Part shown: in pieces, positions 1 through 64,000 of the stretch
How positions within the stretch are numbered: the stretch's first letter is position 1
Layout of the letters: each line of letters starts with the position of its first letter
NCBI GenBank assembly: GCA_016699555.1
Contig: CP064981.1
Location: forward strand, 761,603-825,602
Direction: 5' to 3'
Source of the DNA: Candidatus Iainarchaeum sp.
Lineage (GTDB): Archaea; Iainarchaeota; Iainarchaeia; Iainarchaeales; VGJJ01
DNA: 64,000 nucleotides
Notes under the pieces: generated by a model
The model's input: the letters and a program-made list of their open reading frames with translations, nothing else
Database searches by the model: none
What the model was told of the DNA's origin: nothing
Made by a program: the position numbers and the translations under genes

Positions 1-2
1 GA

Positions 3-185
3 TGCGCATTGATTTCACGCAGACTCTTGGAGAAAATCCCTTTCCGCTATGACGAAAAACAGCTCGCATGCGACGATGTGTATTTCTGTTTGGACGCGGA
101 AGCGCTCGGAGAAAAGATCTACCTTGATTCAAGTGTATGGTGCGCGCACCACTTCAATGACGCGTTCAGGAAGACGGAATACTAA
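3..185 (+). CDS. C-terminal fragment of a glycosyltransferase family 2-like protein (5' end lies outside window)
   Basis: Frame 3 reads ...LLEKIPFRYDEKQLACDDVYFCLDAEALGEKIYLDSSVWCAHHFNDAFRKTEY* ending at TAA 183-185; DDVyFClxA...G.kIyld..V.h.H pattern resembles GT2 C-terminal region; partial so weak. Confidence 0.35.
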   Translation, partial: CALISRRLLEKIPFRYDEKQLACDDVYFCLDAEALGEKIYLDSSVWCAHHFNDAFRKTEY

Positions 186-229
186 GTAGTAAGGGCCAGA
201 ACTATAAACCTTGAAACCATTGCAGTATC

Positions 230-880
230 ATGCCTCGTGTGAAGCAACGGCACCCGCCACATATACAGGAGTTACTTCGCCACATGCGGCAGCTGCCGCC
301 AGATAGACGAATTGGAATGCGCCCCAGTGCACAACTCCATGCGATACGAAAATTTGGACGCACATTCATGGATTCGTTCCCAGATAAAATTATTCGTAAT
401 ACGCATGGAACAGTACGTATCAATATTAATTTTAGCGCAAACGAATCAGGGATTGCCATCGCCACGATGGACGGCAGTGGAGATATGCGTAAACACTTAT
501 GTGGTCATGTCAGAATAGGATTTGAGCCCCAGACACTTATCGTCGAAGCCATTCAAGGACACTTTGGCAGGAAAAATAATATTGATCAAGTCAATGCGGT
601 ACTGGGAAAACCCTGGGCTAATTATGCGTTGGAACTCGCTGAACAGCATGCTCGCCAGTGCGGACTGCAACGCGTAAAGATTGCATCTCCACGAACGAAT
701 TACTGGTTCAACCACCCGCAAGTACTGAAAAAAGTAAAGGATTTCGAGTGGGAGTATGCTGAGGTGACAGATGCCAATGAGAAAGAAGCACTACAACGAC
801 AAATACTCGGATTCTATGCCATCATCGCCAAAAAGATGGGATACAAAAAACAAGGCGATTACTACGTCAAAGAATTGTAA
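230..880 (+). CDS. hypothetical protein (possible acyltransferase-like fold, unassigned)
   Basis: 216 aa ORF with protein-like composition; no motif I can name with confidence. Confidence 0.3.
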   Translation: MPRVKQRHPPHIQELLRHMRQLPPDRRIGMRPSAQLHAIRKFGRTFMDSFPDKIIRNTHGTVRININFSANESGIAIATMDGSGDMRKHLCGHVRIGFEPQTLIVEAIQGHFGRKNNIDQVNAVLGKPWANYALELAEQHARQCGLQRVKIASPRTNYWFNHPQVLKKVKDFEWEYAEVTDANEKEALQRQILGFYAIIAKKMGYKKQGDYYVKEL

Positions 881-889
881 CTGCCACTA

Positions 890-2533
890 CTATTCCAAAT
901 CCATTTCAAGGATCGTCACGGGCACTTGAATTCCTAACCGTTGCAATATCTCAGGATGCATCTCCCCCATGAAACCGCCGAGTTTTCCTACTTGCATTTT
1001 TGCGGTACGGCCCTCGATGAACCCGGGCAATTTTTCCGTTGAATATGTTGCTTGCACTCCAATCTGTCGCGCGATTGCTTCTGCAATGGCTTTCATTTCA
1101 GTGAACGAAGAGGTTGCGTGCGCTAATACCACGCAGAGCTTGCTGCGCGTACGCGTTCCGGTGTCCGTCTTGGCATCCACCACAATCACGTGACCCACTT
1201 CAAACAACTTGAACGGCAAGCGCTTGCTGCGGTTCGCGAGTAACGCGCGCATGGTTTCGGGATAGAGCATGTTGCGGCACATCGTGAGGCCCTGTTCTTT
1301 CACCATTCCTAATTTCACATGCTCTGATTCCTCGCGATTGAATGCGGCGAAGTGGTGCTCATGCGAAGTGAGGACCCACGTGATGACCTCTTGGAAACCC
1401 AATCCCACTAAACAACTCTTCACATCATCTTCGAATTGGGTCTGGGGAAGGATCCCTCCCACTGTGTAGACTTCTGGAGCGACGGGTTTGAGGTTGGCAT
1501 AATTATAGGCGCGCGCAATATCATCCACCAAATCCAATGGATGCAACACATCCGCCCGGAAGAGGGGGTGCTGCACGGTAATTTGTTTCGGGTTTACCTT
1601 CGTGACATTGTACATCATGCTCTCGAGTAATGGAACAATTTTATCGGCTTGTAAATTGGTTCCAAGCGTTTGATTGACCAGCTCCACTTCCAATACGTGC
1701 TCATGCATGTGCAATTCGGGCGTTGAAATGGTACGCTCGGGAAACTCCACGTGCACCTCATAGATTTCCCCACCCATATCGGAAAACAACAACGCAAGGA
1801 TGTCGCATATCGCGCTCTGCGTAGGCCAATAGTGCCCAGACACTTCCACGAATAGCTCGCGATCCTTCTCGGTTACTTTTCCGGCCGTATGGGAGTTGAT
1901 GATGGGCGGCATGGAGAGCACGTTGTTTTTTGCATCCATGAAGACAGGATAGATAGGCAAATCCTTGAGCAAGTGCGCATACTTCTTCCCTTTGGGGTGT
2001 TGTTCCAATATTTCTTTTCCGGTGAGAGTGGTTTGCATCTCCAGGGGCTGGAATTTGATCTCGTGGGGTTTCATTCCCTTGAAAGAGATAGGCCAATGAA
2101 TGACCGATAGGGGATAAATCCCAATCGAGGCCTTCTTGCGATCGCGCGCGAACGTAGCATGGAGCTTTTCTTGCACCCAAATGATTTCCTTCAATTTCTC
2201 CTCGTCCAAGCGCACGTTCTTCACCACGAATGCAGCGGTATATGGGCGCACGGGCTGGACGGATTTTTCGAGGATGACTTTGTAGTCGGATTTTTTCTTT
2301 TCAAGAGATGGAACGCCTTTCGTGTAGCCCAAAAAAGCATTCAATGCGCGCGCTAATCCAGGAGTGGAAACCAAATCGGCACGTTCCGCGGTGATGTCGA
2401 TTTTCGTTTCGGCGGGATTGGCGTCCTCTAATTCCAGGCCCATCTGATAGAGGGTTTCCTCGAGCTTCGTGATCGTCAGCGGCTTCTTCATGTAACCGTT
2501 GATGTTCTGCAATGACGTTTCGAGCATGACCAT
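890..2533 (-). CDS. pheT: phenylalanine--tRNA ligase beta subunit, archaeal type
   Basis: 547 aa (archaeal/eukaryal length), B3/B4 and B5 domain-like sequence, C-terminal class II catalytic-like fold; start ATG overlaps pheS stop (ATGA at 2533). Confidence 0.9.
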   Translation of the reverse strand: MVMLETSLQNINGYMKKPLTITKLEETLYQMGLELEDANPAETKIDITAERADLVSTPGLARALNAFLGYTKGVPSLEKKKSDYKVILEKSVQPVRPYTAAFVVKNVRLDEEKLKEIIWVQEKLHATFARDRKKASIGIYPLSVIHWPISFKGMKPHEIKFQPLEMQTTLTGKEILEQHPKGKKYAHLLKDLPIYPVFMDAKNNVLSMPPIINSHTAGKVTEKDRELFVEVSGHYWPTQSAICDILALLFSDMGGEIYEVHVEFPERTISTPELHMHEHVLEVELVNQTLGTNLQADKIVPLLESMMYNVTKVNPKQITVQHPLFRADVLHPLDLVDDIARAYNYANLKPVAPEVYTVGGILPQTQFEDDVKSCLVGLGFQEVITWVLTSHEHHFAAFNREESEHVKLGMVKEQGLTMCRNMLYPETMRALLANRSKRLPFKLFEVGHVIVVDAKTDTGTRTRSKLCVVLAHATSSFTEMKAIAEAIARQIGVQATYSTEKLPGFIEGRTAKMQVGKLGGFMGEMHPEILQRLGIQVPVTILEMDLE

Positions 2534-4095
2534 CAGACATCACGCCCCGAGAGTTTCTTTTCCAACACGGAAAGCTTCTCATTCCCTTCCCAGGTGTGCG
2601 TGGTTTCATTGTAGGTGCGGATGAAATCGAGATCGACTTCGGGACCCATCACTTCTTTGGTGGTTTTCTTGTCGTGCAAGAGCATGGCCAGTCGTTCAAC
2701 GCCCAATCCCCACGAGATCACGGGCACGTTGATCCCCAGCGGCTTCAGCGTCTCGGGACGGAAAACGCCCGAGTTGATGAGCTCGACCCATTTCTTGAGT
2801 TTGGGATTGTACGCATACGCTTCCATGCTGGGTTCCGTGTAGGGATTGTAGGTGGGTTTGAACTTGATTTCTTTCAACCCCAGTTTGGCATAGAATTCTT
2901 GCACGATCCCCATGAGGTGGCGCAAGCTCATCCCTTCCGCGAGGATGTAGCCATCCACTTGATGGAACTCCGCCAGGTGCGTCGCATCAATGGCTTCGTT
3001 CCGGAATACCCTTCCGATGGAAAAGCGTTTCACGGGCATCTTTTGGGGCAGCGACATGGTACGATACGTGGTGGCGCTTCCGTGCGTGCGCAAGAGCAAT
3101 TGCATCCCTACAGCGGGGTTCCATTCATACCCGTGTCCTTTCGACCCGCTTTTACCGCCATGCTCATGAGTTGCCTTGACGCGCTTCACGAGTTCGGCAT
3201 CTTCCAGCACCGCCTTCCCGGGGAGATAGAACGTGTCCTGGATTTCGCGCGCGGGATGATCTTGGGGAATGAACATGACGTCCATGTTCCAGAAAGCGCT
3301 TTCCACGAGGGGAGAGGACATCTCATAGAAGCCCATTTCCACCATGATGCGGCGGATATCGCGCATCGTATGGGTAAGTGGATGCAGCCTTCCGGGAAAC
3401 GTTTCCTCGACGGGAAGGTGCACATCATAGGGCTTGAATGCCGCATCTTTCCACTTCCCCGAAACGATCAATTCCGGCGTGAGTTGGGCGATTTTTGTTT
3501 GTGAAATGGGGATTGCGGTCTTGAGGATTTCCAATCCCTTGGGGGTGATCGTCATCAATTCTTCCGTGCGCGTTTTACTCTCGATCAATCCACGGGCTTT
3601 CAATTCGATGACCGTGGGAGCGTTTTGTTCCACCTCTTCTTCACGCGCAATGGCTTGCAGCACATGGAATGTGGGGGAGTTGGTTGCGGCTTTCTTTCCA
3701 AGCGGAGTGATCTCCAATAGTGTCTTGTCCTCTTTTTTTTGGATGGAAACCCAATTGGACTTCTTCGCGAGACCGAATGCAACCGAAAATGTTTGGGGAT
3801 TGGAAAAATGGGATTGGATTTTTTGGAGTTCCAAGGGTTGCGCGTGCAATAGCTCTAACAATTTCATCTCCGGCAAACCCTTCTCCTGAATGGCTTGTTG
3901 GCCTGTTTTTGTGAGAATGAATGAATCGTTTTTCTCGCGCTGCACGGACACCCATGCATGCTGTTCGAGTTCGGTCAACGAACGACGCACGGCATCGGGA
4001 GAAAGCTTAGCCTTTTGGGCAACGGCCTCTAGCGCGTGCGGTTTTTGGTCGTGCAAGACCTGCAATATCCCATAAAGCGCGGCATCGAGCTGCAT
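2533..4095 (-). CDS. pheS: phenylalanine--tRNA ligase alpha subunit, archaeal type
   Basis: Class II aaRS motifs (…FRPE…GLGVERLAMLL…), N-terminal winged-helix extension typical of archaeal PheS; start chosen at MQLDAALYG (4095) rather than upstream in-frame Met at 4143. Confidence 0.9.
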   Translation of the reverse strand: MQLDAALYGILQVLHDQKPHALEAVAQKAKLSPDAVRRSLTELEQHAWVSVQREKNDSFILTKTGQQAIQEKGLPEMKLLELLHAQPLELQKIQSHFSNPQTFSVAFGLAKKSNWVSIQKKEDKTLLEITPLGKKAATNSPTFHVLQAIAREEEVEQNAPTVIELKARGLIESKTRTEELMTITPKGLEILKTAIPISQTKIAQLTPELIVSGKWKDAAFKPYDVHLPVEETFPGRLHPLTHTMRDIRRIMVEMGFYEMSSPLVESAFWNMDVMFIPQDHPAREIQDTFYLPGKAVLEDAELVKRVKATHEHGGKSGSKGHGYEWNPAVGMQLLLRTHGSATTYRTMSLPQKMPVKRFSIGRVFRNEAIDATHLAEFHQVDGYILAEGMSLRHLMGIVQEFYAKLGLKEIKFKPTYNPYTEPSMEAYAYNPKLKKWVELINSGVFRPETLKPLGINVPVISWGLGVERLAMLLHDKKTTKEVMGPEVDLDFIRTYNETTHTWEGNEKLSVLEKKLSGRDV

Positions 4096-4171
4096 ACGAC
4101 AGAACAGGAGATAAAAGACTTTAAACGACCCCCTGCAAGGCATTTTTAAGCCAGGAAAGAGGGATTAGAGC

Positions 4172-4573
4172 ATGGTGAATGGGTTTGTAGTAGTGGGACT
4201 TATTGGCACCCTATTATGCCTATCCGGCTGCATCGGCCTGCCGCCCGAAAGCGGGTATGATATCGAAAATCAGGCCCTACCCCATGTCGATTCCGCGCTC
4301 GCTTGCCAACAGGACTCGGATTGCGTGTATGCCATTAATGCTTTCGATGCCCCGCGCTGCGCCTCGCCCAATTGCCCGCCTGAAGAGCAGACGCAACCCC
4401 AGCCCTATGCGGAGGGATATGAGTGGGAGAATGGTTTCCGCGAGGGATGCATTAATCCCGCTGCGACGCAAGGAAAAGACGCCCAAGGGGAGGAATTCCA
4501 AATCAATCCCCGCGCCAGTTGCGCATGCGTATCCGTTGAAAATTCCAATCAGAAAATGTGCCAGACGAACTAG
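4172..4573 (+). CDS. small secreted Cys-rich lipoprotein, hypothetical
   Basis: N-terminal signal peptide with lipobox-like LSGC, 10 Cys in mature part; overlapping frame 4203-4604 is Arg/Pro-rich shadow. Confidence 0.45.
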   Translation: MVNGFVVVGLIGTLLCLSGCIGLPPESGYDIENQALPHVDSALACQQDSDCVYAINAFDAPRCASPNCPPEEQTQPQPYAEGYEWENGFREGCINPAATQGKDAQGEEFQINPRASCACVSVENSNQKMCQTN

Positions 4574-4648
4574 TTGTCGGCCGCAACATCCAGTTGAGTG
4601 GTAAAGAATTCTGCCTTCGGGTTGAATGACTGCCTTGAAATAAATGCG

Positions 4649-5455
4649 TTAACTGGCTGCGCGCACAAGCTTTGGAATCTGGGCCCCAAAAAAGAGCAAG
4701 AACAACAACATCACAATCGTCCCGCTGGGGGGGATGTTCAGATAGTAGGAAGCGATGATCCCGATCAGCGTAGCGAGGATACTTGCGATCGTACTCATCA
4801 CGAGCGTCCCCTTGAATGACTTGGATAATTGCAACGCAATCAGTGTAGGTATAACTAACATCGCCGAAACCAATAGGATTCCCACGGCACGAATGCTGAT
4901 GACGACCGTCAGCGCTACCAGCAGGATAAACACGGTGTTGATGAAAATCGTTTTCTTGCTACGCAATTCAGCCAACTCTTGGTTGAAACTGCTGAAGACC
5001 AGTTGTTTGTATCCCCAGACCAAGAAGAGGACGATAAGCACGAGCATGGCGACGGCCAGTGCAATATCCAAATAGCTCAGGGACAACAGGCTGCCGATCA
5101 GATAACTGAACAGATTCACATTGAACCCGCGCGCCAATCCAATTACAATAATCCCCAATCCAACCCCGAATGAAAGAATCAAGGAAATGGCCGCATCGCC
5201 GTACAAATTCTTCTTGACCAGCTTCTGCACGACGAATCCGCCTACTACTGCGGAAATAAGCGCTGCGATGATGGGTTCGATCCCCAGCAACAAACCCAGG
5301 GCGATTCCCCCAAAGGAAAAATGGGCGATCCCATCCCCCAATAACGAAAGGCGGCGCAACACGATGAACGGGCTCATGAGCCCGCATGTGAATGCGATGA
5401 GGAAGCCTCCAAGCAAGGCTTTTTGCATAAACCCATAGGATAACAATTCAAGCAT
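4649..5455 (-). CDS. znuB: metal ABC transporter permease (ABC-3 / ZnuB-MntB family)
   Basis: 268 aa, ~8 TM helices, ABC-3 family signature region; last gene of znuACB-like operon. Confidence 0.8.
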   Translation of the reverse strand: MLELLSYGFMQKALLGGFLIAFTCGLMSPFIVLRRLSLLGDGIAHFSFGGIALGLLLGIEPIIAALISAVVGGFVVQKLVKKNLYGDAAISLILSFGVGLGIIVIGLARGFNVNLFSYLIGSLLSLSYLDIALAVAMLVLIVLFLVWGYKQLVFSSFNQELAELRSKKTIFINTVFILLVALTVVISIRAVGILLVSAMLVIPTLIALQLSKSFKGTLVMSTIASILATLIGIIASYYLNIPPSGTIVMLLFLLFFGAQIPKLVRAAS

Positions 5456-5464
5456 GTCGTTTCC

Positions 5465-6163
5465 TCATTCGTGATGGTGGTGCATGACCGCCAACTGTCC
5501 ATAGGTCTTTTTCACCAATTCAGGCGTTTCGCTGGCAGGGCCATAGCAGCACACCTGATGGTTGATGCATAATACCGATTTGCAATACGATGGAATCATC
5601 CCCACGTCGTGCGTGATCAGCATAATCGTAACATTTTCTTTATCATTCAATTGCTTCAGCAATGCATAAAACTCGCGCTGGGTCTTCAGATCGATACCTA
5701 CACTCGGCTCGTCCAAAATCAGGATTTTAGGATTGGCCTGCAAGGCTAATGCAATCACGACGCGCTGCTGTTGTCCGCCCGATAATTCCGTAAAGCGCTT
5801 GTCGTGAAAGGATTCAATGCCCAAGCGTTCATGCAAACGATGATCCAACGGCCCGTTCAAGGCCAAAATTTCATCCACGGTCGCGGGAAATAATTTGTCA
5901 ATCGTAATTTTTTGAGGCACATATCCAATCCATTTGGAGACCTGTTCGTGCGAAATAGGATTTCCGAACAATTGGATACTCCCCTTCTGAGGGGGCAACA
6001 TGCCCAATAGCAACTTCGCCAATGTGGTTTTTCCCGAACCATTGGGTCCGATGACCGCGACGAAATCCCCTTCCTTGATGGAGAAGGAAATATCGCCCAG
6101 GACGGGAAAACCATTATAGGCAAAACTCAAATCCTTGACTTTAATCGCTGCCATCACGAACAC
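5465..6163 (-). CDS. znuC: metal ABC transporter ATP-binding protein (ZnuC-like)
   Basis: Walker A GPNGSGKTT, signature LSGGQQQRV, Walker B ILILDEP, His-rich C-terminus HHHHE. Confidence 0.85.
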   Translation of the reverse strand: MFVMAAIKVKDLSFAYNGFPVLGDISFSIKEGDFVAVIGPNGSGKTTLAKLLLGMLPPQKGSIQLFGNPISHEQVSKWIGYVPQKITIDKLFPATVDEILALNGPLDHRLHERLGIESFHDKRFTELSGGQQQRVVIALALQANPKILILDEPSVGIDLKTQREFYALLKQLNDKENVTIMLITHDVGMIPSYCKSVLCINHQVCCYGPASETPELVKKTYGQLAVMHHHHE

Positions 6164-7107
6164 TCTAAGGCCAGCTTTAAATGATTGAGGTTCTCTCGCA
6201 TAATAGAGAAATAATCCTCGTCGGGATTACTACTTCCTTCCGCGGGATTCAATTCCAATGTTTGAGCCCCCACTTCCTGTGCAATCGCATTGGAAACGCG
6301 GGGATCGACTAATTCTTCATAAAAAATATACTTCAAATCATGCTCTTTAGCCGCATCGACCAATTCTCTAATTTGATCCGGAGTGGGTTCGGATTCGGGT
6401 TCTAATCCAGAAATATGAATGGTCTGGAATCCATAATCATTTGCCAGATAGGAAAAGGCATTATGGCTGACTAGGACAATATCTTTATTGCATTGCGAAA
6501 GACCCTGTGCGTATTCTTGATCTAATTGCATTAAATTGGCAATTAATTGCTGGGTGTTTTGTTCGTACAACGTTGCATTATCGGGAAATGCATTCATTAA
6601 TCCCGCACTAATGTTTTGAGCCATTACTTGCATATTTTTTGGAGAAAGCCAAATATGGGGGTCTTTTCCCGTGTGCTCTTCCTCATGCTCTTCTTCATGC
6701 GCATGCTCTTCCATGTGTTCTTCCTCATGCTCATGCTCGTGCTCTTCATCGCCGTCCAACAAAACAATTCCTTTTTCCGCGTGAATTACCGTAATAGGGG
6801 CAGAACGGCTTTCGATGAATTCTCCTTCAAGGTGTTCAAATTCTAATCCCATTGTAATGAATGCGCGCGCATTTTGAAATGAAACAAATTCTTGGGGAGA
6901 AGGCTCATAATCATGGGGCTCAATCCCGGAAGGAACAATCGAGAATACCTCGGCCGTATCTCCAACAATCTTTTTGGTCAGATCCTGTAGTGGAAAAAAT
7001 GTGGTTGCAATTGCCATTGAATGGTTTTGCCCAGTGGGTTGAGGATTTGAAATACATCCCATCGCCACGATTACTGCTATTAATCCAATTGCAACAAACC
7101 ACTTCAT
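6154..7107 (-). CDS. znuA: metal ABC transporter substrate-binding lipoprotein with His/Glu-rich loop (ZnuA-like)
   Basis: Start set at MKWFVAIGLIAVIVAMGC (signal peptide + lipobox); cluster-9 SBP fold; loop DGDEEHEHEHEEEHMEEHAHEEEHEEEH typical of Zn-specific ZnuA; longer in-frame start at 7233 possible. Confidence 0.8.
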   Translation of the reverse strand: MKWFVAIGLIAVIVAMGCISNPQPTGQNHSMAIATTFFPLQDLTKKIVGDTAEVFSIVPSGIEPHDYEPSPQEFVSFQNARAFITMGLEFEHLEGEFIESRSAPITVIHAEKGIVLLDGDEEHEHEHEEEHMEEHAHEEEHEEEHTGKDPHIWLSPKNMQVMAQNISAGLMNAFPDNATLYEQNTQQLIANLMQLDQEYAQGLSQCNKDIVLVSHNAFSYLANDYGFQTIHISGLEPESEPTPDQIRELVDAAKEHDLKYIFYEELVDPRVSNAIAQEVGAQTLELNPAEGSSNPDEDYFSIMRENLNHLKLALECS

Positions 7108-7233
7108 TTTGTTCAACCCCGCTTGCATTTTAAAAAAAATCTGGGATTTTTCGCACAAGGAGTTGGAGAACTGCTTATGGGAGCCCACCCAGACAGGTAA
7201 AGAATAGAAAGGCATTATCAATTTATAAGGCAA

Positions 7234-7286
7234 ATGTTAATAACTATGTATCGCTTTAGATCCTAAAATTAATAAGAGGTAAAAAA
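7234..7286. promoter_or_regulatory. divergent promoter/operator region between znuA-like operon and nikR
   Basis: 53 nt AT-rich spacer with TTAATAA...TTAATAA direct repeat and TATA-like runs; position only. Confidence 0.3.
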
Positions 7287-7673
7287 ATGACCGAAATCAT
7301 TAGCATGTCGCTGGATGAGAAGACACTCCAAAATCTGGATAGTTTGCAGAAAGAACTGGGTTCCACCGGCAGAAGCGAAACCATCCGCCAGTGCATCCGC
7401 ATGTTCGCCAATGAAAAAAAACAATTCCAAAAGATGAGCGGTGAAGTGAATGGAGTGGTATTGGTCGTGCACCCTGATGACCACTCCGAGACCATCACGG
7501 ATATCCGCCACCACTACCAAGCGATCATCAAGACCCAACTCCATAACCATCTCGAGAACCACGTGTGTCTGGAACTGTTCATGGTCAAGGGACTCGGAGA
7601 TACCGTCAAGAAATTCGTCTCATCCTTGCAGGCAAGCCGAAAAACAGACCTCGTGAAACTCATTATCGTGTAA
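7287..7673 (+). CDS. nikR: NikR family nickel-responsive transcriptional regulator
   Basis: N-terminal ribbon-helix-helix (ISMSLDEKTLQNLDSL...GRSETIRQCIR) aligns with E. coli NikR; C-terminal domain keeps Ni ligands (HHY...HNHLENHVC). Confidence 0.85.
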   Translation: MTEIISMSLDEKTLQNLDSLQKELGSTGRSETIRQCIRMFANEKKQFQKMSGEVNGVVLVVHPDDHSETITDIRHHYQAIIKTQLHNHLENHVCLELFMVKGLGDTVKKFVSSLQASRKTDLVKLIIV

Positions 7674-7706
7674 GGCTTAGCCGAAATAGCAAGCCTTTTT
7701 ACGCCT

Positions 7707-7732
7707 GGCCTGTTTCGGCAGGCCGCCTCGAA
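7707..7732 (-). repeat. conserved hairpin element GGCCTGCCGAAACAGGCC with CGAGGC flank, copy C (reverse orientation)
   Basis: Near-identical to copies at 9392-9420 and 32805-32834; lies directly after nikR stop; followed by second hairpin CAGGTGC...GCACCTG. Confidence 0.7.
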
Positions 7733-7881
7733 ATCCAGGTGCCAATTTGATTAGCACCTGTCTGCTCATGACTACCTTTATATGTGCTTAGTAGCCATTT
7801 TTCATAGTCAATATTGGCCTACTGGACCATTGCAAGATGGTTCTAACGTAGTCCTTCGTATGATCGGGACGAAATCCGATT

Positions 7882-7965
7882 GCGGGGTTGGCAGAGTGGT
7901 CTATAGCGGCAGCCTGCTAAGCTGTTCTGGGAAACCAGGCGAGGGTTCGAATCCCTCACCCCGCG
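7882..7965 (+). tRNA. tRNA-Ser (anticodon GCU), class II with long variable arm
   Basis: Perfect 7-bp acceptor stem GCGGGGT/ACCCCGC, anticodon stem GCAGC/GCUGU, loop CUGCUAA (U33, GCU, A37), variable arm UUCUGGGAAACCAGGC, T-arm GAGGG-UUCGAAU-CCCUC, discriminator G; D-stem has one A-A mismatch; no encoded CCA. Confidence 0.75.
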
Positions 7966-7992
7966 TCCAATTTCGATTGGACCAACCGAGAA

Positions 7993-8049
7993 CAGGTATT
8001 GCAATGCAATACCTGATGGCTCCTTTCGCGCACCTTTTTCAAAGGCGCG
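7993..8049. terminator. two tandem hairpins between convergent tRNA-Ser and SET gene (CAGGTATTGC-AAT-GCAATACCTG and GCGCACCTTT-TTC-AAAGGCGCG)
   Basis: Perfect 10-bp stem with TATTGC/GCAATA core shared with hairpins at 32781, 36677; second hairpin followed by T-rich run. Confidence 0.5.
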
Positions 8050-8108
8050 TTTGTATCCCTCGCCCCGCGATTACTATTTCTTTTCAAACCAGCAAGCGAG
8101 CTTCGGGC

Positions 8109-8624
8109 TTACGAAAACATCTTGTCTTCCAATTTTTGTAGAATGTAGTCTTGGAGCGCTCCTGCTTTGTAATATTGCTTTTTGAGTTTGGGTTCCAACG
8201 AAGGAAACTGCCCTATGGTGCCACGACATTTTTTCGACCCGCAATTGCATTCCATTGCCCATTCTCGATAGCGCCCAAATTTCTCATGGGTCCACTCAGT
8301 CGTTGAATAATCAAATGTGAGTTCTTCGCCTTTCTTTACATCCCTGAGCGCAAATAGCTCATTCTCCTTTCTTATTCCACAATTGGGAGCACATGAATGA
8401 TTGATGAACACATAAGGTGCTGCAAGATCGATATATTTTTTGTCACCAATCTGCAAGGGATTGGATATCTTTTCTTTTCCGGATGCATATCTTCTCTTGA
8501 GCTCGTTCACCCCAATTCTTTCGCCGCGCATCAAACAAAGAGCTTCGCCCTTTTTTATGTTCTTGGAAGCAACAACCCCAGTTCCTTGAATGGCTGATTC
8601 AATTACTTGGATGTGATTAAACAT
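8109..8624 (-). CDS. SET domain protein-lysine methyltransferase
   Basis: 171 aa; SET signature ...NHSCAPNC... and ELTFDY, post-SET Cys cluster CNCGSKKCRG. Confidence 0.8.
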   Translation of the reverse strand: MFNHIQVIESAIQGTGVVASKNIKKGEALCLMRGERIGVNELKRRYASGKEKISNPLQIGDKKYIDLAAPYVFINHSCAPNCGIRKENELFALRDVKKGEELTFDYSTTEWTHEKFGRYREWAMECNCGSKKCRGTIGQFPSLEPKLKKQYYKAGALQDYILQKLEDKMFS

Positions 8625-8693
8625 AGGGAATAGACCAACGCCAAGGAATTTATATCTTGCCTAAAACCATTTCTTTGCAATACAATATCTGCG

Positions 8694-9131
8694 CTATTTG
8701 CAATACTCATCAAACGCAGCAGTGAGCTTCTGCGCCAATGCAGCAGGATCTCTTCCCTCAATATCGGAGCGCTGCAACGCAAAAACACATTTCCCGTCTT
8801 TCAGCAAAAAGATGGAAGGAGACGAAGGGGGAAATTCGGGAATGGCGGCTCGCGCGCGATGTGTGGCTTCTCGATCTACACCGGCGAAGACCGTAACGGC
8901 GTGCATGGGTAAGGGTTTGTGCTGCATCGCGAGCTTGACAGCGGGACGCGCGCAACCCGCACCGCAGCCGCAGACGGAATTGACCACGAGCAACATCGTG
9001 CCTTTTTGCGCTAGCGCTTGCTCGACTTCGGGAATGGTATTGAGAGGTTTGACGCCGATGGATTGGAGCTCCGCTTGCATGGGAGCGGTATATGCGGGAT
9101 CGTACATAGGGTGAAAGTGCATATGTATCAA
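8694..9131 (-). CDS. bacilliredoxin-like thiol-disulfide oxidoreductase (DUF1094/YphP-YqiW family, CGC motif)
   Basis: 145 aa; ...LLVVNSVCGCGAGCARPAV...VTVFAGVD.EAT.RAR....PSSPSI.LLKDGK... aligns closely with Bacillus BrxA/BrxB. Confidence 0.7.
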   Translation of the reverse strand: MIHMHFHPMYDPAYTAPMQAELQSIGVKPLNTIPEVEQALAQKGTMLLVVNSVCGCGAGCARPAVKLAMQHKPLPMHAVTVFAGVDREATHRARAAIPEFPPSSPSIFLLKDGKCVFALQRSDIEGRDPAALAQKLTAAFDEYCK

Positions 9132-9171
9132 TTGAGTTGATCATTTATTAGGGGAATGCTAAAACGCAGCG

Positions 9172-9333
9172 TTATTCATCCAATAAGGACGGGCACACGC
9201 GCAACACGATCTTGCGCTGCTCTTCTTCTTTCATGGTGGACCAGCGCGCAATCTCATCGGTGGTGCGCCCGCAGCCCGTGCAGATCGTACCATCGAGGAT
9301 GCAGATGTTATTGCAAGGAGAAGGGACGGACAT
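9172..9333 (-). CDS. small Cys-rich protein, DUF1289-like (not in >=60 aa ORF track)
   Basis: 53 aa: MSVPSPCNNICILDGTICTGCGRTTDEIARWSTMKEEEQRKIVLRVCPSLLDE; SPC-x3-C...C-x2-CGRT..EI..W pattern of DUF1289. Confidence 0.5.
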   Translation of the reverse strand: MSVPSPCNNICILDGTICTGCGRTTDEIARWSTMKEEEQRKIVLRVCPSLLDE

Positions 9334-9367
9334 GACTATGATTTAGTCAGAAAAGTTAATTAGCCAT

Positions 9368-9420
9368 TGGGTGTCGCGAAGCGATACCCATTCTCGAGGC
9401 GGCCTGCCGAAACAGGCCTA
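9368..9420 (+). repeat. composite hairpin element copy A: TGGGTGTCGC-GAA-GCGATACCCA followed by TTCTCGAGGCGGCCTGCCGAAACAGGCCTA
   Basis: 28-30 nt core identical (1 mismatch) to 32805-32834 and reverse-complement of 7707-7732; sits at 3' end of gene 9418-9978 (minus). Confidence 0.7.
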
Positions 9421-9978
9421 GAACTTCCAATTCCAGTCGTGCTGGTGCTTGAAGAAGAGATATGCGAGGTGGATCCAGGAAAGCACGAATGGAAAAATCA
9501 AGAACGAAATGCTGGGACCGATCAACGTGCTCGCAGAGGTTTGGACGTTCTCGGCGACGAAGAATGTAATCACCGTATTCGCGTAAGCGGGGGAAGGGAC
9601 CGCATCCACTGCCTGCAGTATTTGGACAATAGGGAATACGGGAGAAAATGTAAGCAAAACGCTAATCAGACTGGTGAAAAAAATAGCGATGGTGAGGGCA
9701 TTTTTTTGGATGTACACGTTTCCGAGCCCGGGCAATAAGAGATTGGAGAAAATAGTAACGAAAATGGATTTCTGTCCCGCATTCTTTTGCATCTTGCGCG
9801 CGTTCGATTGGATGGCTTTCCAGTCTTTCTTGACATTGATGGGGCGCTCTTTCTGCGTGACGGGCCAGATCTTGCTGCGCTTGAAGTGCCCCAACTCATT
9901 GACGTCAAAATCTTCCGGATCAAACGTCTGGGCCTGTGCCAATTTGCGTTTTGCATTTCTCTTCGAAGAGCGCTTCAT
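9418..9978 (-). CDS. integral membrane protein, hypothetical (TM2-like GxG..Y motif)
   Basis: Basic N-terminus then 3-4 TM helices; LLLPGLGNVYIQKN resembles TM2-domain small membrane proteins. Confidence 0.45.
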   Translation of the reverse strand: MKRSSKRNAKRKLAQAQTFDPEDFDVNELGHFKRSKIWPVTQKERPINVKKDWKAIQSNARKMQKNAGQKSIFVTIFSNLLLPGLGNVYIQKNALTIAIFFTSLISVLLTFSPVFPIVQILQAVDAVPSPAYANTVITFFVAENVQTSASTLIGPSISFLIFPFVLSWIHLAYLFFKHQHDWNWKF

Positions 9979-10143
9979 TCTCCAGAGCAGAAAATCAGAC
10001 TATATAAAAGAGGCATTCGCATGCGCGAAAGTAAATGAAAAAGTGGAAACGAACAAAATCAGCGCAATAAATCCATTCGGGCCGGAAAACAACTTGCGTC
10101 CGGAAAACTCATTGGGTTACTGCTTACAATTGGACACTAGAAA

Positions 10144-10380
10144 CTAGTATCCGGTTGTTTGCTTCTGCTGCATGTAGCAATCTCGGCAGAACACAGGTCT
10201 TCCGGCTTTGGGCTGGAAAGGAACTTGTGTGGCTTTACCGCACTTACTGCATGTTGCATCGTACATCTGGCGAGGACCTTGTTGAAAGTCTCCGCGAGGT
10301 TGGAATGCCATTCTTTTCGACTCCTTTTTTACTAATCTCAGACCTTTTGAGGGGCCTAAGTAACCAATTATCCGTTCCAA
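10144..10380 (-). CDS. small zinc-ribbon protein (CxxC...CxxC)
   Basis: 78 aa; CSKCGKATQVPFQPKAGRPVFCRDC. Confidence 0.5.
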   Translation of the reverse strand: MERIIGYLGPSKGLRLVKKESKRMAFQPRGDFQQGPRQMYDATCSKCGKATQVPFQPKAGRPVFCRDCYMQQKQTTGY

Positions 10381-10453
10381 GGAGTTATAAAGTCATGGAT
10401 GGAAAGACGCCAAAAAGGCCAATTCAGGCTTAAAATGCTATAAAAACCCATGA

Positions 10454-11161
10454 TTAGGCTTTTTGGAAAAGTGCATCGACCCAAGTCACGATGATGATTC
10501 TGCCTTGGATGTCACTTATGGAAAATAACCCCAGGGATCCGCTGTCCGTACTGGCATTACGGTTATCCCCCATCACCACTACTTTTCCGCTTGGAACCCT
10601 GAATTGAGTGGTACGCAGCTGCTCCATGAGCACGTCATAATGCTGCGAATCCGCACGCTCAAGGAGGTAGGGTTCGAGGAGGAGGGAGTCATTCAGGTAT
10701 AGCTGTCCCTCCCGCAACTCCAGCTTGTCCCCCGGCAATGCAATCACGCGTTTGGCCAGGGGGATTACAGAGGCAACCTGCACGATATCCCCATGCGCAA
10801 GAGGATTATCAGCATAATAGCCCGCGATGAAGAGCACGCGCTGATTGCTTTGAAGCGTGGGATTCATGGAATTGCCCACGACTTGGACAAACGAACACGC
10901 GTGAGAATGGCAATACTTCTGATATATCGCGGGAAAGAACTCCAAACCGGCTTTGGATTCGAGGAAATAAATGCCCCCAATCGCTGCAACGAGGAGAATG
11001 AGCAAGGCCGCTCCTACTCCCAACACCCATCCATGCGATTGCATGTGCAACAGAACATGAGCGGCAATAAAAATGAAGGGATAAAAGAAAGTGCACGCAG
11101 GCGAACGCGCAGAAAAGAGAACATGGGGCATCAACGCAGTTGATACCCTTTCTCGCTCCAA
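10454..11161 (-). CDS. signal peptidase I (S26 family, Ser-Lys type)
   Basis: Box B VVGNSMNPTL, box D AKRVIALPGD, box E GDNRNASTDS; N-terminal TM anchors; true start may be an internal Met. Confidence 0.75.
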   Translation of the reverse strand: MERERVSTALMPHVLFSARSPACTFFYPFIFIAAHVLLHMQSHGWVLGVGAALLILLVAAIGGIYFLESKAGLEFFPAIYQKYCHSHACSFVQVVGNSMNPTLQSNQRVLFIAGYYADNPLAHGDIVQVASVIPLAKRVIALPGDKLELREGQLYLNDSLLLEPYLLERADSQHYDVLMEQLRTTQFRVPSGKVVVMGDNRNASTDSGSLGLFSISDIQGRIIIVTWVDALFQKA

Positions 11162-11178
11162 ACCGCCGAAACGGTTTA

Positions 11179-11262
11179 TGCACGAGGGCGGATTCGAACC
11201 GCCGAAGACACTAAGTCACCAGATCTTGAGTCTGGCGCGTTTGACCGCTTCGCTACCCGTGC
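11179..11262 (-). tRNA. tRNA-Leu (anticodon CAA), class II
   Basis: Acceptor GCACGGG/CUCGUGC + A73, D-stem GCG/CGC, anticodon stem CCAGA/UCUGG, loop CUCAAGA, variable stem-loop GAC..GUC, T-arm GGCGG-UUCGAAU-CCGCC. Confidence 0.85.
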
Positions 11263-11293
11263 ATGGGCGATTTCGTCCGCCCGATACGAGATC

Positions 11294-11347
11294 CAGGTGC
11301 CGCGTATGGCGACACCTGTCCTTTGATGAACCTTTATCTAAAGGTTC
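11294..11347. repeat. hairpin pair upstream of tRNA-Leu: CAGGTGCCGC-GTATG-GCGACACCTG then TTTGATGAACCTTT-ATC-TAAAGGTTC
   Basis: Second hairpin with TTTGATGA prefix recurs at 36784-36811; first resembles CAGGTGC hairpin at 7740. Confidence 0.5.
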
Positions 11348-11392
11348 AGGAGAAACCATAAAAAGGCATGGATTTGGCCCCTTGCGCAGTTA

Positions 11393-12133
11393 ATGGCTTT
11401 TATTCCAAAATACCCCCATTACGGCATGGCAGTCTATGGAAAAGGGAGGAAAGGAAGGCCCATCCCGCAAGCGCGTGCGCTAGGACAAGTGTTTCGGTCG
11501 TGGCACCGAGCTCCGATCATTGAGCCCTCTGCTAATCACCGTCGCTTTGAAGCCATCGGCGCGGTGTTCTCTCACCAACTACGCTTTCCCATCGGAAAAT
11601 GGATCAACAAGCGCTTCCGCAAAACAGGCAAACCCGCAGTCGTGGTGGAATGGGGCTGCCGCTCGGGGCAGGCAATCGATTATCTCACGCACCAATATGG
11701 GGATCGCATCCAGGCATATGGGTATTCCATACAGAGCCACCCCGAATGGGAACACAACAGCCGCGTGAAATTCATCTGGAACGACCCCTTCAAGATGTTG
11801 CGCTATTTCAAGAAAGGAAGCGTCGACCTCATCTATTCGCGATTTGGATTATTCCAATTTTTTCCTCAAATGCATGGGACACGCGCCTCCGATCCAGTAA
11901 CGGCCAATCCATCCCTTGCGATCGATTATATCCACCGCCTCGGGGAACGATTGCGCGTGGGAGGGGTATTAGTGACGCACGTCAATGATGGATTAATCGG
12001 CCCCCTCTCGCTTTTCAACTGGAAAGCCGCCGGGTTCAAGTTCCGGTTACATGGGCGATTCAATTATGTGAATCCAAGAACGAGGAGCGCTAACAGTGTT
12101 CCCCCGCGCATCACGCTCGAGCGAGTGGCTTGA
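11393..12133 (+). CDS. SAM-dependent methyltransferase-like protein, hypothetical
   Basis: VVEWGCRSGQAIDYL resembles MTase motif I; first ~10 codons overlap the hairpin repeat so real start may be 11426. Confidence 0.4.
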   Translation: MAFIPKYPHYGMAVYGKGRKGRPIPQARALGQVFRSWHRAPIIEPSANHRRFEAIGAVFSHQLRFPIGKWINKRFRKTGKPAVVVEWGCRSGQAIDYLTHQYGDRIQAYGYSIQSHPEWEHNSRVKFIWNDPFKMLRYFKKGSVDLIYSRFGLFQFFPQMHGTRASDPVTANPSLAIDYIHRLGERLRVGGVLVTHVNDGLIGPLSLFNWKAAGFKFRLHGRFNYVNPRTRSANSVPPRITLERVA

Positions 12134-12862
12134 TCACGCATGGGCATTGAGCCAGTCCAAAACTTCTTGCTTGAGCGTTTGCCGTGCATCGAACATCCGC
12201 GCGCCATGACCGGCATCTTCGATCGTCAGCAATTGCTTGTCCGCGATGGTAGCGCTAGTGAACAGCGTCTGGCTGCTCTGTGCAGCATAATGATCCTCTT
12301 GGCTCGCCACAATCAGCATGGGACAACGCGTGGATTGGGCCGCTGCTAATGTAGTAAGACCGCGATAGTCCAACCCCGGAGAGAGTAGCACCACTCCTGC
12401 GCAACTGCTTTCATCCGCCCCATAATTGAGCGCGGCATTTGCACCGATGCTGGCCCCTACCACGAGCACTTTCTCCACATTCAAATAATCCCGCGCCGCT
12501 TGGATGTCTCCCGCGACCAATTGCCAATCGGCAGGAGTGAAATCGAGATAGGTCGCATTCCCGGGGCGCGATTCGCCATGACCGCGCATGTCGAACGATA
12601 AGACGCTAAACCCATTCGCAAAAGCAAACGCGGCAAAATCATCCAAGGAATGGCGATCGCTCCCGAGCTCGTGCACTAGAATGAGCGGTGGGCGCGTCGA
12701 ATCGGGATTATCCCAGCGCGTCCCGATGAGCTTGAATCCATCCGCTCCGCCAAATTCCACTTGTACGCCTTGAAGCACATCCGCGTTCGTGGATGGGCGT
12801 GGAATTACACAACCGCTCAACACGAGCAACGCCAATAGACCGAGAACCAATACCTTACGCAT
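12134..12862 (-). CDS. secreted alpha/beta hydrolase fold lipoprotein
   Basis: Signal peptide + lipobox LSGC, HELGSDRHS, nucleophile elbow GASIG, C-terminal Asp/His region. Confidence 0.6.
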   Translation of the reverse strand: MRKVLVLGLLALLVLSGCVIPRPSTNADVLQGVQVEFGGADGFKLIGTRWDNPDSTRPPLILVHELGSDRHSLDDFAAFAFANGFSVLSFDMRGHGESRPGNATYLDFTPADWQLVAGDIQAARDYLNVEKVLVVGASIGANAALNYGADESSCAGVVLLSPGLDYRGLTTLAAAQSTRCPMLIVASQEDHYAAQSSQTLFTSATIADKQLLTIEDAGHGARMFDARQTLKQEVLDWLNAHA

Positions 12863-13241
12863 GGGTCTTTCGTCCCTCCAATAGTTTTCCGAGTTGCCCA
12901 CGCAGCGCGGGAGAGATGACGGAAATGCCTCCACTCATATTCTGCGCATGCGCAAATCCACGTTCGCGCAGGAATTGAGTCACACCCACACTGCGATTCC
13001 CGTGCGCGCAGAGAACAAGTAGTGGGTGCTCTTTCCCAAAGCGATCGAAATCGGAAGGTTTAGCAGTTGAAAGGGGAAGGGAAATGGAATGCGCGATATG
13101 CTCTTGCTCCCATTCCCAGGGCTCGCGGACATCCACCATCATCGCATGCGGATCGGACTGCAGCAGGGCAAGGGCTTGCTCGGGATTCAGGTGCATGGAT
13201 TGGAAACCATCTTTAGCAGCGACCATACAGCATTTCCCCAT
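12855..13241 (-). CDS. rhodanese-domain sulfurtransferase (single domain)
   Basis: Active-site loop CAHGNRS (Cys-x4-Arg); start at MGKCCM; 8-nt overlap with downstream hydrolase gene. Confidence 0.7.
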   Translation of the reverse strand: MGKCCMVAAKDGFQSMHLNPEQALALLQSDPHAMMVDVREPWEWEQEHIAHSISLPLSTAKPSDFDRFGKEHPLLVLCAHGNRSVGVTQFLRERGFAHAQNMSGGISVISPALRGQLGKLLEGRKTHA

Positions 13242-13280
13242 TCCGAGGAATTTAAAATGAGGTTTTGATTCCCTTAGCGT

Positions 13281-13946
13281 ATGACGGAAACCCCTGCCCA
13301 ACTCAAGGCGCGCTGGAAGAAAATAGAGCACCAACTCGAAAAGCTCTATGCCAACCCCAAAGTAGGGCTGGACTTCCAAAATCCCTTCCAATTGACCATT
13401 GCCACGATCCTGAGCGCCCAATGCACGGACATACGCGTGAACATGGTGACGAAAGAATTATTCAAGAAATACAAGCAACCCGAAGACTTCTTACGCGTTC
13501 CCGGAAAGGAACTGCAGCAGGACATCCGTTCAACGGGCTTCTACAAGAACAAAGCCAAGAACATCCGCGGGTGCTGCCAGCGACTCATTGAGGTGTTCGG
13601 GGGAAAAGTACCCCAAACCATGGAAGAACTTATTACACTCCCGGGCGTTGGAAGGAAGACCGCCAACATCGTATTATGGGCAGGCTATGGAAAACTCGAA
13701 GGAATCGCCGTCGACACGCACGTGTTCCGGGTTTCACGACGACTGGGATTGGCAAAGGGAAACAATCCCCAAAAAGTAGAACAAGAACTCGTGCAGATCG
13801 TGGACAAACCCAAATGGGGAACGTTCACGGACGTACTCATCTGGCATGGCCGAAAAGTATGCGACGCGCGCCTGCCCAAGTGCACGCCATGCGTCCTATT
13901 CAAAAACAAATTATGCCCCCGAATAGGAGTAGTCAAGCATGCGTAG
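13281..13946 (+). CDS. nth: endonuclease III (HhH-GPD, 4Fe-4S)
   Basis: HhH LPGVGRKTANIVL, catalytic region, C-terminal C-x6-C-x2-C-x5-C (CDARLPKCTPCVLFKNKLC). Confidence 0.85.
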   Translation: MTETPAQLKARWKKIEHQLEKLYANPKVGLDFQNPFQLTIATILSAQCTDIRVNMVTKELFKKYKQPEDFLRVPGKELQQDIRSTGFYKNKAKNIRGCCQRLIEVFGGKVPQTMEELITLPGVGRKTANIVLWAGYGKLEGIAVDTHVFRVSRRLGLAKGNNPQKVEQELVQIVDKPKWGTFTDVLIWHGRKVCDARLPKCTPCVLFKNKLCPRIGVVKHA

Positions 13947-14562
13947 CCTGATTTATGTCATGGGATTGCTTTCCATCCTCCTCTTCCTGAGCGGATGCAT
14001 CACCACCGAGAATCAAGAATTCCACGCGCATGCGGATTTTGCACTATTCATCGACGGACAGCGCATGGACTTCAATCGCGCCGCATTCATGAGCGATGCG
14101 AATACGCAATTGGATGGGTTGACGCACTTGCATGATTTCAACCCTTTTGTCATCCACTACCACGCGCAAAACATCCCATTGAAGCGCTTCTTCAATAGCT
14201 TGGACATGAAATGGCAAGACGATTGCTTTACTATTGGGAACCAAACCCCATTGTGCAACGATACTGCAACGGGAAAGAGTTGGAAGCTCTATGTGAACGG
14301 CCAACTCAATCCCCAGAATGAAAATTATATCGCCAAGGACTTGGATCGCATCCTGATCGCGTATGGGAATAACACCCCCCAGGAATTGCACGACCTCTTG
14401 AATGCCGTTACGGATGTGGCATGCATCCAATCCAGCAAATGCCCCGAGCGTGGTACACCGACTAATGAGACATGCACGACTGCGGGGGGATGCTCCCTCG
14501 ACTTGAACCATCTCGCCGCAAAGACATGCATCGGCGTCGGATCCATCAAGTATTGCTTTTGA
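13939..14562 (+). CDS. secreted Cys-rich lipoprotein, hypothetical
   Basis: Signal peptide + lipobox LSGC; 12 Cys. Confidence 0.45.
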   Translation: MRSLIYVMGLLSILLFLSGCITTENQEFHAHADFALFIDGQRMDFNRAAFMSDANTQLDGLTHLHDFNPFVIHYHAQNIPLKRFFNSLDMKWQDDCFTIGNQTPLCNDTATGKSWKLYVNGQLNPQNENYIAKDLDRILIAYGNNTPQELHDLLNAVTDVACIQSSKCPERGTPTNETCTTAGGCSLDLNHLAAKTCIGVGSIKYCF

Positions 14563-14601
14563 CCCACGCCCTTAAAGATTCCGCGTACCGGAAAAAATCC
14601 T

Positions 14602-15126
14602 ATGGAAGTACGCGGCCGCATCCAAGACATCGCTGAGACTCATCGCCTCATCGCCGAGTTGGGGGGAATCAAACTCAACACCTACGCATTCGAGGATCGC
14701 ATCTATTTTTTGCCCGGAACCACTTCACTCGAAAAAGGATACGTGCGCATCCGCTCTCCCCCGGGATATGACAATTCCCAGCGCTTTCAGATCACCAAGA
14801 AAATAACACAGGATGGGCAGCGACTGGAAGTGTATCGCAGCTTTGCCAGCGACCTCGAACGCGCAAAAGCCAAGATCGCAGGGCACTGGATCGCATGCAT
14901 CATCGCCCGAAAAGGAACGCAATACCGACTAGGCAATGGGCTGATGTATGTGGAAGAAATCGAAGAATTCGGGAATAGCATCGAAGCCCTTTACTCCAGC
15001 GAAGTCGAAGGCAGGGAATGGCTGCACCAACTGAATGCCACGGAAATATCCATGCACTCCATGCCCTTGCAATTCATGATCCATAAAAATATGCCCAAGC
15101 ATGAGCCCGCCCCAAAACCTAATTAA
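14602..15126 (+). CDS. CYTH-like domain protein (triphosphate tunnel metalloenzyme family), tentative
   Basis: N-terminal EVRGRI...E pattern reminiscent of CYTH ExExK start; 174 aa; weak. Confidence 0.35.
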   Translation: MEVRGRIQDIAETHRLIAELGGIKLNTYAFEDRIYFLPGTTSLEKGYVRIRSPPGYDNSQRFQITKKITQDGQRLEVYRSFASDLERAKAKIAGHWIACIIARKGTQYRLGNGLMYVEEIEEFGNSIEALYSSEVEGREWLHQLNATEISMHSMPLQFMIHKNMPKHEPAPKPN

Positions 15127-15148
15127 GCCCTCCAACCCCTTTTTGCGC

Positions 15149-16873
15149 ATGGCCATCAATAAAGAAATTGCAGCCATCTTCTATGCCATCGCCGATCTGC
15201 TCGACTTGCAAGGAGTCGAATGGAAACCCATTGCATTCCGCAAAGCCGCACGGACGCTGGAGAATTATTCCGAGCCCATGGACAAAATCGTCAAAGCAAA
15301 AGGAATCAAAGGCGTGATGGAACTTCCCGGAATCGGAGAAGGGATTGGAAAAAAGATCGTGCAGTACGTCGAAGAAGGAAAGATCGATGAATATGAAGAG
15401 CTGAAGAAAGAGATTCCTGCCGGCGTACGCCTCATGCTGAATGTCCCCGGAATGGGCCCCAAAAAAGCCGCTCGCCTCTACAAGGAACTCAAAATCGACT
15501 CGCTCGAAAAACTCGAGGCATTCGCCAAAGAAGGAAAAATACGCGCACTGAGCGGATTCGGAGAAAAGAGCGAGCAAGATATCCTCATGGGATTGGAGCT
15601 GGTCAAGAAAGGACAAGAACGCAAGCTCATGGGAATCATCCTCCCCTACGCGCGCGAGCTCGCAAAAAAAATCAATTCCATCCCGGGAGTGCAACGCGTC
15701 GAACTCGCGGGGAGCCTGCGCCGACGCAGAGAGACGGTCAAGGACATCGACATCCTCGCGCTCGCAAAAGATGGAAAGAAAGTCATGGATGCATTCGTGA
15801 AGCTGCCCGATGTTGAGAAAGTGGTCTCCAAAGGAGACACCAAAACAGCCGTCATCCTCAAGATGGGACTGAATTGCGACCTACGCGTGCTTTCGCCGGA
15901 AGTCTATGGCGCGGGACTGGTGCACTTCACGGGAAGCAAAGAACACAACGTCGCATTGCGCATGCTGGCCATCAAGAAAGGGATGAAATTGGACGAGTAT
16001 GGGCTCTTCGACAACAAAAGCGGCAAAAACCTCGCGTGCAAGAACGAAGAAGACGTCTATGCGCGCTTGGGCATGCAATACATCCCTCCCGAGATGCGCG
16101 AGAATACTGGCGAGATCGAGCTCGCGCAACAGAAAAAAATACCCGAGCTCATCGGCTATGACGCCATCCATGGGGATTTGCACACCCACACGAATTGGAG
16201 CGATGGCGCCAACACCACGGAAGAAATGGTCGTGCGCGCCGTAGAACTCGGATACGACTACTATGCGATTACCGACCACTCCAAGAGCGACGTCATCGCC
16301 AATGGACTGAATGAAAAACGCGTCAAAGAACACTTCAAGGAAATTGACGCGCTGCAAAAGAAATTCCCACAGATCCAATTGCTGAAAGGGGCGGAAGTAG
16401 CCATCTTGAGCAACGGGAAATTGGACTATGGCGCTGAAACCCTCAAGGAGATGGACATCGTCGTCGGAAGCATCCACTCCGGGTTCAAGACCCCACCCAA
16501 AGAGATGACCAAGCGCCTGCTCACGGCGATGGAAAATGAATACCTCACCTTTCTCGGACACCCTACCGGTAGGCTCCTGAACCAGCGCAATCCCTATGAG
16601 TATGACATCGAAAAAATACTCGAAACCGCCGCATCCAACCGCATCGCCGTCGAAGTGAATGCGTTTCCCTCGCGCATGGACTTCGACGCCGATCACATCC
16701 GGCTGGCGCTGCAAAAGAAAGTCAAGCTCGTCATCAATACCGACTCCCACTCCACCCAAAATCTGGACTTCATGGAGTTCGGCATCGCACAAGCGCGCAG
16801 GGGATGGGCGAAAAAAGAGGACGTGCTCAATGCGCTGCCCTGGAAAGCATTCCAAAGAGAAGTATTGCGTTAG
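15149..16873 (+). CDS. polX: DNA polymerase X family protein with C-terminal PHP phosphoesterase domain
   Basis: Pol beta-like HhH and nucleotidyltransferase (GSLRRRRETVKDIDIL) regions, C-terminal PHP HGDLHTHTNWSDG; start at MAINKEIAAIF. Confidence 0.85.
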   Translation: MAINKEIAAIFYAIADLLDLQGVEWKPIAFRKAARTLENYSEPMDKIVKAKGIKGVMELPGIGEGIGKKIVQYVEEGKIDEYEELKKEIPAGVRLMLNVPGMGPKKAARLYKELKIDSLEKLEAFAKEGKIRALSGFGEKSEQDILMGLELVKKGQERKLMGIILPYARELAKKINSIPGVQRVELAGSLRRRRETVKDIDILALAKDGKKVMDAFVKLPDVEKVVSKGDTKTAVILKMGLNCDLRVLSPEVYGAGLVHFTGSKEHNVALRMLAIKKGMKLDEYGLFDNKSGKNLACKNEEDVYARLGMQYIPPEMRENTGEIELAQQKKIPELIGYDAIHGDLHTHTNWSDGANTTEEMVVRAVELGYDYYAITDHSKSDVIANGLNEKRVKEHFKEIDALQKKFPQIQLLKGAEVAILSNGKLDYGAETLKEMDIVVGSIHSGFKTPPKEMTKRLLTAMENEYLTFLGHPTGRLLNQRNPYEYDIEKILETAASNRIAVEVNAFPSRMDFDADHIRLALQKKVKLVINTDSHSTQNLDFMEFGIAQARRGWAKKEDVLNALPWKAFQREVLR

Positions 16874-17150
16874 CCGCATACAGGCAGGATGAAAAAATAC
16901 TCTTTTTTTCTCGGAAAGAGAAAAAATAATCCAGTTTTTCCTTGTTGTGCAAAAAATTTCTCATGCGCCGATATGTATAACGAGCCAAAAAGTAGATTTA
17001 AAAGTGCAACTCATGGAACTGTATGGATTCACCCGCGATGTTGGCGTTGTTTTTTCGCCGATTACGGGCAATTACCTACGCATTTACCTACAGATTCGAT
17101 TCAGTTATCAGAGCCAACTCAGTCATCAAACTTCCCAGACGTGATATGCC

Positions 17151-17957
17151 ATGATGTCCATCCCCGTAATGAAAACATTCACCGAAAACCTCCACCAATT
17201 ATGTATCGATTTCCAGCAGAACGTCAAAGAGAGCGAGCACCCCAGCATCGATAAGAAAGTACAGCTCTCCGCGGAGACGCTCGAACAATTCCTCCTCACC
17301 CAGCAATTCACCCCCATTCAAGAGAATACGCTCCTGAAATTGGATTCAATCGCCCAACTCGTCCCCCAAACGCAGGCGGCCTATCGCTATTACCAAGAAG
17401 ACCTGGAACGCTCCTATGCCCAAGAGCTCGTGGCCAATAACGAGTCCGAACTCGATTTCACCCACTCCCACCTGCGCCGCGAGGGATTATTGGCATCGAA
17501 AGAAGCGCATTTCTCCAACCTCAGCGAACACGATCGCGTGCTGGTCATCGGAACGGGTTATTTCCCCCTGCATGCCATGGTCTATGCCGGGCAGTTCAAT
17601 GCCAAAGTCATCGGACTCGAGACCCAGCAGCACGTCCGCGAGCATGCGACGCGTGTGGTGGAAAGCATGGAGATGGGCAACCAAATCAAGATCCAGGATA
17701 TCCGCAACCTCTATGCGCAAGCCGCCAAAGCCAATGTCATTTTCGTGTCGCGCGACATGAACGATAAAGTGCCACTCATCAATTCCCTCGCCGAACACCT
17801 CAAACCCGGAACGCGTGTGATGTGCCGCACCGGGTTTGGGTTGCGCGCCATGTTGCATGCGCACGTCCCCCACAAGCAATTGCAGGGATTCACGCAAATG
17901 GGCGTATTGGATGCAGGAAAGAGCAGCTTGCAGAGCTCGCTCTGCTTATTACGCTAA
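17151..17957 (+). CDS. nicotianamine synthase-like protein (archaeal NAS/CntL-like)
   Basis: RVLVIGTGYFPLHAMVYA ~ NAS KVAFVGSGPLPLTSIVLA; HLKPGTRVMCRTGFGLRAMLHAHV ~ NAS HL.K.MAPGA.L.LRSAHGARAFLYP.V; ~120 aa N-terminal extension. Confidence 0.6.
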   Translation: MMSIPVMKTFTENLHQLCIDFQQNVKESEHPSIDKKVQLSAETLEQFLLTQQFTPIQENTLLKLDSIAQLVPQTQAAYRYYQEDLERSYAQELVANNESELDFTHSHLRREGLLASKEAHFSNLSEHDRVLVIGTGYFPLHAMVYAGQFNAKVIGLETQQHVREHATRVVESMEMGNQIKIQDIRNLYAQAAKANVIFVSRDMNDKVPLINSLAEHLKPGTRVMCRTGFGLRAMLHAHVPHKQLQGFTQMGVLDAGKSSLQSSLCLLR

Positions 17958-17967
17958 AATAAACTCG

Positions 17968-18552
17968 TTACCGCCCACGGGAAACTGTGCGCGCGGCAAT
18001 GGTAAGGTGGTGCCCACAATGAGGACAATACTTATCCCGCCAATCCACTAATTTTTCACACGAGCGACAGCGAATAAACTTCCCAGGAATACGCTTGGGA
18101 TGCTCACGCAACCATTTTTGGGTCTGCATGAGGGATAACAATCGTTGCTCGATCTTCGCGGCATTCGGACCATAGAATATTTGGTGGTGCACCACTTCGT
18201 TGTGCTCATAAGCCAAATGCAATTCCTTTGAAATCACTCCCTTGCTCTCGACTTCCACGAGATCATGCAAGTAGATCTCCAGCACGACCTCGGGATACCG
18301 CAACTGTTCCGCTTGCTTGGTGAGAAAGAGCATGCGCTGCGTCGTCACGGCAATGACGCCACTCATGCGCGACGCGACAGGGACATTTTCCTTCACCGGA
18401 ATGCGTTGCGGCAGCATCCCAAACAAGGGCTTTTCTTCCTCTACCCATTGCGCTTCCAAGCGGAACCCATCCATTTGCATGGGGAAGAAGAATAGCACGG
18501 ACTCGTTGGGATGCAAAAAAATATGCGAGATCCATTCCATGCTCATATGCAT
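17968..18552 (-). CDS. hypothetical protein, possible PH-like N-domain with C-terminal zinc ribbon
   Basis: C-terminal CRSC-x13-CPHC; N-terminal GVIAVTTQRMLFLTK resembles bacterial PH fold; last gene of secreted-protein/SPase operon. Confidence 0.4.
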   Translation of the reverse strand: MHMSMEWISHIFLHPNESVLFFFPMQMDGFRLEAQWVEEEKPLFGMLPQRIPVKENVPVASRMSGVIAVTTQRMLFLTKQAEQLRYPEVVLEIYLHDLVEVESKGVISKELHLAYEHNEVVHHQIFYGPNAAKIEQRLLSLMQTQKWLREHPKRIPGKFIRCRSCEKLVDWRDKYCPHCGHHLTIAARTVSRGR

Positions 18553-18573
18553 GCGAGCCGGAAATTGGACTAT

Positions 18574-19113
18574 TTAATTGGAGACTGCAGGCGGGTTGGT
18601 GCCCACTACCTTGCCTATCACAAATCCCTCATCCACAAACCCATAATCCAGGCTATCAAAGCCAGCCTCGGCGTTATCCGAAATCACAAACACTTTGTGC
18701 AGCGGGACTACGCGCGAGGTAGCGGGAGAAGGATATTTGAACAAAGGAAAGGAATCCGACGTGAATGGTTGGCCGACCGGGTGCGTTAACGCTACCACTC
18801 CATTTACTGCGATATCCCCTGCCGGAGTGATTTGCACATTATCTCCAGGCAAACCAACTAAGCGCTTCACGCGCAAGCTATTGTCGACATTGAAATCGAT
18901 GATGACGATGTCATTGCGTTGCAGGGGAAAGAACGCGTAGTAATCGATCCCGATCCGGATCAAATCCCCCTCACGCAATGCGGGTTCCATCGAGTGCCCA
19001 GAAACGGATTTATCTATGCAAGGGTGAGCGCTACAATAATCGGATGCCATCGAAGCAGTCAGACAGCCGGCAAGGAAAAGGACAAGGGATAAGATCGACA
19101 GTGCGGCGCGCAT
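18574..19113 (-). CDS. signal peptidase I paralog (S26) with lipoprotein-type signal
   Basis: Box B SGHSMEPAL, box D VKRLVGLPGD, box E ISDNAEAGFDS; N-terminus MRAALSILSLVLFLAGC lipobox. Confidence 0.65.
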   Translation of the reverse strand: MRAALSILSLVLFLAGCLTASMASDYCSAHPCIDKSVSGHSMEPALREGDLIRIGIDYYAFFPLQRNDIVIIDFNVDNSLRVKRLVGLPGDNVQITPAGDIAVNGVVALTHPVGQPFTSDSFPLFKYPSPATSRVVPLHKVFVISDNAEAGFDSLDYGFVDEGFVIGKVVGTNPPAVSN

Positions 19114-19143
19114 ACGAGTAGATGTGTGCCGCAGTTTAATGCA

Positions 19144-20115
19144 TTATCTGCACACGTTCACGCACACACCGACCGTTCCGAACCACCAAGTGGGAGGAGT
19201 ATAAAGCGGGGGAGTGGGACCTGCATCGGTGGACGCGAAAGCAAGCGCATTCGCGAGCTGCGGATCGACGGATGCGAGCTTCTGCTTGCCGTCTATATCC
19301 CCAGCCGTGCTCGGGTCGCCTTCTCCGCCTGTTTCCGTTAAAGGATCAGTCCCAGTGCCAGAAGGCTCGGTAACGCCACCAGAGTAGCCGACATCGGGAC
19401 CACCCACGACGCCTCCATCCATGACGCCTACTGCGCTTACTTTACACTCACAAGTTGGACTATCAGGCGCTCCCGTGTTCTGGCATGACTCGCCAGGATT
19501 GGGACAGCTCCCTCCACACCATGTGACGGTTGGGCCCACGACCCCTGCTGGAGGGCTGGCAGTGTTCTTTTTACAGGTGGCTCCCATCCCCGTATACACT
19601 ACCCCACCCCCACCAACGTACGGGGACTGTTGCCCGTTCGGGGCGTTAATCAGATGAAACGGCGGCGGAAGCAATGGAGGGCTGGGGGGATAGACAATGG
19701 TAAAGGACTGAACCGGCACGACCGTGTGCGGAATATCAATTCCAGTGGGATAGCACATGCTCGCAGCCAAATTAGGATGGGATGCCGGGCACGAAGGAGG
19801 AGAACAAACCCCGATAGCGTTGTTGGTGCTCAACCCGCCCGAACTCGGCAGCACGAGAGGACCTACCGCCCAAGGACAGCTCAAGCGGATCAACTTATTG
19901 TTGGCCGGAGCGCCCTGGGCCAGGACGACTTTTGGAGCTAAATAATTCACTTTGACCAACCCGGGGATTTGGGATTGCACATTGATGACTTCCGTGGGCT
20001 GCAAGAACTGTATTGCAAAGACGCCAGCGACCACGAGCAATGCGACGATGACGAACGAAATCAATGGATGGAGTCGTGTCATGGTCACACCTTTAGGCAT
20101 TCTTGGTGCAGACAT
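19144..20115 (-). CDS. signal-anchored secreted Pro/Gly/Cys-rich cell-surface protein
   Basis: N-terminal hydrophobic helix with VFA-IQ cleavage-like site, Pro/Gly/Thr/Cys-rich mature region; start may be at internal Met (20082). Confidence 0.5.
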   Translation of the reverse strand: MSAPRMPKGVTMTRLHPLISFVIVALLVVAGVFAIQFLQPTEVINVQSQIPGLVKVNYLAPKVVLAQGAPANNKLIRLSCPWAVGPLVLPSSGGLSTNNAIGVCSPPSCPASHPNLAASMCYPTGIDIPHTVVPVQSFTIVYPPSPPLLPPPFHLINAPNGQQSPYVGGGGVVYTGMGATCKKNTASPPAGVVGPTVTWCGGSCPNPGESCQNTGAPDSPTCECKVSAVGVMDGGVVGGPDVGYSGGVTEPSGTGTDPLTETGGEGDPSTAGDIDGKQKLASVDPQLANALAFASTDAGPTPPLYTPPTWWFGTVGVCVNVCR

Positions 20116-20875
20116 TCACGATGCTCCCGACGTATGCAGAAAAGAATGTGATATTGTAATTGATAATCGAGCCATTGCCCGCGTAGACGGGAGACAGGAC
20201 ATAGGACATCCCCAATCCGCCCGGTTCGAAATAGACGCCCTTAGAGGTATAAGCGGTCCCGCCAATGGTGGGGCAAGCAATATCGGACGCGCCATTAGGG
20301 CAATTAGCAGCGGAGTAATTATTCATCAGATCCTGCAAGGAAAAAGGTTGCCCGGGCGCAGCGGTCGCAATCGGCCCCCCGGCCACAGGACAGCGCATGT
20401 AAATGGTATCATTCCCGCCTGCAGCCGCCAACACCTGCGCCAACGTCCAGGTTTCGAGATGATTCGCATTCAACGCCACGTTCGCCGTGTTCGCGGTAAC
20501 TGCACTTTCCGCAACGACACCCGAACCCGTTCCCCATGCAGCGGCTTGCACGAACTTCTGCATCGTGGCTAAAGGTTCCGGAACCGGAACGCCTGCAACG
20601 GTTGGCGTGATTGGCGCGGGCCGACCGGAGGGATAACCGCTAAAGGCTTGGGTGAAATCGATATCGCCCACGCGATGACTGACAGTGCCACTTCCGGGAG
20701 TCGATCCGGCTTGCGCGCTGACCCCGACGATGAGGCCCAAAACGACCAATCCCGCGATCGCCACCACCAGCAAGTGCGTGGGGATTGAAACAGAAGGCAT
20801 TGCAGGCGTCTGCGTGGAAGTCGCATCTTGTTTCGAATGATTTTTTGCAGCAAAGCGTCCGGACATGTGACACAC
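20093..20875 (-). CDS. signal-anchored secreted Gly/Ala/Thr-rich protein
   Basis: N-terminal TM helix LLVVAIAGLVVLGLIVGVSA-QAG (AXA site). Confidence 0.5.
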   Translation of the reverse strand: MCHMSGRFAAKNHSKQDATSTQTPAMPSVSIPTHLLVVAIAGLVVLGLIVGVSAQAGSTPGSGTVSHRVGDIDFTQAFSGYPSGRPAPITPTVAGVPVPEPLATMQKFVQAAAWGTGSGVVAESAVTANTANVALNANHLETWTLAQVLAAAGGNDTIYMRCPVAGGPIATAAPGQPFSLQDLMNNYSAANCPNGASDIACPTIGGTAYTSKGVYFEPGGLGMSYVLSPVYAGNGSIINYNITFFSAYVGSIVNVCTKNA

Positions 20876-20940
20876 CTATGCATGAGGGATTATTTCCGCC
20901 TATAAATACCTTGCTTCACGCACAGGCAAAACAAACCCCC

Positions 20941-22026
20941 TCAGCCGAAAAACTCGTTCAAACGCTTCTGTTTGGGAGGAGAAGCGAAGCCACCCACCCT
21001 CAACCCCACACGACGTAAGGGAAGCGGGGCATTGGATAGGAGGGATTGGAACAGCTGTTCGACCTCCGAGAACAATTGCTCGGAAGAAACGCACGCGACA
21101 TTGAGCGTCGTGGAGCGTGTCATCTGCTTGAGGGCGATGTCCACTCCCACCACGGAGATCTGGGTGAAGAACTTCCCTTGCGCAGCGGTCTCATCCCACA
21201 ACTCCAATGCTTTCTCGCGCACCAACGCGCGCAATTCATTCCAATCCTGCGTGTCGCGCTGCAACGTCCAGATGCTGGAGCGCTGCTGCTTCTCATAATT
21301 CGTCTCCAGCGGCGACTCATCGATCCCACGCGACGCATGGAAAAAATATTGCCCGCGCGCCGCACCGAAAAGCGCAACCAATTCCCCCGCGCCGCACGCG
21401 CGCAATTGCGCAATGGTGTGGATGTTCTTCTCCACGAGTTGTTGCTCGGTCTTCGGGCCAATCCCCAACAGCGATTTCACCGGCAATGGATCCAAGAACG
21501 ATTGCACGCTTTCGGGTTTGACGATCGTGAACCCATTGGGCTTCTGGAAATCGGAAGCGATCTTGGCCAACAACTTATTGGGCGCAATGCCCACCGAACA
21601 GCCCAGGTTGAATTCCTTCTGGATCTTTTGCTGGAACTCGCGCATCAGCCTTTCGGCATGCGCATAGTCGCCTTGCGTTTTTTGTGTTAAATCGGCATAT
21701 GCCTCATCGATGCTCGCCATTTCCACGGCATCGCCATACGCGAATAGCCGTGTGAAAATCTGATCCGATATCTGCCCATACAATGTATGATTCACCGGCA
21801 CAAAATGGCCCTTCGCACAAAGCTGTTTGGCTTGCACGATGGGCATTCCGGCACGAACCCCTAACTTACGCGCATCATACGAGGCTGAGCTCACCACCCC
21901 CGAGTCCAATGTCCTTCCGGAGAAGACGCAGACCACAATGGGTTCGTTCTTCCACTCGGGATGCGCATTCTGCTCGATCGCAGCGAAGAAGGCATTCATG
22001 TCCACGTGCGCGACGATCCGAGGCAT
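20941..22026 (-). CDS. dinB: DNA polymerase IV (Y-family, DinB/Dbh)
   Basis: MPRIVAHVDMNAFFAAIEQ..., SIDEAYADLT, HhH and little-finger regions. Confidence 0.9.
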   Translation of the reverse strand: MPRIVAHVDMNAFFAAIEQNAHPEWKNEPIVVCVFSGRTLDSGVVSSASYDARKLGVRAGMPIVQAKQLCAKGHFVPVNHTLYGQISDQIFTRLFAYGDAVEMASIDEAYADLTQKTQGDYAHAERLMREFQQKIQKEFNLGCSVGIAPNKLLAKIASDFQKPNGFTIVKPESVQSFLDPLPVKSLLGIGPKTEQQLVEKNIHTIAQLRACGAGELVALFGAARGQYFFHASRGIDESPLETNYEKQQRSSIWTLQRDTQDWNELRALVREKALELWDETAAQGKFFTQISVVGVDIALKQMTRSTTLNVACVSSEQLFSEVEQLFQSLLSNAPLPLRRVGLRVGGFASPPKQKRLNEFFG

Positions 22027-22109
22027 GGCATCTTCCTCCTGGGGAAATACTATTGCTTGGACCATGGGTAATTAAAAGTCCTTTTCCGTAGGGAGTTCAT
22101 ATCACGCTC

Positions 22110-22460
22110 ATGCAGCGATCAATAGGTGAAACCATGGTGCAAGAACTCAACTCCAACAACTTCCAAAGCAACGTGCTCGAGAGCAAGACACCCGTCATCG
22201 TCGATTTCTGGGCAGCATGGTGCGGCCCCTGTAAGTTGCTCTCCCCCATTTTCGAGGAACTCGAAAAAGAATTCAAAGGAAAACTCCATTTCGCCAAGAT
22301 CAACGTGGATGAAAATCCCGCGATCGCGCAGAGCTATGATATCATGAGCATCCCTTGCTTAGTACTGTTCCACAAAGGGAAGGAAGCCGAACGCTTCGTG
22401 GGATTGATGCAGAAAGCCGAGTTGAAGAAGCTCATCAGCGATGCGTTACAGAGGATCTGA
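22110..22460 (+). CDS. trxA: thioredoxin
   Basis: WAAWCGPCK active site, 116 aa. Confidence 0.9.
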   Translation: MQRSIGETMVQELNSNNFQSNVLESKTPVIVDFWAAWCGPCKLLSPIFEELEKEFKGKLHFAKINVDENPAIAQSYDIMSIPCLVLFHKGKEAERFVGLMQKAELKKLISDALQRI

Positions 22461-22485
22461 CGCACCCTGTCCTTTTTCTAGCCCA

Positions 22486-23139
22486 TCATTTCACGACAAA
22501 ATAGATTCCACGCGCATAGCGGTGCAATTCTGCAGTGAACTGCTTGGGAATCATCTTTTTCCGCGAGACGGCCCAAATCCTGAAATGATGCGCATGCACT
22601 TCGAAGGCATGCCATCCGCGCGAAGAAAAACGCAACTCCACGTGGGATGCATCCACGTGCACGCGCTTGAGCGGGGGCTGCAGCAACAGGGCATCCGCCA
22701 GCGAGATGGCCTTCGCATTCGCCTTGACGGGAAAGAGCATGGATTCGTCGAGCGGGATATGGTGGGACGCGATCCATTTCATCCATCCCGAGGAACGCTG
22801 TTTCTTCCCCGCAGGCGGGAGCAAGAACGTCAAGCGCTTCGCGAGCGAATGGAAGAAACGCGCTTTCGCGGTAGTCAAAGAATGCTTGGCCCGATGCGGT
22901 GCCGAACGGACGCGATGCGAAAGCGAAGAAGGGAAATGCGAAATGCGCACGACCATCGTACGCCACACCCGCTCGAAAGAAGGGATTTTTCTCTCTTGAT
23001 TGTAGATCGCGAGCAATGTAGCGGCGAACGCCAACAACGCCAGAAGCGCGATCAGACCCACAATACCCCATGCATCGAGCGCGGCGAATGAGATGATTTG
23101 GAGCAATGCAACCATATGCACACGCAAAAAATCCAACAA
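22486..23139 (-). CDS. membrane-anchored hypothetical protein
   Basis: N-terminal TM helix then ~180 aa domain; chosen over two other long Arg/Ala-rich frames in the same interval. Confidence 0.35.
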   Translation of the reverse strand: MLDFLRVHMVALLQIISFAALDAWGIVGLIALLALLAFAATLLAIYNQERKIPSFERVWRTMVVRISHFPSSLSHRVRSAPHRAKHSLTTAKARFFHSLAKRLTFLLPPAGKKQRSSGWMKWIASHHIPLDESMLFPVKANAKAISLADALLLQPPLKRVHVDASHVELRFSSRGWHAFEVHAHHFRIWAVSRKKMIPKQFTAELHRYARGIYFVVK

Positions 23140-23156
23140 TATAAATGGCCGCTATC

Positions 23157-23894
23157 CTAGATCCCGGGAGCCGCACCCAACCAGGAGCCGATCAAGTAGC
23201 CCGCAAGCGCTGCGCCGATCCCGATGAGGGCCAGCTCGATACCCGAGCGCCACCACACCACCTTGGTGAAGCGCCCCTTGATGGCGCCGGCGACGAACAA
23301 GACCACGAGCGAGAAGGGAACCGTGAACTCGACAGCCACCTGCACAGGAAACAAGAAGAAAGGGATGAGCGGAAAAACGGCTCCCACCAATGCAGCGATA
23401 CCCACCACGATTCCCGAACGCAAGGGGGATTCGCCGTCCTTGAAGAGCTTCAGCTCCTCTTCCATCATCACACCCAACCAACGTTCGCGGTTAGAAGTGA
23501 GTTTTTGCACGACCATCTCCAATTCCTTGCCGCGGAAGCCCTTCGCATAATAGATGCGCCGCACTTCCTCGCGTTCTTCCTCGGGCAAGCGCTCGATCTC
23601 ATCCATTTCTCTTCGCTTCTCGCGGTCGTAGAATTCCAATGCGGCTTTGCTGGAAGTGTATGCAACCGCGCCCATGGAAATCCCTTCCGCAAACATTGCG
23701 GCAAGGCCTGAGATGATGATGAGGCGCGCGTCTTGTGTTGCGGTAGCGACCCCGAGCACGAGGCCTAATACGTTCACGAGCCCGTCTTGCCCGCCCAAAA
23801 TGAGATCGCGCAGCCACTCTCCACCTTGCTCATCATGGGGGTCGTGTCCCTTCGCATGGGGGGAGTGCCAATTACGCGCGGGTTTTCGTGCCAT
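23157..23894 (-). CDS. VIT1/CCC1 family Fe/Mn transporter
   Basis: LRDLILGGQDGLVNVLGLVLGVA signature, acidic cytoplasmic loop, C-terminal TM bundle. Confidence 0.8.
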   Translation of the reverse strand: MARKPARNWHSPHAKGHDPHDEQGGEWLRDLILGGQDGLVNVLGLVLGVATATQDARLIIISGLAAMFAEGISMGAVAYTSSKAALEFYDREKRREMDEIERLPEEEREEVRRIYYAKGFRGKELEMVVQKLTSNRERWLGVMMEEELKLFKDGESPLRSGIVVGIAALVGAVFPLIPFFLFPVQVAVEFTVPFSLVVLFVAGAIKGRFTKVVWWRSGIELALIGIGAALAGYLIGSWLGAAPGI

Positions 23895-23938
23895 ACCACC
23901 ACCAAAAAGCAGGAGTATATAATTGCACCCAACACCGA

Positions 23939-24745
23939 TTAAGCAGGTGTTTGTGGCGCGGGTTCTTTCGCGACAATCGTGCTAACAAAAATCTCTCCGA
24001 ATAAAGAATCCTGCCACGCCGCGAGCTTCCCCCCATTCACCAAAAAAAGCAAACCCAAAAAGAGCTCGATGACGTGGCCTGTTTTTTTCCCCTCGGCCAT
24101 GTGCGAAAACAACGCCAATCCCGTGGAATCAGCATGCTTCTTCGCGGAGACCATGACTTCATCCATGACCGCATTCACGTTCATTCCCTGAAATGGAATT
24201 TGGAACTGTGGGCGATTTCTTCCAGACAATTCGCGCTGGACTTTCGTCTTCGTCTTCTCGAGGATGGACTCGATGCTCTCCACGAGCTGATCCAGGGTCA
24301 CCTTTCCTTCGCGCACCAAGCGAGGATTCACCAATTCAGGCATCATCCCGCCGAGAAGTTGTTCTTCGGTCAAGAGCGACTTGAAATCCACATCCGCTTC
24401 CTCCTCGATCGAACTCAAACGCAGCGCACGGGCTTTGAATTTCAACAAGATGGCGGAAGCGAGAATGGCATTCGCGGGCAAACGCAAATCCGAATGCTGC
24501 ATGCTTTGGATTTTCTCCAAGTATTTTTGGGCCAACACCTTCACATCAATATTCCACGGATCCATGCGCTCGCTCTTCACGAGTGAGATGAGGATGGTTT
24601 TCCAATCGGGTTGGTCGATCAGCGAAACAAAATCCTCGGGCTTCTGCAGCACCACGGAGGTCTCGACCAGCTGCGCTCCATCGAAATCGGCATCCAGTTC
24701 ATCCACGACTTCCTCGCGCGAAAGTGATTTCGATTTCTTGGGCAT
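23939..24745 (-). CDS. scpA: segregation and condensation protein A-like (ScpA kleisin)
   Basis: MDPWNIDVKVLAQKYLEKI...AILASAILLKFKARAL resembles ScpA N-terminal domain; C-terminal winged-helix-like region. Confidence 0.55.
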   Translation of the reverse strand: MPKKSKSLSREEVVDELDADFDGAQLVETSVVLQKPEDFVSLIDQPDWKTILISLVKSERMDPWNIDVKVLAQKYLEKIQSMQHSDLRLPANAILASAILLKFKARALRLSSIEEEADVDFKSLLTEEQLLGGMMPELVNPRLVREGKVTLDQLVESIESILEKTKTKVQRELSGRNRPQFQIPFQGMNVNAVMDEVMVSAKKHADSTGLALFSHMAEGKKTGHVIELFLGLLFLVNGGKLAAWQDSLFGEIFVSTIVAKEPAPQTPA

Positions 24746-24835
24746 AAATGCAAGTAGCCATCTCGGCCATTTTAAGGGTTGCTTGCGCAAGGTATAAGAA
24801 GCCCAAAAAAGTGCTTCCGGAGAGAGGCAAAATCC

Positions 24836-25552
24836 ATGCAACGCATCCCATCTGGCATCATCGGTTTGGACGAACTCATCGAAGGCGGTTTCCCGGAAGG
24901 GAGTTCCATCCTATTGAGCGGCGGACCCGGTGCAGGAAAGACGATCGGGGCGATGCAATTCATCTACGAGGGCGCGCGCACGTATGGCGAGCCGGGATTG
25001 TATGTTACTTTAGAAAGCAACCTCAAAGACATCACGTGGAACATGCAACGCTTCAATTGGGACATCAAATCCATGCAGGAAAAGAACCTCATGAAGATCT
25101 ATCGCTTGAATCTGGGGAACGTGAAGAACGCCGAAGCCATGGAAGAACAAATCCAACGCGAACTGGAGATCATCGCACGCATGGTGGACAGCATCGGCGC
25201 CAAACGCCTGGCCATCGACTCCACCACATCCTTCGGCGTCTGGATCTCCGACCCCGGGACGCTGCGCCACATCCTATTCGAGTTCGTGAACAAGCTCAAG
25301 GACATCGGATGTACCACTATCCTCACCAGCGAAATCGCCAACGAAGACAAGAATAAGTTTTCCGCGTTCGGAGTGGAAGAGTTCGTCGTCGATGGGGTGA
25401 TCGCACTCTATTTCGTCCCGCCGAACCGCAGCATCTTCATCCGCAAAATGCGCGGGACCAACCATAACAAGGCCATCCATGCCTATGACATCACCGACAA
25501 AGGGATCGAAGTCCGCCCACGCGATGAAATGCTGTGGAGCTCATTGCGCTGA
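24836..25552 (+). CDS. KaiC-like RecA-superfamily ATPase (single domain)
   Basis: IPSGIIGLDELIEGGFPEGSSILLSGGPGAGKT (Walker A), Walker B hhhD, KaiC/RadA-like fold. Confidence 0.8.
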   Translation: MQRIPSGIIGLDELIEGGFPEGSSILLSGGPGAGKTIGAMQFIYEGARTYGEPGLYVTLESNLKDITWNMQRFNWDIKSMQEKNLMKIYRLNLGNVKNAEAMEEQIQRELEIIARMVDSIGAKRLAIDSTTSFGVWISDPGTLRHILFEFVNKLKDIGCTTILTSEIANEDKNKFSAFGVEEFVVDGVIALYFVPPNRSIFIRKMRGTNHNKAIHAYDITDKGIEVRPRDEMLWSSLR

Positions 25553-25565
25553 TGCCAGCGTACGC

Positions 25566-26210
25566 TCAGCGGATAATCGCATCCACGAGCGGCTTGACGG
25601 CCTTGATGACGTCCTCATGCACCTGCTCCGGCGTCTGATTGGCATTGATGAAAACGATCTTTTCTTTGGGCAATAACTGCGGAAGACGCGCATAATTTTC
25701 CTTGACCTTCTCGAGGAATTCACGATGCTCAAAAATCTGCTCATCGGCCTTGCGCGATTGCAAGCGACTCATGACCGTGTCCACGCTGGCGTTGAAGACA
25801 ATGGTGATATCGGGAATCGGGAACCCATTATTCTCTTCGACGAGACGCGTAGTCGCAACCCCTTGCGCTCCTTGGTAGCAGATGGTAGAATGCTTGTAGC
25901 GATCCGATACCACAATGGCATTCTTGGCGAGATTGGGCACGATCATGTTGTCCACGTGGTATTCGCGATCCAACACATACAATTCCATCAGGCGCTCCCT
26001 ATTCTCATCGGGATTGTGCATCTCTTTCAGGCGGCGACGGATTTCTTGTGCGAAGCGGGAGTTGGTGTATTCGCGCGTGAGTACGACCGAATCGATGCTC
26101 TTCGAATAATCGAAAAGCCATTGGGCGAGCTTGATGGATTGGGTCGATTTCCCGGTCCCTTCCATTCCCTCGCACACGATGAAAAGCCCTTTCGAAACCA
26201 TGCCGACCAA
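25566..26210 (-). CDS. tmk: thymidylate kinase
   Basis: P-loop CEGMEGTGKST, DRY-like and LID regions. Confidence 0.85.
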   Translation of the reverse strand: MVGMVSKGLFIVCEGMEGTGKSTQSIKLAQWLFDYSKSIDSVVLTREYTNSRFAQEIRRRLKEMHNPDENRERLMELYVLDREYHVDNMIVPNLAKNAIVVSDRYKHSTICYQGAQGVATTRLVEENNGFPIPDITIVFNASVDTVMSRLQSRKADEQIFEHREFLEKVKENYARLPQLLPKEKIVFINANQTPEQVHEDVIKAVKPLVDAIIR

Positions 26211-26226
26211 CTCCCAAAAAATACGC

Positions 26227-26871
26227 TCATTCCAATATGCTTAATGCGGTCTTTGCTTGTTTTAAGGCTGACTGCGGCGAGCGATTGGCGTTGATGTAGA
26301 AGACAGGATAACGTTGCGCGGCCCACTCTACCAGGGGAAGGGTTTCCCTCTGGTAAACGCGAAAACGATCGTGTAATACCCCTTTGGTATCGTCTTTCCG
26401 CCGGATGAGTTTTCCACCGCACGCGTTGCAAATCCCTTTCTTTTTGGGCTTGATCTGCAACCCATAGATGCGATGGCACTTCTCGCATTGCACGCGTGCA
26501 CGAATGCGCTCCCAACTCACTTTTTCCGTCGCATCGAAGAAAAGGAATGCCGTGAAAGAGGACTTGAATTTCTTCAATACTTTTTCCATCGCACGCGCCT
26601 GAGAAACATTTCGGGGCGTTCCATCGAGGAGTACTTTTTTGTTGTGATGGGCTCGGAAGAAATCATCTTCCAGATGCGCAACCATCGCATTCGGGACGAG
26701 TTTCCCTCGCTTCAGGAATGCGGCCAATTTCTTCGCACGCGGGCTTTTTCCCGCAGCCATATCACGCAGGGCTTGTCCGGCCGAAAAGACGATCCAACCA
26801 TGGTGGTCCACCAGCGTCTGGGCAAACGTTCCTTTTCCGGAAGCAGGAGGACCCAGCAGGACGATGATCAT
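26227..26871 (-). CDS. adk: adenylate kinase with Zn-binding LID (bacterial/long type)
   Basis: GPPASGKGT P-loop, LID CEKC...CNAC. Confidence 0.9.
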   Translation of the reverse strand: MIIVLLGPPASGKGTFAQTLVDHHGWIVFSAGQALRDMAAGKSPRAKKLAAFLKRGKLVPNAMVAHLEDDFFRAHHNKKVLLDGTPRNVSQARAMEKVLKKFKSSFTAFLFFDATEKVSWERIRARVQCEKCHRIYGLQIKPKKKGICNACGGKLIRRKDDTKGVLHDRFRVYQRETLPLVEWAAQRYPVFYINANRSPQSALKQAKTALSILE

Positions 26872-26904
26872 GCTCTGACGAAATGATTTGAGTTAAAAAA
26901 GACC

Positions 26905-27768
26905 TTATTTGGTTTGCGTGCGCTTCCCGCCCTTTACGCGCAAGACCGCGCACATCTGGACTTTGCGCGGGGAGAATTGGAGGACTTTCCGGATGTCTTC
27001 GACGCGAGCGCTCCCTTTCACTTCCTGCAATCCTTTCTCGAGCTTTTTCCACATCTCGTGCAGGGGTTTCTTGTTGGAAACGAAAGCATAGCAGTGGATC
27101 GTGCCCCCCGCGGGAGAAAGGCAATTTACCGCGGCCGCAAGGTATTTCGTCGCACTCTCAGGGGCGGGCATGATGACGTGATCGCACTGTCCAAGAATGT
27201 GCCCAACTTTCTTCACGTCCGCATGCATCGGGATCACGATGTCTTGGACCTTGTTCTTGCGCACATTCATCTCCAGCCAGGGAATCGCATCCGGGTTCCA
27301 TTCGATGGCGAATACGCGCGCGGGCTTGGCGTGCTTGGCGAGCGTGATGGCGTAAGGACCCACACCCGCAAAGAAAACGGCGACAGTCTCTCCTTTTTTC
27401 ACATACGAAGCGATGCGCTGGCGTTCAGTACTCAAACGCGGAGAGAAGAACACTTTCCCGGGCATCAACTCGAATTCGCAATTCCACTCTTTGTAAGCGG
27501 TAGAGGAGATTTTTTTTCCTGCGAGAAAACGCACCTTCTCCAAGCGAAATTTCCCCTCATGCCCGCCGACTTTCTCATAGACGGATTCGACGTTCTTGAC
27601 GGCGTGCAATAATGCCGAGGCGATTTTCTTTTTCTTCTTCTGCAGCTTCCGCGGGATCTCGATGAGGGCCAATTTGCCCAGGACATCGTACGCGAAAATA
27701 GCCTCTTTCAGCTCGGCCGGGGAAAGGATTTGAGTTAATAGCTCGCGAAAGGAAGGGGCGTGCGTCAT
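26905..27768 (-). CDS. trm5: tRNA (guanine37-N1)-methyltransferase Trm5/Taw2 family
   Basis: FSPRLSTERQRI...VAVFFAGVGPYAITLAKH and IEWNPDAI match archaeal Trm5 motifs; start at MTHAPSF. Confidence 0.8.
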   Translation of the reverse strand: MTHAPSFRELLTQILSPAELKEAIFAYDVLGKLALIEIPRKLQKKKKKIASALLHAVKNVESVYEKVGGHEGKFRLEKVRFLAGKKISSTAYKEWNCEFELMPGKVFFSPRLSTERQRIASYVKKGETVAVFFAGVGPYAITLAKHAKPARVFAIEWNPDAIPWLEMNVRKNKVQDIVIPMHADVKKVGHILGQCDHVIMPAPESATKYLAAAVNCLSPAGGTIHCYAFVSNKKPLHEMWKKLEKGLQEVKGSARVEDIRKVLQFSPRKVQMCAVLRVKGGKRTQTK

Positions 27769-27811
27769 ACTACAGAGATTCGGGATTTTCCTTATAAGGC
27801 TCTGCCTGGGC

Positions 27812-28684
27812 ATGATAGGTATGGCATTGGACTTGAATGCATTCGTCTATGACAATTTCATCCGCCCGATGATCGATCCCAGCGTGCAGGGATACAATCC
27901 CGTCAACACAATCGTGTATGGGATCATCCTCCTGGGAATCGCATTCTATGTCATCTATCCCTTCCTCAACAAGCACGGGATCAAATTCGACTTCGCCTTC
28001 TTGCAGATGCTTTTACCCTACATCGTCTTCGGCAGCAGCCTGCGCGTGTTGGAGGACCAACAACTACTCATGCGCAGCGCGAACCCGCTCGAGTTCGGAT
28101 TCTATCTCTTCACTCCTGGGATTTGGTTCCTCACATTCGCATTCGTCGCCATCGGGATGCTCATCGCGTGGTTCGCGCAGAAGAAATTCAATCACCGATT
28201 CCACACCATCGCAACCCTCTTCGGCGCGCTCGTCGCTGCTCCGCTAGTGCTCTACAATCTATTGCAATTCACGGAATGGATTGCACTTCTCGCGATCGTC
28301 GCGCTCGCGGGCATCCTCTCTTATGCCGTATTCTGGATCGGCAAACGCCAGCAGTGGAGATTCTTGGAGAACCCACTCGCCAAAGCCGCATTCTTCGGAC
28401 AGCTCCTCGATGCATCCGCGACATTCATCGCATTGCAATTCTTTTCCTGCGGCGAACAGCACTTCCTGCCACGCTTACTCTTCGGAGCGTTTGGCCCGGT
28501 TTCTTTCTTCTTCGTGAAGATTCCGCTGATGCTGTTGGTGCTGCATTACATCCACAAGGAATTCATGCACGACGAAAAAGCCGATAAGAACCTGCTGGGA
28601 TTCATCCTCCTCTTCCTCGCCATTTTGGGTTTTGCCACGGGGATGAGGGATTTATTGACAGTGGCAGTGGGAACGTGCAATTAA
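27812..28684 (+). CDS. archaeal polytopic membrane protein (DUF63-like)
   Basis: ~8 TM helices; N-terminal Y..F..P...GYN.VNT.VYGIILL resembles DUF63. Confidence 0.4.
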   Translation: MIGMALDLNAFVYDNFIRPMIDPSVQGYNPVNTIVYGIILLGIAFYVIYPFLNKHGIKFDFAFLQMLLPYIVFGSSLRVLEDQQLLMRSANPLEFGFYLFTPGIWFLTFAFVAIGMLIAWFAQKKFNHRFHTIATLFGALVAAPLVLYNLLQFTEWIALLAIVALAGILSYAVFWIGKRQQWRFLENPLAKAAFFGQLLDASATFIALQFFSCGEQHFLPRLLFGAFGPVSFFFVKIPLMLLVLHYIHKEFMHDEKADKNLLGFILLFLAILGFATGMRDLLTVAVGTCN

Positions 28685-28732
28685 CCGTGCGCATGAAGCA
28701 CCTTTATTAGCCCTTTTTGGGGATAATCAGCT

Positions 28733-29491
28733 ATGTTTCGCCTCATCGGAATAGGACTCAACCCGCGCCAGCTCACATTGGAAGCGCTCCATGCCATCCA
28801 GGCCAGCGACAAGGTGTACGTGGAGAATTATACCTCCAAGTTCGCAGAAGGGGATTTGAAAAAACTCGAAACCATCATCCAAAAACCCATCCACTTGCTC
28901 CAGCGCAAGGATGTGGAGGATTATTCGGAGTCCTTCTTGAGCGAAGCCAAAACGCACTCCATTTCATTATTGATTTTCGGCAACCCGCTCACGGCGACGA
29001 CGCACATCTCATTGCTGGAATACTGCAAGCAAGAAAAGATCCATTACGAAGTCATTCCGGGCATTTCCATCTTCAATTATCGCGGGATATGCGGATTGGA
29101 TGAGTATCGTTTTGGTCGCACGACCACGTTCGTCTTCCCACGCGAAGGCGATGAGCCGCTTTCCCCATTCGATGTGATCGTGAAAAACAAAGCGATGGGG
29201 TTGCACACCCACTGCCTGTTCGATCTGCATCCGGACGCGCAACGCTTCATGAGCGTGGACGAAGCCATCGGGTTCATTCGCCGCGCCGCCGTGGCGCGTG
29301 AAGTGGACATCCATGATTGGGTTGGTGTAGGATTAGGGGGCATGGGGCACAGCAAGCAACTCGTACGAGCAGGGAAACTCGACGCGATCGAGAAACACGC
29401 CTGGAATGTCTTTCCGCAAAGCCTCATCATCTGCGGCCACTTGCAGGAGTATGAACACGAGGCATTGCAAAAACTGGGAGGGATGAAATGA
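28733..29491 (+). CDS. dph5: diphthine synthase
   Basis: MFRLIGIGLNPRQLTLEALHAIQASDKVYVENYTS aligns with archaeal DphB N-terminus; tetrapyrrole-methylase fold; ATGA overlap with next gene. Confidence 0.85.
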   Translation: MFRLIGIGLNPRQLTLEALHAIQASDKVYVENYTSKFAEGDLKKLETIIQKPIHLLQRKDVEDYSESFLSEAKTHSISLLIFGNPLTATTHISLLEYCKQEKIHYEVIPGISIFNYRGICGLDEYRFGRTTTFVFPREGDEPLSPFDVIVKNKAMGLHTHCLFDLHPDAQRFMSVDEAIGFIRRAAVAREVDIHDWVGVGLGGMGHSKQLVRAGKLDAIEKHAWNVFPQSLIICGHLQEYEHEALQKLGGMK

Positions 29492-29838
29492 CTCCAAAAA
29501 AAGTTGCTGCGAAGAAAAACAAAACCGCAAAACCGAAAGCCAACCAAAACCTCCAGCACGCACTCGAGGCAAAAGTCGCACGCTACGAGACGCTCACAAA
29601 AAAAGGACTGGAAAAGATCTCCATCCTCGCGCGCAAGGGGACGAAAGAATATGCAGTGGCGATGGACTATGTCTCCATGGCCCAGAATTACTTCAACGAT
29701 GCCAAGCACTTCCGCGCGCAAGGGGAATTGCTCATCGCGCTGGCCGCATTCTCATACGCTCATGCCTGGTTGGACGCGGGCGTGCGTGCAGGATTGTTCG
29801 ACGGGAAAAACGACGACCAACTATTCACCTTGCCTTGA
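29488..29838 (+). CDS. DUF357-like archaeal protein
   Basis: Basic N-terminus, ...FSYAHAWLDAGVRAGL motif of DUF357. Confidence 0.4.
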   Translation: MTPKKVAAKKNKTAKPKANQNLQHALEAKVARYETLTKKGLEKISILARKGTKEYAVAMDYVSMAQNYFNDAKHFRAQGELLIALAAFSYAHAWLDAGVRAGLFDGKNDDQLFTLP

Positions 29839-29859
29839 CATGGAAACGACTGTGATCGC

Positions 29860-30339
29860 ATGCGCTACGCCGAAGGAGAAGAAAAAAACACATGCGAACG
29901 CTTCATCGCGCTCTCCGCAGAGATAGCCAAAAAATCCCATTGCCTGCGCTCGGGCTGCGGCAGTGTGATCGTTAAAGAGAATGAGATCATCGGCGCCGGG
30001 TTCAACTCGCTTCCGCTCAATGAAAAACCCACTTTCTGCATCAAGGACCAGCTCCCAAAGGATTTCAAATCCGACAAGACATGCTGCATTCATGCGGAGC
30101 AACGCGCCATCATGGAAGCGCTCGCCAAGCATGCGGACAAGATCAAGGGTTCACGTATCTACTTCGTGCGCGTCGATGAGCAGCACCGCCCCATTCCGGC
30201 GGGAAAACCCTACTGCACCATCTGCAGCAAATTCGCATTAGACACGGGGATCGCGGAGTTCGTGCTATGGCACAAAGAAGGCTATGCTGTCTATTCCACC
30301 GATGAATACAACCAGCTTTCCTTCGCTTATCGCGAGTAG
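29860..30339 (+). CDS. dCMP/cytidine deaminase family zinc enzyme
   Basis: HAEQRAI (H-A-E) and PC..C zinc motifs. Confidence 0.75.
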   Translation: MRYAEGEEKNTCERFIALSAEIAKKSHCLRSGCGSVIVKENEIIGAGFNSLPLNEKPTFCIKDQLPKDFKSDKTCCIHAEQRAIMEALAKHADKIKGSRIYFVRVDEQHRPIPAGKPYCTICSKFALDTGIAEFVLWHKEGYAVYSTDEYNQLSFAYRE

Positions 30340-30382
30340 CCCAAATACAAACCTAAAAAAACCCCTTTTCGTTCAATAGAGC

Positions 30383-30844
30383 ATGAAAGTCTACAAACGC
30401 AACCCCTTGGATATGGATTTAGCCGGGATTGAAGGGCTATTATTGCCCGCGCTCGGCGTGCTCATCCTGCTCTTCCTCGCATTCCTTTTCTTGGGAGGCA
30501 GCAGCCCCAATGTGGTCACTGCGCGCTTGGTGCAGAATCCCTTATCGCTTTCCGCCAACGACTCGACGGTGCTGCAAGTGCAAGTATCCAATCCCACCTC
30601 TCAAATGGCACAGGACATGATCGTACAAGTGACTGCGCCCAGCGCCCCGAAATTATCCATCACGCCCAAACGCCAAACCATCCCATTCCTCGGGAGCAAT
30701 GAAACGCGCACGCTCGAATTCCTGGTCTTGCCAGTGGATGCGGCCAGCGACCCCTTTACGCCCGGAAGCTATAGCATCACGATTTCGACGCAACTCCAAG
30801 GAGAACCCTACACGACGCAGGTGAAAGTGCAAGTGGTGAAGTAG
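30383..30844 (+). CDS. membrane-anchored protein with beta-sandwich (CARDB-like) domain, hypothetical
   Basis: N-terminal TM helix; TLEFLVLPVD...GSYSITIS pattern. Confidence 0.35.
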   Translation: MKVYKRNPLDMDLAGIEGLLLPALGVLILLFLAFLFLGGSSPNVVTARLVQNPLSLSANDSTVLQVQVSNPTSQMAQDMIVQVTAPSAPKLSITPKRQTIPFLGSNETRTLEFLVLPVDAASDPFTPGSYSITISTQLQGEPYTTQVKVQVVK

Positions 30845-30846
30845 CT

Positions 30847-31920
30847 ATGAAATCCGCATTCAACGACAACCTCTTCCAGCAAGAGTTCTTCGAACAGAAC
30901 AAGATCGATGCGCTCTACATCGTGTCGAATGAGCAATTGGTCGATCCCCTGCTCACGAAACTGACCGGCATCACCATGCTCAACTTCGGCTATCGCTTCT
31001 TGCAGACGGCGGAAAAGAACCTTCTCCTGTGTGGCCCGCTGGAAGCACGCAGCGTGGGAAAGCAATACCGAGGCAAGATGAAGACCGTGCGCTCGCGCAA
31101 GGACATCTTGAAGAACCTGCATTCATTTTTCCACAAAAAACGCGTGGGACTGAATCACGCCTACCTCACGGCGGGACAATTGCTCGCGCTCCAAGAAAAA
31201 TTCCCCAAAACAAAATTCATTGATGTGAGCAATGCCCTTTATCATTCGCGCGGGGTCAAGACCAAGGAAGAAATCAAGAAAATAAGCGAGGCCGCACGCA
31301 TCTCGCAAGAGGTATCGCATCAGTTTCCGGAATGGGTGCACAAGAACATCACCGAGCAACAACTGCTCGCGCGCATCAATTATGAGTTCGCCCGCAACGG
31401 GTGCGAAGAAGCCTTTCCAACGCTGGTGTGTTTTGGAGACAACGCGCGCGACATCCACCACTTCGTCTCCCACAAGAAATTGAAGAAGAATGAGACGATC
31501 CTCATCGACTTCGGGGCGAAATACCAAGGATATTGCTCCGACCTTTCTCGAACCATGCACTTCGGAAAAGCCGCGGAGCAAAAACATGCATTTTACCGGA
31601 AGACATTCGCCGCCCAAGAAGCGGGCATCGCGGAGCTCATCCCCGGAAACCCTTCCAAGAAAGCCCACTTGGCTGCGGAGAAAGTATTAGGGCACAAGAT
31701 CCCGCATGGACTCGGGCATGGAGTGGGACTGGAAACGCACGATTCCCCGGGCGTCATCTCTCCCTATCAGGAATGGAAAGTCATGCCCGGGATGGTACTG
31801 GCGGTAGAACCAGGATACTATGGCACAAGCGGAGGAATCCGCATCGAAGACAATATCGTTACGACTCCAAATGGCAATAAGCGCCTCAGCAAGGCCCCCA
31901 AGGAACTGCTCGAGATATAG
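30847..31920 (+). CDS. Xaa-Pro aminopeptidase / M24 family metallopeptidase
   Basis: pita-bread fold motifs ...DFG..Y.GYCSD..RT.., HGLGHGVGLETHD, GMV..VEPG.Y. Confidence 0.85.
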   Translation: MKSAFNDNLFQQEFFEQNKIDALYIVSNEQLVDPLLTKLTGITMLNFGYRFLQTAEKNLLLCGPLEARSVGKQYRGKMKTVRSRKDILKNLHSFFHKKRVGLNHAYLTAGQLLALQEKFPKTKFIDVSNALYHSRGVKTKEEIKKISEAARISQEVSHQFPEWVHKNITEQQLLARINYEFARNGCEEAFPTLVCFGDNARDIHHFVSHKKLKKNETILIDFGAKYQGYCSDLSRTMHFGKAAEQKHAFYRKTFAAQEAGIAELIPGNPSKKAHLAAEKVLGHKIPHGLGHGVGLETHDSPGVISPYQEWKVMPGMVLAVEPGYYGTSGGIRIEDNIVTTPNGNKRLSKAPKELLEI

Positions 31921-31967
31921 TTTCTTGCTCGGACGCTAGCCATATAATTCTGCTGAATCACACTCCT

Positions 31968-32765
31968 ATGATGGAACTCGAAGCCGCCAAGGAATCGCTG
32001 GATCGCGCGCTGGCGCGGAAAGACCTCATCATGTTGATCGGGGACTGTCGCGTGCTCTATCACGGAAGGGCTGCCAGCAATCTCCCGCTCGGCTCGCGCC
32101 TGCTGCTCATCAAGGGAGATGGGAGCTTCGCCATCCACCAGAACAAGTTACTACGACCCACCAATTACCTCATGGCCAACTCTTGGTCCACAAAAATGGA
32201 GGACGGAAAGCTCGTGATCGCGGCCACGAAACGAACGCCAAAGGAATCGCTCACGGTGACGCTGGAAAAGGTAGAGATGCTCAACCTCCACACGATGGAA
32301 GACAAGAAGAGCGACTTCAAGTTAGTCGGAAGCGAACGCGAACTATCCAATCAGCTGATGGATGATCTCGAAGTGCTGGAGAAAGGACTCAAACCCCTCA
32401 AACAAGAATCGCATCTCCGCAAGGGGATGATCGATATCCTTGCCGAGGATAAGGATGGCCACCTCGTCGTCATCGAATTGAAACGCAGGCAAGCCGATTA
32501 TGACTCGGTGATGCAGCTGCAGCGCTACGTGACGGAAGTCAAAAAGACCAAGGGAAGGACCACGCGCGGCATCTTGGTGGCGCCAGAAATACGCAAGACC
32601 GCGATGGAATTGCTGAAGAACAATGGATTGGAATTCCGTTCCTACCAATTCGACGTCTCACAACCCAAGGCAACGATTGCGGGAATTGAAAAGAAACAAA
32701 GAACTATTTTCGAAGCGTTCGATGAAAATACAATTACTGCAAAGAAAAAGGAAACAAAAAAATAA
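31968..32765 (+). CDS. nucS: endonuclease NucS/EndoMS
   Basis: N-terminal dimerization domain (GDCRVLYHGRA...LLLIKGDGSFAIHQN) and C-terminal RecB-like nuclease (D...ELK). Confidence 0.85.
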   Translation: MMELEAAKESLDRALARKDLIMLIGDCRVLYHGRAASNLPLGSRLLLIKGDGSFAIHQNKLLRPTNYLMANSWSTKMEDGKLVIAATKRTPKESLTVTLEKVEMLNLHTMEDKKSDFKLVGSERELSNQLMDDLEVLEKGLKPLKQESHLRKGMIDILAEDKDGHLVVIELKRRQADYDSVMQLQRYVTEVKKTKGRTTRGILVAPEIRKTAMELLKNNGLEFRSYQFDVSQPKATIAGIEKKQRTIFEAFDENTITAKKKETKK

Positions 32766-32780
32766 AAAGAAAAAAACAAG

Positions 32781-32834
32781 GGGTTATTGCAACGCAATAA
32801 CCCGTTCTCGAGGCAGCCTGCCGAAACAGGCCTA
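32781..32834 (+). repeat. composite hairpin element copy B: GGGTTATTGC-AAC-GCAATAACCC followed by TTCTCGAGGCAGCCTGCCGAAACAGGCCTA
   Basis: Between convergent nucS and membrane-protein gene; core matches 9392-9420 and 7707-7732. Confidence 0.7.
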
Positions 32835-33341
32835 TTTCGTCTTCCATCCGTCATACAACAATGGAACGCCCGTGACAATGGCCAACAACGCGGAACCGTA
32901 CATTCCCACCACGCTGGGGAAGAATGCGATCAGCACGAATGCAATGGCATTGAGCACGCCCACTCCATAATAGAATTTGGAGCGAGGCTTCCAAGTGTAA
33001 CCCGTTGCCAAAAAGCCAATGGCCATCAACAACGCCCAGTATCCCCATGCCTTGAAAAACAAGGGAACGATTTTCCATACGGCGAGCCAGTGGTAGACCA
33101 TCCCCAGCACGGAGATGAGCAACCATACCTTTACCACGTCCAATTTCATGGCATTAGGCACCCATTTGAGCATGGCTGCGACACCGATCACCGTCAAGAC
33201 ACTCCACAAAATCATCGGATTGGGAAAATTGGGATCCGTGAGCAGGAATTGGTACACCCCATAGCCCACCAAGGAAATCAATCCCCACAAGAAAATACTT
33301 TTACCAAAGTGATTCATGTTAACCCTCCAAAGGATTACCAT
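32832..33341 (-). CDS. integral membrane protein, hypothetical
   Basis: 5 predicted TM helices, Trp-rich; start may be MNHFGK (33317). Confidence 0.45.
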   Translation of the reverse strand: MVILWRVNMNHFGKSIFLWGLISLVGYGVYQFLLTDPNFPNPMILWSVLTVIGVAAMLKWVPNAMKLDVVKVWLLISVLGMVYHWLAVWKIVPLFFKAWGYWALLMAIGFLATGYTWKPRSKFYYGVGVLNAIAFVLIAFFPSVVGMYGSALLAIVTGVPLLYDGWKTK

Positions 33342-33447
33342 TTCTGAGTGGAATACCCTTTATAGATGCGATTTATTCACCCTATTCGCGCCAAAATATA
33401 GGATTAAAAGCGCCCGAATCGTTCTTGGGGGGAGAGGGGTACTCATT

Positions 33448-35934
33448 ATGAAAGCATTCATCATTTTCCTAGCATTCCTATTGTTCGTCGGAGGCGCTTG
33501 GGGGCTCGCGCAGGAACCGCCATCCACGCTCGATGAGACGCTGGAAGGGATCGTGCACAATGGAATCGATGTCTCTTACACCCCGCTCGCGTGGTCGAGC
33601 CAATACAACCTGCCCCAGTCCTATTTCTCCGTCGACACGGTCGATTTCTATGATAACGCCATTGATTTTTCCGGAGTCGCCTATTTCGCGCTCGGACTCA
33701 GCTATTTACAAAACCCCCAACTCGCGGATTTGGATCTCAACCAAAACACTCAACAAGAGATTGTCGCCATCGCCGATCGCATCCTCCCATTCGTATGGAC
33801 ACCCGAAGGAACGGATTTCGGAACCCACCACAAGGGAACGCTGCCCAATAGCGTCATCACGAATGTCGTTCCCCAAGTCCAAGGAATCTACGGGCCCAGC
33901 AACGTGTGCCATGACATCGCGGTCGCATACAATGCATGGGGCGTCCCCGAGAGCACGACGAATGCGCTGACGACGTCAAACCTCGATTCCATCAGCGGAA
34001 TCGGAACGCTCTTCCTGTTGGCGGCCAACTCCAACACCCCCAACAAGCAAAATTACATCACCACTGCCACGAACATGGGAAATCTATTGCTGAGCGCAAT
34101 GGTCACGCCCCCCACCGAGTCTTTCGGCATCCATCCCGAGCAAGTGATGGACGACTACAACAACTCCCTCCCCGTCGGAATGCTCCCGCGTGAATTCACC
34201 GTCAAGACCGATAGCCCCGACTCCGCGCTCTGCACGGACGGCGGAACGATCAAGGTCCAGGAGAACGAGAAGACACAACTGGCTTTCACCGCCATCTTCT
34301 TCGATCGCCTCCATCAGCAAACCAAGGACGAACGCTATCAACGCGCAAAAGACTACATCATCGACGGCATCCTCTCATTGCAGGAATGCGATGGGAGTTT
34401 CCGCAACTATTCGCGATGGGAAGGCCCCGGCACGCGCGTGATCACGTGTACGCCCTCCGACGGGAGCGCGGAGTATGAACCCTATCCCTCCAACGCGACC
34501 CTCGCCGACACGCGTGGATTGATCCAGGACAATGCCGTCCTCCTATATCTCTTGCAGCTTGCAGAACCCAACATCTATGACGAAAAACCACGCTATCGCA
34601 CGGCCGTGCAGTTCTTGCTCGAATTGGAAGAGAAAGACATCGGGAACGGATTCCGCAAGAACGGAAGCCCACTACGCTATGCCAGCTATTCGCTTCCCGA
34701 GAAGAATGAACCCTTCGCGCGATTGCTATTGTCCAACGTCTTCCTGCAATCGTCCTGCCGCGAAAGCAGTTCTGACACCGAGAAGCGCCTGCAAGCGAAA
34801 GCATACAACCTCATGAACGCCAGCAATGGATTCATCCAGACCGAAATCGAATCCAAGATCGCCAAGGCCGTAGGACCAAATGTTGGACCTCATTTCGCTG
34901 CGATCGCGGCGACCGCCAATAGTTGGAAGATCATCTCCAAGGGCTGCGAGGACTGCGTGGACGTGGATGGCGATGGATTCATCGACGGCGCATGCGCAGG
35001 GGACACGGTGAAGTACGATTGCAATGAGAACGACAACAAAGTATTCCCCGGCGCCACCGAGATATGCGACCTGGTCGACAACGACTGCGATGGGCATGTC
35101 GACGATGGATTCGATGCCGACAATGACGGTGTCAGCGTCTGCGCCAACGACTGCAACGACAACGACGACAAGATCTACCCCGGCGCCAAAGAATTGCTGG
35201 ATGAAAAAGACAACGACTGCAACGAGAAAGCCGACGACACCGGAATCGTGGTGCGTGTCATGGATGACTTGAACAATGGCATCCCCGACATCCAAGTCCG
35301 CTTCGTCACCCACGGCAATGCATGCGTGAATTCATTCGCGCAGCGCGTGGAGAACATCCCGTCCATTGTGGCGCAGTGCAAGATCGAAGCCGAGTGCACG
35401 ACGGACCTGACCGGCACATGCCTGGGGTTCTTCGAGAAGAACGGAGAATACGAAGCCATCGCCGCCGTGGGGAATGAAGCGCTCTTCTCGGATGCGCAAA
35501 CATTCATCATCGGCAACCGCATCGATCTCAATATGCAGACCACTACCGGGGTGAATGCCGCAACCGTGAATGGGAATGGAACGAGCGGAGCGACCAATGC
35601 AACCCAAGCAAGCGGGGATGGAAGCTATCTCTTCTTGGGACTCGTCGTCATCCTGCTCGTGATCGCCGGAGTGGGGGTTGCACTCTTCTATCGCATGGGC
35701 AAGATGCCACGCATCACGCTCAACTTGGACAACAAACCCACCACTCCAAAAACGGCTAGCATGCCCGCAAGGCCCATGAGTCCGCCCGCTTCCATGCCTC
35801 GAAAAGTGGACGCACCCCAAGGGTTGAAGAAAGAAATGCCCGCTCCGAGTGCCCCCGCCCCACGCATCCCGCGCGAGCCCAACAAACCAAAATGGAAGGG
35901 CAGCGATAAGACGATGCCAAAAGAGAGCCAGTAG
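33448..35934 (+). CDS. large cell-surface protein with MopE-type Cys/Asp putative metal-binding repeats and C-terminal TM anchor
   Basis: Signal peptide MKAFIIFLAFLLFVGGAWG; Q..DGS-type repeat QECDGSFRNYSRWEG; three tandem C-x-D-N-D-C-D-G/PGA.E motifs (CDLVDNDCDGHVDDG..., DKIYPGAKELLDEKDNDCNE); C-terminal TM YLFLGLVVILLVIAGV + Pro-rich tail. Confidence 0.6.
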   Translation: MKAFIIFLAFLLFVGGAWGLAQEPPSTLDETLEGIVHNGIDVSYTPLAWSSQYNLPQSYFSVDTVDFYDNAIDFSGVAYFALGLSYLQNPQLADLDLNQNTQQEIVAIADRILPFVWTPEGTDFGTHHKGTLPNSVITNVVPQVQGIYGPSNVCHDIAVAYNAWGVPESTTNALTTSNLDSISGIGTLFLLAANSNTPNKQNYITTATNMGNLLLSAMVTPPTESFGIHPEQVMDDYNNSLPVGMLPREFTVKTDSPDSALCTDGGTIKVQENEKTQLAFTAIFFDRLHQQTKDERYQRAKDYIIDGILSLQECDGSFRNYSRWEGPGTRVITCTPSDGSAEYEPYPSNATLADTRGLIQDNAVLLYLLQLAEPNIYDEKPRYRTAVQFLLELEEKDIGNGFRKNGSPLRYASYSLPEKNEPFARLLLSNVFLQSSCRESSSDTEKRLQAKAYNLMNASNGFIQTEIESKIAKAVGPNVGPHFAAIAATANSWKIISKGCEDCVDVDGDGFIDGACAGDTVKYDCNENDNKVFPGATEICDLVDNDCDGHVDDGFDADNDGVSVCANDCNDNDDKIYPGAKELLDEKDNDCNEKADDTGIVVRVMDDLNNGIPDIQVRFVTHGNACVNSFAQRVENIPSIVAQCKIEAECTTDLTGTCLGFFEKNGEYEAIAAVGNEALFSDAQTFIIGNRIDLNMQTTTGVNAATVNGNGTSGATNATQASGDGSYLFLGLVVILLVIAGVGVALFYRMGKMPRITLNLDNKPTTPKTASMPARPMSPPASMPRKVDAPQGLKKEMPAPSAPAPRIPREPNKPKWKGSDKTMPKESQ

Positions 35935-35949
35935 CGCAGAGGCCGTTCG

Positions 35950-36606
35950 ATGAATGAAAATCGCAACCCGGAATTGAAAACACGTGATACGCGTGTGGAA
36001 ATTCCATTCGAGGATTTGAATGAACGCATTCGACAAAAAATAAAATTTTTAATGGACTATCGAAGCCATCGGATAATGAGTGAACTATTTGGGTCACTTG
36101 CAGTATCAACGAGTTTACCGCAAATCCCCAAAGTTGCACTAACTGTTGGTGGATATTATACTGTATTAAGAGCCGCATTCGCAAACCGCATCCAAAAAAT
36201 GCATCAAGAGATTGTGAATGACTTCAATAGGTATGGTGTCCTCGACACCGCCAACGAGGGGAATTATCCACGCGATTGGATGAATCCAAGCATCGTAGGC
36301 AAGACACACCCGACCTTTTTTGTAAAAGGAAATGGCAATATCGTTTTCGTGAAAGAATCGAAAAAAGAATATTGGCGATACCAGGTCCAGCAAAAAAAAT
36401 TAATCCAACGCCTAGGAGCAAACCCTTGGAGGTGGAGGGGTATCCTGCGACCTCCAACAGCGCCCGAATCATTCAAAAAGAAAGTCGCACAACAGTTGCG
36501 AGCACTAACTGCAAAAGTCCCCCGAATGGTTTCTCCGCGCAGGAGGCCTGCATTCAGGGCAGTCGGCATTCACTCCATGCAAAGACGGCGCCGGCACCGA
36601 CCGTAA
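35950..36606 (+). CDS. hypothetical protein (AT-rich 5' part, GC-rich Arg/Pro-rich tail; tail may not be coding)
   Basis: Open frame 218 aa; composition switches near 36400. Confidence 0.25.
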   Translation: MNENRNPELKTRDTRVEIPFEDLNERIRQKIKFLMDYRSHRIMSELFGSLAVSTSLPQIPKVALTVGGYYTVLRAAFANRIQKMHQEIVNDFNRYGVLDTANEGNYPRDWMNPSIVGKTHPTFFVKGNGNIVFVKESKKEYWRYQVQQKKLIQRLGANPWRWRGILRPPTAPESFKKKVAQQLRALTAKVPRMVSPRRRPAFRAVGIHSMQRRRRHRP

Positions 36607-36676
36607 TAGAAACAGCAGGAAGTCGGCTCCCGAAAATCACACCCCTTGGCCAGTTCGGCTCGCCGCTCCGAGGAAT

Positions 36677-36811
36677 GGTTATTGCAGCGCAATAACCCAA
36701 CTTTTTCTTTTTGACTGGGCGTCGTACCCAACTTTAGATAAAGTTGGGTCAAAGGAGTGGTTGCAGCTGCAACCACTCGTTCTCTTTTGATGAACCTTTT
36801 GTAAAAGGTTC
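36677..36811. repeat. cluster of four perfect hairpins: GGTTATTGC-AGC-GCAATAACC; CCCAACTTT-AGAT-AAAGTTGGG; GTGGTTGCAGCTGCAACCAC; TTTGATGAACCTTTT-GTA-AAAAGGTTC, then T-tract
   Basis: Lies between ORF 35950-36606 and convergent eno; first and last hairpins belong to families seen elsewhere (32781, 7993; 11321). Confidence 0.6.
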
Positions 36812-36858
36812 CTGCGACGACTACTTTTTCTTTTTTCTAAAAAGAAAAAGGAGCGCAA

Positions 36859-38142
36859 TTATTTCCCAAAAACCGCTTTCTTCCCCAAACTCTCTTCGAT
36901 GCGCATCAATTGATTGTACTTGTTGACGCGTTCGCTTCGGGAAAGCGCACCGAACTTCGCATAGTTCGCGTGCAATCCCACTGCAAAGTCGGCGAGGAAA
37001 GAATCTTCGCTCTCTCCGGCGCGGGCGGAAACGATCGTGGTCCACTTCGCTTCCTTGGCCATCTGATAGGCCTGCATGGCCTCGGAGATAGTGCCGATTT
37101 GGTTGATCTTCAGATCCAACCCATTACAGGCCTTCAAATCCATCACACGCTTCATGCGCATGGGATTGGAAACGAGCAAGTCGTCTCCCACAATGGGATG
37201 CGTCGAACCGATTCGCTGCACCGCGCCCTGGAATCCCTGGATATCGTCTTCGGAAAAAGGATCGATCAGCACGGAAATAGGATACTGCGCCACGAGGTTG
37301 GCATAGAAGTTGACCAACTGGCGGTGCGTGAGGGTCTTGTCGCCCAAGTGATAGGCTCCCTTCTTGACGATATGGGACGCGGCCACATTCAAGCCCACTT
37401 TGATCTGCTTCTCGTAACCCAATTGCTTGGCGGCTTCCATGACATGATCCAGGGCAACGTTCAAATCACTCACAGGAATAGCGAACCCGCCCAATTCTCC
37501 CACGTTCACGGAAGTAGGACCGTATTTTTGTGCGAGCAATTGCTTGAGCGTGAGATAGATTTCTTGGGTGATCTGCAATGCATGCTCGGCCGACTTGGCT
37601 TTCGTGGGTTCGATCAAGATTTCTTCCACCGGCAACTGATTACCCGCGTGCTTTCCGCCATTGATGACATTCACCAACGGCATGGGCAGCTTGTAGAGCT
37701 TTTCCTTGCTTTGTGTCAACTGCGAGACGTGTTCGTAAACCGTACGATCCTGGAGTTGGGCACCCAACTTACAGATGGCCATGGAAACGGCAATCATGGC
37801 ATTGGCGCCGAGCTTGTTCTTCTGAGGAGTTCCATCCAAATCGATCAAGGCCTTGTCGACTTCCTGCTGGGCACAGGCATTCATTCCCTGCAATTCGCGA
37901 GAGATGGACCCGTTGACATTCTTGACGGCCTTCGAGACACCCATCCCCAAATAGGCCTTTTCCTCATCGCGGAGGTCATGGGCTTCATGGCGTCCTTTGC
38001 TGGTGCCTGCAGGCGCAATCGCGCGGGCCATCATCTGCCCGGAAATGGCTTCGACTTCCACCGTGGGCACGCCACGCGAGTCAAATACCTGTCTTGCTCG
38101 TATTTTTTCGACAGCAAACGGACTTTTCATGTTTTTTAACAC
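36859..38142 (-). CDS. eno: enolase
   Basis: Full-length 427 aa, enolase signature (SHRSGETED-like SARAGESEDS, KVNQIGT-like KINQIGT). Confidence 0.95.
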   Translation of the reverse strand: MLKNMKSPFAVEKIRARQVFDSRGVPTVEVEAISGQMMARAIAPAGTSKGRHEAHDLRDEEKAYLGMGVSKAVKNVNGSISRELQGMNACAQQEVDKALIDLDGTPQKNKLGANAMIAVSMAICKLGAQLQDRTVYEHVSQLTQSKEKLYKLPMPLVNVINGGKHAGNQLPVEEILIEPTKAKSAEHALQITQEIYLTLKQLLAQKYGPTSVNVGELGGFAIPVSDLNVALDHVMEAAKQLGYEKQIKVGLNVAASHIVKKGAYHLGDKTLTHRQLVNFYANLVAQYPISVLIDPFSEDDIQGFQGAVQRIGSTHPIVGDDLLVSNPMRMKRVMDLKACNGLDLKINQIGTISEAMQAYQMAKEAKWTTIVSARAGESEDSFLADFAVGLHANYAKFGALSRSERVNKYNQLMRIEESLGKKAVFGK

Positions 38143-38290
38143 CTATCCCCGAATAATGCTGTATTTATGCTCGCGAAAGATTAAAATCAAGACGTTTAGG
38201 AGTGGCTACATGGAATAAAATGGGAAATAACGGGGTTATAGAGCCATTATTGCCAAAATGGCCATTTTTACCATGTATGCGGCCAAAAAC

Positions 38291-39130
38291 TCATTCCTTG
38301 GACTCTTTTTTCCCAGCGTCCGTTTCGGCGTGCATCTTTTCCTTTACCGCACGCAAGTCAATCACTTTTTTCTGCAGCGAAAATCCTTGCCCGCCGAAGA
38401 GTTCTTTGCTGATCGTCGTCACAACGAACTCGTCCAAGCGCTTGTAATCGATCGCAGGGGCTTTCCCTTCCAGCAAGGGAAGCAACTCATCCCAGACCAA
38501 TCCGATGTGCCACAATCCCTCGACACGCTCCGTGGCCAAATGCCCTTTGCTGCTGAGCGCACTCTCGATGAATGCGGTGTCGACCTTGGAGAAGCGGCGC
38601 GTGTAGAAGCCATCGAACCAATAATCATGGCCCACGAACAATACCTTTTCCGGAGCGAGGTTCTTTTTCTTCATCAAATCCAACAGCTGCACCTGGCGTG
38701 CGTATTCGTCTTTGCAGGATTCATCTTCTTTGCACTTCTTCTCATACAATTCACGGTCGATCTCCGTCATTTGGTGGATGAAATCATTATCCACTGCGAG
38801 CGTGTTCTCCTCCGTAAAGAATTTTTCGAGCCCCGCTTCGGCAATCTTTTTCTGGCAAACGCCTACTTTGAGGGCTGAAATGCCATAGTAGCTAAATCCC
38901 GGATTGGATTTGGCATACTTCTGCAGGGATTTGAGGAATTGCTCCACGCGCGCGGAGTCGATGGCCGCATTGACCGTCCCGGGAAAGAAAATGTCCTCGA
39001 GCAAGAGCACTAAAACGGTTTTTTTAGGGGAAGAAACAGCACCATCTGCAGTCATATACTCAAAATGGAAATGAACGCTTAAAAACGCCTTATGCGTCGC
39101 GGGAGAGACCTCTTCCCATTGGAAAAACAA
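38291..39130 (-). CDS. hypothetical protein (possible HAD-like C-terminal region)
   Basis: 279 aa ORF; KVLFVGHDYWFDG weakly HAD motif-like; start may be internal Met. Confidence 0.3.
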   Translation of the reverse strand: MFFQWEEVSPATHKAFLSVHFHFEYMTADGAVSSPKKTVLVLLLEDIFFPGTVNAAIDSARVEQFLKSLQKYAKSNPGFSYYGISALKVGVCQKKIAEAGLEKFFTEENTLAVDNDFIHQMTEIDRELYEKKCKEDESCKDEYARQVQLLDLMKKKNLAPEKVLFVGHDYWFDGFYTRRFSKVDTAFIESALSSKGHLATERVEGLWHIGLVWDELLPLLEGKAPAIDYKRLDEFVVTTISKELFGGQGFSLQKKVIDLRAVKEKMHAETDAGKKESKE

Positions 39131-39166
39131 CCGCTTTAAAACACTTTTTCATTATAATGAGTTAAT

Positions 39167-39397
39167 ATGAAGTGTGTGGTTTGTTCCAAAAAATCATCCG
39201 CTAACAATACGCTCGGATTGCCCTCGTGCAAGGAGCACCTCAACCTTCCCATCGAACCCCCAAAATGCCCCGAGTGCGAAACTCCCATGGAATTGCGCCA
39301 TCGCAAGAATGGAGCCTTCTGGGGATGCCCCTCTTTCCCCAACTGCTTCGGTTCGCGTAACCTCGTGAAGCCCATGGAAGAAATGGATATTCTGTAA
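39167..39397 (+). CDS. small zinc-ribbon protein with topoisomerase-type C4 zinc finger
   Basis: CVVC...C..H and CPEC...GAFWGCPSFPNC (zf-C4_Topoisom-like). Confidence 0.55.
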   Translation: MKCVVCSKKSSANNTLGLPSCKEHLNLPIEPPKCPECETPMELRHRKNGAFWGCPSFPNCFGSRNLVKPMEEMDIL

Positions 39398-39509
39398 TCG
39401 CCCAAAAATAAACCAATTCATTTACACACGCGACGCAAATGCATACCCGCTCGACGACGCAGCTCGGCCACGTGTTTACGTAAATTTTCTTTGTGCGAGG
39501 AGAATACCA

Positions 39510-40229
39510 CTATAGTGGCCTGCGACGCAACTGCTTGCGCTGGACTTTGCGCTGTTTCGCGGCGCGCTTGATCACGTTGTCGTGCAATGACCCGAGTGGA
39601 GATTTGAATCGGCCTTCACGTTTGAACTTCAAATCATACAACGAATTCAAACTTAACGCGGAGACACGTTCAAACTCGGGAATAAAATGTCGCACTACTC
39701 CAAAAGAGGATTTGCGTAAGACGAATGCCTCTTGAATCAAGCGCGATTGATTGTTGACGCACAACTCCAGATATTCCCCGAACACCTTTCCGCGCAGCTC
39801 GAACGGCCACTCCCATCGATGCACGCGTGTTTTTTCGGCAAGCTCACGGGGGTTGACATGGTGGTCCAAGATAATCAAGCGATTCCCGAACCGCCCATGC
39901 ATCCCGCGGACGAACCCTTTTATCATGGCGTCAGCCTCATCCAACTGACGCTTGGCCTCTGCAGGAAATGCATCCGAATCGTGACGTAAAGGCCATTGCA
40001 GGATAATCACTCCCGCATGCGGGTCGCGCTGGACCTTTTTCAATGTGTGCGCCCACAACCGCAACAGAAATGCGAGTTTCTTTCGAGGAAAAGAGTTTCG
40101 TAGCTGAAATTTTTCCCCATGATAATCATGATCGGGCAAATACCAGTGGTGCCACAACGAATAGAAAGGATGGATTAGCACATAGAGCTGCTTGACCACT
40201 AACGGAGAATTTTCCTGCATCACGTTCAC
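39510..40229 (-). CDS. hypothetical protein
   Basis: 239 aa ORF, His/Trp-rich, basic C-terminus; no recognised motif. Confidence 0.3.
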   Translation of the reverse strand: MNVMQENSPLVVKQLYVLIHPFYSLWHHWYLPDHDYHGEKFQLRNSFPRKKLAFLLRLWAHTLKKVQRDPHAGVIILQWPLRHDSDAFPAEAKRQLDEADAMIKGFVRGMHGRFGNRLIILDHHVNPRELAEKTRVHRWEWPFELRGKVFGEYLELCVNNQSRLIQEAFVLRKSSFGVVRHFIPEFERVSALSLNSLYDLKFKREGRFKSPLGSLHDNVIKRAAKQRKVQRKQLRRRPL

Positions 40230-40954
40230 TCACTCTTTGGCGGGCCATCTCTTTCAAGCGCAAGCGCATCCTCTTTCTCTTTCGCCTCTTTCCCCGCGCC
40301 CGGTAGCCCTACTTTTGGCATCGCGGGAATGCGTTCTTTCAATTGCGAAAGATTTTGTAACGCCATGCTCAAGCGTTCTCTGCGCGAGAGTTTCTTGGCC
40401 TGAGCGTCATTGAATTCCTTCAATTTCTTCAAGCGCTCCTCGATCACGGAATGCCAGTGATAGAATTTGGAGATGGACTTGGAATCCAAATAGAACGAAT
40501 CCACATCCATGAGTTGTCCCGCGAACTTTTCCTTGAGCTCCTTGGAGAAAGCCGTGTACTCGGAAAAATCCCCATGCAGCGAGTGCACCATCAACTGGGC
40601 CATGCGAATACCCTCGCCTTCTCCCGCAAACACCACGGAGGGATTCTCTTGCACCCATTGCACCACTTTCTTTATCGTAGCGGGGGAGTGGGCTTTGATG
40701 AAGGTAATGGCTTGGAAGTGCAACCCCAATTTCTGCAGATTCGGCAGCGCCATGAAGCGATCGATGAATTGCTCTTGCAGCAAGCGCGAGCGAATACGCG
40801 TTACAGTAGGTTGGGAGGTCTTGAGGCGTTGCGCCAATTCACGATCCGACAAGCGCGCGTTCTTGGAGAGCTCCAAAAATACGGCGCGTTCCTTGCTGGA
40901 AAGAGAAGAACTCATGCCCATAGGAAGAGTTTTGAGCATTTTAACGCTTTTCAT
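40226..40954 (-). CDS. Lrp/AsnC family transcriptional regulator with C-terminal extension
   Basis: HTH LSDRELAQRLKTSQPTVTRIRSRL, RAM domain HFQAITFIKA; ~80 aa extra C-terminal coiled region. Confidence 0.7.
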   Translation of the reverse strand: MKSVKMLKTLPMGMSSSLSSKERAVFLELSKNARLSDRELAQRLKTSQPTVTRIRSRLLQEQFIDRFMALPNLQKLGLHFQAITFIKAHSPATIKKVVQWVQENPSVVFAGEGEGIRMAQLMVHSLHGDFSEYTAFSKELKEKFAGQLMDVDSFYLDSKSISKFYHWHSVIEERLKKLKEFNDAQAKKLSRRERLSMALQNLSQLKERIPAMPKVGLPGAGKEAKEKEDALALERDGPPKSE

Positions 40955-41294
40955 CCATTCATCGAAGGGTCATATGCGCCCCTAAAAAGTAATTATGTCG
41001 ACTCATACATGAATGAAATGAAATTTTTTGACAAAAAGATGAATCAATCATTCATTTTCGCCCCAAAATGGTTTTGGCAGACTTTTATACGCGAAATAAC
41101 GTAAAAGAAAGAGAGGTGGTTGACGAGACGGCGCATGATTGAAACAATCCAACGCGATCCAAACCCTGTTTGGAAGGCTCACTCAGCTCGAAGGGTTCAT
41201 CAGCGCTAATCAACCGCCTTTTACACTTGCTTTTTGACCCCAGAAAGCAAAAAAGAAGAGAAGCTGCATAACACCCCATTTTCTCCTCCAATCC

Positions 41295-41320
41295 AGCCGA
41301 CCGTTCCCCGACGGTCGGCT
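41295..41320 (+). terminator. GC-rich hairpin AGCCGACCGT-TCCCCG-ACGGTCGGCT followed by T-rich tract inside 500-nt intergenic region
   Basis: Perfect 10-bp stem then ACTCCTTTTACTTTTT; no upstream CDS on + strand, so it may end a small transcript. Confidence 0.35.
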
Positions 41321-41454
41321 ACTCCTTTTACTTTTTACAACGCAACAGCATCTCGGCGATGCATAACCCATTGCGTTTTAACACTATCTTTGTCATCTTC
41401 TATTAGTACGGATTCTCGTTGTTCCATGCACGGCTTGCATCCGCGCCCAATGCT

Positions 41455-44067
41455 ATGATTACGCATCTCACCCAAAAATATCCCGAAAAAGAAGTCTATG
41501 CGGCCTTGCATCCACTCCTCGGGGCATTCTTCAAGCACCACTTCAAAGGCTTCACCGAGCCCCAGCTCTATTCGATTGTAAACATCCACCAGCGCCAAAA
41601 CATCCTCATCTCCGCTCCCACGGGGACGGGAAAAACACTCTCTGCGTTTGCCGCAGTATTGTCCGAACTCATGACGCTTTCGGACGCGGGAAAGCTCGAG
41701 GACAAAATCTATTGCGTGTACATTTCTCCTTTACGCGCGCTCTCCAACGACATCGAAAAAAACTTGAATGGCCCGCTGGAAGAAATCCAGAAAGCCGCCA
41801 AAAAACTAGGAAAGGAATTCCCTATCCGCGTTGCGGTCAGGACAGGAGACACTACGGCATCGGAAAAGAGCAAGATGCTTTCTAAACCTCCGCACATCCT
41901 CATTACGACTCCTGAGTCCATGGCCATCACGCTTACCGCGCCCAAGTTCTCCCTCAACATGAAGGAAGCGCAATGGATGATCATCGATGAAATCCACGCA
42001 CTCGCCGCAGGAAAGCGCGGCGTCCAAATGGCGTTGACGCTGGAATCCCTCCAACGCATCGCCCCCGCGATTACGCGCATCGGCCTCTCTGCAACGGTCG
42101 CGCCCATCGACGAGGTCGCAAAATACCTCGTGGGAAACTGGCATGCCGGAACCGAACGCGATTGCAAGGTAGTGGATATCTCGCACATCAAGAAGATGGA
42201 CTTGAAAGTCCTCTCTCCGCTGCCGGACCTCATCAACACCACGACTAAAAAAACGCATGAGGCGCTCTATCGCACGCTGGATGATTTGATCCAGGCCCAC
42301 AAAACAACCATTGTTTTCACCAACACCCGCGCCGCAACCGAGCGCGTCGTGCATCATCTGAAGGAAAAATCCCCCGGAACGTATGAGGGATTCATCGGGG
42401 CCCACCACTCTTCCCTTTCGCGCGAGCACCGCTTGATGGTAGAGAACCAGTTGAAGGAAGGAAAGCTCAAGTGCTGCGTCTCCTCCACTTCATTGGAATT
42501 AGGGATTGACATCGGGTATGTGGATTTGGTCATTTTGCTAGGCAGCCCCAAAGGCGTCGCACGCGCACTGCAGCGCATCGGTCGCGCAGGGCATCGTCTG
42601 CATGACACGGTCAAAGGACGCATCGTCGTCATGGACCGCGACGACCTCGTAGAATGTGGAGTGTTGCTCAAGAATGCATTGGAAAAGAAAATCGACCGCG
42701 TGAATATCCCAAAAAATTGCCTCGATGTGTTGGCGCAGCATATTTTTGGAATGGTCGTGAATGAGCCGCGGGGCGTGGACGAAGTATTCGACGAAATCCG
42801 GCGCGCATACCCCTACTCCAACCTCGCACGCGCCGATTTCCAAGAGGTGCTGAACTATCTCTCGGGCGTGTATGCGGGACTGGAAGTCCGTAATGTGTAT
42901 GCCAAAATATGGGTAGACGAAAAGACCGGCCTCATGGGAAAACGCGGAAAACTCGCACGCGTGCTCTATATGACGAACGTGGGAACCATCCCCGACGAAG
43001 CCAAGATGACCGTCAAGATCGGCGAGAACCGCATCGGAACCCTCGATGAAGGATTCATGGAACGGTTGAAGCGCGGAGATAAATTCGTCCTAGGGGGAAG
43101 CGTGTTCGAGTACCTCTTTGCGCGCGGGATGACCGTGCAGGCCAAGCCAGCGACAGGACAACTTCCCACCGTTCCCGCGTGGTTCTCGGAGATGCTCCCA
43201 CTTTCGTATGACTTGGCCATGGACATCCAGAAGTTCCGCCAGCTCATGGACGAAAAGTTCCGCGCCAAGCGCAGCAAAAAAGAAATCGTCGAGTTCGTGG
43301 ACAAATACTTGTATGTGGACGCGAATGCGGCGAATGCCATCTATGAATACTTCAAAGAACAATTCGAATACGCCGAAATCCCCCACCACGGAAAACTCAT
43401 CATCGAGACGGTGCGCGAAGGAGATATGAGCTATTGGGTCTTCCACACGCTCTTTGGAAGAAGAGTCAACGACGCCCTTTCCCGTGCATATGCATTTGCG
43501 CTAGGAAGGCTATTGCACAAGGATATCGACATATTACTCTCCGACAACGGATTCGCACTCCTATTCCACGGAAAAGCCTCCCCCGAAAAACTCATGGCAT
43601 CCGTCCACTCCTGGGAATTCCGCAAGATACTCGAAGTGGCGCTGCGCGACAGCGAAGTCCTCCGCAGGCGATTCCGCCATTGCGCCACGCGCGCACTCAT
43701 GATCCTGCGCAATTACCGCGGGCGCGTGAAGAGCGTGGGAAGGCAGCAGATGTCCTCACGCCTCTTGCTTTCAGCAGTTATGCGATTGGACGAGAATTTT
43801 TCGGTCTTGCGCGAGGCCCGGCGCGAGGTCATGGAAGACCTCATGGACATCACGCACGCGCACGAGATCGTCATCGCGTTGGAACAGAAGATGATGGGCA
43901 CGCAAATCATCCAACCCGAGAGCTTCACCCCCTTTGCATTCTCATTGATTGCGCAAGGACATCACGACACGGTGAAGATGGAAGACCGCCTCGCATTCAT
44001 CAAGCGCATGCACGAAAAGGTATTGCTCAAGGTCGAGGCCAAAGAAGCCAAGGCGAAAAGCAAATAA
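41455..44067 (+). CDS. lhr: Lhr-type large ATP-dependent helicase (DEXH, Lhr-core with C-terminal DUF1998-like domain)
   Basis: Walker A APTGTGKT, DEIH box, helicase C motifs, ~870 aa; start at MITHLTQ. Confidence 0.85.
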   Translation: MITHLTQKYPEKEVYAALHPLLGAFFKHHFKGFTEPQLYSIVNIHQRQNILISAPTGTGKTLSAFAAVLSELMTLSDAGKLEDKIYCVYISPLRALSNDIEKNLNGPLEEIQKAAKKLGKEFPIRVAVRTGDTTASEKSKMLSKPPHILITTPESMAITLTAPKFSLNMKEAQWMIIDEIHALAAGKRGVQMALTLESLQRIAPAITRIGLSATVAPIDEVAKYLVGNWHAGTERDCKVVDISHIKKMDLKVLSPLPDLINTTTKKTHEALYRTLDDLIQAHKTTIVFTNTRAATERVVHHLKEKSPGTYEGFIGAHHSSLSREHRLMVENQLKEGKLKCCVSSTSLELGIDIGYVDLVILLGSPKGVARALQRIGRAGHRLHDTVKGRIVVMDRDDLVECGVLLKNALEKKIDRVNIPKNCLDVLAQHIFGMVVNEPRGVDEVFDEIRRAYPYSNLARADFQEVLNYLSGVYAGLEVRNVYAKIWVDEKTGLMGKRGKLARVLYMTNVGTIPDEAKMTVKIGENRIGTLDEGFMERLKRGDKFVLGGSVFEYLFARGMTVQAKPATGQLPTVPAWFSEMLPLSYDLAMDIQKFRQLMDEKFRAKRSKKEIVEFVDKYLYVDANAANAIYEYFKEQFEYAEIPHHGKLIIETVREGDMSYWVFHTLFGRRVNDALSRAYAFALGRLLHKDIDILLSDNGFALLFHGKASPEKLMASVHSWEFRKILEVALRDSEVLRRRFRHCATRALMILRNYRGRVKSVGRQQMSSRLLLSAVMRLDENFSVLREARREVMEDLMDITHAHEIVIALEQKMMGTQIIQPESFTPFAFSLIAQGHHDTVKMEDRLAFIKRMHEKVLLKVEAKEAKAKSK

Positions 44068-44094
44068 CCCCCAAAACGATCGCACTACCATCCC

Positions 44095-44862
44095 ATGCCA
44101 AAACCAACCCTCATCGAAAGCAAAACCCACTCCCCTTTACCCGTCGAATTAGCGCCCGGATTCCACGCCATCGATTTGGGATTATACATTGCAGCGGACG
44201 ATTGTTTGGTCATCTCTGATTTGCAGTTGGGGATCGAAGAACACTACAACTCCATGGGCGTGATGATCCCACGATTCAATTTCATCGAAGTCAAAAAACA
44301 CTTCAAGAAGATATTCGAGAAGAAAATGCACTTCTCGCACATCGTGCTGGACGGAGACATCAAGCATGAGTTCGCCAAGAGCTCCAACCAGGAATGGAGA
44401 GAAATTATTGAGCTATTGGAATTACTCTCCTTGCATGCCGCGCACATCTCCATCGTCAAAGGCAATCATGATCTGTGGATCGACCCCATTGCGCGCTTCG
44501 CCAAGGTCGACATCCACAATCAAGGGCTGTATCTCGAAAAGAGCAATACCTATTTGTGCCACGGCCATGAAATCCCTCAAACACTGGAGTATGAAAAGGC
44601 CACTACCATCGTGATCGGACACGACCACCCTGCCATCGAATTGCAAGAAGGAGCCAAGCGCGAGAAATTCAAATGCTTTTTAGTTGGAAAATATGGAAAG
44701 AAACGCTTGATTGTTTTGCCATCGTTCAATTTCGCCGCCGTGGGAAGCGATCCACGCGTGGCGGCGCTTTCTCCTTTCCTCAAGCAAAATCTGGACAGCT
44801 TCCAAGCATGGATGGTGGAGGATGAAGTGTATGCCTTCGGGAAACTCAAGGACTTGCCCTGA
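44095..44862 (+). CDS. calcineurin-like metallophosphoesterase (Lhr-associated MPE)
   Basis: D..D..LG, GNHD, CHGHE, GHDH phosphoesterase motifs; located immediately 3' of lhr as in many lhr loci. Confidence 0.7.
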   Translation: MPKPTLIESKTHSPLPVELAPGFHAIDLGLYIAADDCLVISDLQLGIEEHYNSMGVMIPRFNFIEVKKHFKKIFEKKMHFSHIVLDGDIKHEFAKSSNQEWREIIELLELLSLHAAHISIVKGNHDLWIDPIARFAKVDIHNQGLYLEKSNTYLCHGHEIPQTLEYEKATTIVIGHDHPAIELQEGAKREKFKCFLVGKYGKKRLIVLPSFNFAAVGSDPRVAALSPFLKQNLDSFQAWMVEDEVYAFGKLKDLP

Positions 44863-44902
44863 TTATCCAGCTTGCCCGCGTGAAAGGAATCGGAAATAAG
44901 CA

Positions 44903-45541
44903 CTACTTGTCCTTGGAAAAGAAACGCTTCACGGGCTGCTTCCACTTGGCAACGGGGTAATCGGAAAACTCCGCGAGCAATCCCTTCTCATACAGCAAGC
45001 GCGAGAAGCACTCGGCCGCGCGCTTGGCGTCGTCCAATGCGTTATGCGCTCCCGCGCGACGGACCAACCCCACGAACTCGCAGATGTCATCCAGCCCCAG
45101 CTTGTGCACGCCGCCTTTGAGTTGGATATGGTGATTGTTTTCGAGGTGGCGCAACCACGCCAGGGTGTGGAGCTCGATCATCTTGTTCATGAAGGGCCAT
45201 TTCAAGTGATAGCGCAACGCACCCTTCCACAAGAACAACATATCCCATGCCATGCTCTGCCCCGCGAGCGTGCGATTGGGAATTTTTTCGGCCCATTGAA
45301 AAAACTGCTCCAACAATTGCTTCTCGCTCAAGTGGAGCTTGGAGAGATATTCTTGCGTGAAACCATGCGCCGTCGCGGCCTGCTCATCCCACTCGCTTCC
45401 GGGACGGGGCTTGCATTCGAGATAGAGCGTATTCGTGGGGTGCTCGAAATCGACCGCGGCCAAGCTGATGATGGAATGCGTTTCGGGATCGAGTCCGGTA
45501 AATTCCAAATCAATGACAATCATTTTCCATCCACCAATCAT
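44903..45541 (-). CDS. DEDDh 3'-5' exonuclease (DnaQ/RNase T-like)
   Basis: MIVIDLEFTGL (Exo I DxE), ...H...D motif regions; 212 aa. Confidence 0.7.
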   Translation of the reverse strand: MIGGWKMIVIDLEFTGLDPETHSIISLAAVDFEHPTNTLYLECKPRPGSEWDEQAATAHGFTQEYLSKLHLSEKQLLEQFFQWAEKIPNRTLAGQSMAWDMLFLWKGALRYHLKWPFMNKMIELHTLAWLRHLENNHHIQLKGGVHKLGLDDICEFVGLVRRAGAHNALDDAKRAAECFSRLLYEKGLLAEFSDYPVAKWKQPVKRFFSKDK

Positions 45542-45548
45542 TCATCCA

Positions 45549-45704
45549 TTATTCCAACATATTCGGGACGCCGTTCTTGATGGAATAAGCGTGCTTGCAT
45601 ACATCGCACACGAGCTGATGCCTTTCTTTCTCATAGTGCAAGGTTCCCTGATCCTTGGGACAAACCAGCACCGAAAGCAGCTCGGGCGTCAAATAATGGC
45701 TCAT
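45549..45704 (-). CDS. Trm112/YcaR (UPF0434)-like small zinc-finger protein (not in ORF track)
   Basis: 51 aa: MSHYLTPELLSVLVCPKDQGTLHYEKERHQLVCDVCKHAYSIKNGVPNMLE; L..LvCP...g.L.y......LvC..C...Y.I..GvP.ML pattern. Confidence 0.55.
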   Translation of the reverse strand: MSHYLTPELLSVLVCPKDQGTLHYEKERHQLVCDVCKHAYSIKNGVPNMLE

Positions 45705-45743
45705 ACACCCATTGGGCTGTTTACGGTTTTATAAAAGGAATGA

Positions 45744-47000
45744 ATGGGATTTGATTATTCTATGTCCATCAAACGCATCGCTTTCCAGGGCAAGGAAATC
45801 ATCCTCGTCGGGACGGCGCACATCTCACGCGCATCCGTTGAATTGGTCGAAAAAACAATCGCAGAGGAAAAGCCCAACATCATCGCCGTGGAACTCGACG
45901 AATCGCGTTTGCGTCAGTTGCTGGAGGGACAGCAATACGAAAAGATGAACATGTCCGAGCTCATCCAAAAAGGACAAGCGGGGCTGTTGCTCCTGAATCT
46001 CTTTTTGGCCAACATGCAAAAGCGCCTCGGAGAAAACGTCGGAGTGAAACCCGGCGAAGAAATGTTGGTGGCAGTCAAGGCCGCACAAGCCGGCAAGACA
46101 CCCATCCTCCTCGCGGATCGCGATCTCAAAATCACCTTCCAGCGCGCGCTCGCGTCCATTTCGTTGTTCGAGAAACTCAAGCTCGGCGGGAGCATTTTTA
46201 CCGGTTTCTTCGAGGAACAGAAACCATTCGATAAGGAACAGATCGAAAAGATGAAAGACCAAGACCTGATCTCGCACTTGTTGGAGGAGCTCAGCAAGCA
46301 ATACCCCAAGCTCAAGCAGACGCTCGTGGACGAACGCGATGCATATCTGGCGCACAAGATTATGCTCTCCCCCGGAAAGAAAACCGTTGCCGTCGTGGGA
46401 GCAGGACACATGCAGGGGATCCAAAGCCACATCGCCGCGCATGAGCAACAACTGCAATTGCTCAAGAAGGAAGCCAAAAAAGCAGAAAAAGAAAAGGACA
46501 CGAAAATTATGCAGCCCGCGCCCATCATTCCTTCGCTCGCGGAATTGGAAACGCTCCCCAAACCAAAACCATGGGGCAAAATCATCGAGTGGGGAATACC
46601 ACTCATTTTCCTCGCGGCACTCATCTATTTCTTCTTTACCAAGGGAGCAGAGCTCTCTATTGAGTTCGCCATCGCATGGATTGTTTCCCATGGCGTGCTC
46701 GCGGCTCTCGGAGCATTCATCGGAGGCGCACGCCTGCGCACGGTGGGATGGGTCGCGCTCACGGCATGGTTCGCCGCCATCCACCCCCTTATTGCAACCG
46801 GATGGATTGCTGCCGCGGCCGAACTAAAAGCAAAACCCCCCACGATCCAGGAATTCACTCAACTCTCAGAGTTACGCACGCTGGGGGATTTTAGACGAAA
46901 CCGCGTGACACAAATACTACTCATTACCGTCCTCGCAAATATTGGAGGGATGTTGGCGGGATTCATCATCATCCCCTACTTATTCGGGTTCAAACTCTAA
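45744..47000 (+). CDS. TraB/GumN family protein with C-terminal membrane domain
   Basis: ILVGTAHISRASVELV...PNIIAVELD and VAVVGAGHMQGI motifs; 4 C-terminal TM helices. Confidence 0.6.
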   Translation: MGFDYSMSIKRIAFQGKEIILVGTAHISRASVELVEKTIAEEKPNIIAVELDESRLRQLLEGQQYEKMNMSELIQKGQAGLLLLNLFLANMQKRLGENVGVKPGEEMLVAVKAAQAGKTPILLADRDLKITFQRALASISLFEKLKLGGSIFTGFFEEQKPFDKEQIEKMKDQDLISHLLEELSKQYPKLKQTLVDERDAYLAHKIMLSPGKKTVAVVGAGHMQGIQSHIAAHEQQLQLLKKEAKKAEKEKDTKIMQPAPIIPSLAELETLPKPKPWGKIIEWGIPLIFLAALIYFFFTKGAELSIEFAIAWIVSHGVLAALGAFIGGARLRTVGWVALTAWFAAIHPLIATGWIAAAAELKAKPPTIQEFTQLSELRTLGDFRRNRVTQILLITVLANIGGMLAGFIIIPYLFGFKL

Positions 47001-47012
47001 GCCGTAAAACAG

Positions 47013-47384
47013 TCAGCGCACTTCCGCACCGCTCTTCACGGGTTTTTCTGCCACTAGCAAGGAGAATTTCCCCTCATCATCGAGCGCGGCCAAAATCATC
47101 CCTTGGCTCATCACGCCTCCGAGCTTTTTGGCTTCCAAATTCGCCACGACGCAAATGGTTTTTCCCACGAGCTCTTCGGGAGAATACCACTGCCGAATGC
47201 CGGAAACAATCGTGCGTGTCTCATTTCCCATTTCAACGGTCAGCTGGTATAATTTATCCTTGTTCGCCACAGGTACCGCAGAAATCACTTTGGCGGTGCG
47301 GAGCTCCACCGTATTCATGAAGATGTCAATCGTAATAGGTGCATGGCTTCGTTTCGCTTCGGCAGGATTCGGTTGGTCGTTCAT
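47013..47384 (-). CDS. tRNA-binding domain protein (CsaA/Trbp111/Myf-like)
   Basis: IDIFMNTVELRTAKV...WYSPEELVGKTICVVANLEAKKLGGVMSQGMILAA; upstream in-frame extension overlaps next gene and is rejected. Confidence 0.7.
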   Translation of the reverse strand: MNDQPNPAEAKRSHAPITIDIFMNTVELRTAKVISAVPVANKDKLYQLTVEMGNETRTIVSGIRQWYSPEELVGKTICVVANLEAKKLGGVMSQGMILAALDDEGKFSLLVAEKPVKSGAEVR

Positions 47385-47446
47385 ACACGCAAAGGGAAGG
47401 GAATCTCTTTTATGCTTAGCGGGGAGATTTGATTTCGTGCGAAAAA

Positions 47447-48163
47447 TCAGCGTTCTTTTCCCGCTTTCAAATAAGGAAGGATCGCCCCTTTCTTTTCTGC
47501 TGCAGCAATCAATTTTCGGGCATACATCATGCGTTGCACGGAACCAATAATCGCAACCACTACCAATACCCATAACGTGCTGCTCATGATCTGCACGCCC
47601 TGCAATGGATGCAGTGCGGCCCATAGCGTTCCAAACCACAACACCGCAAACTTATCCGCGTGCTCTCCAATCGCTGGCCAGTCGTGATTGTCCATGATGA
47701 TCACTAACCCAGCGCGGGGTTTCGCATAACTGGAAAGCAAACCAAAACCTAGCGCTGCGATCGCAGCGATGGGCGCAATGAATGCGAGCCCGATGAAAAT
47801 GAGAATCTCCACGACTTTGTCGATCATCGTCTCGAAGTAATTTCCCCACAGTGATTGCAGTTCCTGCGCGCGTGCGACCGTTCCATCAATGGCATCCCAC
47901 AAACCAGCGACGGGCACCAAAATGAGCGCAGCCCACCAGTCGTGCGAGAGATAGGCATAGCCTGCCCACGCGGCAAAAGGAATCCCTAGCAGCGTAACCC
48001 ATTTTGGGTGCACGTGAAGGGCGATGAAAGGCTGTGCAAGCAACCCAAAAAGAGGTTTGAGGATTCCACGGAACTGAGAGAGCATGCAAAAAACACTCAT
48101 GGGGGGTTTATGAAATGAAACCCTTATTATGTAGCACACAATGGCAATCGTCGAAAGAAGCAT
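47447..48163 (-). CDS. CDP-alcohol phosphatidyltransferase family (archaeal phospholipid head-group synthase)
   Basis: DAIDGTVAR-x8-G-x3-E-x3-D signature, 6 TM helices; start may be internal Met (48100/48085). Confidence 0.65.
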   Translation of the reverse strand: MLLSTIAIVCYIIRVSFHKPPMSVFCMLSQFRGILKPLFGLLAQPFIALHVHPKWVTLLGIPFAAWAGYAYLSHDWWAALILVPVAGLWDAIDGTVARAQELQSLWGNYFETMIDKVVEILIFIGLAFIAPIAAIAALGFGLLSSYAKPRAGLVIIMDNHDWPAIGEHADKFAVLWFGTLWAALHPLQGVQIMSSTLWVLVVVAIIGSVQRMMYARKLIAAAEKKGAILPYLKAGKER

Positions 48164-48383
48164 TCACTCACTCGCGTTAATCTATGAAATTATTGCTTTG
48201 TTTTGAAAATAGGGCGTATTCTGAACCCCTTTCGGGCAAAAAGACGCGAAATACGAACCATTACGTATATAAAGGAGAAAGTACAGAAAACAAAGCTATC
48301 TGCAAGGAAATGGTTCGGATTCCCGCACCAGAACCTTAAAGAATCTCCAATACGACAAACAAACGCCCCCCACGTGCGTTGAG

Positions 48384-48764
48384 GTGACTCCCAATATGAG
48401 TTTAGTAAGCTTAACATTCGGCGATGGTCGAAATAAAATGAGTGTCCAGTCGGAACTCCAGGTGCTCTCGCGCCCGGTCGACCACATCAAAGTAGCCCCC
48501 GGTTCCGAGCCCAAGCTGGAAGTCCAAAAGGTCTCCACCTTCTTAGGATTCGATGGCGTCTATATCATCGGAAAAGTGACCTCAGGCGTTGTGGCCCCCA
48601 CCATGATGGGCGTGTCCAGCACCGGCAAGACATTCAAAATTTCCGAAATCGAAAGCAAATACCCCAATTGCACGGTCGGAAAACAAGGCATGACCATTGG
48701 CATTTCCGCTCACGGAATAGGCAAAGAAGACATTGCCCAAGGCGCGACCATTTTCTTCCAATAA
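48384..48764 (+). CDS. standalone EF-Tu domain-2-like beta-barrel protein, hypothetical
   Basis: GVYIIGKVTSGVV...GKTFKISEIE...VGKQGMTIGISAHGIGKEDIAQGATIF resembles translation-factor domain II barrel. Confidence 0.35.
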   Translation: MTPNMSLVSLTFGDGRNKMSVQSELQVLSRPVDHIKVAPGSEPKLEVQKVSTFLGFDGVYIIGKVTSGVVAPTMMGVSSTGKTFKISEIESKYPNCTVGKQGMTIGISAHGIGKEDIAQGATIFFQ

Positions 48765-48816
48765 TTCCGTGAAGAAAACCGCGCCCTTTTAATCCCTCAA
48801 TCCTTTCACCCCTAGC

Positions 48817-49839
48817 ATGCACAGTAAGTTAAGCCTCAATACTTTCACCAATCCCAAAATGACCCTCCAGCATGCGCGAGCCGACAAAGAGCTGGCAGCC
48901 CATTACATGATTCAGCGCATCCCGATCGTCCGGGATAATTGGAATATCGCACAAATCCACCAATACCTGCATGACAACAAACAATTCGAATCGACGAATT
49001 ATGTTTATGTTTTGGACGGCCATGAAAAACTCGTGGGAGTCGTTTCACTCCATGAAATATTCGAACACCGGGATACATCCATCCGCAAGCTCATGCATCG
49101 CGAAATCATCGCCGTGACGCCGGACACGCATATCGAACGCGTGGCAAAATTGGCACTCGAACACAACCTACGCGCCATCCCCGTCGTCAAACGCGGAACA
49201 CTCGCAGGGGTCATCGAGACCCAAAAGATCCTTTCGATTCTCAATCGTGCGCTCCGCGAGCACGTCATGTCATTCGGTGGTGTCCACAAGGGGCATTTGG
49301 ACTACGACGACATCATGAAGATGCCGCTATTCACCAGCATCACCCACCGACTGCCATGGCTATTGATTGGGTTGCTGGGCGTCATCGTGGCGGCGGCCGC
49401 CATCGACCGGTTTGCGGCCGTACTGAACGCACACATTATCCTGGCATTCTTCATCCCGGCCATCGTATATATGAGCGGCGCACTCGGCGCCCAAAACCAA
49501 ACCCTTTTCGTCCGGGATTTAGCGCTCATGGGGAGCGAATTGAAGATTCCCCAATACTTCTTCCGCACCACTGCCATCAGTTTCAGCATGAGCCTAGTGA
49601 TTGGAGCCCTCGTTTTCGCGCTGACTACCCTCATCTGGCACAACACGCGCGTGGCGTTGGTGATTGCCATTGCCATGTTCGCGACCCTCATGGTTTCCTG
49701 TTTCACGTCCCTCCTCACCACGCTCCTGTTCAAATACCTCAAACAAGACCCCGCGCTCGGAAGCGGGCCTTTCGGCACCATCGTGTCGGATTTATCCTCC
49801 ATCATCATCTATTTCGTGATCGTCTCGCTATTGCTATAG
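48817..49839 (+). CDS. mgtE: magnesium transporter MgtE (CBS pair + MgtE membrane domain)
   Basis: Two CBS-like repeats then 5 TM helices with PWLLIGLLG... and DxxG motif region. Confidence 0.8.
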   Translation: MHSKLSLNTFTNPKMTLQHARADKELAAHYMIQRIPIVRDNWNIAQIHQYLHDNKQFESTNYVYVLDGHEKLVGVVSLHEIFEHRDTSIRKLMHREIIAVTPDTHIERVAKLALEHNLRAIPVVKRGTLAGVIETQKILSILNRALREHVMSFGGVHKGHLDYDDIMKMPLFTSITHRLPWLLIGLLGVIVAAAAIDRFAAVLNAHIILAFFIPAIVYMSGALGAQNQTLFVRDLALMGSELKIPQYFFRTTAISFSMSLVIGALVFALTTLIWHNTRVALVIAIAMFATLMVSCFTSLLTTLLFKYLKQDPALGSGPFGTIVSDLSSIIIYFVIVSLLL

Positions 49840-49905
49840 CACTACCCCCACCATAATCAGACGTGACGATGCGCAAAAAAATAATAGAAAAAAAAAAGCA
49901 TTCCA

Positions 49906-50316
49906 TCATTGGATGAAATGCAACGCGAGCAAATGCCCATCATAGGGAATGGGAACTAAAATGGTCGTGGTTTTCTTCTTCTTACCGCTCTTGTGCTTCC
50001 ACACAATCGTATTCGAGGAACCGGCGCCTGATTCCATGGCATTCGAGAAGGCTTTCACCAATTTCTTTTGACTCGACGCATCCACGAACAACTCCAAAAA
50101 GTGTTTCTTGGACTTGAAAGCCGCCGCGGGAGTGGCATACCCCACGAGCTCCCCGAACTTCTTATTCCAGACGACGTGGTGGTCGTCCAAGTAGATGTAG
50201 ACTGCCTGCTCCGAGTAATCAAAAAAGTCCTTGAATTGCTTATGGATTCCGCTCAATACTTCTGCATGATGCGCTTCAGCCGTCAAGATAATCACCACCT
50301 TGAATGAAGCGCTCAC
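49906..50316 (-). CDS. hypothetical protein
   Basis: 136 aa ORF, Lys-rich; no recognised motif. Confidence 0.3.
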   Translation of the reverse strand: MSASFKVVIILTAEAHHAEVLSGIHKQFKDFFDYSEQAVYIYLDDHHVVWNKKFGELVGYATPAAAFKSKKHFLELFVDASSQKKLVKAFSNAMESGAGSSNTIVWKHKSGKKKKTTTILVPIPYDGHLLALHFIQ

Positions 50317-50454
50317 GCATATAATACTAGCCCCATCAGCTCAAATTCCCTTAACCGCTCGCGAAATGGCGCAAGATTAATAACCATCCTCCGAGGCAAT
50401 AGTCCCTATAACGAGCGCTTTGGGCGCTTGCCAGGGGTATTGGAGGAATAGAAG

Positions 50455-50808
50455 ATGGTTGGAATGTTTGATGATTCTCCGAGTGACGTCGAAATGCGCA
50501 AACAGGCATTTCTGCAGGGCGTGCAGCGCTGGAAGAACGTAGAGCAACGCCGCGTGGGATTGGGAGACGGATTCTTCGTGAACGGGGAGATGTTCATCGA
50601 GATGCAAACTACCTTGCGCACCATTCGCGTGGCGGTTCGCCTGCCCAATACGCACCAACAGCGCGCGTTGAACAACAATATGGCTCGCGCGCATCGCGAA
50701 CCCATGCAATTCCGCGCGGGATGGGTGGAAATCGATGTTGATTCCGAGGAAGCGCTTGAAAACGCACTCACATTGACACGACAAGGCTACATGGCGTTCG
50801 GGCGATAA
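50455..50808 (+). CDS. hypothetical protein
   Basis: 117 aa ORF; no recognised motif. Confidence 0.3.
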   Translation: MVGMFDDSPSDVEMRKQAFLQGVQRWKNVEQRRVGLGDGFFVNGEMFIEMQTTLRTIRVAVRLPNTHQQRALNNNMARAHREPMQFRAGWVEIDVDSEEALENALTLTRQGYMAFGR

Positions 50809-50952
50809 TCTAGGATGCTTTTCACTAATTTACTCGAAAAAAAATTGACTCAAATTAGAAGGATTTGAATATGATGTCTTGGAAGGAAGTACATTTAGTG
50901 GCGAATAGGAGACCAACTACTTCCTTTAATATCCAGCTATGCTATTGCTTTC

Positions 50953-51711
50953 ATGTCAGAGTATAAACCAATTATTATTGGAATTGAACACGTTCAGGAA
51001 AACCTTCCCGCAGCCAAGCGAGTAATACTGAACTTAAAAAAAAAAGGAATTCGAACGATTGCACTTGAAGAGACGGCAATGTTAGACGGCAGTACGCTGC
51101 ATCTCGTAAGTAATGAATCAGACACTGACACGGCAACAAAATTAAAGTTAACCCGTGTTTTTGCAACACTTTCAAGTTGGCCAAATCTTGGATTTTTCGA
51201 AGAACTCAAAAATTATGCGAAAAAATTAGGCATTGAAGTGAAAAGCATTGAATCCCGCAGACTTCAGCGCTTAAAAAATGTGCTTCTCTGGCGTGCAATT
51301 CGTGACCATATTAAAGAAGGCAAAAATCTTGACTATAATGACAAGCATTATCTTTCCAGTCAAATAGAAGAAATAAGAAAACAAGAATTCAGAAATACAT
51401 TCCCTCGAGACGTTTATATTAACATGGGTTTGCGTACAAAGAACATGATAACGAGGACAAGAATACATCAGTACGAAGCTGTCATCGTTGGAGGGGCTCA
51501 TGCAATTGATATTGCTCGTGCATTTGGAATGACCCCGCGCAGAATCACATATGTTGTTAACAGAAGAATCCTGAAGCCTCATTTACCCTCTAAACGAGGA
51601 GGATACAACATAATCACAAAAAAAATAGATGCCATGAAGCAATATAGAACACAATACGCCAATTATTCTAAAAATCGCGCACAGAATAGAGTGCGACGAA
51701 GACAGAGTTGA
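50953..51711 (+). CDS. TraB/GumN-like soluble paralog, in low-GC island
   Basis: PIIIGIEHV...IALEE and VIVGGAHAIDIARAFG resemble TraB family motifs; strongly AT-rich, Lys/Asn/Ile-rich codon usage unlike neighbours. Confidence 0.4.
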   Translation: MSEYKPIIIGIEHVQENLPAAKRVILNLKKKGIRTIALEETAMLDGSTLHLVSNESDTDTATKLKLTRVFATLSSWPNLGFFEELKNYAKKLGIEVKSIESRRLQRLKNVLLWRAIRDHIKEGKNLDYNDKHYLSSQIEEIRKQEFRNTFPRDVYINMGLRTKNMITRTRIHQYEAVIVGGAHAIDIARAFGMTPRRITYVVNRRILKPHLPSKRGGYNIITKKIDAMKQYRTQYANYSKNRAQNRVRRRQS

Positions 51712-52079
51712 ATGCCTTTGTTTTTGGCCTTAGATTAGTAATAGTGAGTCAGCTATCGTTCGACCAAATAGTTGCGTGCCGTTTGATAGTATACGTTCCA
51801 CTAGCATTTCACACATAGAAAAAAAGGCTCAATGGAGAAACGCTAACTATACATGCGTTCGCTAAAGTATTTTTCATCTAGTTACAACAGAATTTCTTAT
51901 GAGCATTCATTTTTCTAGGAATGATTGAGATTAATGCATAATATAGTTTGGCATTGCCAATCCAATAATTTTTGAGTTAGCGTTTGTTAATGGACTCAAG
52001 AAACAAACTCGATAAATGAATGCGGGAATTACAGTCTTTAAAAAACTGGATTACCTTTATCACTTGAAAATGCAAATCA

Positions 52080-52535
52080 CTAATCCGGCATCTCGTATTC
52101 CACAAAATCTTTCTTCGAGGAGTAAAGGGATTCCAACCATCCCGAGGTCATCTTCCCAATCCCCTGGAATTCCTGGAAGCACTCGTTCAATTGCTTCGCG
52201 AGGATAGGGGAATTTTGGCTTTCTTTCTTGCAGTGCTCGATCCATTTTAGCGCAGAACCGAATTGCTTCTGTTTTTGTTGGATGATCTTTGCATTCTGCA
52301 AGACAGCGCGCATCTTGAACTTATTCTTGATCATGCCCTCAGCTTGCATGAAGGAATCCAAGTCATTCTCGTCCATTTTGGCCAGCTTTTTCACGTCAAA
52401 CTGATAGAAGGCTTTCTGGATCTGCGGCCACTTCTTCTCCACGAGGCGATAGTTGAAACGGATTACAAACACAATAAAGGAAATCTGGTCCAATAACCCG
52501 GAATCGGTTTTGGCCTTGTAAACGCGCTGCTTCAT
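52080..52535 (-). CDS. DNA-3-methyladenine glycosylase I (Tag)-like, compact form lacking Zn-snap residues
   Basis: KAFYQFDVKKLAKMDENDLDSFMQAEGMIKNKFKMRAVLQNAKIIQ...FGS aligns with Tag core; N-terminal ~20 aa with Cys/His ligands and C-terminal H/C absent. Confidence 0.55.
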   Translation of the reverse strand: MKQRVYKAKTDSGLLDQISFIVFVIRFNYRLVEKKWPQIQKAFYQFDVKKLAKMDENDLDSFMQAEGMIKNKFKMRAVLQNAKIIQQKQKQFGSALKWIEHCKKESQNSPILAKQLNECFQEFQGIGKMTSGWLESLYSSKKDFVEYEMPD

Positions 52536-52573
52536 AGAAGGATTTTTCCAAAAAAGAGATTAATAGGCTATGG

Positions 52574-53707
52574 ATGCCAGTTCGCCAGGAAAAAGCATTT
52601 AAGCCCAAAATGAATACCATCGTCATGCCATCCAAGCTTCCGCCGAAGCAAAAGTATAAGCAGCGTGCCCTGCGGTTCTTGGACAAGTCCACAAAGTCAT
52701 TCCGAAACATGACGCGACAGTATGAGAGACTAGGAAGAATCCAGGACTACCTCAGACAACACCCGGATGATGCCATCGTTCGCGTGAAATTTGAAGCAAT
52801 GAAGAAAACTTTTTTGAAATCCAATCGCGTGCGTGACCGACTCCAACAAGCCGCAGTGGCATATGGGAATTATCTCAATGAACCCGGAGCCGAACCCATC
52901 AAAATACCAATAAGAGACTTAAAACGCGCCACGCGGGGATATTATGGCATACCGCAATTAGAAAATAAAGCTACCACCCATCCACCCAAACGCTTGGCCG
53001 GTCCAAAGCCTGTTTCCGCTCAACCCGATAAGAAACCAAGTGCCACGCCAACGAGGCTAGAAACGATGGTTCGCGCACAATTTAATGAACTAAGAAACAC
53101 CAGCGAAGGCGGGAGCCTTGTCGCGGGGCCCTTGCTGCGTTACTTGCAAGAACCCATTTCTGCAAGGGCGCTTGCAAGCTTGCATGAGCGATTGAAACAG
53201 ATCAATCGCCTCCTGAACAATGGGAAAATAGGCGAGGCGGTAGAGCGATTCCAACAGACGAATGATGCCATTTCGATGCACCAGCGCAAACAAAAGAAAA
53301 CAACTCCTTCGGCTCAGAAACCCGCTGCAAAGGAGCGCGAAGCCCGACCAAGCCGATTCAAAACTAAAGTGAAAAAAATATGGGAGCGAATGAAAAGCCC
53401 ATTTAGCACGCGCAATAGAGTTGGAAAAAAATCCCCCAATGAGGCGCTCACCATTGTGTATAAAAAAATCCAGCCAAAAGTAAAAGGATCGATGACCCTA
53501 TTTCGAGACTCGATTGCAGTACTGCGCAACGTATTGAATAATTCAGCGATTGACCCAGAACAAAAGAAAAAAATACCCTCCGCCATTCTTGCAGCCGCAA
53601 CTCACATCGACCGCAATGAGCACCTCAAAGCAAAGGATCTGCTCGAATCCGCAGCAAAAGAAGTAAGGCCTTTAGTAAAAAGAAACTATATACGTGCAAT
53701 CGAATAA
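52574..53707 (+). CDS. hypothetical basic protein (Lys/Arg/Gln-rich)
   Basis: 377 aa ORF, pI clearly basic, low complexity segments; no motif. Confidence 0.35.
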   Translation: MPVRQEKAFKPKMNTIVMPSKLPPKQKYKQRALRFLDKSTKSFRNMTRQYERLGRIQDYLRQHPDDAIVRVKFEAMKKTFLKSNRVRDRLQQAAVAYGNYLNEPGAEPIKIPIRDLKRATRGYYGIPQLENKATTHPPKRLAGPKPVSAQPDKKPSATPTRLETMVRAQFNELRNTSEGGSLVAGPLLRYLQEPISARALASLHERLKQINRLLNNGKIGEAVERFQQTNDAISMHQRKQKKTTPSAQKPAAKEREARPSRFKTKVKKIWERMKSPFSTRNRVGKKSPNEALTIVYKKIQPKVKGSMTLFRDSIAVLRNVLNNSAIDPEQKKKIPSAILAAATHIDRNEHLKAKDLLESAAKEVRPLVKRNYIRAIE

Positions 53708-54213
53708 TAATTCACTTCATTCTCTCCATCCACTACCGCCAACACGGCTTGCGTGTGCAGGGTTTGCGCTAGGCGGATGAAGCGCGCGAGTTGAGTGAGT
53801 GATAATCTTTCTTGCGGCGAATGCACATTCACAATCATTTCCGTGTGCGCTTCTCCAACTCTCTTTCCTTTTGGATAAACTCTAAAATCGCTTCCGAATT
53901 TGAAACCCGTTTTCACCGAATGGCCTTTCGTGCGCAAATCATGAAATACTTGGAATTGGTTGAAGAAGTTGGGATTTGATTTTTGGAATTTTTGCAAGAG
54001 TTTTTCCGAGGCAATTCTTTTGTTCTTGGAATCCTTCACGGAAATCTTTTCTTTCTCGAGCAAGAAAACGAGTTCAAACGCATCCAAGACGAATTGTTTT
54101 TCCTTGTTTTCTCCGAATCCGCCATTGCGCAGCTGATCGGCCTTGCGGGGGTCCATGACGAGGCCTTTTTCCCCCATGAGCTTCACGACATCCGAGATTT
54201 TTGCACTAGCCAT
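53686..54213 (-). CDS. endA: tRNA-splicing endonuclease EndA (homomeric type)
   Basis: C-terminal catalytic domain VFHDLRTKGHSVKTGFKFGSDFRVYPKG...H matches EndA; ~175 aa. Confidence 0.75.
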   Translation of the reverse strand: MASAKISDVVKLMGEKGLVMDPRKADQLRNGGFGENKEKQFVLDAFELVFLLEKEKISVKDSKNKRIASEKLLQKFQKSNPNFFNQFQVFHDLRTKGHSVKTGFKFGSDFRVYPKGKRVGEAHTEMIVNVHSPQERLSLTQLARFIRLAQTLHTQAVLAVVDGENEVNYYSIARI

Positions 54214-54287
54214 ACGCAAGCGCTGGAAAATGGAGCTTTTAAACGCGTGCCAGGAAGGAATAAAAGTCTCTATCACCACATCCCCTC

Positions 54288-54806
54288 ATGGCCACTCCCC
54301 CAAGAAAACGTTGGCGAAAAATACCATCCAAGCGCCTGGTTCGTGCAGGAGTCCTCACGCGTTTCGCGCGCGCATATGAACTGGCCGCGGAAGCAGGAAA
54401 ACTCCGCCCCAGCAAGAAAGAAAAACAAGCCCGGATTAAGAAGGCCTTGGAGTGGATAACGCGGCGGTATCCCACTAAACTCCCGGAACTCCATCACCAG
54501 CTCGATACTCAGCTCCATCGGTTGAGCGATCAACTCTGGCGATTGACATGGATAACATCCCGGAATGATGACCCCGTGAATGCAGCCGAACGCGAAAGGA
54601 TGTCGCGTGCGAAGGGCGGTATTGTGGACTTCCTGTATTCCACGAATAGCCTACAAGCCAAACTCTACGCTTTCGCTCGATTACGGATGATCCTGCAGGC
54701 GAGTAAGATATTGCTGCAAAGACATGACATCGAACGCCAGCGCATCATGATCCAACAAGTCGAACGCCTCCAAAAAGAACTCCAACAGGGAGGATGGGGA
54801 GCATAA
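54288..54806 (+). CDS. hypothetical basic protein
   Basis: 172 aa, Arg/Lys-rich N-terminus, coiled C-terminus. Confidence 0.3.
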   Translation: MATPPRKRWRKIPSKRLVRAGVLTRFARAYELAAEAGKLRPSKKEKQARIKKALEWITRRYPTKLPELHHQLDTQLHRLSDQLWRLTWITSRNDDPVNAAERERMSRAKGGIVDFLYSTNSLQAKLYAFARLRMILQASKILLQRHDIERQRIMIQQVERLQKELQQGGWGA

Positions 54807-54852
54807 GCTGCCCACCCTTTCTTTTAAACACGAAGTCGCATGCATTGGGTAT

Positions 54853-55968
54853 ATGACCGCTTCCCAAGAGACACGACCCGCCATCGACCCATGGGGAGAC
54901 AATCTGATCCAGGACTACAAGAAAGTAGTCACGCAATTCGGATTGGAACCCTTTGACGCGAAGCCCTTCCCGGAACCCAATCGCCTCATGCGCAGAGGCA
55001 TTACTTTCGCGGGAAGGGATTTGAAGCGCATCGCGGAATGCATCCAAAAAAAGAAGCCCTTCTACACGCTGACCGGGATACAACCCAGCGCCGAAAAAAT
55101 CCATTTGGGAACGCGCAGCGTCATCGAGAACGTGAAATACTTCCAAGAGCATGGCGCCAAAACCTTTGTCCTAGTCGCCGACCTCGAGTCAGCAGCCACG
55201 CGCGGAATTTCGGTCGAAGAGGGAAAAAAACGCGCCATCCAATTCCACATTCCCGCCTACTTGGCGTTGGGGCTGGACATCGAAAAGACACAATTCTATT
55301 TCCAGAGCGAAAACCCCACGACTTTCAGACTGGCCTTTGAGGCATCGCAAAAAATCACACTGAACGAATTCAAGGGAGCCTATGGAAACCCGGATCCCGG
55401 AAAAATAATGGCCGCACTCGCACAGTTTGCCGATATGATTTTGCCGCAAGAATTGGAGAAGAAACCTTTCCCCGGAATCATCCCCGTCGGAATCGACCAG
55501 GAACCCCACATCCGGTTGTGCCGCGATTACTTGCACAAAATCGAATCGCAGAAACGATTCATGCCCATTTCGTCCATCTACAACAAATTCATGCCCTCCA
55601 TGGATGGACAACTGAAGATGTCCAAGTCCAACCCCAAGGGAAGCATTTCCTTGCCCGAGGACCCCAAGGCGGCCGAGAAAGTCATCAAGTCCGCCTTCAC
55701 CGGCGGCCGCGCGACCATGGAAGAACAACGCCGCTTGGGCGCGGAAGTGGACAAGGACATGGTGTTCGAATTGCTCAAGCAACATTTGGTGGAAAGCGAC
55801 AAAGATCTCGAGAAGATCCGCATGGAATATGCGGCCGGGAAAATGCTTTCCGGAGAAATCAAACAACTCGCTTCCGAGAAAATGGCTCAGTTTTTGGAGA
55901 AGTTCGATGCAGACATGGACTATTACCAAAAACATATTAAGGACGTGCAATTCTTAGGATTCGAATGA
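54853..55968 (+). CDS. trpS: tryptophan--tRNA ligase (archaeal/eukaryotic type)
   Basis: N-terminal DPWG...DY motif, P-S-x3-H-L-G (HIGH-like), KMSKS. Confidence 0.85.
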   Translation: MTASQETRPAIDPWGDNLIQDYKKVVTQFGLEPFDAKPFPEPNRLMRRGITFAGRDLKRIAECIQKKKPFYTLTGIQPSAEKIHLGTRSVIENVKYFQEHGAKTFVLVADLESAATRGISVEEGKKRAIQFHIPAYLALGLDIEKTQFYFQSENPTTFRLAFEASQKITLNEFKGAYGNPDPGKIMAALAQFADMILPQELEKKPFPGIIPVGIDQEPHIRLCRDYLHKIESQKRFMPISSIYNKFMPSMDGQLKMSKSNPKGSISLPEDPKAAEKVIKSAFTGGRATMEEQRRLGAEVDKDMVFELLKQHLVESDKDLEKIRMEYAAGKMLSGEIKQLASEKMAQFLEKFDADMDYYQKHIKDVQFLGFE

Positions 55969-56246
55969 CCTGGATCGTTTCCGCTTTCATCAAGGACCTG
56001 CAAGACAAGAGCTCGACGCACTGGAGTCTCGTCGTCACGCTCCTCATCATGGCGTTCGCGCGCGCGAATGTGTATGCGCTGGTGCCCATCGACGCATTCC
56101 TCAAATCCCTCGTCGCTTCCACGGATGCGCAATCGTTGATGGTGATGGAATGGTTCGCTTTCTTGGCCGCAGGAATCCTACTCTTCCTCGTCTTCACCGG
56201 CGTCTTCGAATTGGTTTTCCGCCTCCAACGTAAGGGGAAAAAATAA
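55965..56246 (+). CDS. small membrane protein, hypothetical
   Basis: 93 aa, two TM helices; ATGA overlap with trpS. Confidence 0.35.
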   Translation: MTWIVSAFIKDLQDKSSTHWSLVVTLLIMAFARANVYALVPIDAFLKSLVASTDAQSLMVMEWFAFLAAGILLFLVFTGVFELVFRLQRKGKK

Positions 56247-56251
56247 ACGCA

Positions 56252-56626
56252 TCAGATGATTTCCACCGGAATCTGCGTGTGGTGCTGCAATTGCAGCTGC
56301 ATGTGATCGAAGTGAGGATTCTTTTCCGCGTTGTGCAATACGATCTTCTTCACCTGTTTCATCTCGGCGATTTGAGCTATTTTTTCGATGGTGCTGCCCC
56401 ACTCGATGATATCATTGCATAATTTCTTGTGCGCGCGGATGGATCGCTTCAACGCATCCGTGGTCTTGCGCCCATTCAATATCTCGCTGGCCTTGAATCC
56501 GAAATCCGTGGCGGAACCCGAATCCAGCACCAACAGCACATGCACGACCGAGGCACCCTTTACGGCGTGCGAAACAAATGCATCCGAGCAATCTTTTGGG
56601 GAAAGCACGGGAATGAGGATGCGCAT
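56252..56626 (-). CDS. universal stress protein (UspA)-like
   Basis: MRILIPV...start, alpha/beta ATP-binding-like C-terminus; short (124 aa). Confidence 0.5.
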   Translation of the reverse strand: MRILIPVLSPKDCSDAFVSHAVKGASVVHVLLVLDSGSATDFGFKASEILNGRKTTDALKRSIRAHKKLCNDIIEWGSTIEKIAQIAEMKQVKKIVLHNAEKNPHFDHMQLQLQHHTQIPVEII

Positions 56627-56723
56627 ACTCCAACTGATGCAATTTCCATTTTTAAGCGCAATGAAAGGAATTATGTATTATCCAAGGAAGGGGTTGCTTA
56701 ATCGTTATAATGCACGCACCCGA

Positions 56724-57443
56724 ATGTATCCTATGAACGATTTGCCTAGCCCAGAAGTTTATGAAAAAGAATTCAAGTATATGCCATGGGGCGAACTAAT
56801 CAATGACTTGCTCCAACTTATCGAGCGAGACGTCAAACCCCAATCGGAATTACTCGATCTCATGTGCGGCCCGGGTTATTTGTTGAGCAAAATTAGCACG
56901 ATGCGACCTGACTTAAAATTGACGGGGGTGGACATTGATAAGCGTTACACTCATTATACTAGAAACAAATACTCATCCATCGAATGCATCACTGCTGACG
57001 TACTAAAGTGGCAAACGAATAGGAAATTCGATACGATAGTATGCACGGGAGGGATCCATCACATTCCTTACCCACAGCAACATGCAATCGTGCAGAAAAT
57101 TTTTACACTCTTGAATGATGATGGATTTTGCATCGTTGCCGACCCTTATGTTTCCGACTACTCAAATGAAGAAGAAAGAAAGTTGGCAGCAGCAGAGTTG
57201 GGGTATGAGTATCTGGCAGCAGTGATTAGAAAAAATGCCCCGAACGAAATCATCACGGCAGCCGTTGACATCCTTGAAAATGACTTATTCATGACTGAAT
57301 ACAAAACATCGGTGAAAAAGAATACGCTACTCTTCAAAAAATATTTCTCATCCGTTGAAATCCATAAAACATGGCCTAAAAAAGAATCAGAATATGGGGA
57401 CTATTATTTTATATTGAAAAAATCAACCCACATACGCAAATGA
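56724..57443 (+). CDS. class I SAM-dependent methyltransferase
   Basis: Motif I LLDLMCGPGYL, motif II/III spacing; start placed at MYPMNDLP to avoid overlap with usp. Confidence 0.6.
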   Translation: MYPMNDLPSPEVYEKEFKYMPWGELINDLLQLIERDVKPQSELLDLMCGPGYLLSKISTMRPDLKLTGVDIDKRYTHYTRNKYSSIECITADVLKWQTNRKFDTIVCTGGIHHIPYPQQHAIVQKIFTLLNDDGFCIVADPYVSDYSNEEERKLAAAELGYEYLAAVIRKNAPNEIITAAVDILENDLFMTEYKTSVKKNTLLFKKYFSSVEIHKTWPKKESEYGDYYFILKKSTHIRK

Positions 57444-58232
57444 ATCCTTGCGCTTCTCGATGATGCTGCCTTCTTCCTTGGCGAACTCCAGGATGATCTT
57501 CGCCAACACGGGCGGCAACTTGCTCGTGGCAGCGATCTCTTTCAACTCGGCTTTCTTCAACCCCTTCATGGCCTGCATGACAAGGGGCATCTGCGCTTCG
57601 AGTTGAGCCGCTACGATGAGGTAGTAGAATCCGTCGAAGGTCTTCAATCCCTTCACTTCATTCGATTTCATGCGATCCGCCAACTCATACGAGCGCTGCT
57701 TCGCCGCACCCTCATTGCGCAAAATCTCAAACCCATCCGTGTCCAGGCGGTATTCTTCCACGGGCTTCTCTGAAATGATCGTGGGAATCGCACGCGCGGG
57801 AGCAGCAGGCGCAGGAGTTGCACTCAAGCGCACTTCGCGATAGATCCCTAAGTTGTATTTGGGAGAGGAACGGAATGCCTCCACTTTCTTGTTCAACAAT
57901 AACTCCTTGAACGCGCGCTGCTCTTCCGAGGAAAGGAATTGCTCAAATTTCCCTTCCACTAAATCACCGGGCCCATGGGTTTTCATGAGGCGCAATATCT
58001 TGAGATGGATGGGCTGTAATACAAAGTCACCTGCAGGAACGGATGCAATCGGAGAAGTGGGAGAAATGGAAGATGCGCCATTTTGGAGAGGACTGGTGTT
58101 TGTGAGAATCCAAATCCCATCTTTCACGTACGAAAGCTCAAGTTCTCCTTCCGCTGGCAAGCGTAATCCTTGGGTTTCTTGGGGAGAAATGGACTCCAAT
58201 AATTTCCGGATCGGAATACGGGCATTAGGCAT
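57423..58232 (-). CDS. hypothetical protein (possible C-terminal winged-helix)
   Basis: 269 aa; Ala/Pro linker; C-terminal LKKAELKEIAATSKLPPVLAKIILEFAKEEG helix-turn-helix-like. Confidence 0.3.
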   Translation of the reverse strand: MPNARIPIRKLLESISPQETQGLRLPAEGELELSYVKDGIWILTNTSPLQNGASSISPTSPIASVPAGDFVLQPIHLKILRLMKTHGPGDLVEGKFEQFLSSEEQRAFKELLLNKKVEAFRSSPKYNLGIYREVRLSATPAPAAPARAIPTIISEKPVEEYRLDTDGFEILRNEGAAKQRSYELADRMKSNEVKGLKTFDGFYYLIVAAQLEAQMPLVMQAMKGLKKAELKEIAATSKLPPVLAKIILEFAKEEGSIIEKRKDSFAYVG

Positions 58233-58316
58233 AGGGGATTAACGAACTCTCCGCCGACCTAGCTTTAAAGCTACGGGAAATAAATCGCCAAAGCCCGGCA
58301 GGAGGAGTAGCTACCA

Positions 58317-59114
58317 TTAGCCGCCCAGCAAATCCTTGGGAGGGACAATTGCCACGCCGCTCTTGGTGAAGTGCATGTCCATGACCCCATTATAGTGATT
58401 CGTCCCCCGCATCTTCAGGACCTCGATCTTGTGCTTGCGGTGGATGTTGCCGTTTTCGTCCTCGACCTTGCTGTAATAGAACAACACGATCCCATCCGTG
58501 AGAAAACCAATCTCCCCCGCAGTGCCTTCTTTTTCCGTTGAGATTTCTTCGGCGATGATAAGGGAGGTGCATCCCCACTTCACGAGGAAATCAAAAAACA
58601 CCAACAAGGCCTCGCGCTGCTTGTATTCGTCGCGGAACAGCAAGCCATAGGCGGTAATCGAATCGATCACCAACCGTTTCGCGCCGATTTCCTGGATGGC
58701 ATCCCTTACCGCGCCACCGCCTTCTTCCAACAACTTATTGACTTGGTGGGCCTTGTAGAAGAGGTGACGCGCCAATCCCTGCTGCTCCAACGCATAGAAG
58801 TCCCACCCAAAATTGAGGGCATGACGGAAGATACTGTCCTTCGACTCGGCGAAGCTCAAGTACACCCCGGGCTCGTTGTATTGAATGGCTCCCTGATAGA
58901 GGAATTGCAACGAAAACGTCGTCTTGCCCGTGCCCGCATAACCTTGCACGAGCGTATTCGTCTTTTCCTCGAGCCCACCCTCGATCAGCTCATCGAAGCC
59001 GGGAATCCCCGTGGGGATGCGACGGATGTTGGGCTTCGAATTGGGGATAGCAGCCGGGACAACAGGCACTTCAGGCATGCCAAGAGAAAATGGATAAGGC
59101 TTATTAAAGGCCAT
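58317..59114 (-). CDS. KaiC-like RecA-superfamily ATPase (second paralog)
   Basis: IPTGIPGFDELIEGGLEEKTNTLVQGYAGTGKT Walker A, same architecture as 24836-25552. Confidence 0.8.
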   Translation of the reverse strand: MAFNKPYPFSLGMPEVPVVPAAIPNSKPNIRRIPTGIPGFDELIEGGLEEKTNTLVQGYAGTGKTTFSLQFLYQGAIQYNEPGVYLSFAESKDSIFRHALNFGWDFYALEQQGLARHLFYKAHQVNKLLEEGGGAVRDAIQEIGAKRLVIDSITAYGLLFRDEYKQREALLVFFDFLVKWGCTSLIIAEEISTEKEGTAGEIGFLTDGIVLFYYSKVEDENGNIHRKHKIEVLKMRGTNHYNGVMDMHFTKSGVAIVPPKDLLGG

Positions 59115-59196
59115 TCCAAAGCCCAGAGAACCACCCCATCATACGTCGGCGGCACGCGACAAGGGCGCTTAAAATCATGCCGTTCATCTTTCATGC

Positions 59197-61137
59197 ATGC
59201 TGCCGGAGGGAGTCCCATTTCGATTCGATTCGGCAAGGCCAATCCAGGAAAAACTCATCACGGATGCGCACAACGCATTCATGGAAAAGAAAATACTCCT
59301 TGCACATGCTGAAACGGGATTAGGAAAGACAGATGCATCGCTTTCGGCGGCCATCGGAGCGATGCTCAAATTGGAGCCGCAGAAGACCATTCTTTTCCTC
59401 ACCCCCAAGAATGCACAGCACCAGATCGCACTCGAAGTATTACGCGGACTCAACACCAAGTTCGACCTGAAATTACGCGTCGTCGATCTCGTCGGAAAAA
59501 AACACATGTGCGCGGACGAAGCCGTTTCCCAGAAAGAAGGAAGGGGATTCTATGAGATGTGCAGCAAGAAAAAACGCTTCGAGGCCTGCACATTCTACGG
59601 CAACAGCAAGGGATACGATCTCGCCGGCAGAGAAAAAGCAAAAATGGGCAAAACGGAGTTTGTAAAATTCATGAATGGGATCTTTTCCTCCGAAGAGATC
59701 AAAGAAGAAGCCGAGGCATTCCAGTTAGGGCTTACGCCCTTCGGGTTATGCCCCTACGAGGCCGCGCTCGAACTCGCAAAAAAAGCGAACGTCATCATCG
59801 CCGACTACTTCCATATCTTTTCTCCCGGCGTCGCGGAGCAGATCCTTCCAAAGTTAGGGAAAAAACCCGAGGACATCATCCTCATCGTGGACGAAGCCCA
59901 TAATCTCCCCGAGCGCGTGCGCGGTCTCCTCTCGACGTCGCTTTCTACTTTCAATCTCCGCAAAGCCAGGGAAGAAGCGCTATTCCTCGAACAGAAAGTG
60001 TTGGCCGAACAATTACTGGAACTCGAAAAAGCCATCCAACAATTCGGGGAGAGCAAGCTCTCGACCGCGAAAGAACGCGAAGCCACGCTCAAGATGCAAG
60101 ACCTCACCAGCGCCGTGAAAGCGAGCATCCCCCATTTAGAGGAGATGGCGCTCGACTGCGAGCGATTCGGAGTGGACTACCTCGAAAAAAGCCAACGCGA
60201 TTCCGCCACGCTCATCGGAGTGGGAGAATTCTTGGACGCATGGGCGCAAGAGATCGAAGGGCAAGTGCGCGTGCTCAAGAAATGGGGAAACAACACCAAT
60301 GATTACTCGCTCTCGCTGAAGGGATTGGATCCCTCCCCCATCACGAACAAGATCCTCTCCAGCGTCCACGCTGCACTCTTGATGTCGGGGACCTTGCACC
60401 CATTGGAGATGTACGCGGACGTGTTAGGGGCGCCAAAGGAACGCGTGCGCCTGGAACAATACGCTTCGCCTTTCAATCCCAAAAACAGGCTCAACCTCAT
60501 CGTGACCACGGTAACGACCCAATACACGCAGCGCAACGAGAGCGAGTACGATAAGATCGCTGCGCACGCAGTCGAGATCGTCAATGCCATCCCGGGAAAT
60601 TCGATCGTCTTCTTCCCCTCATTCGCCATGCTCGACATCATCGGCAATCGCATGGTGGAAAAGATCCCGCGCCACGTGTTGCGGCAACGCGAGGGAATGA
60701 GCATCGCCGAAACCCAGCAACTCCTCCAGGAATTCCGCGGACACGCACAAGCATTCGGGTGCGTGCTCCTCGCGTGCGCGAGCGGGAGCATCGCCGAGGG
60801 ATTGGATTTTCCCGGGAACCAATTGCTGGCGGCCGTGATCGTGGGAATTCCGCTTGCGGAGATGAACCTGGAAACCCAAGCGTTGGTGCAGTACTACGAC
60901 CACAAGTTCAAGCAGGGATGGCATTACGGTTACATCTTCCCGGCCATGGGAAAGGCCATCCAAGCATCGGGAAGGGTCATCCGCACGCCCGAGGACCAAG
61001 GGATCATCGTTTTCTTGGACAAACGCTATGCGTGGGACAACTACAAGAACTGCCTCCCACCCACGCAAGAATTCACCATCACCCCCACCCCGCTCGAGGA
61101 TGTCAAACGCTTCTGGAAGGAGCGCGCGGGAAATTAA
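59197..61137 (+). CDS. xpd: XPD/Rad3-family 5'-3' DNA helicase with 4Fe-4S domain
   Basis: Walker A ETGLGKT, DEAH (DEAHNLPE), 4 Cys FeS cluster (C...C..C...C), Arch and HD2 motifs. Confidence 0.9.
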   Translation: MLPEGVPFRFDSARPIQEKLITDAHNAFMEKKILLAHAETGLGKTDASLSAAIGAMLKLEPQKTILFLTPKNAQHQIALEVLRGLNTKFDLKLRVVDLVGKKHMCADEAVSQKEGRGFYEMCSKKKRFEACTFYGNSKGYDLAGREKAKMGKTEFVKFMNGIFSSEEIKEEAEAFQLGLTPFGLCPYEAALELAKKANVIIADYFHIFSPGVAEQILPKLGKKPEDIILIVDEAHNLPERVRGLLSTSLSTFNLRKAREEALFLEQKVLAEQLLELEKAIQQFGESKLSTAKEREATLKMQDLTSAVKASIPHLEEMALDCERFGVDYLEKSQRDSATLIGVGEFLDAWAQEIEGQVRVLKKWGNNTNDYSLSLKGLDPSPITNKILSSVHAALLMSGTLHPLEMYADVLGAPKERVRLEQYASPFNPKNRLNLIVTTVTTQYTQRNESEYDKIAAHAVEIVNAIPGNSIVFFPSFAMLDIIGNRMVEKIPRHVLRQREGMSIAETQQLLQEFRGHAQAFGCVLLACASGSIAEGLDFPGNQLLAAVIVGIPLAEMNLETQALVQYYDHKFKQGWHYGYIFPAMGKAIQASGRVIRTPEDQGIIVFLDKRYAWDNYKNCLPPTQEFTITPTPLEDVKRFWKERAGN

Positions 61138-61188
61138 CGGTCGCACGAACATAACACTTATTATTCAAGGGCGCACTCACTCACGCAT

Positions 61189-61875
61189 ATGGGAATCGCT
61201 ATCCGCCCCAGCACGCGCCGCATGCGCAAGGCAACCCGTCGATTCGTCGAATGGCAAAATGCCAGCGCGCTCGCGGCGGCGCCTATTGCACCCACGCGCA
61301 AGATGCAGCGCGTCAAACAACGCCAAGTCATGCTGCAGGGAAAAGCAGCAACCACGCAAGCGGCTGTCGCCACCGTGCTTGCGCGACGCGCCGCAGCAAA
61401 AGCACGTCGCCCCGCATTGTTGCGATGGACTCCCTTGCTGAATCGTCGCGAGCGTAAACTCAACATCCGCGTGGCATCGCTGCAGGCGCAAGAGCGCGCG
61501 GAAGGAAATGTATTCAGGTCGCTCGAAGCGGCAAAAAAAGCGGCGCTAACGGCCGATGCAAAACAACGCGAAGAGGCGTACAAGCGCGCCGACGCCCGAT
61601 TGGCGCCAAAACTCACCACCCTCAAAAAGCGCTACACGCAACGCATCGCAAATATCCAACGCCTGTATGGGGGATCCATGTATGCAAGCCTCAACCCGCG
61701 CCAGCAAGCAAAGCTCGCGGGATGGTTCACGGATGCCATGCGCAAGATCAATGGCATTTCAAACGGTACCACGCTCATCATGGCGCATGCCTTGTTGGCG
61801 GATTCCCAAGAATACCTCCGCAACCGCGACTACCGAAGGGCCGCGCGCATGCTCTATCGCATCACCCAATTATAG
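61189..61875 (+). CDS. hypothetical basic Ala/Arg-rich protein
   Basis: 228 aa, GC-rich, low complexity N-half; no motif. Confidence 0.3.
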   Translation: MGIAIRPSTRRMRKATRRFVEWQNASALAAAPIAPTRKMQRVKQRQVMLQGKAATTQAAVATVLARRAAAKARRPALLRWTPLLNRRERKLNIRVASLQAQERAEGNVFRSLEAAKKAALTADAKQREEAYKRADARLAPKLTTLKKRYTQRIANIQRLYGGSMYASLNPRQQAKLAGWFTDAMRKINGISNGTTLIMAHALLADSQEYLRNRDYRRAARMLYRITQL

Positions 61876-61953
61876 GACATTTTACCCCTAGTCCCTTCCG
61901 ACGCACGCCTACCACTTAGCATTTAAAAAGGGCAAAAAACCTCATCTAGGTGG

Positions 61954-62601
61954 TTGGTGGATAGAATGGCCGAACGTAGTACTGGAATTATCCTCATCAT
62001 CGCACTCATCATCATTGCCGGCGGAGCATGGTATTTTTTCATTAACCAGCCAGCCAGCCCCTCCAATACCACTTCTACCAGCACTTTCACGGATGGTTTT
62101 TCCGCCATCCAACGCGCCCACGCTTTTCCGATGCAGGGAATGGACGAGGGTTATTTTACCCGCATGCTCGACATGACGGCGGCCGAACAACAAACGACAA
62201 CGGCGGCGATTCGATCTATCCACGATTCGCTCATCACCCAAAGCAATGACACCGCTTATCGCCTGAGCCAAATCACGTCCATCATCAATTCCATACTCGC
62301 CGCAACCGATGCGCGCGGAGAATTGAATGCGGCCAACGACCAGATACTCGCACTCGAATTGGACGATTACTGCGACCACCTACCATTATTCACCCAACGC
62401 GATCAAGCAGGAGAAAGGATGCTCACTTCCCTGCGCCAAGCCCAGGCAGCAATCCAAACATTCGTCAATAATTACCCTGCCGAAGCCGCACAACTCCAAC
62501 TCACTACGAACGCATTACAATTTGGAGATTATGAAAACGATATGACAAATGCAAAAGCAGCAACACAATCCCTTGCCCAGGCATGCACAGGAGGAATATG
62601 A
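61954..62601 (+). CDS. signal-anchored secreted protein, hypothetical
   Basis: N-terminal TM helix GIILIIALIIIAGGAWYFF, Thr/Ser-rich stalk. Confidence 0.4.
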   Translation: MVDRMAERSTGIILIIALIIIAGGAWYFFINQPASPSNTTSTSTFTDGFSAIQRAHAFPMQGMDEGYFTRMLDMTAAEQQTTTAAIRSIHDSLITQSNDTAYRLSQITSIINSILAATDARGELNAANDQILALELDDYCDHLPLFTQRDQAGERMLTSLRQAQAAIQTFVNNYPAEAAQLQLTTNALQFGDYENDMTNAKAATQSLAQACTGGI

Positions 62602-64000
62602 TGCGCCCACACCTGATTGGATCCATTTTACTACTTTTATTGTTCGCCGGTTTGGTGCACGCAAGTGAAATCAATCTCTACGCGAAGCTTGATACGAGCC
62701 TGCAAACCCTCATCGATGCGGACAGGGACATCTACTACAAGGACGTCATCAAGATATTCCCAGAAGGAGGAGACAAGCCCATTTACACAATCGAGTATGA
62801 CTATGTGGGGAGCCCTAATTATCACAAACTTACCATTTCAAAACTAGGACAATCAACGCCTGAAATAAAGTATTTTGGAGAGAATTTGAATGGCGGAAGC
62901 AAATTTTCTATTTTTGGAGGCGACACCATTGAGGGACAATTTGACAATTATGAATTCGGCAGTAAAACCGCCATCTACTACATGAAGCTGCAAATGTCCG
63001 AAAAAACGATCGCGGGATTCAATGCCTATTTTTCTGCGGAAAAACTGGCCCAAAATCCATCCCAAAAAGAAATGGAGTTCAGCGCCAAACAGGATGGAAC
63101 CACACTCCAGTTTGATACGGCAACCAAACGATTCTCGCTGCTAAACGATTCCCCCGTCGTCTTGACTATCCAGAATACCACGGGAAAACAGTTACTTATC
63201 GGAACCAACTACCAGCTTCCCTCAGCACCCACCACAGTGCCTAGCGCAACCAAAATTACCGACCCCGCAAAAGCAGACATCCCCCTGAATGGAACGGTTG
63301 AATTGAGCGCTTGCACCCAACTCGGCGTCGCCAATACCTGCGTGATTACGATTGAAAAAATCAATGGAAAAGCAATCAAGGACATCGATTTTTCATCGGG
63401 ACTCGGCATCACCGTTACGCGCGACAGCGATGGAGACGATAAATTTTCCGCAGTAGACTCGCGAACGATTACATTAAACGCAACCGAATCATATGTCGTC
63501 GCCGCGCAAGGTAACGCTCCAACGCTCACCCAGCTCAAGCGCATAGGGACTACGAACCAGTTTGAGCTCGCGGCTGACCAAATCATCACCGTTGGATTCC
63601 AGGGAGCCAAAAAAGATTCCGAAAAATTCGTCAGCTATGGAACCACTCCAATCACGGATTTCACTAGCGCTGCACGCAGTGCGAAAACCATCGGCAGCGA
63701 CCTCGCATTAACAACGGGGGCCATTTACAGGGTCACAGATGCATTCACCTTTGGATCCGTTGGAGGAAAAACCATCCGTGCAGCTGAGGGATTCGAGCTC
63801 ACCTATTACATCAATCTCGACAACGACCCTGCCATTGCGGCCAACGAAAAACAGACCATCACATTCCTCCCAAAAAAAAGCATTGATGCCCAATTCTTCT
63901 ATGAGGACAACCAACCCATCACCAAAAGCCAAGAGGACCAAGACACCTACTTGCTCGAAAAGGATGCAAAAATCCGCATCCAAGTGAAAGGGATGAAAGA
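62598..64000 (+). CDS. large secreted protein, 3' end outside window
   Basis: ATG overlaps previous stop (ATGATG); signal peptide MMRPHLIGSILLLLLFAGLVHASE; open to window end (>467 aa); not in ORF track because no stop. Confidence 0.5.
   Translation, partial: MMRPHLIGSILLLLLFAGLVHASEINLYAKLDTSLQTLIDADRDIYYKDVIKIFPEGGDKPIYTIEYDYVGSPNYHKLTISKLGQSTPEIKYFGENLNGGSKFSIFGGDTIEGQFDNYEFGSKTAIYYMKLQMSEKTIAGFNAYFSAEKLAQNPSQKEMEFSAKQDGTTLQFDTATKRFSLLNDSPVVLTIQNTTGKQLLIGTNYQLPSAPTTVPSATKITDPAKADIPLNGTVELSACTQLGVANTCVITIEKINGKAIKDIDFSSGLGITVTRDSDGDDKFSAVDSRTITLNATESYVVAAQGNAPTLTQLKRIGTTNQFELAADQIITVGFQGAKKDSEKFVSYGTTPITDFTSAARSAKTIGSDLALTTGAIYRVTDAFTFGSVGGKTIRAAEGFELTYYINLDNDPAIAANEKQTITFLPKKSIDAQFFYEDNQPITKSQEDQDTYLLEKDAKIRIQVKGMK

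Follow-up and report, generated by a model that had tools for sequence, protein, structure and literature searches.

A hairpin of nearly constant sequence recurs at the 3′ ends of three genes in the stretch of DNA analysed here (the window), 64,000 nt of Candidatus Iainarchaeum sp., a DPANN archaeon (GCA_016699555.1 CP064981.1:761603-825602; genome 1.05 Mb). Archaeal termination is known to depend on U-tracts and aCPSF1, not on hairpins (PMC8716108, PMC7515710), and the locus raises the question of what this hairpin is. An earlier note had named three options: a REP/MITE-like repeat family, a protein-binding termination element and a family of small RNAs. REP, BIME and REPIN sequences are short palindromic repeats of extragenic DNA that lie for the most part at the 3′ ends of genes or between convergent ones (PMC2817692, PMC3733652, PMC3116915), and high densities of prokaryotic MITEs have been described for some DPANN genomes (PMC11602168).

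Materials and methods

Covariance model R1 was searched in 220 kb, the window included, drawn from five related Candidatus Iainarchaeum genomes, and copies were counted at E<1e-5. The search of more distant relatives with the same model covered 100 kb, made up of the syntenic loci L008, L010, L012, L020 and L021 together with L005. Proteins were scanned as 50 window ORFs against Pfam, plus precomputed Pfam lists for 17 loci. Strands of copies are given in model orientation; for copy B the gene-sense strand is minus. Hairpins written in gene sense are primed.

Results

Architecture of the element

The three near-identical hairpins are real. A degenerate 30-mer occurs exactly at 9391-9420(+) and 32805-32834(+), with 0 occurrences expected from 100 shuffles. 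The 18-nt hairpin GGCCTGCCGAAACAGGCC is found at 7707-7724(-) and 9401-9418(+) (chance expectation 0.06), and a one-mismatch version (AGCCTG...) lies at 32815-32832(+). The third copy, copy A, reads ATTTCGAGGCGGCCTGCCGAAACAGGCC; therefore all three share the 25-nt core TCGAGGCRGCCTGCCGAAACAGGCC, and the full 30-mer is limited to copies B and C. As the earlier note had stated, each is preceded by a second hairpin, which we place at 9368-9390, 32781-32803 and 7736-7760(-), but "perfect" is too strict a word because one G.T pair is present in two of these hairpins.

The earlier note overlooked the unit length of about 51 nt, the diverged copies on either side of both tRNAs and the restriction of sequence conservation to one half of the unit. 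This half, the linker plus hairpin 2, corresponds to the 25-28-mer or 28-30-mer first noticed. The complete element consists of hairpin 1 (10-bp stem of free sequence), the single-stranded linker TTCTCG+4 nt and hairpin 2 (6-bp stem), whose loop holds an invariant CGAAA. In gene sense, a stop codon or tRNA 3′ end is followed in turn by the UUUCG-loop hairpin, CGAGAA, the second hairpin and T-rich sequence. The UUUCG loop is present in every gene-sense copy and is usually predicted to fold as a UUCG tetraloop.

A descriptor scan gave 14 matches (0-1 in 20 shuffles), and model R1 recovered 19 distinct full-length copies in the five genomes; the window accounts for seven (Table 1). The proposed covariance-model check thus had a positive outcome, with strong compensatory variation in both stems. 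In the alignment, which was fitted to the model so that its covariation figures carry that caveat, 96.3% of cells are paired (74% in shuffles), double-sided changes occur in 13 of 16 pairs, and the covariation score is 0.653, compared with 0.22 when shuffled and 0.04-0.09 when slid. The stems vary, while no variation is seen in the unpaired parts. It could be that the compensatory stems were kept by a propagation mechanism or hairpin-templated repair, not by RNA function. All 19 copies are intergenic, with single hairpins of 18-25 nt.

Table 1. Copies of the double-hairpin element and associated features (window coordinates, except for the L001 repeat)
Feature	Position	Strand	Structure
Extra hairpin	7672-7697	+	AAGGCTT-AGCCGAAATAGC-AAGCCTT, right behind nikR stop, then TTTTT
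Copy A	7707-7760	-	Plus strand (nikR sense): hairpin 2′ 7707-7724, linker 7725-7735, hairpin 1′ 7736-7760
tRNA-Ser leader-type copy	7816-7880	+	GGCCTACT, hairpin 1 7824-7843, linker TAACGTAGTCCTTCGTATG, hairpin 2 ATCGG-GACGAAAT-CCGAT 7863-7880
tRNA-Ser downstream copy	7965-8015	-	Plus strand: hairpin 2′ GTCCAAT-TTCG-ATTGGAC 7965-7982, linker CAACCGAGAA, hairpin 1′ 7993-8015
tRNA-Ser 3′-end direct repeat	7951-7965 vs 8055-8069
Copy B	9368-9418	+	Hairpin 1 9368-9390, linker TTCTCGAGGC 9391-9400, hairpin 2 GGCCTG-CCGAAA-CAGGCC 9401-9418
Copy B overlap	9418-9420		TAG stop of membrane gene 9418-9978(-), 1 nt in common
tRNA-Leu 3′-end repeat	11092-11106
tRNA-Leu downstream copy	11125-11177	+	tRNA sense: hairpin 2′ AAACCG-TTTCGG-CGGTTT, linker GGAGCGAGAA, hairpin 1′
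tRNA-Leu upstream copy	11265-11318	-	Hairpin 1, linker GATCTCGTATC, hairpin 2 GGGCG-GACGAAAT-CGCCC, AT, then minus-strand tRNA-Leu
Accessory hairpin	11327-11348	+	TGAACCT-TTATCTAA-AGGTTCA, TATA-like loop
Copy C	32781-32832	+	Hairpin 1 32781-32803, linker 32804-32814, hairpin 2 32815-32832
Copy C overlap	32832-32834		TAG stop of membrane gene 32832-33341(-), one base in common
Decayed copy	36648-36698	-	Plus strand: damaged hairpin 2′ GGCCAGTTCGGCTCGCC, linker GCTCCGAGGAA, hairpin 1′ GGTTATTGC-AGC-GCAATAACC, then T5/T5
Variant module, 5′ part	36726-36811	+	TATA-like-loop hairpin ACCCAACTT-TAGATA-AAGTTGGGT, CAAAG, hairpin 1-type stem GAGTGGTTGC-AGCT-GCAACCACTC
Variant module, 3′ part	36726-36811	+	GTTCTC, then TTTTGAT-GAACCTTT-TGTA-AAAGGTTC replacing hairpin 2
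L001 tRNA-Val 3′-end direct repeat	1690-1704 vs 1784-1798

Individual copies

Copy B scores 76.8 bits (E=2.5e-17), and its orthologue in L007, which adjoins an 85%-identical protein, has compensated stems. It had been placed at the stop of the 9418-9978 gene, correctly, since it overlaps the TAG of this minus-strand gene. On its other side lies a previously unlisted 53-aa DUF1289 gene, 9172-9333(-), and copy B is not between convergent genes. Copy C does lie between nucS and a membrane gene and fills the gap from the NucS stop (32765) to the TAG; a long T-tract follows it in the sense of the membrane gene, and orthologues are present in L015, L016, L017, L018 and L019. Copy A is downstream of nikR, though not right after the stop as first described: it starts 33 nt past it, with the extra hairpin intervening. 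That hairpin has CCGAAA within its loop and faces hairpin 2 of copy A across 9 nt. In L007 the homologous stretch does not form a hairpin and contains the TATA box of tRNA-Ser. Copy A is missing from the close relatives L013 and L014 despite a 95%-identical NikR.

One nucleotide separates the tRNA-Ser leader-type copy from the tRNA, which starts at 7882, and the 13-mer ACGTAGTCCTTCG of this copy recurs only upstream of tRNA-Ser (L013/L014) and tRNA-Val (L001). The downstream copy (67.9 bits), whose hairpin 2′ takes in the tRNA-Ser discriminator base, is identical in L013 and missing in L007. At tRNA-Leu, the upstream copy scores 33.1 bits, and the orthologous two-hairpin leader of L007 has wholly different stems. 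The downstream copy (34.3 bits) is within an 87-nt insertion relative to L007 (11092-11178) that terminates in a decayed tRNA-Leu 3′-end copy. The decayed copy (34.8 bits) is 41 nt past ORF 35950-36606. The architecture of the variant module recurs in L003 and upstream of tRNA-Leu. The accessory hairpin, between the tRNA-Leu leader copy and a divergent gene starting at 11393, may from its sequence be a bidirectional promoter.

Position and orientation

Reuse at gene 3′ ends, as claimed earlier, is a real link and is orientation-specific in co-directional contexts; it is not exclusive, as some related copies precede tRNA genes or separate divergent genes. The distance from the stop codon to the start of hairpin 2′ is -1 to 2 nt in four gene families, and the corresponding distance at three tRNA 3′ ends is 0-1 nt. 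The orientation specificity was seen in two protein-gene contexts that are unambiguously co-directional (window copy B and L001 2150-2201) and in three tRNA trailers. In the 25 nt past hairpin 1′ the mean T fraction is 0.47 versus 0.26 on the opposite side, and the mean longest T-run is 4.2 versus 2.5. T-runs of at least 5 follow hairpin 1′ in 8 of 19 copies and are missing from several. Both window tRNAs also have an upstream copy pointing at the tRNA, and three or four copies upstream of tRNAs are oriented against transcription; a pure 3′-end role is therefore insufficient. Judging from sequence and position, the element probably helps to form or stabilise 3′ ends, and a termination role or a protein-binding site is plausible.

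Distribution and evolution

Copies are confined to genomes with at least 74% identity in the site-C membrane protein or at least 77% in NikR, and the 100 kb from more distant relatives contained no significant match (best E=0.37). L007 is empty at three sites (tRNA-Ser upstream, tRNA-Ser downstream and tRNA-Leu downstream), site B of L010 has no space for a copy, and the tRNA-Ser upstream copy has wholly different stems in L013. Linker plus hairpin 2 is 90-100% identical among sites within one genome and 66-83% identical between orthologous sites across genomes; hairpin 1 follows the reverse pattern. Because within-genome identity exceeds orthologous identity, the linker plus hairpin 2 half has evolved in concert. 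Non-orthologous pairs include window copy C and a copy after the MopE gene in MAG CBCLPU01 (96%/90%), and window copy B and a copy between MCM and MetRS in MAG CAYZNV01 (83%/96%). The exact 24-base core has two occurrences in the whole CAYZNV01 MAG. The same sites carry different linker plus hairpin 2 "alleles" in different genomes, at least two alleles are present side by side in CAYZNV01, and L018 has tandem arrays of hairpin 2.

Discussion

Of the options named earlier, the REP/MITE-like repeat family has the best, though partial, support. Copies are dispersed, share a conserved structure, occur in one lineage only, are homogenised within each genome and vary in presence, and yet the element falls outside the formal definitions of both MITE and REP. 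Similar to REP/BIME sequences, it sits mainly behind genes or where convergent genes meet, and it has a genome-specific consensus, inverted pairs and small arrays, and a proposed role in termination and mRNA stabilisation (PMC2817692, PMC3733652, PMC3116915). Like a REP, it is a short (20-40 nt) imperfect palindrome in extragenic DNA. REP palindromes are bordered on one side by a conserved tetranucleotide, GTAG or CGTC (PMC3733652). Neither is present at the stem foot of the main type, where TTCTCG+4 nt precedes hairpin 2, and GTAG occurs only in the tRNA-leader subtype, 12-15 nt upstream of hairpin 2. REP/RAYT systems have a cognate RAYT (Y1 transposase) gene, usually REP-flanked, and hundreds of copies per genome; the 64-kb window has seven copies. 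No RAYT gene was found among the 50 Pfam-scanned window ORFs or in the Pfam lists of 17 loci, and with no GTAG/CGTC head and no RAYT seen there the element is not a formal REP. These 50 ORFs also include no transposase, Y1/HUH protein or integrase, and none lies beside copies in the locus gene tables. Unlike REPs, which conserve the stem and reside in bacteria, the Iainarchaeum unit joins two different hairpins by a conserved single-stranded linker, conserves loop and linker while its stems vary, and belongs to a DPANN archaeon.

The element resembles MITEs in being small, non-coding, intergenic, taxon-specific and variably present between relatives. Its 51 nt are at or under the small end of typical MITE sizes. 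In contrast to MITEs, it has no resemblance to a transposase-bearing parent, no terminal inverted repeats and no target-site duplication, and owing to the latter two it is not a formal MITE. Its ends are two different self-complementary hairpins, not mutual inverted copies. The target-site check suggested earlier came out negative at clean filled/empty pairs: there is no duplication at the tRNA-Ser upstream pair (L013 vs L007) and no short duplication at the tRNA-Leu downstream insertion, which ends in a decayed 15-nt tRNA-end copy. An IS200/IS605-derived palindrome element, which inserts strand-specifically in one orientation relative to replication and has a tnpA/tnpB nearby or elsewhere in the genome, was rejected, the window copies being 3 plus and 4 minus within 30 kb; no tnpA or tnpB is among the window ORFs scanned. 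A CRISPR repeat, which would form an array of direct repeats at regular spacing, was also rejected, as the window copies are 1.6-23 kb apart and genome and metagenome scans gave at most one match per contig.

As in bacterial intrinsic terminators, a stable hairpin stands right behind the gene, often followed by T-rich sequence, and a role in defining or protecting the 3′ end is plausible. Chloroplast 3′ inverted repeats likewise form a stable hairpin directly downstream of a gene, with the same plausible role. Unlike the Iainarchaeum element, neither has sequence-conserved repeats or a conserved linker. Mitochondrial double-hairpin or repetitive hairpin elements are similar in consisting of one or two adjacent hairpins dispersed intergenically, also beside tRNA genes, in a lineage-specific invasion of compact genomes, and they are presumed mobile without a known enzyme (PMC2800124). 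They differ in residing in organelles, without sequence relationship to ours, and the abutting of stop codons in fixed orientation is not reported for them (PMC2800124 and its references).

Could the element be a non-mobile host signal at transcript ends, such as a dedicated terminator or a 3′-processing or stability element? A lineage-specific RNA-binding protein or nuclease would then read the CGAGAA linker and UUUCG loop, and uniformity would reflect co-evolution with this reader. Invariant unpaired parts next to variable stems, strict orientation to the upstream gene at 0-2 nt, the T-rich sequence past hairpin 1′ and genome-specific alleles at the same sites, as a co-evolving reader would give, all agree with such a signal. 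However, its occurrence is sporadic, with an abutting copy at 2 of ~69 protein genes in the window, and relatives have the same genes and T-tracts without the element; L021, for example, already has a T-tract at site C. It follows that the element is neither a general nor an essential terminator. The two or more alleles within CAYZNV01, the L018 arrays, which resemble repeat dynamics more than a tuned signal, and the fact that no candidate reader protein was found further make a host signal rather unlikely. Alternatively, the element might belong primarily to tRNA gene boundaries, where it would serve leader and trailer processing of pre-tRNA, insulation of strongly transcribed tRNAs or recombination, with the protein-gene copies secondary. 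Copies on both sides of the two window tRNAs and of L001 tRNA-Val, with hairpin 2 0-2 nt from the mature ends, point in this direction, as do the leader 13-mer, the filling of the tRNA-Ser upstream and tRNA-Leu downstream sites exactly at the tRNA ends relative to L007, and a predicted tRNA-Leu precursor fold in which leader and trailer linkers pair, enclosing hairpin 2, tRNA and hairpin 2′. The predicted tRNA-Ser precursor, by contrast, has no leader-trailer pairing, and most canonical copies do not lie close to tRNAs. Moreover, tRNA-Ser of L007 and tRNA-Gly of L001 have no copies and a TATA box ~26 nt upstream, which makes the element dispensable for tRNA expression; a primary role at tRNA boundaries is quite improbable.

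We also consider it quite improbable that these are remnants or satellites of tRNA-targeting integrative elements, with the unit as a mobile-element end served by a tyrosine recombinase in trans. In three cases the tRNA 3′ end recurs as a degenerate direct repeat, and the downstream copy does lie between the two (Table 1); in L008 this tRNA-Ser has an integrase gene directly behind it, and in L004 the genes at that place are Fic and T4SS genes. Nevertheless, the repeats enclose only 66-91 nt, L007 has a weak partial tRNA-Ser repeat match (TCCCTCGC, 8 nt, ~25 nt downstream) without the element, copies at protein genes and upstream of tRNAs have no flanking repeats, and viral, plasmid and phage searches were negative. 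Least probable is a family of small RNAs transcribed on their own, or of cis-antisense RNAs that extend into the neighbouring gene's 3′ end. In favour of such RNAs are the stability of the two-hairpin fold (z about -3 to -4), forward-strand G.U pairs in several hairpin 1 copies and TATA-like sequences upstream of some copies. These boxes are too near, however, so that the start site would land inside hairpin 1, and copy C takes up the whole 66 nt from one stop codon to the next, leaving no space for a promoter, which makes the small-RNA family proposed earlier unlikely. Orientation tracks the upstream gene, and the strand test of G.U versus A.C was not significant (9 vs 5). With Rfam 15, the gathering score is reached in the window by two tRNAs and by nothing else, and no hit overlaps copies A or B even at E<=10.

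We therefore favour, at a probability of roughly 0.5, a lineage-specific, duplicative REP-like or double-hairpin repeat that is retained at transcript ends and probably aids 3′-end formation or stability. From these patterns we infer mobility and a role at the RNA level. The repeat would have arisen and spread inside one Candidatus Iainarchaeum sub-clade, behaving like REP/BIME or mitochondrial double-hairpin elements, with copies gained and lost between close relatives and whole copies appearing at unrelated sites. Gene conversion or re-insertion would keep linker plus hairpin 2 the same within a genome while orthologues elsewhere diverge. Copies would persist at transcript boundaries in non-random orientation relative to transcription, and a transcript would run from the stop codon or tRNA 3′ end through 0-2 nt, hairpin 2 (UUUCG loop), CGAGAA and hairpin 1 into T-rich sequence. 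The likeliest effect would be that a hairpin placed before the U-tract of archaeal termination reinforces or stabilises the 3′ end and insulates tightly packed genes. The element would then seem to be an archaeal equivalent of the REP repeats of bacteria or the double-hairpin repeats of mitochondria, not new machinery.

Results

The element is a repeat of about 51 nt that consists of hairpin 1 (10-bp stem), a linker of TTCTCG plus 4 nt and hairpin 2 (6-bp stem, CGAAA loop). An earlier note had described a conserved hairpin of 28-30 nt at three gene 3' ends, and its near-identical copies were recovered. The degenerate 30-mer matched exactly at two plus-strand sites, with none expected from shuffles, and the 18-nt hairpin occurred three times against 0.06 expected, the third time on the minus strand, where the flank is ATTTCGAGGC in place of TTCTCGAGGC. 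The second hairpin reported before every copy (A, B and C) is also present, and is unlike the conserved one. Both strands are predicted to form the two hairpins (z of about -3 to -4). Rfam searches returned tRNAs only, both for the whole window at the gathering threshold and for 7600-9500, the region of copies A and B, with E allowed up to 10.

The gene contexts were largely as described. Copy B overlaps the TAG stop of a membrane gene, and copy C fills the 66 nt that separate the stops of NucS and another membrane gene. Copy A does lie downstream of the nikR stop, but 33 nt past it rather than immediately after. These contexts lead to one common reading relative to the abutting gene, in which all three copies show the order stop, GGCCTG-TTTCGG-CAGGCY, GCCTCGA(G)AA and a variable hairpin. 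In this sense hairpin 2 comes first, and the hairpins are called 2' and 1'. Hairpin 2' starts -1 to 2 nt from the stop codon in four protein families and 0-1 nt past three tRNA 3' ends, and the mean T fraction in the 25 nt after hairpin 1' is 0.47 vs 0.26 on the other side. Abutting copies were found at only 2 of about 69 protein genes in the window. All four abutting families are membrane or secreted proteins; three are without a Pfam family and the fourth is MopE-like. By a crude measure, 25 of 69 window ORFs (36%) have a hydrophobic segment, and the numbers are too small to judge the trend.

On the gene strand, copy B is followed by a TATA-like box, a DUF1289 gene and then a disulphide-isomerase gene. 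The DUF1289 gene directly downstream of the copy is real (53 aa, Pfam E=2e-15), easily overlooked among short ORFs and absent from a simple ORF list; with a TAATTAAC box about 25 nt before its ATG, it appears leaderless. The order membrane protein, DUF1289, disulphide isomerase is kept in L010, a locus of a relative. At site C, NucS has a Lys-rich C-terminal tail (KKKETKK) coded on an A-rich strand, the complement of which forms the T-tract after the convergent membrane gene and its element. The same overlap was found in L015 and L016.

Exact-pattern scans of genome and metagenome collections placed the core in three further places only: two loci (L001, L002) of one MAG, 'uncultured archaeon SRP278252_co2_833' (CAYZNV01), and one contig from Hainich groundwater (L003). 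None was found in the viral collection by the same scan, and BLAST against plasmids and phages gave chance matches only. None of these three copies lies at a gene 3' end. A descriptor scan returned 14 matches vs 0-1 in shuffles. R1, a covariance model of the full element that was seeded with five hand-chosen equal-length copies and replaced a MAFFT alignment of raw copies, identified 19 distinct full-length copies (E<1e-5) in 220 kb, 7 of them in the window. Their forward consensus is YRGGT-RYYGC-loop-GCRRY-ACCYR, TTCTCG plus 4 nt, a 6-bp stem, CGAAA and the closing stem. In L002, a canonical copy is accompanied by an inverted partial copy (hairpin 1, then CATTCTCG), and the roughly 60 nt between them are bounded by the direct repeat ATACGTGG. 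This layout is like that of the tRNA-flanking copies, but neither a tRNA nor any other known RNA was detected at this place.

In the 19-copy alignment, which was fitted to R1, 96.3% of cells were paired vs 74% when shuffled, double-sided changes occurred in 13 of 16 pairs, and the covariation score was 0.653 vs 0.22 for shuffled and 0.04-0.09 for slid partners. The unpaired parts, namely the linker core (T-CG) and the CGAAA loop, are invariant or nearly so. An assignment of the forward strand by G.U vs A.C counts was dropped, as an early impression of 7 to 1 fell to 9 to 5 on the full alignment, and these counts do not identify the folding strand. Read in gene sense, hairpin 2 has a UUUCG loop in every copy, and ViennaRNA folds it as a 7-bp stem capped by a UUCG tetraloop.

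Comparison of copies showed that the linker and hairpin 2 are 90-100% identical between different sites within one genome, but only 66-83% identical between orthologous sites across genomes. The within-genome sets were copies A, B and C of the window, and sites B and C of SRR23592399, which are identical; site C of CAYZNV01 and the copy after its MopE gene share 93% of linker and hairpin 2. For hairpin 1 the pattern is reversed. Similarity over the whole element was also seen between non-orthologous sites of different genomes. The pattern in the linker and hairpin 2 requires re-insertion, gene conversion or a co-evolving reader that exerts selection.

A protein of a Candidatus Iainarchaeum MAG (IPJ89_04305, on a 1.05-Mb contig) is matched by the window at 100% identity. 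Syntenic loci found through homologues of NikR and of the site-C membrane protein formed a graded series. Conservation in relatives, which the earlier note had raised, is partial: sites B and C are kept in some loci, but the more distant syntenic loci L008, L010, L012, L020 and L021 have no copy. In L007, site B persists beside a protein 85% identical to that of the window, but its inner hairpin 1 and its hairpin 2 stem (GTCCG.../...CGGAC) differ from those of the window. Site C persists with different stems in L015, L016, L017, L018 and L019; in L018 it has grown into a 350-nt array. The array contains three hairpin 2 units in tandem (UUUCG-loop hairpins with different stems), two units of CGAGAA plus hairpin 1, several TATA-loop hairpins and a further full copy, which shows that modules multiply and shuffle locally. 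The element-less L021 already has a T-tract at site C. Copies follow the MopE-like gene in L016 and L018, and the window copy there has decayed. Between this gene and enolase, where L015, L016 and L018 have just a short spacer, the window has an ORF of 218 aa that is Arg-rich at its C-terminus and matches no Pfam family. In L013 and L014 (NikR 95% identical to the window), copy A is missing. Their tRNA-Ser and the copy downstream of it match the window exactly, and the tRNA-Ser leader copy has wholly different stems but shares GGCCTACT, ACGTAGTCCTTCG and ACGAAAT.

In the window, tRNA-Ser and tRNA-Leu are each flanked upstream and downstream by diverged copies of the two-hairpin architecture. 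Hairpin 2 lies within 0-2 nt of the mature end, and both flanking copies point at the tRNA. The upstream copies read the opposite way and include a distinct leader subtype seen upstream of tRNAs only. In the predicted precursor of tRNA-Leu the linkers of leader and trailer are paired; the tRNA-Ser precursor shows no such pairing. For tRNA-Ser, tRNA-Leu and tRNA-Val, the tRNA's own 3' end is repeated, exactly or degenerately, 66-91 nt downstream, with the double-hairpin copy in between. These repeats resemble the attachment-site duplications of integrases, although the DNA that they enclose is tiny. In L007, nikR and tRNA-Ser are 57 nt apart and neither side of the tRNA has a copy; its tRNA-Leu lacks the 87-nt downstream insertion and retains the two-hairpin leader with different stems. 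The tRNA-Ser of L007 and the tRNA-Gly of L001 lack leader hairpins and have a TATA-like box about 26 nt before the mature 5' end, which suggests leaderless transcription, as described for Nanoarchaeum. If so, the leader copies inserted in the window would make 5' processing necessary. A promoter inside hairpin 2 of copies abutting tRNAs was rejected, as there is no TATA-like sequence at about -26.

Several neighbouring features were also recorded. The longest-ORF start of the signal peptidase S26 gene (TTG at 11161) overlaps the copy downstream of tRNA-Leu; since the Pfam domain starts at residue 89, the true start is probably further downstream. In relatives, the nikR/tRNA-Ser neighbourhood is a mobile-DNA hotspot: a tyrosine-recombinase gene directly follows tRNA-Ser in L008, and in CAYZNV01 nikR is followed by Fic and TrbC, TrbL and TraC-like conjugation genes and tRNA-Ser is missing. 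A second hairpin family occurs beside the main element; its loops are rich in T/A and TATA-like (TTAGATAA, TTGTCTAA), and a (T)TTGAT / ATCAAAGG motif flanks it. Its member at tRNA-Leu, between divergent genes, could be a palindromic bidirectional promoter.

Coordinates of repeat copies and neighbouring features
Feature	Locus	Position	Remark
Copy A	window	7707-7760(-)	18-nt hairpin 7707-7724
Copy B	window	9368-9418(+)	30-mer 9391-9420(+)
Copy C	window	32781-32832(+)	30-mer 32805-32834(+)
Core copy, CAYZNV01	L001		overlaps tRNA-Val 5' end
Core copy, CAYZNV01			between divergent MCM and MetRS genes
Core copy			between convergent enolase and P1 genes
Canonical and inverted partial copy	L002	4040-4200	
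Site C array	L018	7343-7713	
Decayed copy	window	36648-36698	after MopE-like gene
186-aa protein	window	9418-9978(-)	abutting copy
169-aa protein	window	32832-33341(-)	abutting copy
MopE-like protein	window	33316-35934(+)	family with abutting copy
64-aa protein	L001	1955-2149(+)	abutting copy
DUF1289 gene	window	9172-9333(-)	
NucS tail	window	32720-32780	
Arg-rich ORF	window	35950-36606(+)	
Signal peptidase S26 gene	window	10454-11161(-)	
tRNA-Ser 3'-end repeat	window	7951-7965 vs 8055-8069	
tRNA-Leu 3'-end repeat	window	11092-11106 vs tRNA end (about 11179-11200)	
tRNA-Val 3'-end repeat	L001	1690-1704 vs 1784-1798	
tRNA-Ser upstream region	L007	10388-10445	TATA-like box
tRNA-Gly upstream region	L001	2470-2505	TATA-like box
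Mobile-DNA hotspot	L008	10684-12006	
Mobile-DNA hotspot	L004	10529-16484	
TATA-loop hairpins	window	11327-11348, 36726-36749, 36792-36811	
TATA-loop hairpin	L003	629-648	
TATA-loop hairpins	L018	7450-7520	
TATA-loop hairpin	L001	1758-1776	

Discussion

The data are best fitted by a lineage-specific duplicative double-hairpin repeat. Its copies are either tolerated or favoured at the ends of transcripts, where they may have an effect at the RNA level. The U-tract there, which is the known archaeal termination signal (PMC8716108, PMC7515710), is preceded by what the repeat adds: a UUCG-capped hairpin, the conserved linker and then another hairpin.

The element is comparable to REP/BIME sequences (PMC2817692, PMC3733652, PMC3116915) and to mitochondrial hairpin and double-hairpin elements (PMC2800124). 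Of the options in the earlier note, a REP/MITE-like repeat family is the best supported, but the formal tests for both classes failed: for REP, there is no GTAG/CGTC head and no RAYT was seen among the 50 scanned window ORFs; for MITE, there is neither TIR nor TSD. Short target-site duplications (TA, TAA, CTAG) flanking the stop-adjacent copies, a possibility raised in the same note, were not found, and none of 50 scanned window ORFs was transposase-like. Derivation from IS200/IS605 was rejected because copies use both strands, and a CRISPR repeat because they are single. Among structured RNAs, a hammerhead or other ribozyme lacks its core motifs and an Rfam match, and a K-turn or K-loop its tandem G.A motif. 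An archaeal SECIS or DGR target hairpin, prompted by the 3' position, did not agree with gene ends of dissimilar sequence and the lack of a template repeat. A pseudoknot of the TTCTCG linker with the CGAAA loop fails on geometry, as the connecting loop has just 0-2 nt.

It is also conceivable, though we consider it improbable, that the repeat is an undescribed non-autonomous archaeal mobile element inserted exactly at transcript boundaries, that is, at stop codons and at mature 5' and 3' tRNA ends. The 28-nt module of linker and hairpin 2 would then co-evolve with a genome-specific trans-acting reader (protein or RNA) and act in two ways, in mobility and as a signal for RNA 3' ends or processing. 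That the repeat sits exactly at the mature ends of tRNAs would then suggest a mechanism that senses RNA ends or tRNA-shaped DNA.

Non-coding repeats and transcript-end signals are almost unstudied in DPANN archaea, and archaeal termination is thought to depend on U-tracts and aCPSF1, not on hairpins. The double-hairpin family is a compact, well-defined case of hairpins flush with stop codons and tRNA ends. It is also a case of module-level concerted evolution, with the loop and linker homogenised per genome and the stems left free, and of fast turnover among genomes at 95% protein identity. In practice, the annotation of gene boundaries in MAGs of Iainarchaeia can benefit from the covariance model. 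A dedicated reader protein, if there is one, would represent a new RNA- or DNA-recognition system. Should the copies affect 3'-end formation, they would show that a streamlined archaeal genome can put a selfish repeat to use as an accessory to its terminators.

Follow-up and report, generated by a model that had tools for sequence, protein, structure and literature searches.

The open reading frame at 17151–17957 (+) of the window (the whole 64-kb stretch of Iainarchaeal DNA analysed here) is 268 codons long, and its product is a real member of the nicotianamine synthase (NAS) family. It is a divergent, otherwise ordinary NAS-family enzyme encoded by a stand-alone gene in a small DPANN archaeon. 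The assignment is based on a Pfam match above threshold, on a fold shared with the thermonicotianamine synthase of Methanothermobacter thermautotrophicus (MtNAS) and with CntL, and on the presence of the catalytic Glu and the SAM-binding motif. As a whole, the locus is probably best explained as the gene of an MtNAS-like stand-alone enzyme with its own promoter and a 5'UTR led by a Shine-Dalgarno (SD) site.

Family membership and fold

The first-pass annotation called the product NAS-like, and the Pfam scan agrees: PF03059 matches residues 79–254 with 41.5 bits (gathering cutoff 27.1, E 1.3e-10), in line with the fold, the catalytic Glu and the SAM motif. The same model is the precomputed assignment for the relatives P0001–P0004. 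In a phmmer search, the best PDB sequence match is MtNAS (E 3e-7), followed by CntL, and the alignment to MtNAS is colinear (query residues 85–260 correspond to chain residues 80–256). A family profile that includes the Iainarchaeal clade matches residues 10–261 of MtNAS with an E value of 5e-53 and CntL with 1e-27. With NF033601, the NCBIfam CntL equivalog model (cutoff 350), the score is 35.4 bits, so the equivalog level is not reached. Both NAS motifs quoted in the first-pass annotation are found, VLVIGTGYFPL (G134/G136/P139) and EHLKPGTRVMCRTGFGLRAML. NCBI already applies the name "nicotianamine synthase family protein" to two of the relatives, P0006 and P0010.

The gene is under purifying selection. 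Compared to the orthologous locus L006, its amino-acid identity is 96% and its third-position identity is 68%. Third-position substitutions in codons 3–6 support the ATG at 17151 as the start codon.

The AlphaFold2 (AF2) model has an average pLDDT of 79.5 and a pTM of 0.77. It was built from a shallow alignment, for which word-indexed protein searches gave only 4–8 proteins. The model consists of an N-terminal domain with helices at residues 5–27, 35–49, 55–68, 72–95 and 106–121, followed by an alternating β/α domain. The confidence is high across residues 111–200 (pLDDT 87–94) and only moderate in the N-terminal domain (pLDDT 50–82). The top Foldseek matches are MtNAS (TM 0.69–0.73, 265–274 alignment columns for the 268-residue model) and CntL (TM 0.73). 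Plain methyltransferases cover just the Rossmann half (TMq ~0.45).

The first ~125 residues are the canonical N-terminal helical domain of the NAS family and not, as had been proposed, a ~120-residue extension, because the phmmer, end-to-end profile, Foldseek and Pfam matches are all colinear: the query runs in register with both MtNAS and CntL, and the profile and Foldseek matches span nearly the whole of MtNAS. The AF2 model likewise places the standard helical domain of the family there. The related statement that this region has no counterpart in plant NAS does not hold either. The largely plant-derived Pfam model is colinear with the protein, and its position 69 falls on residue 79, which leaves at most ~10 extra residues.

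Catalytic and pocket residues

Residue conservation was counted in 118 aligned sequences. The Iainarchaeal protein retains E86, R110, E118, G134, G136, P139, E157, K206, R226, T227, G230 and R232. Glu86, located in the segment LERSYAQE, is equivalent to E81 of MtNAS, E84 of CntL and E77 of AtNAS1. This position is a Glu in 115 of the 118 sequences and is invariant across four close homologues; a sister lineage (P0005/P0157) has an Ala there. R110 is kept in 84 of the 118 sequences. The SAM motif, G134-x-G136-x-x-P139, is invariant, and E157 occupies a D/E column as the acidic residue after β2. In the C-terminal domain, K206, R226-T227 and G230-x-R232 are invariant or nearly so throughout the alignment.

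The proposed catalytic pair of MtNAS is Glu81 and Tyr107 (PMC10491745), and the E77Q and Y106F mutants of AtNAS1 are inactive (PMC10248798). In the Iainarchaeal protein, the equivalent of MtNAS Tyr107 and AtNAS1 Y106 is Glu111, and the surrounding segment, H105-S-H107-L-R-R110-E111, contains no Tyr. Since AtNAS1 Y106F is inactive, a Glu in place of this Tyr suggests that the chemistry or the acceptor may differ. The column is variable, however, across the prokaryotic family (Y in 39, F in 39, T in 10, L in 6, N in 6 and E in 4 of the 118 sequences). With Tyr in just about one third of them, Tyr at this position does not define the prokaryotic family. The first-pass annotation had regarded missing catalytic residues as an argument against a NAS assignment; half of the pair is indeed replaced, in an unconserved column, and Glu86 is kept.

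Other departures from the family are Y137 (P in the family), R201-D202 (A-L) and H105/H107 (Tyr-rich). Judged by these sequences, the clade appears to be remodelled around its presumed acceptor pocket. The clade is small, confined to Iainarchaeia and always 268 residues long, and its identity to other relatives is only 16–25% (alignment A4). Compared to loci L008 and L009, the NAS-like protein is 37–38% identical, whereas the neighbouring proteins are 55–75% identical. A scan of JGI metagenomes for orthologous loci yielded just one (L007), which is truncated and lacks upstream DNA.

Genomic neighbourhood

The NAS-like gene is stand-alone and monocistronic. The upstream gene is PolX, and the downstream gene, which encodes a bPH/Zn-ribbon protein, is convergent. 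The conserved neighbours are DNA-repair polymerases, and none of the adjacent genes is metal-related. The order PolX→NAS-like←DinB, with HhH-GPD upstream, is maintained even at 37% protein identity. The conserved block exceeds 10 kb and consists of housekeeping genes that are unrelated to one another (ScpA, KaiC-like, dNK, ADK and VIT1), so that the PolX/DinB adjacency looks like general synteny and not like an operon.

The metal genes that had been listed as nearby (VIT1, ZnuABC/NikR and MgtE) are real, but they are 5–31 kb away, not adjacent and not co-transcribed with the NAS-like gene (Table 1). Metal-related contexts are found in relatives, whose neighbours are Fur and CobW (L013), CobW/NikR/Hyp genes (L012) and a heavy-metal P-type ATPase (L011); these contexts also include CobW/COG0523 and a DAO–NAS–AdoMet_dc operon. 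A tblastn search of the 64-kb window found no homologue of DAO, AdoMet_dc, CobW or Fur; of the pathway partners of the relatives, NikR alone has a window homologue, and it is part of the Znu locus. Pfam scans of 34 ORFs (~4.6–38 kb plus MgtE) found no opine dehydrogenase or racemase. No cnt operon or Cnt transporters are present near the gene or in the scanned ORFs; these searches covered 64 kb of the 1.05-Mb genome (contig with locus tag IPJ89_04200). CntM- or CntK-like partners, for which the first-pass annotation recommended a check of the genome, were also looked for in this window and none was found. MtNAS is likewise a stand-alone enzyme that is independent of a CntM-type partner.

Table 1. 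Coordinates of features in and around the NAS-like gene (window numbering)
Feature	Position	Strand	Description or basis
ZnuCBA	4649–7233	−	
NikR-like	7287–7673	+	
AT-rich region after PolX stop	16874–16940	+	T-runs, T7 at 16903–16909
Conserved non-coding promoter block	16971–17033	+	ATGTA 16973–16977; TTTAAAA 16997–17003
Hairpin/inverted repeat	17040–17062	+	GTTGGCG-(U-rich 9-nt loop)-CGCCGAT; ~+12 to +35 of predicted transcript
Tandem direct repeat GCAATTACCTAC / GCATTTACCTAC	17068–17091	+	12-nt period; repeat search
Conserved block CTTCCCAGACGTGATATGCC directly 5' of ATG	17130–17150	+	Conserved in relatives
N-terminal helical domain, ~residues 1–122	17151–17516	+	Model helices; aligns with N-terminal domain of MtNAS/CntL
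C-terminal Rossmann-type SAM-binding domain, ~residues 123–268, and stop codon	17517–17957	+	pLDDT, invariant residues, Pfam match
VIT1	23157–23894	−	
MgtE	48817–49839	+	

Intergenic region and promoter

A gap of 277 nt, which is conserved in relatives, separates the PolX stop (16873) from the ATG (17151). Its first part is AT-rich and contains a perfect 9-bp A/U inverted repeat, TTTTTTCTC/GAGAAAAAA (16904–16926), which forms a stem in the MFE fold and is partly conserved in relatives. Archaeal RNA polymerase terminates at oligo-T, so transcription of the upstream PolX gene probably ends at the T-runs of this region.

The middle of the gap is occupied by a promoter block, in which an ATGTA motif and a TATA-like TTTAAAA box are spaced exactly 24 nt apart (start to start). 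The ATGTA is the upstream element. The box is preceded by a purine-rich, BRE-like AAAAAGTAGA, and transcription is predicted to start at ~17023–17030. The block is ~82–98% identical among loci L006, L001, L004 and L005, whereas the adjacent gene shares just 44–49% of its third codon positions with L004/L005. Each of the seven distinct loci, including relatives with 37–38% identity, has one ATGTA-N19-TTTAWAA pattern upstream of the gene, and the window contains no further copy of it. No second copy of the conserved DNA block was found in the window, and the one species-representative genome that matched it did so at the orthologous locus L006.

The block is not coding, because it shows no 3-nt periodicity and its frame is interrupted in L005 by indels and a stop codon. 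Small-protein ORFs at 16889–17254 (121 residues), 16947–17144 and 16827–16988 (−) were rejected, as they lack codon periodicity and are disrupted by 1-nt indels and a stop in relatives. An operator shared with the znuA–nikR intergenic region was also considered, as TATGTAT is present in both. The spacing to TATA differs and a 12-mer search with two mismatches found no other copy, and the similarity is regarded as coincidental.

The predicted 5'UTR

The position of the conserved TATA-like box predicts a 5'UTR of ~125 nt, which is long and, by prediction, mostly unstructured. The leader of ~280 nt that had been described corresponds to a real gap, but this gap is intergenic. The predicted 5'UTR still seems unusually long for this genome: the TATA-to-ATG distance is 154 nt here versus 28–33 nt in the six other genes of the window for which a TATA is clearly recognisable. 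In seven loci of the NAS-like gene, this distance is 78–215 nt. Immediately upstream of the ATG, GACGTGAT is an SD-like site that ends 5 nt before the start codon, and we take it to be complementary to the archaeal 16S 3' end (AUCACCUCC); the 16S gene itself lies outside the window. The sequence CYTCCCAGACGTGAT is nearly invariant in five close loci, and its equivalents are CTCCCAGGTGA in L009 and GACGAGGT in L008. TACCTAC, part of the tandem repeat, is kept as two copies in L006 and L001 and as one related copy in L004 and L005.

The first-pass annotation had also pointed to a GGCG...CGCC hairpin as an attenuator or riboswitch. The hairpin itself is there: GGCG-TTGTTTTTT-CGCC at 17043–17059 extends to a 7-bp stem with a ΔG of −8.4 kcal/mol and a local z-score of −1.83. 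Its proposed role, a cis-regulatory RNA that senses metal, SAM or the product, is very unlikely. A long predicted 5'UTR is shared by the gene across seven loci, and the hairpin is kept in five close loci, where 88.6% of alignment cells are paired, with one compensatory pair and a G–U wobble in the window copy. The covariation is, however, not above that of shuffled alignments (105 of 500 reach the score), with only five informative loci, and the hairpin is absent from L008/L009. The consensus fold has an energy of just −4.2 kcal/mol and almost no covariation, and the MFE z-scores of the leader in the window, L006 and L001 are close to zero (0.09, 0.05, −0.54 and −0.02), with only −1.42 in L004. 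Apart from the hairpin, the TACCTAC repeat and the SD site, the UTR is conserved in neither sequence nor length. The T6 run in the loop (17050–17055) could in principle be an archaeal oligo-T terminator, but it lies in the loop and not 3' of the stem, and no terminator-like sites were detected in 16700–18100. The hairpin is also ~80 nt from the SD site and cannot mask it. A gathering-level Rfam scan of the whole window yields only two tRNAs; no known RNA families or tRNAs are found in the 277-nt gap, and even at E ≤ 10 the sole match in 16800–17250 is a chance sRNA on the opposite strand (E 5). The sequence of the hairpin is compatible with either an RNA structure or a DNA operator, and it may function as either.

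Proposed function and alternatives

From the features described above, we infer the catalytic activity, the nature of the product and any regulation of the gene. The two-domain enzyme (N-terminal helical and Rossmann) would bind SAM and would most likely transfer its 3-amino-3-carboxypropyl (aminobutyrate) group to a small acceptor, at the amino group of the latter, with Glu86 acting as base. As in Methanothermobacter, CntM- or CntK-type partners would not be involved, and the expected product is a nicotianamine-like polyamino-carboxylate chelator. Since the segment lining the pocket (Glu111, H105/H107 and R201-D202) is remodelled, the enzyme may use an acceptor other than glutamate or histidine. 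Expression would be driven by a strongly conserved promoter of the gene's own, comprising the upstream ATGTA, the BRE/TATA and a stretch reaching ~8 nt past the predicted start. A regulator could make use of the short hairpin or inverted repeat in the predicted SD-led 5'UTR, an element that is likely to be neither a riboswitch nor a classical attenuator.

Database labels of close relatives suggest another possibility, a SAM-dependent methyltransferase of the ordinary PCMT (protein-L-isoaspartate O-methyltransferase) type. The Pfam PCMT model scores 25.1 bits (cutoff 20.3), the relative P0004 is named "protein-L-isoaspartate O-methyltransferase" by JGI, UniRef gives a truncated name, "Methyltransfera...", and lysine and RNA methyltransferases are among the structural matches of the Rossmann domain. 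The PCMT match is, however, limited to residues 120–226, a generic Rossmann core, whereas the NAS match is stronger and involves both domains. The TIGR00080 (pimt) model gives 20.7 against a cutoff of 159, the only full-length structural matches are MtNAS and CntL with no PCMT structure among the top ones, and the NAS-specific invariants E86, R110, E118, K206 and R226-T227 are present, which makes this assignment highly improbable. AZE synthase (AzeJ/VioH) was considered as another candidate, but none of the top 50 Foldseek matches is such a structure, and the paper in which nicotianamine and DPANN both occur names DPANN in its reference list alone. A different question is whether the NAS fold has been recruited to a new job, i.e. 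whether the protein is an aminocarboxypropyl (or other SAM-alkyl) transferase that acts on a different acceptor and makes no nicotianamine-type metallophore. Candidate roles are the synthesis of a polyamine-like or compatible-solute compound and a modification tied to the flanking DNA-repair genes. The remodelled active-site segment (E111, H105/H107, Y137 and R201-D202 in place of Y/F, Y, P and A-L), the large lineage-specific divergence, the loss of the catalytic Glu in one lineage, the lack of a metal partner in window searches and the persistence of the PolX/DinB/HhH-GPD neighbourhood all point in this direction. On the other hand, this neighbourhood is part of a long housekeeping block, the gene has a promoter to itself, its downstream neighbour is convergent, and the residues that bind the substrate carboxylate and SAM (R110, E118, K206, R226 and R232) are all kept, which points to a small acceptor resembling an amino acid, as for MtNAS. 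We consider a new job unlikely. It is improbable, too, that a shifted NAS-fold enzyme (Glu111 and His105/107 in the catalytic segment, an Arg-Asp pair after β4) makes an undescribed SAM-derived molecule in an equally undescribed, metal- or SAM-responsive circuit controlled by ATGTA-N19-TATA and the hairpin/operator of the long 5'UTR; this combination we rate as speculative.

If the MtNAS-like enzyme is active, one gene would allow a genome-reduced DPANN archaeon to produce a nicotianamine-like chelator of its own from SAM, which bears on metal acquisition and buffering in such small cells. Because of the altered catalytic segment, the clade is a reasonable choice in the search for a new NA-type product, and the strongly conserved promoter with the long 5'UTR provides a small, clean example for gene-specific regulation in DPANN. 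The Iainarchaeal gene does not overturn current understanding. No paper linking nicotianamine to Iainarchaeota/Diapherotrites was found in the literature searched.

Comparison with known systems

Plant and fungal NAS (PF03059, e.g. AtNAS1) are related to the Iainarchaeal protein by a match that passes the gathering threshold and is colinear with model positions 69–257. The equivalent of AtNAS1 E77 is conserved, whereas that of Y106 is not. The plant C-terminal autoinhibitory extension is absent here, as it is in other short prokaryotic forms (PMC10248798), and azetidine ring formation is not expected.

CntL (D/L-histidine 2-aminobutanoyltransferase of the staphylopine, pseudopaline and yersinopine pathways; PDB ids: 7C7M, 7C9M) shares the fold and has the equivalent Glu (E84); SAM-dependent aminobutyrate transfer is the chemistry expected here. 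In contrast to CntL, the Iainarchaeal protein falls far short of the equivalog score and its gene is not surrounded by a cnt operon.

Other DPANN archaea and bacteria also have NAS-like genes (P0007, P0010/P0158 and P0020), which match the clade profile with E values of 1e-20 to 1e-15. Their products are 259–268 residues long and have the same invariant residues. Unlike the Iainarchaeal clade, they are found in explicit metal contexts.

The best match in both sequence and structure is MtNAS (MTH675; PDB ids: 3FPE, 3FPF, 3FPG, 3O31). The two proteins are only ~16–18% identical in the structural alignment, FYFYPRY of MtNAS is HSHLRRE here (Tyr107 to Glu111) and AALAEPK is VSRDMNDK, and the host of MtNAS is a methanogen, whereas that of the Iainarchaeal protein has a mesophile-type DPANN genome. 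MtNAS is the product of a stand-alone archaeal gene and needs no CntM-type partner (PMC10491745). It is nearly equal in length to the Iainarchaeal protein, has the same two-domain architecture and is colinear with it end to end, and the two share the catalytic Glu (E81 and E86, respectively), the GxGxxP SAM motif and the equivalents of K206, R226 and R232.

A divergent member of the nicotianamine synthase family

The interval 16874–17957 runs from the first base past the PolX stop codon to the stop codon of a 268-aa open reading frame (ORF). The exact sequence of its protein is recorded as IPJ89_04200 (hypothetical protein), encoded on a 1.05-Mb MAG contig of a Candidatus Iainarchaeum archaeon, which places the window in a DPANN archaeon; we found no published discussion of the nicotianamine synthase (NAS) family in the Iainarchaeal lineage. 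The protein, which adds a divergent member to a known family, is a NAS-family enzyme, as the first-pass annotation rightly recognised: the Pfam NAS profile (PF03059) matches residues 79–254 with 41.5 bits, above the gathering score of 27.1. A profile of 41 family members, including the clade of the window protein, aligns end to end with the Methanothermobacter thermonicotianamine synthase (MtNAS) over residues 10–261 (E 5e-53) and matches CntL, the aminobutanoyltransferase of staphylopine-type pathways, at E 1e-27. The top structural matches of the AlphaFold2 model (pLDDT 79.5, pTM 0.77) are MtNAS (TM 0.69–0.73, 265–274 aligned columns) and CntL; ordinary methyltransferases align with its Rossmann half only. 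Searched exhaustively with HMMER, 1.84 billion representatives yielded 399 relatives with E ≤ 1e-3. Just three 50%-identity clusters, every one exactly 268 aa long, score better than 1e-30, and the next match has E 4e-20. One close 268-aa cluster bears the NCBI name “nicotianamine synthase family protein”.

Two additions to this identification were mistaken, one being a riboswitch and the other an N-terminal extension of ~120 aa without plant counterpart. Residues 1 to ~122 form five helices in the model and are the counterpart of the N-terminal helical domain of MtNAS and CntL. In a phmmer alignment the protein is colinear with MtNAS (residues 85–260 against 80–256), and many relatives align from position 14–44 onward in the HMMER search. 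Position 69 of the mostly plant-based Pfam model falls on residue 79, an excess of ~10 residues at most. The extension arose because the residues ahead of the GxGxxP motif were counted and taken as an addition.

Proposed promoter and predicted 5′ untranslated region

Features of the window and of related loci (L001 and L004–L006, close; L008 and L009, distant orthologous)
Feature	Position	Strand	Remark
NAS-like ORF	17151–17957	+	268 aa
PolX-type DNA polymerase gene	15101–16873		upstream of NAS-like gene; Pfam HHH_8, DNA_pol_B_thumb, PHP
Downstream gene	17968–18552	−	convergent; weak, sub-threshold bacterial-PH and zinc-ribbon matches
Promoter block	16971–17033		~82–98% identical across four related loci
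TATA-like box TTTAAAA	16997–17003		within promoter block
ATGTA-N19-TTTAWAA	16973–17003		window
ATGTA-N19-TTTAWAA	4817–4847		L001
ATGTA-N19-TTTAWAA	2159–2189		L004
ATGTA-N19-TTTAWAA	508–538		L005
ATGTA-N19-TTTAWAA	3731–3761		L006
ATGTA-N19-TTTAWAA	5815–5845		L008
ATGTA-N19-TTTAWAA	5899–5929		L009
Hairpin or inverted repeat	17040–17062		conserved piece of gap
Tandem GCAWTTACCTAC repeat	17068–17091		after hairpin
CYTCCCAGACGTGAT	directly 5′ of ATG		conserved piece
ZnuCBA	4649–7233	−	metal genes
NikR-like gene	7287–7673		divergent from ZnuCBA
VIT1	23157–23894	−	metal gene
MgtE	48817–49839		metal gene
SET-domain protein	8109–8624		170 aa
HhH-GPD glycosylase	13281–13946
DinB (Y-family)	20941–22065
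TYW2/Trm5-type enzyme	26905–27813
NucS	31968–32765
MopE-type motif protein	33316–35934		872 aa; putative metal-binding motifs

The gap upstream of the NAS-like ATG (277 nt in the window, 187–386 nt across loci) is conserved in length, while most of its sequence, three pieces apart, is not. The promoter block is non-coding, since it has no codon periodicity and its reading frame is broken in relatives; third codon positions in the same four loci are 44–68% identical to the window. In all seven distinct loci ATGTA stands exactly 24 nt (start to start) upstream of the TATA-like box, which reads TTTATAA in the distant loci. Each locus holds a single copy of the combined motif, in every case ahead of the NAS-like gene and even at 37% protein identity, with no further copies elsewhere in the window or the loci; it likely comprises an upstream element specific to this gene and a TATA box. 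We take the block for a BRE/TATA promoter of archaeal type that carries a putative upstream factor-binding element. The 53-nt divergent znuA–nikR intergenic region (7234–7286) contains TATGTAT, which resembles ATATGTAT of the block; this likeness is probably a coincidence, because the spacing to TATA differs.

Transcription would start near 17023–17030, giving a predicted 5′UTR of ~125 nt, about half of the ~280-nt leader first proposed. The leader is nevertheless probably unusually long, since its TATA-like box lies 154 nt from the ATG versus 28–33 nt in the six other window genes with a clear box (at 9978, 13281, 20875, 23894, 54853 and 61954). Boxes so close to start codons suggest leaderless mRNAs for many genes in the genome. 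GACGTGAT is read as a Shine–Dalgarno site, where L009 has AGGTGA and L008 GAGGT. The AT-rich 16874–16940 segment contains T-runs and a 9-bp A/U stem, and the PolX terminator region is its best explanation. As listed, the PolX ORF has 590 aa against 574 aa in its orthologues, an excess of 16 aa, and it overlaps the ORF before it (14602–15126); its true start is probably ~16 codons further downstream (15101–15150).

The hairpin as such is genuine, with dG −8.4 kcal/mol and z −1.8. Five close loci retain it (88.6% of cells paired); the distant loci lack it. Its proposed role as attenuator or riboswitch finds no support. There is no Rfam match upstream of the gene even at E ≤ 10, and neither the whole gap nor the predicted UTR is more stably folded than its shuffles (z 0.09 and 0.05; relatives −0.02 to −1.42). 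The four-locus consensus fold reaches −4.2 kcal/mol. Across the five close loci there is one compensatory pair only, and 105 of 500 shuffles score at least as high in covariation. There is no terminator of the stem-plus-T-run type, the T6 run sitting in the hairpin loop. A palindromic DNA operator (TTGGCG-N9-CGCCAA, about +12 to +35) is an equally plausible reading of the sequence. Of modest interest is a promoter that is gene-specific and highly conserved, together with a long predicted 5′UTR.

Genomic neighbourhood

The metal genes cited in the first-pass annotation are real, but 5–31 kb distant. Pfam searches of 34 ORFs (~4.6–38 kb of the window, plus MgtE) gave no opine dehydrogenase, racemase or COG0523 partner, nor did tblastn with partner proteins from relatives’ loci find one in the window. 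The order PolX, long gap, NAS-like gene is kept in every orthologous locus, even at 37–38% protein identity, within a conserved stretch of unrelated housekeeping genes more than 10 kb long (ScpA, KaiC-like ATPase, thymidylate kinase, adenylate kinase); we take the adjacency to reflect general synteny rather than an operon. Between these genomes the neighbours are 55–75% identical, whereas the NAS-like protein is just 37–38% identical. In L008 and L009 a convergent DinB-type polymerase adjoins the NAS-like gene, with thioredoxin and VIT1 after it; the window has four genes (17968–20875) inserted ahead of DinB. All four lie on the minus strand. Besides the weak bPH/Zn-ribbon protein and an S26 signal peptidase they encode two proteins of 323 and 260 aa that match no Pfam family, have a high Gly, Pro, Thr and Val content and may be secreted or surface proteins.

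DNA-repair genes are concentrated in the window: HhH-GPD glycosylase, PolX (with PHP), DinB and the endonuclease NucS. The window also encodes SET-domain, MopE-type and TYW2/Trm5-type proteins; the family of the last also contains SAM aminocarboxypropyl transferases, but TYW2/Trm5 is unrelated to NAS.

More typical relatives sit among metal genes, unlike the clade of the window protein, which has no adjoining metal partner. A NAS–CobW pairing recurs: in L013 the two genes diverge from a regulator of the Fur family (5480–8376), and in L012 NAS and a CobW/COG0523 GTPase lie beside NikR, HypA and HypC/D/E/F (6001–9650). In L011 (4448–7160) the relative P0007 belongs to an overlapping DAO (FAD oxidoreductase)–NAS–AdoMet_dc-like string adjoining a heavy-metal P-type ATPase, which may represent an uncharacterised nicotianamine-like or polyamine pathway. 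These contexts support a metal-chelator role for the NAS family, and for the clade of the window protein by homology only.

Active site and comparison with characterised enzymes

In MtNAS the acceptor amine is deprotonated by Glu81 and Tyr107 (PMC10491745), and the equivalent Arabidopsis NAS1 mutants E77Q and Y106F are inactive (PMC10248798). We aligned 118 sequences (117 family proteins of 225–310 aa and one MtNAS fragment). The catalytic Glu is conserved in 115 of them; R110, E118, G134, G136, P139, E157, K206, R226, T227, G230 and R232 are also retained in the window protein. The Tyr107 column holds Y in 39, F in 39 and T in 10, with E solely in the clade of the window protein. In the window protein H-S-H-L-R-R-E replaces the Tyr-rich family segment Y-P-L-Y-x-R-[FY], “GTGYFP” stands against the family “GSGPFP”, and the post-β4 segment reads S-R-D-M-N-D-K versus A-[LVA]-L-A-x-P-K. 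In class I SAM enzymes the post-β4 motif lines the acceptor site, from which we infer a remodelled acceptor pocket. The window protein is under purifying selection: amino-acid identity to L006 (96%) far exceeds third-position identity (68%). The proteins P0005 and P0157, from a sister lineage within this 268-aa clade (L010/L009, 6001–6807), carry Ala at the catalytic Glu position, suggesting that activity was lost or the chemistry changed there. The substituted Tyr position and the large between-genus divergence at a fixed 268 aa are likewise of modest interest.

Among PDB sequences CntL is the second-best match, with a similar fold (TM 0.73). MtNAS is the best match in sequence (E 3e-7) and structure; the window protein shares its catalytic Glu (E86 for Glu81) but has Glu111 in place of Tyr107.

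Follow-up and report, generated by a model that had tools for sequence, protein, structure and literature searches.

A second bacterial-type signal peptidase I encoded beside two orphan, predicted exported proteins in an Iainarchaeum-like archaeon

As a rule, archaea have signal peptidases of the Ser-His (ER) type. The 64,000-nucleotide stretch of Candidatus Iainarchaeum sp. DNA analyzed here (the window) encodes two signal peptidases of the bacterial Ser-Lys type, and one of them lies directly downstream of two genes for proteins that are probably exported. Is this second enzyme dedicated to its neighbors, or does it merely sit beside them? A sequence-only reading of the window had proposed a dedicated system. 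It described a four-gene minus-strand module of two Pro/Gly/Cys-rich surface proteins (here A and B), a lipobox-bearing signal peptidase I paralog of family S26, and a PH-like/Zn-ribbon protein (here PH/Zn), with a layout like that of SipW-TasA.

The four genes are where that reading placed them, all on the minus strand, with ORFs at 20093-20875 (A), 19144-20115 (B), 18574-19113 (S26 paralog), and 17968-18552 (PH/Zn). Using orthologs and upstream signals, we refined three of the start codons. Gene A (20093..20866) starts at ATG 20866 and encodes 257 aa, identical to public protein P0014. Gene B (19144..20082) starts at ATG 20082, 6 to 7 nt downstream of a GGTG, and encodes 312 aa; its orthologs begin MRLHP. 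The PH/Zn gene (17968..18546) starts at ATG 18546 (MSMEW) and encodes 192 aa. Compared with two relatives, pN was far below pS in all four, which marks them as real genes; all four are under purifying selection.

The S26 paralog is a 179-residue protein with an N-terminal hydrophobic anchor, a C-x4-C, box B GHS41MEP, box D VK83RLVGLPGD, and box E SDNAEAGFDSLDYGF. Hydropathy peaks over residues 1 to 25, with equivalent segments in the orthologs, and such an anchor would place the catalytic domain outside the cell. The protein matched PF10502 (E = 1e-19; 71.6 bits, cutoff 22.9) and the bacterial signal peptidase I model TIGR02227 (82 bits, cutoff 47). Ser41 (codon 18991-18993) and Lys83 (codon 18865-18867) align with catalytic Ser36 and Lys77 of Staphylococcus aureus SpsB, as does box E, and the serine column is marked by the PDB entry of the S36A mutant, 4wvg. 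Box D thus carries Lys and not the His of ER/archaeal-type enzymes; the archaeal model TIGR02228 reached only 15.6 bits (cutoff 51.85), over the N-terminal anchor alone. Identification as TraF, SodX, or an archaeal signal peptidase was rejected, as model scores fell far under the cutoffs. Both Ser and Lys are kept in all full-length orthologs of the paralog and in the group of the other signal peptidase. The wider peptidase alignments also take in an N-terminally truncated fragment and a sequence from Dehalococcoidia that has His in place of this Lys; it is the sole sequence without Lys in one of these alignments. Tested against G-D-N-x(3-4)-S-x-D-S-R, box E conserves D146, N147, D153, and S154; in most lineages, however, Ser stands in place of Gly (SDN), and several have Leu for Arg (DSL). 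By these alignments, the paralog is, as had been proposed, a genuine P-type signal peptidase I with its catalytic dyad intact. One practical point follows for users of public data: annotation P0001 starts at Met42 and is therefore truncated, lacking the anchor and catalytic Ser41.

The lipoprotein-type N-terminus claimed for this protein is present in the window (L-A-G-C) but is not shared by the whole clade, as Cys occupies the position in only four of six lineages. The motif reads V-S-G-C in P0002 and W-S-G-C, noncanonical at -3, in L001 and L007; L002 and L005 lack the Cys. At 27812-28684 the window has a DUF63/AliA_AliB gene, and AliA has been reported in DPANN archaea (PMC12462473). Lipidation is therefore possible, though not a conserved property.

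The other signal peptidase I, reported at 10454-11161, was confirmed (PF10502, 4e-29). Translation probably begins at Met40, at 11044, so that the gene would occupy 10454..11044 of the minus strand. Its product has the same C-x4-C insertion before box B and the same YY as the protein encoded at 18574-19113. Both features are common to the two peptidase groups and absent from the nearest bacterial homologs. The shared, lineage-specific insertion identifies the two enzymes as paralogs and points to a duplication within the lineage, which leaves room for specialization of one copy. Both are of the Ser-Lys bacterial P type, and the earlier remark that this is atypical for archaea is borne out, since archaeal signal peptidase I normally has His replacing Lys (PMC2913515). 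In the literature, we found no paper describing P-type signal peptidases in Iainarchaeota/Diapherotrites.

Does the paralog then have a function of its own? The main competing explanation is that it is a second general-purpose signal peptidase I whose position beside A and B is incidental and frozen by the synteny of a young clade. No archaeal-type signal peptidase was seen within the window, so both copies may serve general secretion. The two also diverge at an equal rate (61% identity to L002 for the paralog and 62% for the other enzyme), with the paralog evolving no faster. Against this, the paralog scores lower than the other enzyme with both models (72 versus 102 bits for Pfam and 82 versus 108 bits for TIGR02227). 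Together with the Ser-for-Gly change in box E of most lineages, these scores suggest a shifted function.

Transcription signals bear on the same question. A BRE/TATA-like promoter element, AAGGTATTTATA (20901..20912, minus strand), lies about 38 nt upstream of the gene A ATG and does not vary across six lineages, whereas the flanking intergenic DNA does. The gap between A and B ranges from -4 to +13 nt among relatives, and on this spacing and the GGTG before its ATG, B is read as translationally coupled to A. The 30 nt that separate B from the S26 paralog on their common strand contain no T-run. Within that gap, about 25 nt upstream of the S26 ATG, is an A/T box, CATTAAAC (19134..19141, minus strand), semiconserved in five lineages, which is a possible separate promoter for a leaderless S26 mRNA. 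An A/T box at leaderless distance is the architecture of most genes in the window, and a promoter of this common kind would suit a general-purpose enzyme. A third, TATA-like box, ATTAAATA (18571..18578, minus strand), is centered about 28 nt upstream of the PH/Zn ATG and overlaps the stop codon of the S26 paralog. Its core, TTA[AT]AT, is found in 5/5 aligned lineages (ATTAAATA in four and ATTATATT in L007) and is retained even where the S26 stop codon lies elsewhere. Because the peptidase and PH/Zn genes each have their own box at leaderless distance, the four genes probably do not form a single operon. The module of the sequence-only reading therefore holds as four adjacent, same-strand genes, but the boxes before A, the peptidase, and PH/Zn suggest that these are probably three transcription units, with tight coupling for A and B only.

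We then considered how widely the cluster occurs. Among GTDB species representatives, we found one locus only, and two JGI metagenome scans, one with the PH/Zn alignment and one with the S26-paralog alignment, returned no match. The order DinB, A, B, S26, PH/Zn was the same in every relative recovered, spanning six Iainarchaeum-like lineages. The predicted conservation of gene order among relatives was thus observed, though entirely inside a narrow syntenic clade. All of these relatives are close, with synteny extending over more than 15 kb, so the conserved order is not independent evidence of a functional link. An apparent divergence hotspot over the four genes relative to their flanks was also rejected: a 21-gene comparison showed background identities of 40 to 95%. 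Given this background, and since the other signal peptidase is as diverged as the paralog, the hotspot was dropped as evidence of coevolution. In that comparison B alone stands out, at 37% identity. The cluster is a clade-specific gene set of an Iainarchaeum-like DPANN archaeon.

Collinearity of the whole region in all relatives is what one would expect if the general-purpose enzyme were simply a bystander. What that explanation accounts for less well is that two clade-restricted, predicted exported proteins are encoded immediately upstream on its strand, with gaps of 26 to 34 nt in every lineage, and that the cleavage region of A is invariant. We regard it as a credible account that nonetheless probably fails. 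A dedicated or preferential link from the S26 paralog to A and B is the reading we tentatively prefer on these sequence comparisons, at slightly less than an even chance.

If the peptidase does have preferred substrates next door, what are they? Neither A nor B matched any Pfam or NCBIfam family even at E <= 1, nor any PHROG or PADLOC family, and PDB profile searches returned nothing or Gly-linker noise. An exhaustive profile search of 1.84 billion representatives recovered 2 clusters for the A family and, beyond these, low-complexity matches only. A and B are without detectable family beyond the narrow clade of closest relatives. A defense-system or viral origin was considered for the pair and rejected, since no family match appeared in the 1.84-billion-representative search with A, the PDB profiles, PHROG, or PADLOC.

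An alignment of 8 homologs shows that A begins with a conserved M-P/S-G/Q-R-F-x-x-K motif followed by an S/T-rich tail. Hydropathy gives a single hydrophobic segment at about residues 30 to 49. The signal/anchor segment, taken as residues 30 to 51 (20714..20779, minus strand), ends at a candidate signal peptidase I site, V-S-A|Q. The site reads GVSA|QAG in the window, and V-x-A|Q is invariant in 9/9 homologs. Conservation runs through LGLIVGV-x-A|Q, the 12 residues that lead up to the site and the Gln at +1 being invariant and the first half of the segment variable. This invariant stretch corresponds to the region that a signal peptidase I binds and would make the site a candidate for cleavage. 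Other export signals were also considered. A Tat signal was rejected because GRFAAK contains only one Arg and stands some 20 residues away from the hydrophobic segment. On reading the N-termini, we found no [KR]-G/A class III pilin site before the hydrophobic stretch, and the charged residues are at least 18 residues before the segment; unlike in archaeal type IV pilin-like proteins, the small-residue site stands after the hydrophobic segment and not before it. Farther along, A has an invariant 41-residue block (residues 83 to 123) that varies synonymously at the DNA level, 4 invariant Cys, and the C-terminus VGxxVNVCTKN. From these features, A is predicted to be an orphan exported or membrane-anchored protein with a cytoplasmic N-terminus.

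B is the more conventional of the two at its N-terminus, with a short n-region (MTR), a 17-residue h-region, and GVFA|IQ, the position of the site being variable among orthologs. Its N-terminus, MTRLHP, has no G/A site and so no class III pilin signature, and here too the small-residue site follows the hydrophobic segment rather than preceding it. B has 12 invariant Cys, a Gly-rich low-complexity center, and an invariant C-terminus, LYTPxTWW..GVCVN[VI]C[RK]. It is most simply viewed as an orphan, predicted exported Gly/Pro/Cys-rich protein. The AXA-like sites attributed to both proteins are therefore present, with small residues at -3 and -1 after Sec-like N-termini. The Pro/Gly/Cys-rich label fits B (G 12.5, P 13.1, and C 3.8%, against a background of G 6.3, P 4.6, and C 1.0%) but not A, which is Ala/Gly rich; with only 4 Cys (1.6%), "Cys-rich" overstates it.

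A and B also appear to be related to each other. Aligned against one another, the same regions matched in 4/5 lineages, with z up to 3.4. An hhalign comparison gave an E value of 0.002, yet a probability of only 14.6%. The motif VGxxVNVC is common to both C-termini. In a six-frame translation of the 64 kb, VG..V[NR][VIA]C occurred twice, at the A and B C-termini, against 0.01 expected, for a pattern picked post hoc. Taken together, these comparisons point to a probable distant paralogy between A and B, both of which have few charged residues and conserved Cys. The idea that they are surface filament or adhesin subunits found no evidence of fibers in its favor. AlphaFold2 models of A and B had pLDDT values of 44 and 40 and were unusable, and so lend no structural support to a fiber, an adhesin, or a complex.

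The N-terminus of A has a second aspect. Its 20-residue, highly conserved segment follows a 29-residue n-region with a conserved motif, which speaks against cleavage. Given this length, n-region, and conservation, an uncleaved type II anchor fits A at least as well as a signal peptide does. This leads to a second alternative, in which A is an uncleaved N-in/C-out anchor whose tail contacts PH/Zn, and only B is cleaved, being held on A through the C-terminal Cys strand. The MPGRFxxK-like motif and the conserved second half of the transmembrane segment would be explained, as would the ordinary and variable signal peptide of B, the occurrence of VGxxVNVC at both C-termini, and a PH/Zn protein that is cytoplasmic and well conserved. 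But V-x-A|Q of A fits the signal peptidase I -3/-1 rule perfectly, and the scheme is a chain of inferences for which the structure models were of no use. We think it improbable.

Part of that scheme depends on PH/Zn, whose link to A, B, and the peptidase is the weakest of the cluster. The protein has no hydrophobic segment and by hydropathy would be cytoplasmic. Its C-terminus has a CxxC-x10-CxxC pattern in which C160, C163, C174, and C177 (numbered from the Met at 18546) are invariant. The Zn-ribbon part of the earlier description is thus upheld by four invariant Cys in two knuckles, but the Pfam scores are all below cutoff: the PH/GRAM-like N-terminal domain reached 19.8 bits against 23 for bPH_3 (PF14470; E = 1e-3), and Zn-ribbon models matched at 1e-4 to 1e-2.

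How does this arrangement compare with known systems? In Bacillus subtilis, SipW of tapA-sipW-tasA is described as a dedicated signal peptidase for biofilm fiber proteins (PMC10269814). There, as here, an extra signal peptidase I gene adjoins genes for exported proteins that it could mature. However, SipW is a Ser-His enzyme of ER/archaeal type and the Iainarchaeum enzyme a Ser-Lys enzyme of P type, so the resemblance drawn by the sequence-only reading is one of layout only. A and B had no similarity to TasA/camelysin (Peptidase_M73) in Pfam and NCBIfam searches, nor to TapA. In addition, the Iainarchaeum peptidase seems to have its own promoter, with A and B as its candidate substrates.

Several Sip paralogs with overlapping specificity are found in Bacillus and in Streptomyces. 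The Iainarchaeum enzyme resembles such Gram-positive P-type peptidases (SipS/T/U/V of B. subtilis and SpsB of S. aureus, PDB 4wvh) in family, boxes B, D, and E, single anchor, and small size, and in having a paralog in the same genome. It differs in its archaeal host and in the C-x4-C and YY of both copies. Haloferax volcanii likewise has two signal peptidase I paralogs, Sec11a and Sec11b, possibly differing in substrate preference as the two Iainarchaeum enzymes may, but these are ER type, with His for Lys (PMC2913515), a class whose model the S26 paralog does not reach. Conjugative TraF is an S26 peptidase that trims and cyclizes TrbC pilin. The two cases may share the dedication of an S26 peptidase to a structural substrate, and A and B have conserved C-terminal ends; unlike TraF, however, the paralog scores 25 bits against a TIGR02771 cutoff of 100, and no conjugation genes are nearby. 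Finally, the S26 protein might be a nonproteolytic assembly chaperone for A and B, by analogy with Streptococcus pyogenes SipA/LepA, an S26-fold protein also encoded beside surface-protein genes and found among our PDB sequence matches (4k8w and 4n31; E ~3e-7), but pilus-island SipA/LepA lacks a catalytic dyad and works with sortases, whereas Ser and Lys are conserved in all full-length orthologs here, no sortase gene is nearby, and A and B as read have no conserved LPXTG motif, so we consider this very improbable.

Returning to the preferred link between the S26 paralog and A and B, we infer export, cleavage, the assignment of substrates, surface location, and A-B interaction along the following lines. 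A and B would be made as a coupled pair, exported through Sec by their N-terminal signal/anchor segments, and probably found together on the cell surface. Contact or a disulfide between them would likely involve the C-terminal beta-strand motif that they share. The S26 paralog, a predicted membrane-tethered Ser-Lys peptidase born by duplication of the other P-type enzyme of the lineage, would most likely prefer its neighbors as substrates, cutting B after its variable x-A site and possibly A after its invariant V-x-A|Q. PH/Zn, cytoplasmic and probably expressed from its own promoter, may bind the conserved N-terminal tail of A or may be unrelated. A bolder version would make A and B the two subunits of a new disulfide-stabilized surface structure (a filament, an adhesin, or a cell-cell contact device) confined to Iainarchaeum-like DPANN archaea, matured by the co-opted, duplicated Ser-Lys peptidase and coupled to the cytoplasm through the A tail and PH/Zn. 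We hold this to be decidedly unlikely; if true, archaea would have a new pathway of surface assembly, organized around a peptidase acquired by horizontal transfer.

The cluster is a minor curiosity, not a novel type of system. A DPANN archaeon whose genome measures 1 Mb keeps two bacterial-type Ser-Lys signal peptidases, one of them beside an orphan, Cys-bearing pair. If the proposed link is false, these are ordinary paralogous signal peptidases beside hypothetical proteins. If it is true, a horizontally acquired secretion enzyme would have been duplicated and specialized for lineage-specific surface proteins, and A and B would be candidates for proteins of the cell surface or of host contact in a group without cultured members.

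ORF calling placed four minus-strand genes exactly where the sequence-only reading had put them. By comparison with orthologs, we re-set the starts of A (start at 20866; 257 amino acids [aa]) and B (start at 20082; 312 aa), two orphan proteins predicted to be exported, and of the PH/Zn gene (start at 18546; 192 aa), which encodes a PH-like/Zn-ribbon protein. The fourth gene, the S26 paralog (18574-19113, minus strand; 179 aa), encodes a second signal peptidase I (SPase). Compared with two relatives, pN was 0.13-0.36 and pS 0.66-0.80 for all four, indicating real coding genes under purifying selection. Protein searches found the S26 paralog 100% identical to an NCBI protein from a Candidatus Iainarchaeum archaeon MAG and matched A and B to hypothetical proteins IPJ89_04220 and IPJ89_04215 of that genome. 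Iainarchaeum is a DPANN lineage (Nanobdellati), and the gene content of the window (PolX-PHP, DinB, thioredoxin, nicotianamine-synthase-like, DUF63/AliA_AliB, and SET-domain genes) fits an archaeon. The SET-domain protein in this DPANN genome is encoded at 8109-8624 on the minus strand (PF00856; 6e-16). At most genes (~15 upstream regions, window-wide), a TATA-like A/T box lies 24-32 nt 5' of the ATG with no Shine-Dalgarno motif, as expected of leaderless archaeal mRNAs.

The S26 paralog matched Peptidase_S26 (1e-19) as well as TIGR02227, the equivalog model for bacterial SPase I (82 bits; cutoff, 47); TIGR02228, which models the archaeal type, gave no match (15.6 bits; cutoff, 51.85). The sequence-only reading had held that loss of the catalytic Ser or Lys would refute it; neither residue is lost. 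Residue by residue, Ser41 (GHSMEP) and Lys83 (VKRLVGLPGD) aligned with the catalytic Ser36 and Lys77 of Staphylococcus aureus SpsB, and box E (SDNAEAGFDSLDYGF) aligned with SpsB GDNREVSKDSRAFG. The Ser, the Lys, and the box E Asp and Asn are kept in full-length orthologs; box E departs from consensus with Gly replaced by Ser and, in some lineages, Arg by Leu. As publicly annotated, the protein (P0001; 138 aa) begins only at Met42, within the ORF, and so lacks both the membrane anchor and the catalytic Ser41. Orthologs of 182-200 aa back the longer ORF.

The ORF at 10454-11161 (minus strand) is also of the bacterial Ser-Lys, or P, type (PF10502, 4e-29; GNSMNP and AKRVIALPGD boxes). Like its ortholog in the related locus L002, it probably begins at Met40 (11044), not at the TTG at 11161. 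Directly upstream lies tRNA-Leu(CAA) (11178-11263, minus strand; 99% identical in L002). The two SPases share only 27% identity. Comparing 18574-19113 and 10454-11044 of the window with L002 14731-15318, we found that both P-type groups have an invariant C-x4-C immediately ahead of box B and, past that box, a YY motif. In alignments, the nearest bacterial homologs lack these features, so the two SPases are in-lineage paralogs of bacterial type. Beside the active site, the C-x4-C may form a disulfide or a metal site particular to this lineage. Those nearest homologs are housekeeping lepB proteins in an rplS-lepB-ylqF-rnhB context, Firmicutes-like judging by gene order, and one Dehalococcoidia protein. 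The earlier remark that Ser-Lys SPases are atypical for archaea was fair, since archaeal SPase I retains ER-type residues, with His for Lys (reviewed in PMC2913515).

In the window, the N terminus of the S26 paralog (MRAALSILSLVLFLAGC) reads as a textbook lipoprotein signal, as had been noticed from the sequence. This feature is not conserved, however: the lipobox-position Cys occurs in four of six lineages (LAGC, as in the window, VSGC, and WSGC twice) and is Val or Tyr in the other two. A DUF63/AliA_AliB homolog (27812-28684, plus strand; PF01889, 2.5e-54) belongs to a family of archaeal enzymes, described recently, that lipidate lipoproteins; its presence implies that the organism may make lipobox lipoproteins. 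AliA and predicted lipoproteins are reportedly common in DPANN (PMC12462473). Lipidation of the S26 paralog in the source genome is possible, and the lipobox-bearing segment is best seen as a membrane tether.

Only nine A-family proteins turned up in 5.8 billion clusters, and a search of 1.84 billion representatives at 50% identity gave two clusters of the family; all come from Iainarchaeum-like contigs. Their N terminus aligns as M-P/S-G/Q-R-F-x-x-K (M1, R4, F5, and K8 invariant), followed by a variable S/T-rich tail, a single hydrophobic segment of 20 residues, invariant in its second half (LVxLGLIVGV), and x-A-Q. The candidate site V-x-A↓Q is present in eight of eight homologs and in the divergent protein P0027 (IVVAQ). 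A is rich in Ala, Gly, Ser, and Thr, with few charged residues and four invariant Cys. Residues 83-123 (20498-20620, minus strand) form a 41-residue block, PAPITPTVAGVPVPEPLATMQKFVQAAAWGTGSGVVAESAV, that is 100% invariant in eight homologs otherwise 65-79% identical. Third codon positions within the block differ, which places this strong constraint at the protein level.

B homologs numbered five by protein search plus one in locus L005. The predicted signal peptide is classical and short (MTR, a 17-residue hydrophobic stretch, and GVFA↓IQ), and the position of the x-A site shifts between orthologs. Mature B has 12 invariant Cys, including those in LSCPW, GVCSPPSCPASHP, and WCGGSCP...C...C.C, a variable, Gly-rich, low-complexity center, and an invariant C terminus (LYTPxTWW..GVCVN[VI]C[RK]). 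B evolves faster than any other gene in the region: it is 37% identical to L002, compared with 40% to 95% for the other 20 genes. The most diverged apart from B encodes a hypothetical protein adjoining HhH-GPD (14020-14523, plus strand, versus L002 12665-13363; 207/232 aa; 40% identity).

By hhalign, A 143-195 matched B 62-115 (..N..I.L.CP.A.GP....CP..) with an E value of 0.002 but a probability of only 14.6%; in four of five lineages, Smith-Waterman settled on these regions too (z, 1.4-3.4). The extreme C termini of A (20107-20130, minus strand) and B (19150-19173, minus strand) share VG-x-x-V-N-V-C, a pattern defined post hoc that, with the whole window translated in six frames, occurs nowhere else (0.01 expected). 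We read these matches as a hint, short of proof, that A and B are distant paralogs or have an assembly motif in common.

The PH/Zn protein has no hydrophobic segment by hydropathy and ends in an invariant CxxC-x10-CxxC. Its matches to Zn-ribbon models (1e-4 to 1e-2) and bPH_3 (1e-3) all fell below cutoffs, and identity between lineages is 61-77%. A TATA-like box centered ~28 nt 5' of its ATG (ATTAAATA in four lineages; ATTATATT in L007) is kept in all five aligned lineages, also where the S26 stop codon sits elsewhere, which points to a promoter of its own. Upstream of the S26 paralog, a semiconserved A/T box (CATTAAAC, AATAAAC, or ATATAAT) lies ~25 nt from the ATG, the geometry of most window genes. 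At A, six lineages share an unchanged AAGGTATTTATA element ~38 nt 5' of the ATG, although the rest of the spacer varies. Both A and B carry GGTG 6-7 nt 5' of the ATG, exceptions to the pattern of most window genes, and the two overlap by 4 nt or are separated by 13 nt in relatives. Given the separate upstream boxes, the cluster most likely comprises three transcription units (A-B, S26, and PH/Zn) rather than one operon. Read-through is possible, since no T-run separates the cluster genes in the window sequence.

The window and four other lineages (L001, L002-4, L005, and L007) have the complete order DinB > A > B > S26 > PH/Zn > (NAS, reversed), so the conservation in relatives on which the sequence-only reading had staked its proposal is there; short contigs (L006, L008, L013, and L014) carry no more than DinB and/or A and then the start of B. 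However, relatives are collinear over all 12-17 kb fetched, and database and metagenome searches found no broken-synteny locus; conserved order thus carries little independent weight. The nicotianamine-synthase-like/methyltransferase-fold gene (17151-17957, plus strand) is convergent with the cluster; it is 95% identical to L002 and, jointly with the KaiC-like ATPase, the region's most conserved gene.

We tentatively propose that the S26 paralog is a preferential or dedicated peptidase for A and B. Three observations counted for this link: an intact, duplicated peptidase lies directly downstream of A and B, the sole members of the putatively exported orphan pair, the candidate cleavage region of A is invariant, and of the two SPases the S26 paralog is the poorer match to the family model. 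Against it, the peptidase has an apparent promoter of its own and has diverged as much as the other SPase (61% versus 62%); that it is instead a general second SPase is a real, if rather doubtful, possibility. Also counted against the link, the long n-region and conserved transmembrane segment of A fit an uncleaved anchor, and a variant with A as anchor and B as cargo is unlikely but draws on these same features. A SipA-like chaperone role for the catalytically intact S26 paralog is very improbable. The likeness to SipW-TasA, a known dedicated-SPase cluster, drawn in the earlier reading holds for layout (PMC10269814) but not for the enzyme type or for the neighboring proteins, which here are unrelated orphans. 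The S26 paralog is a newly found member of a well-known peptidase family, in an unusual host domain.
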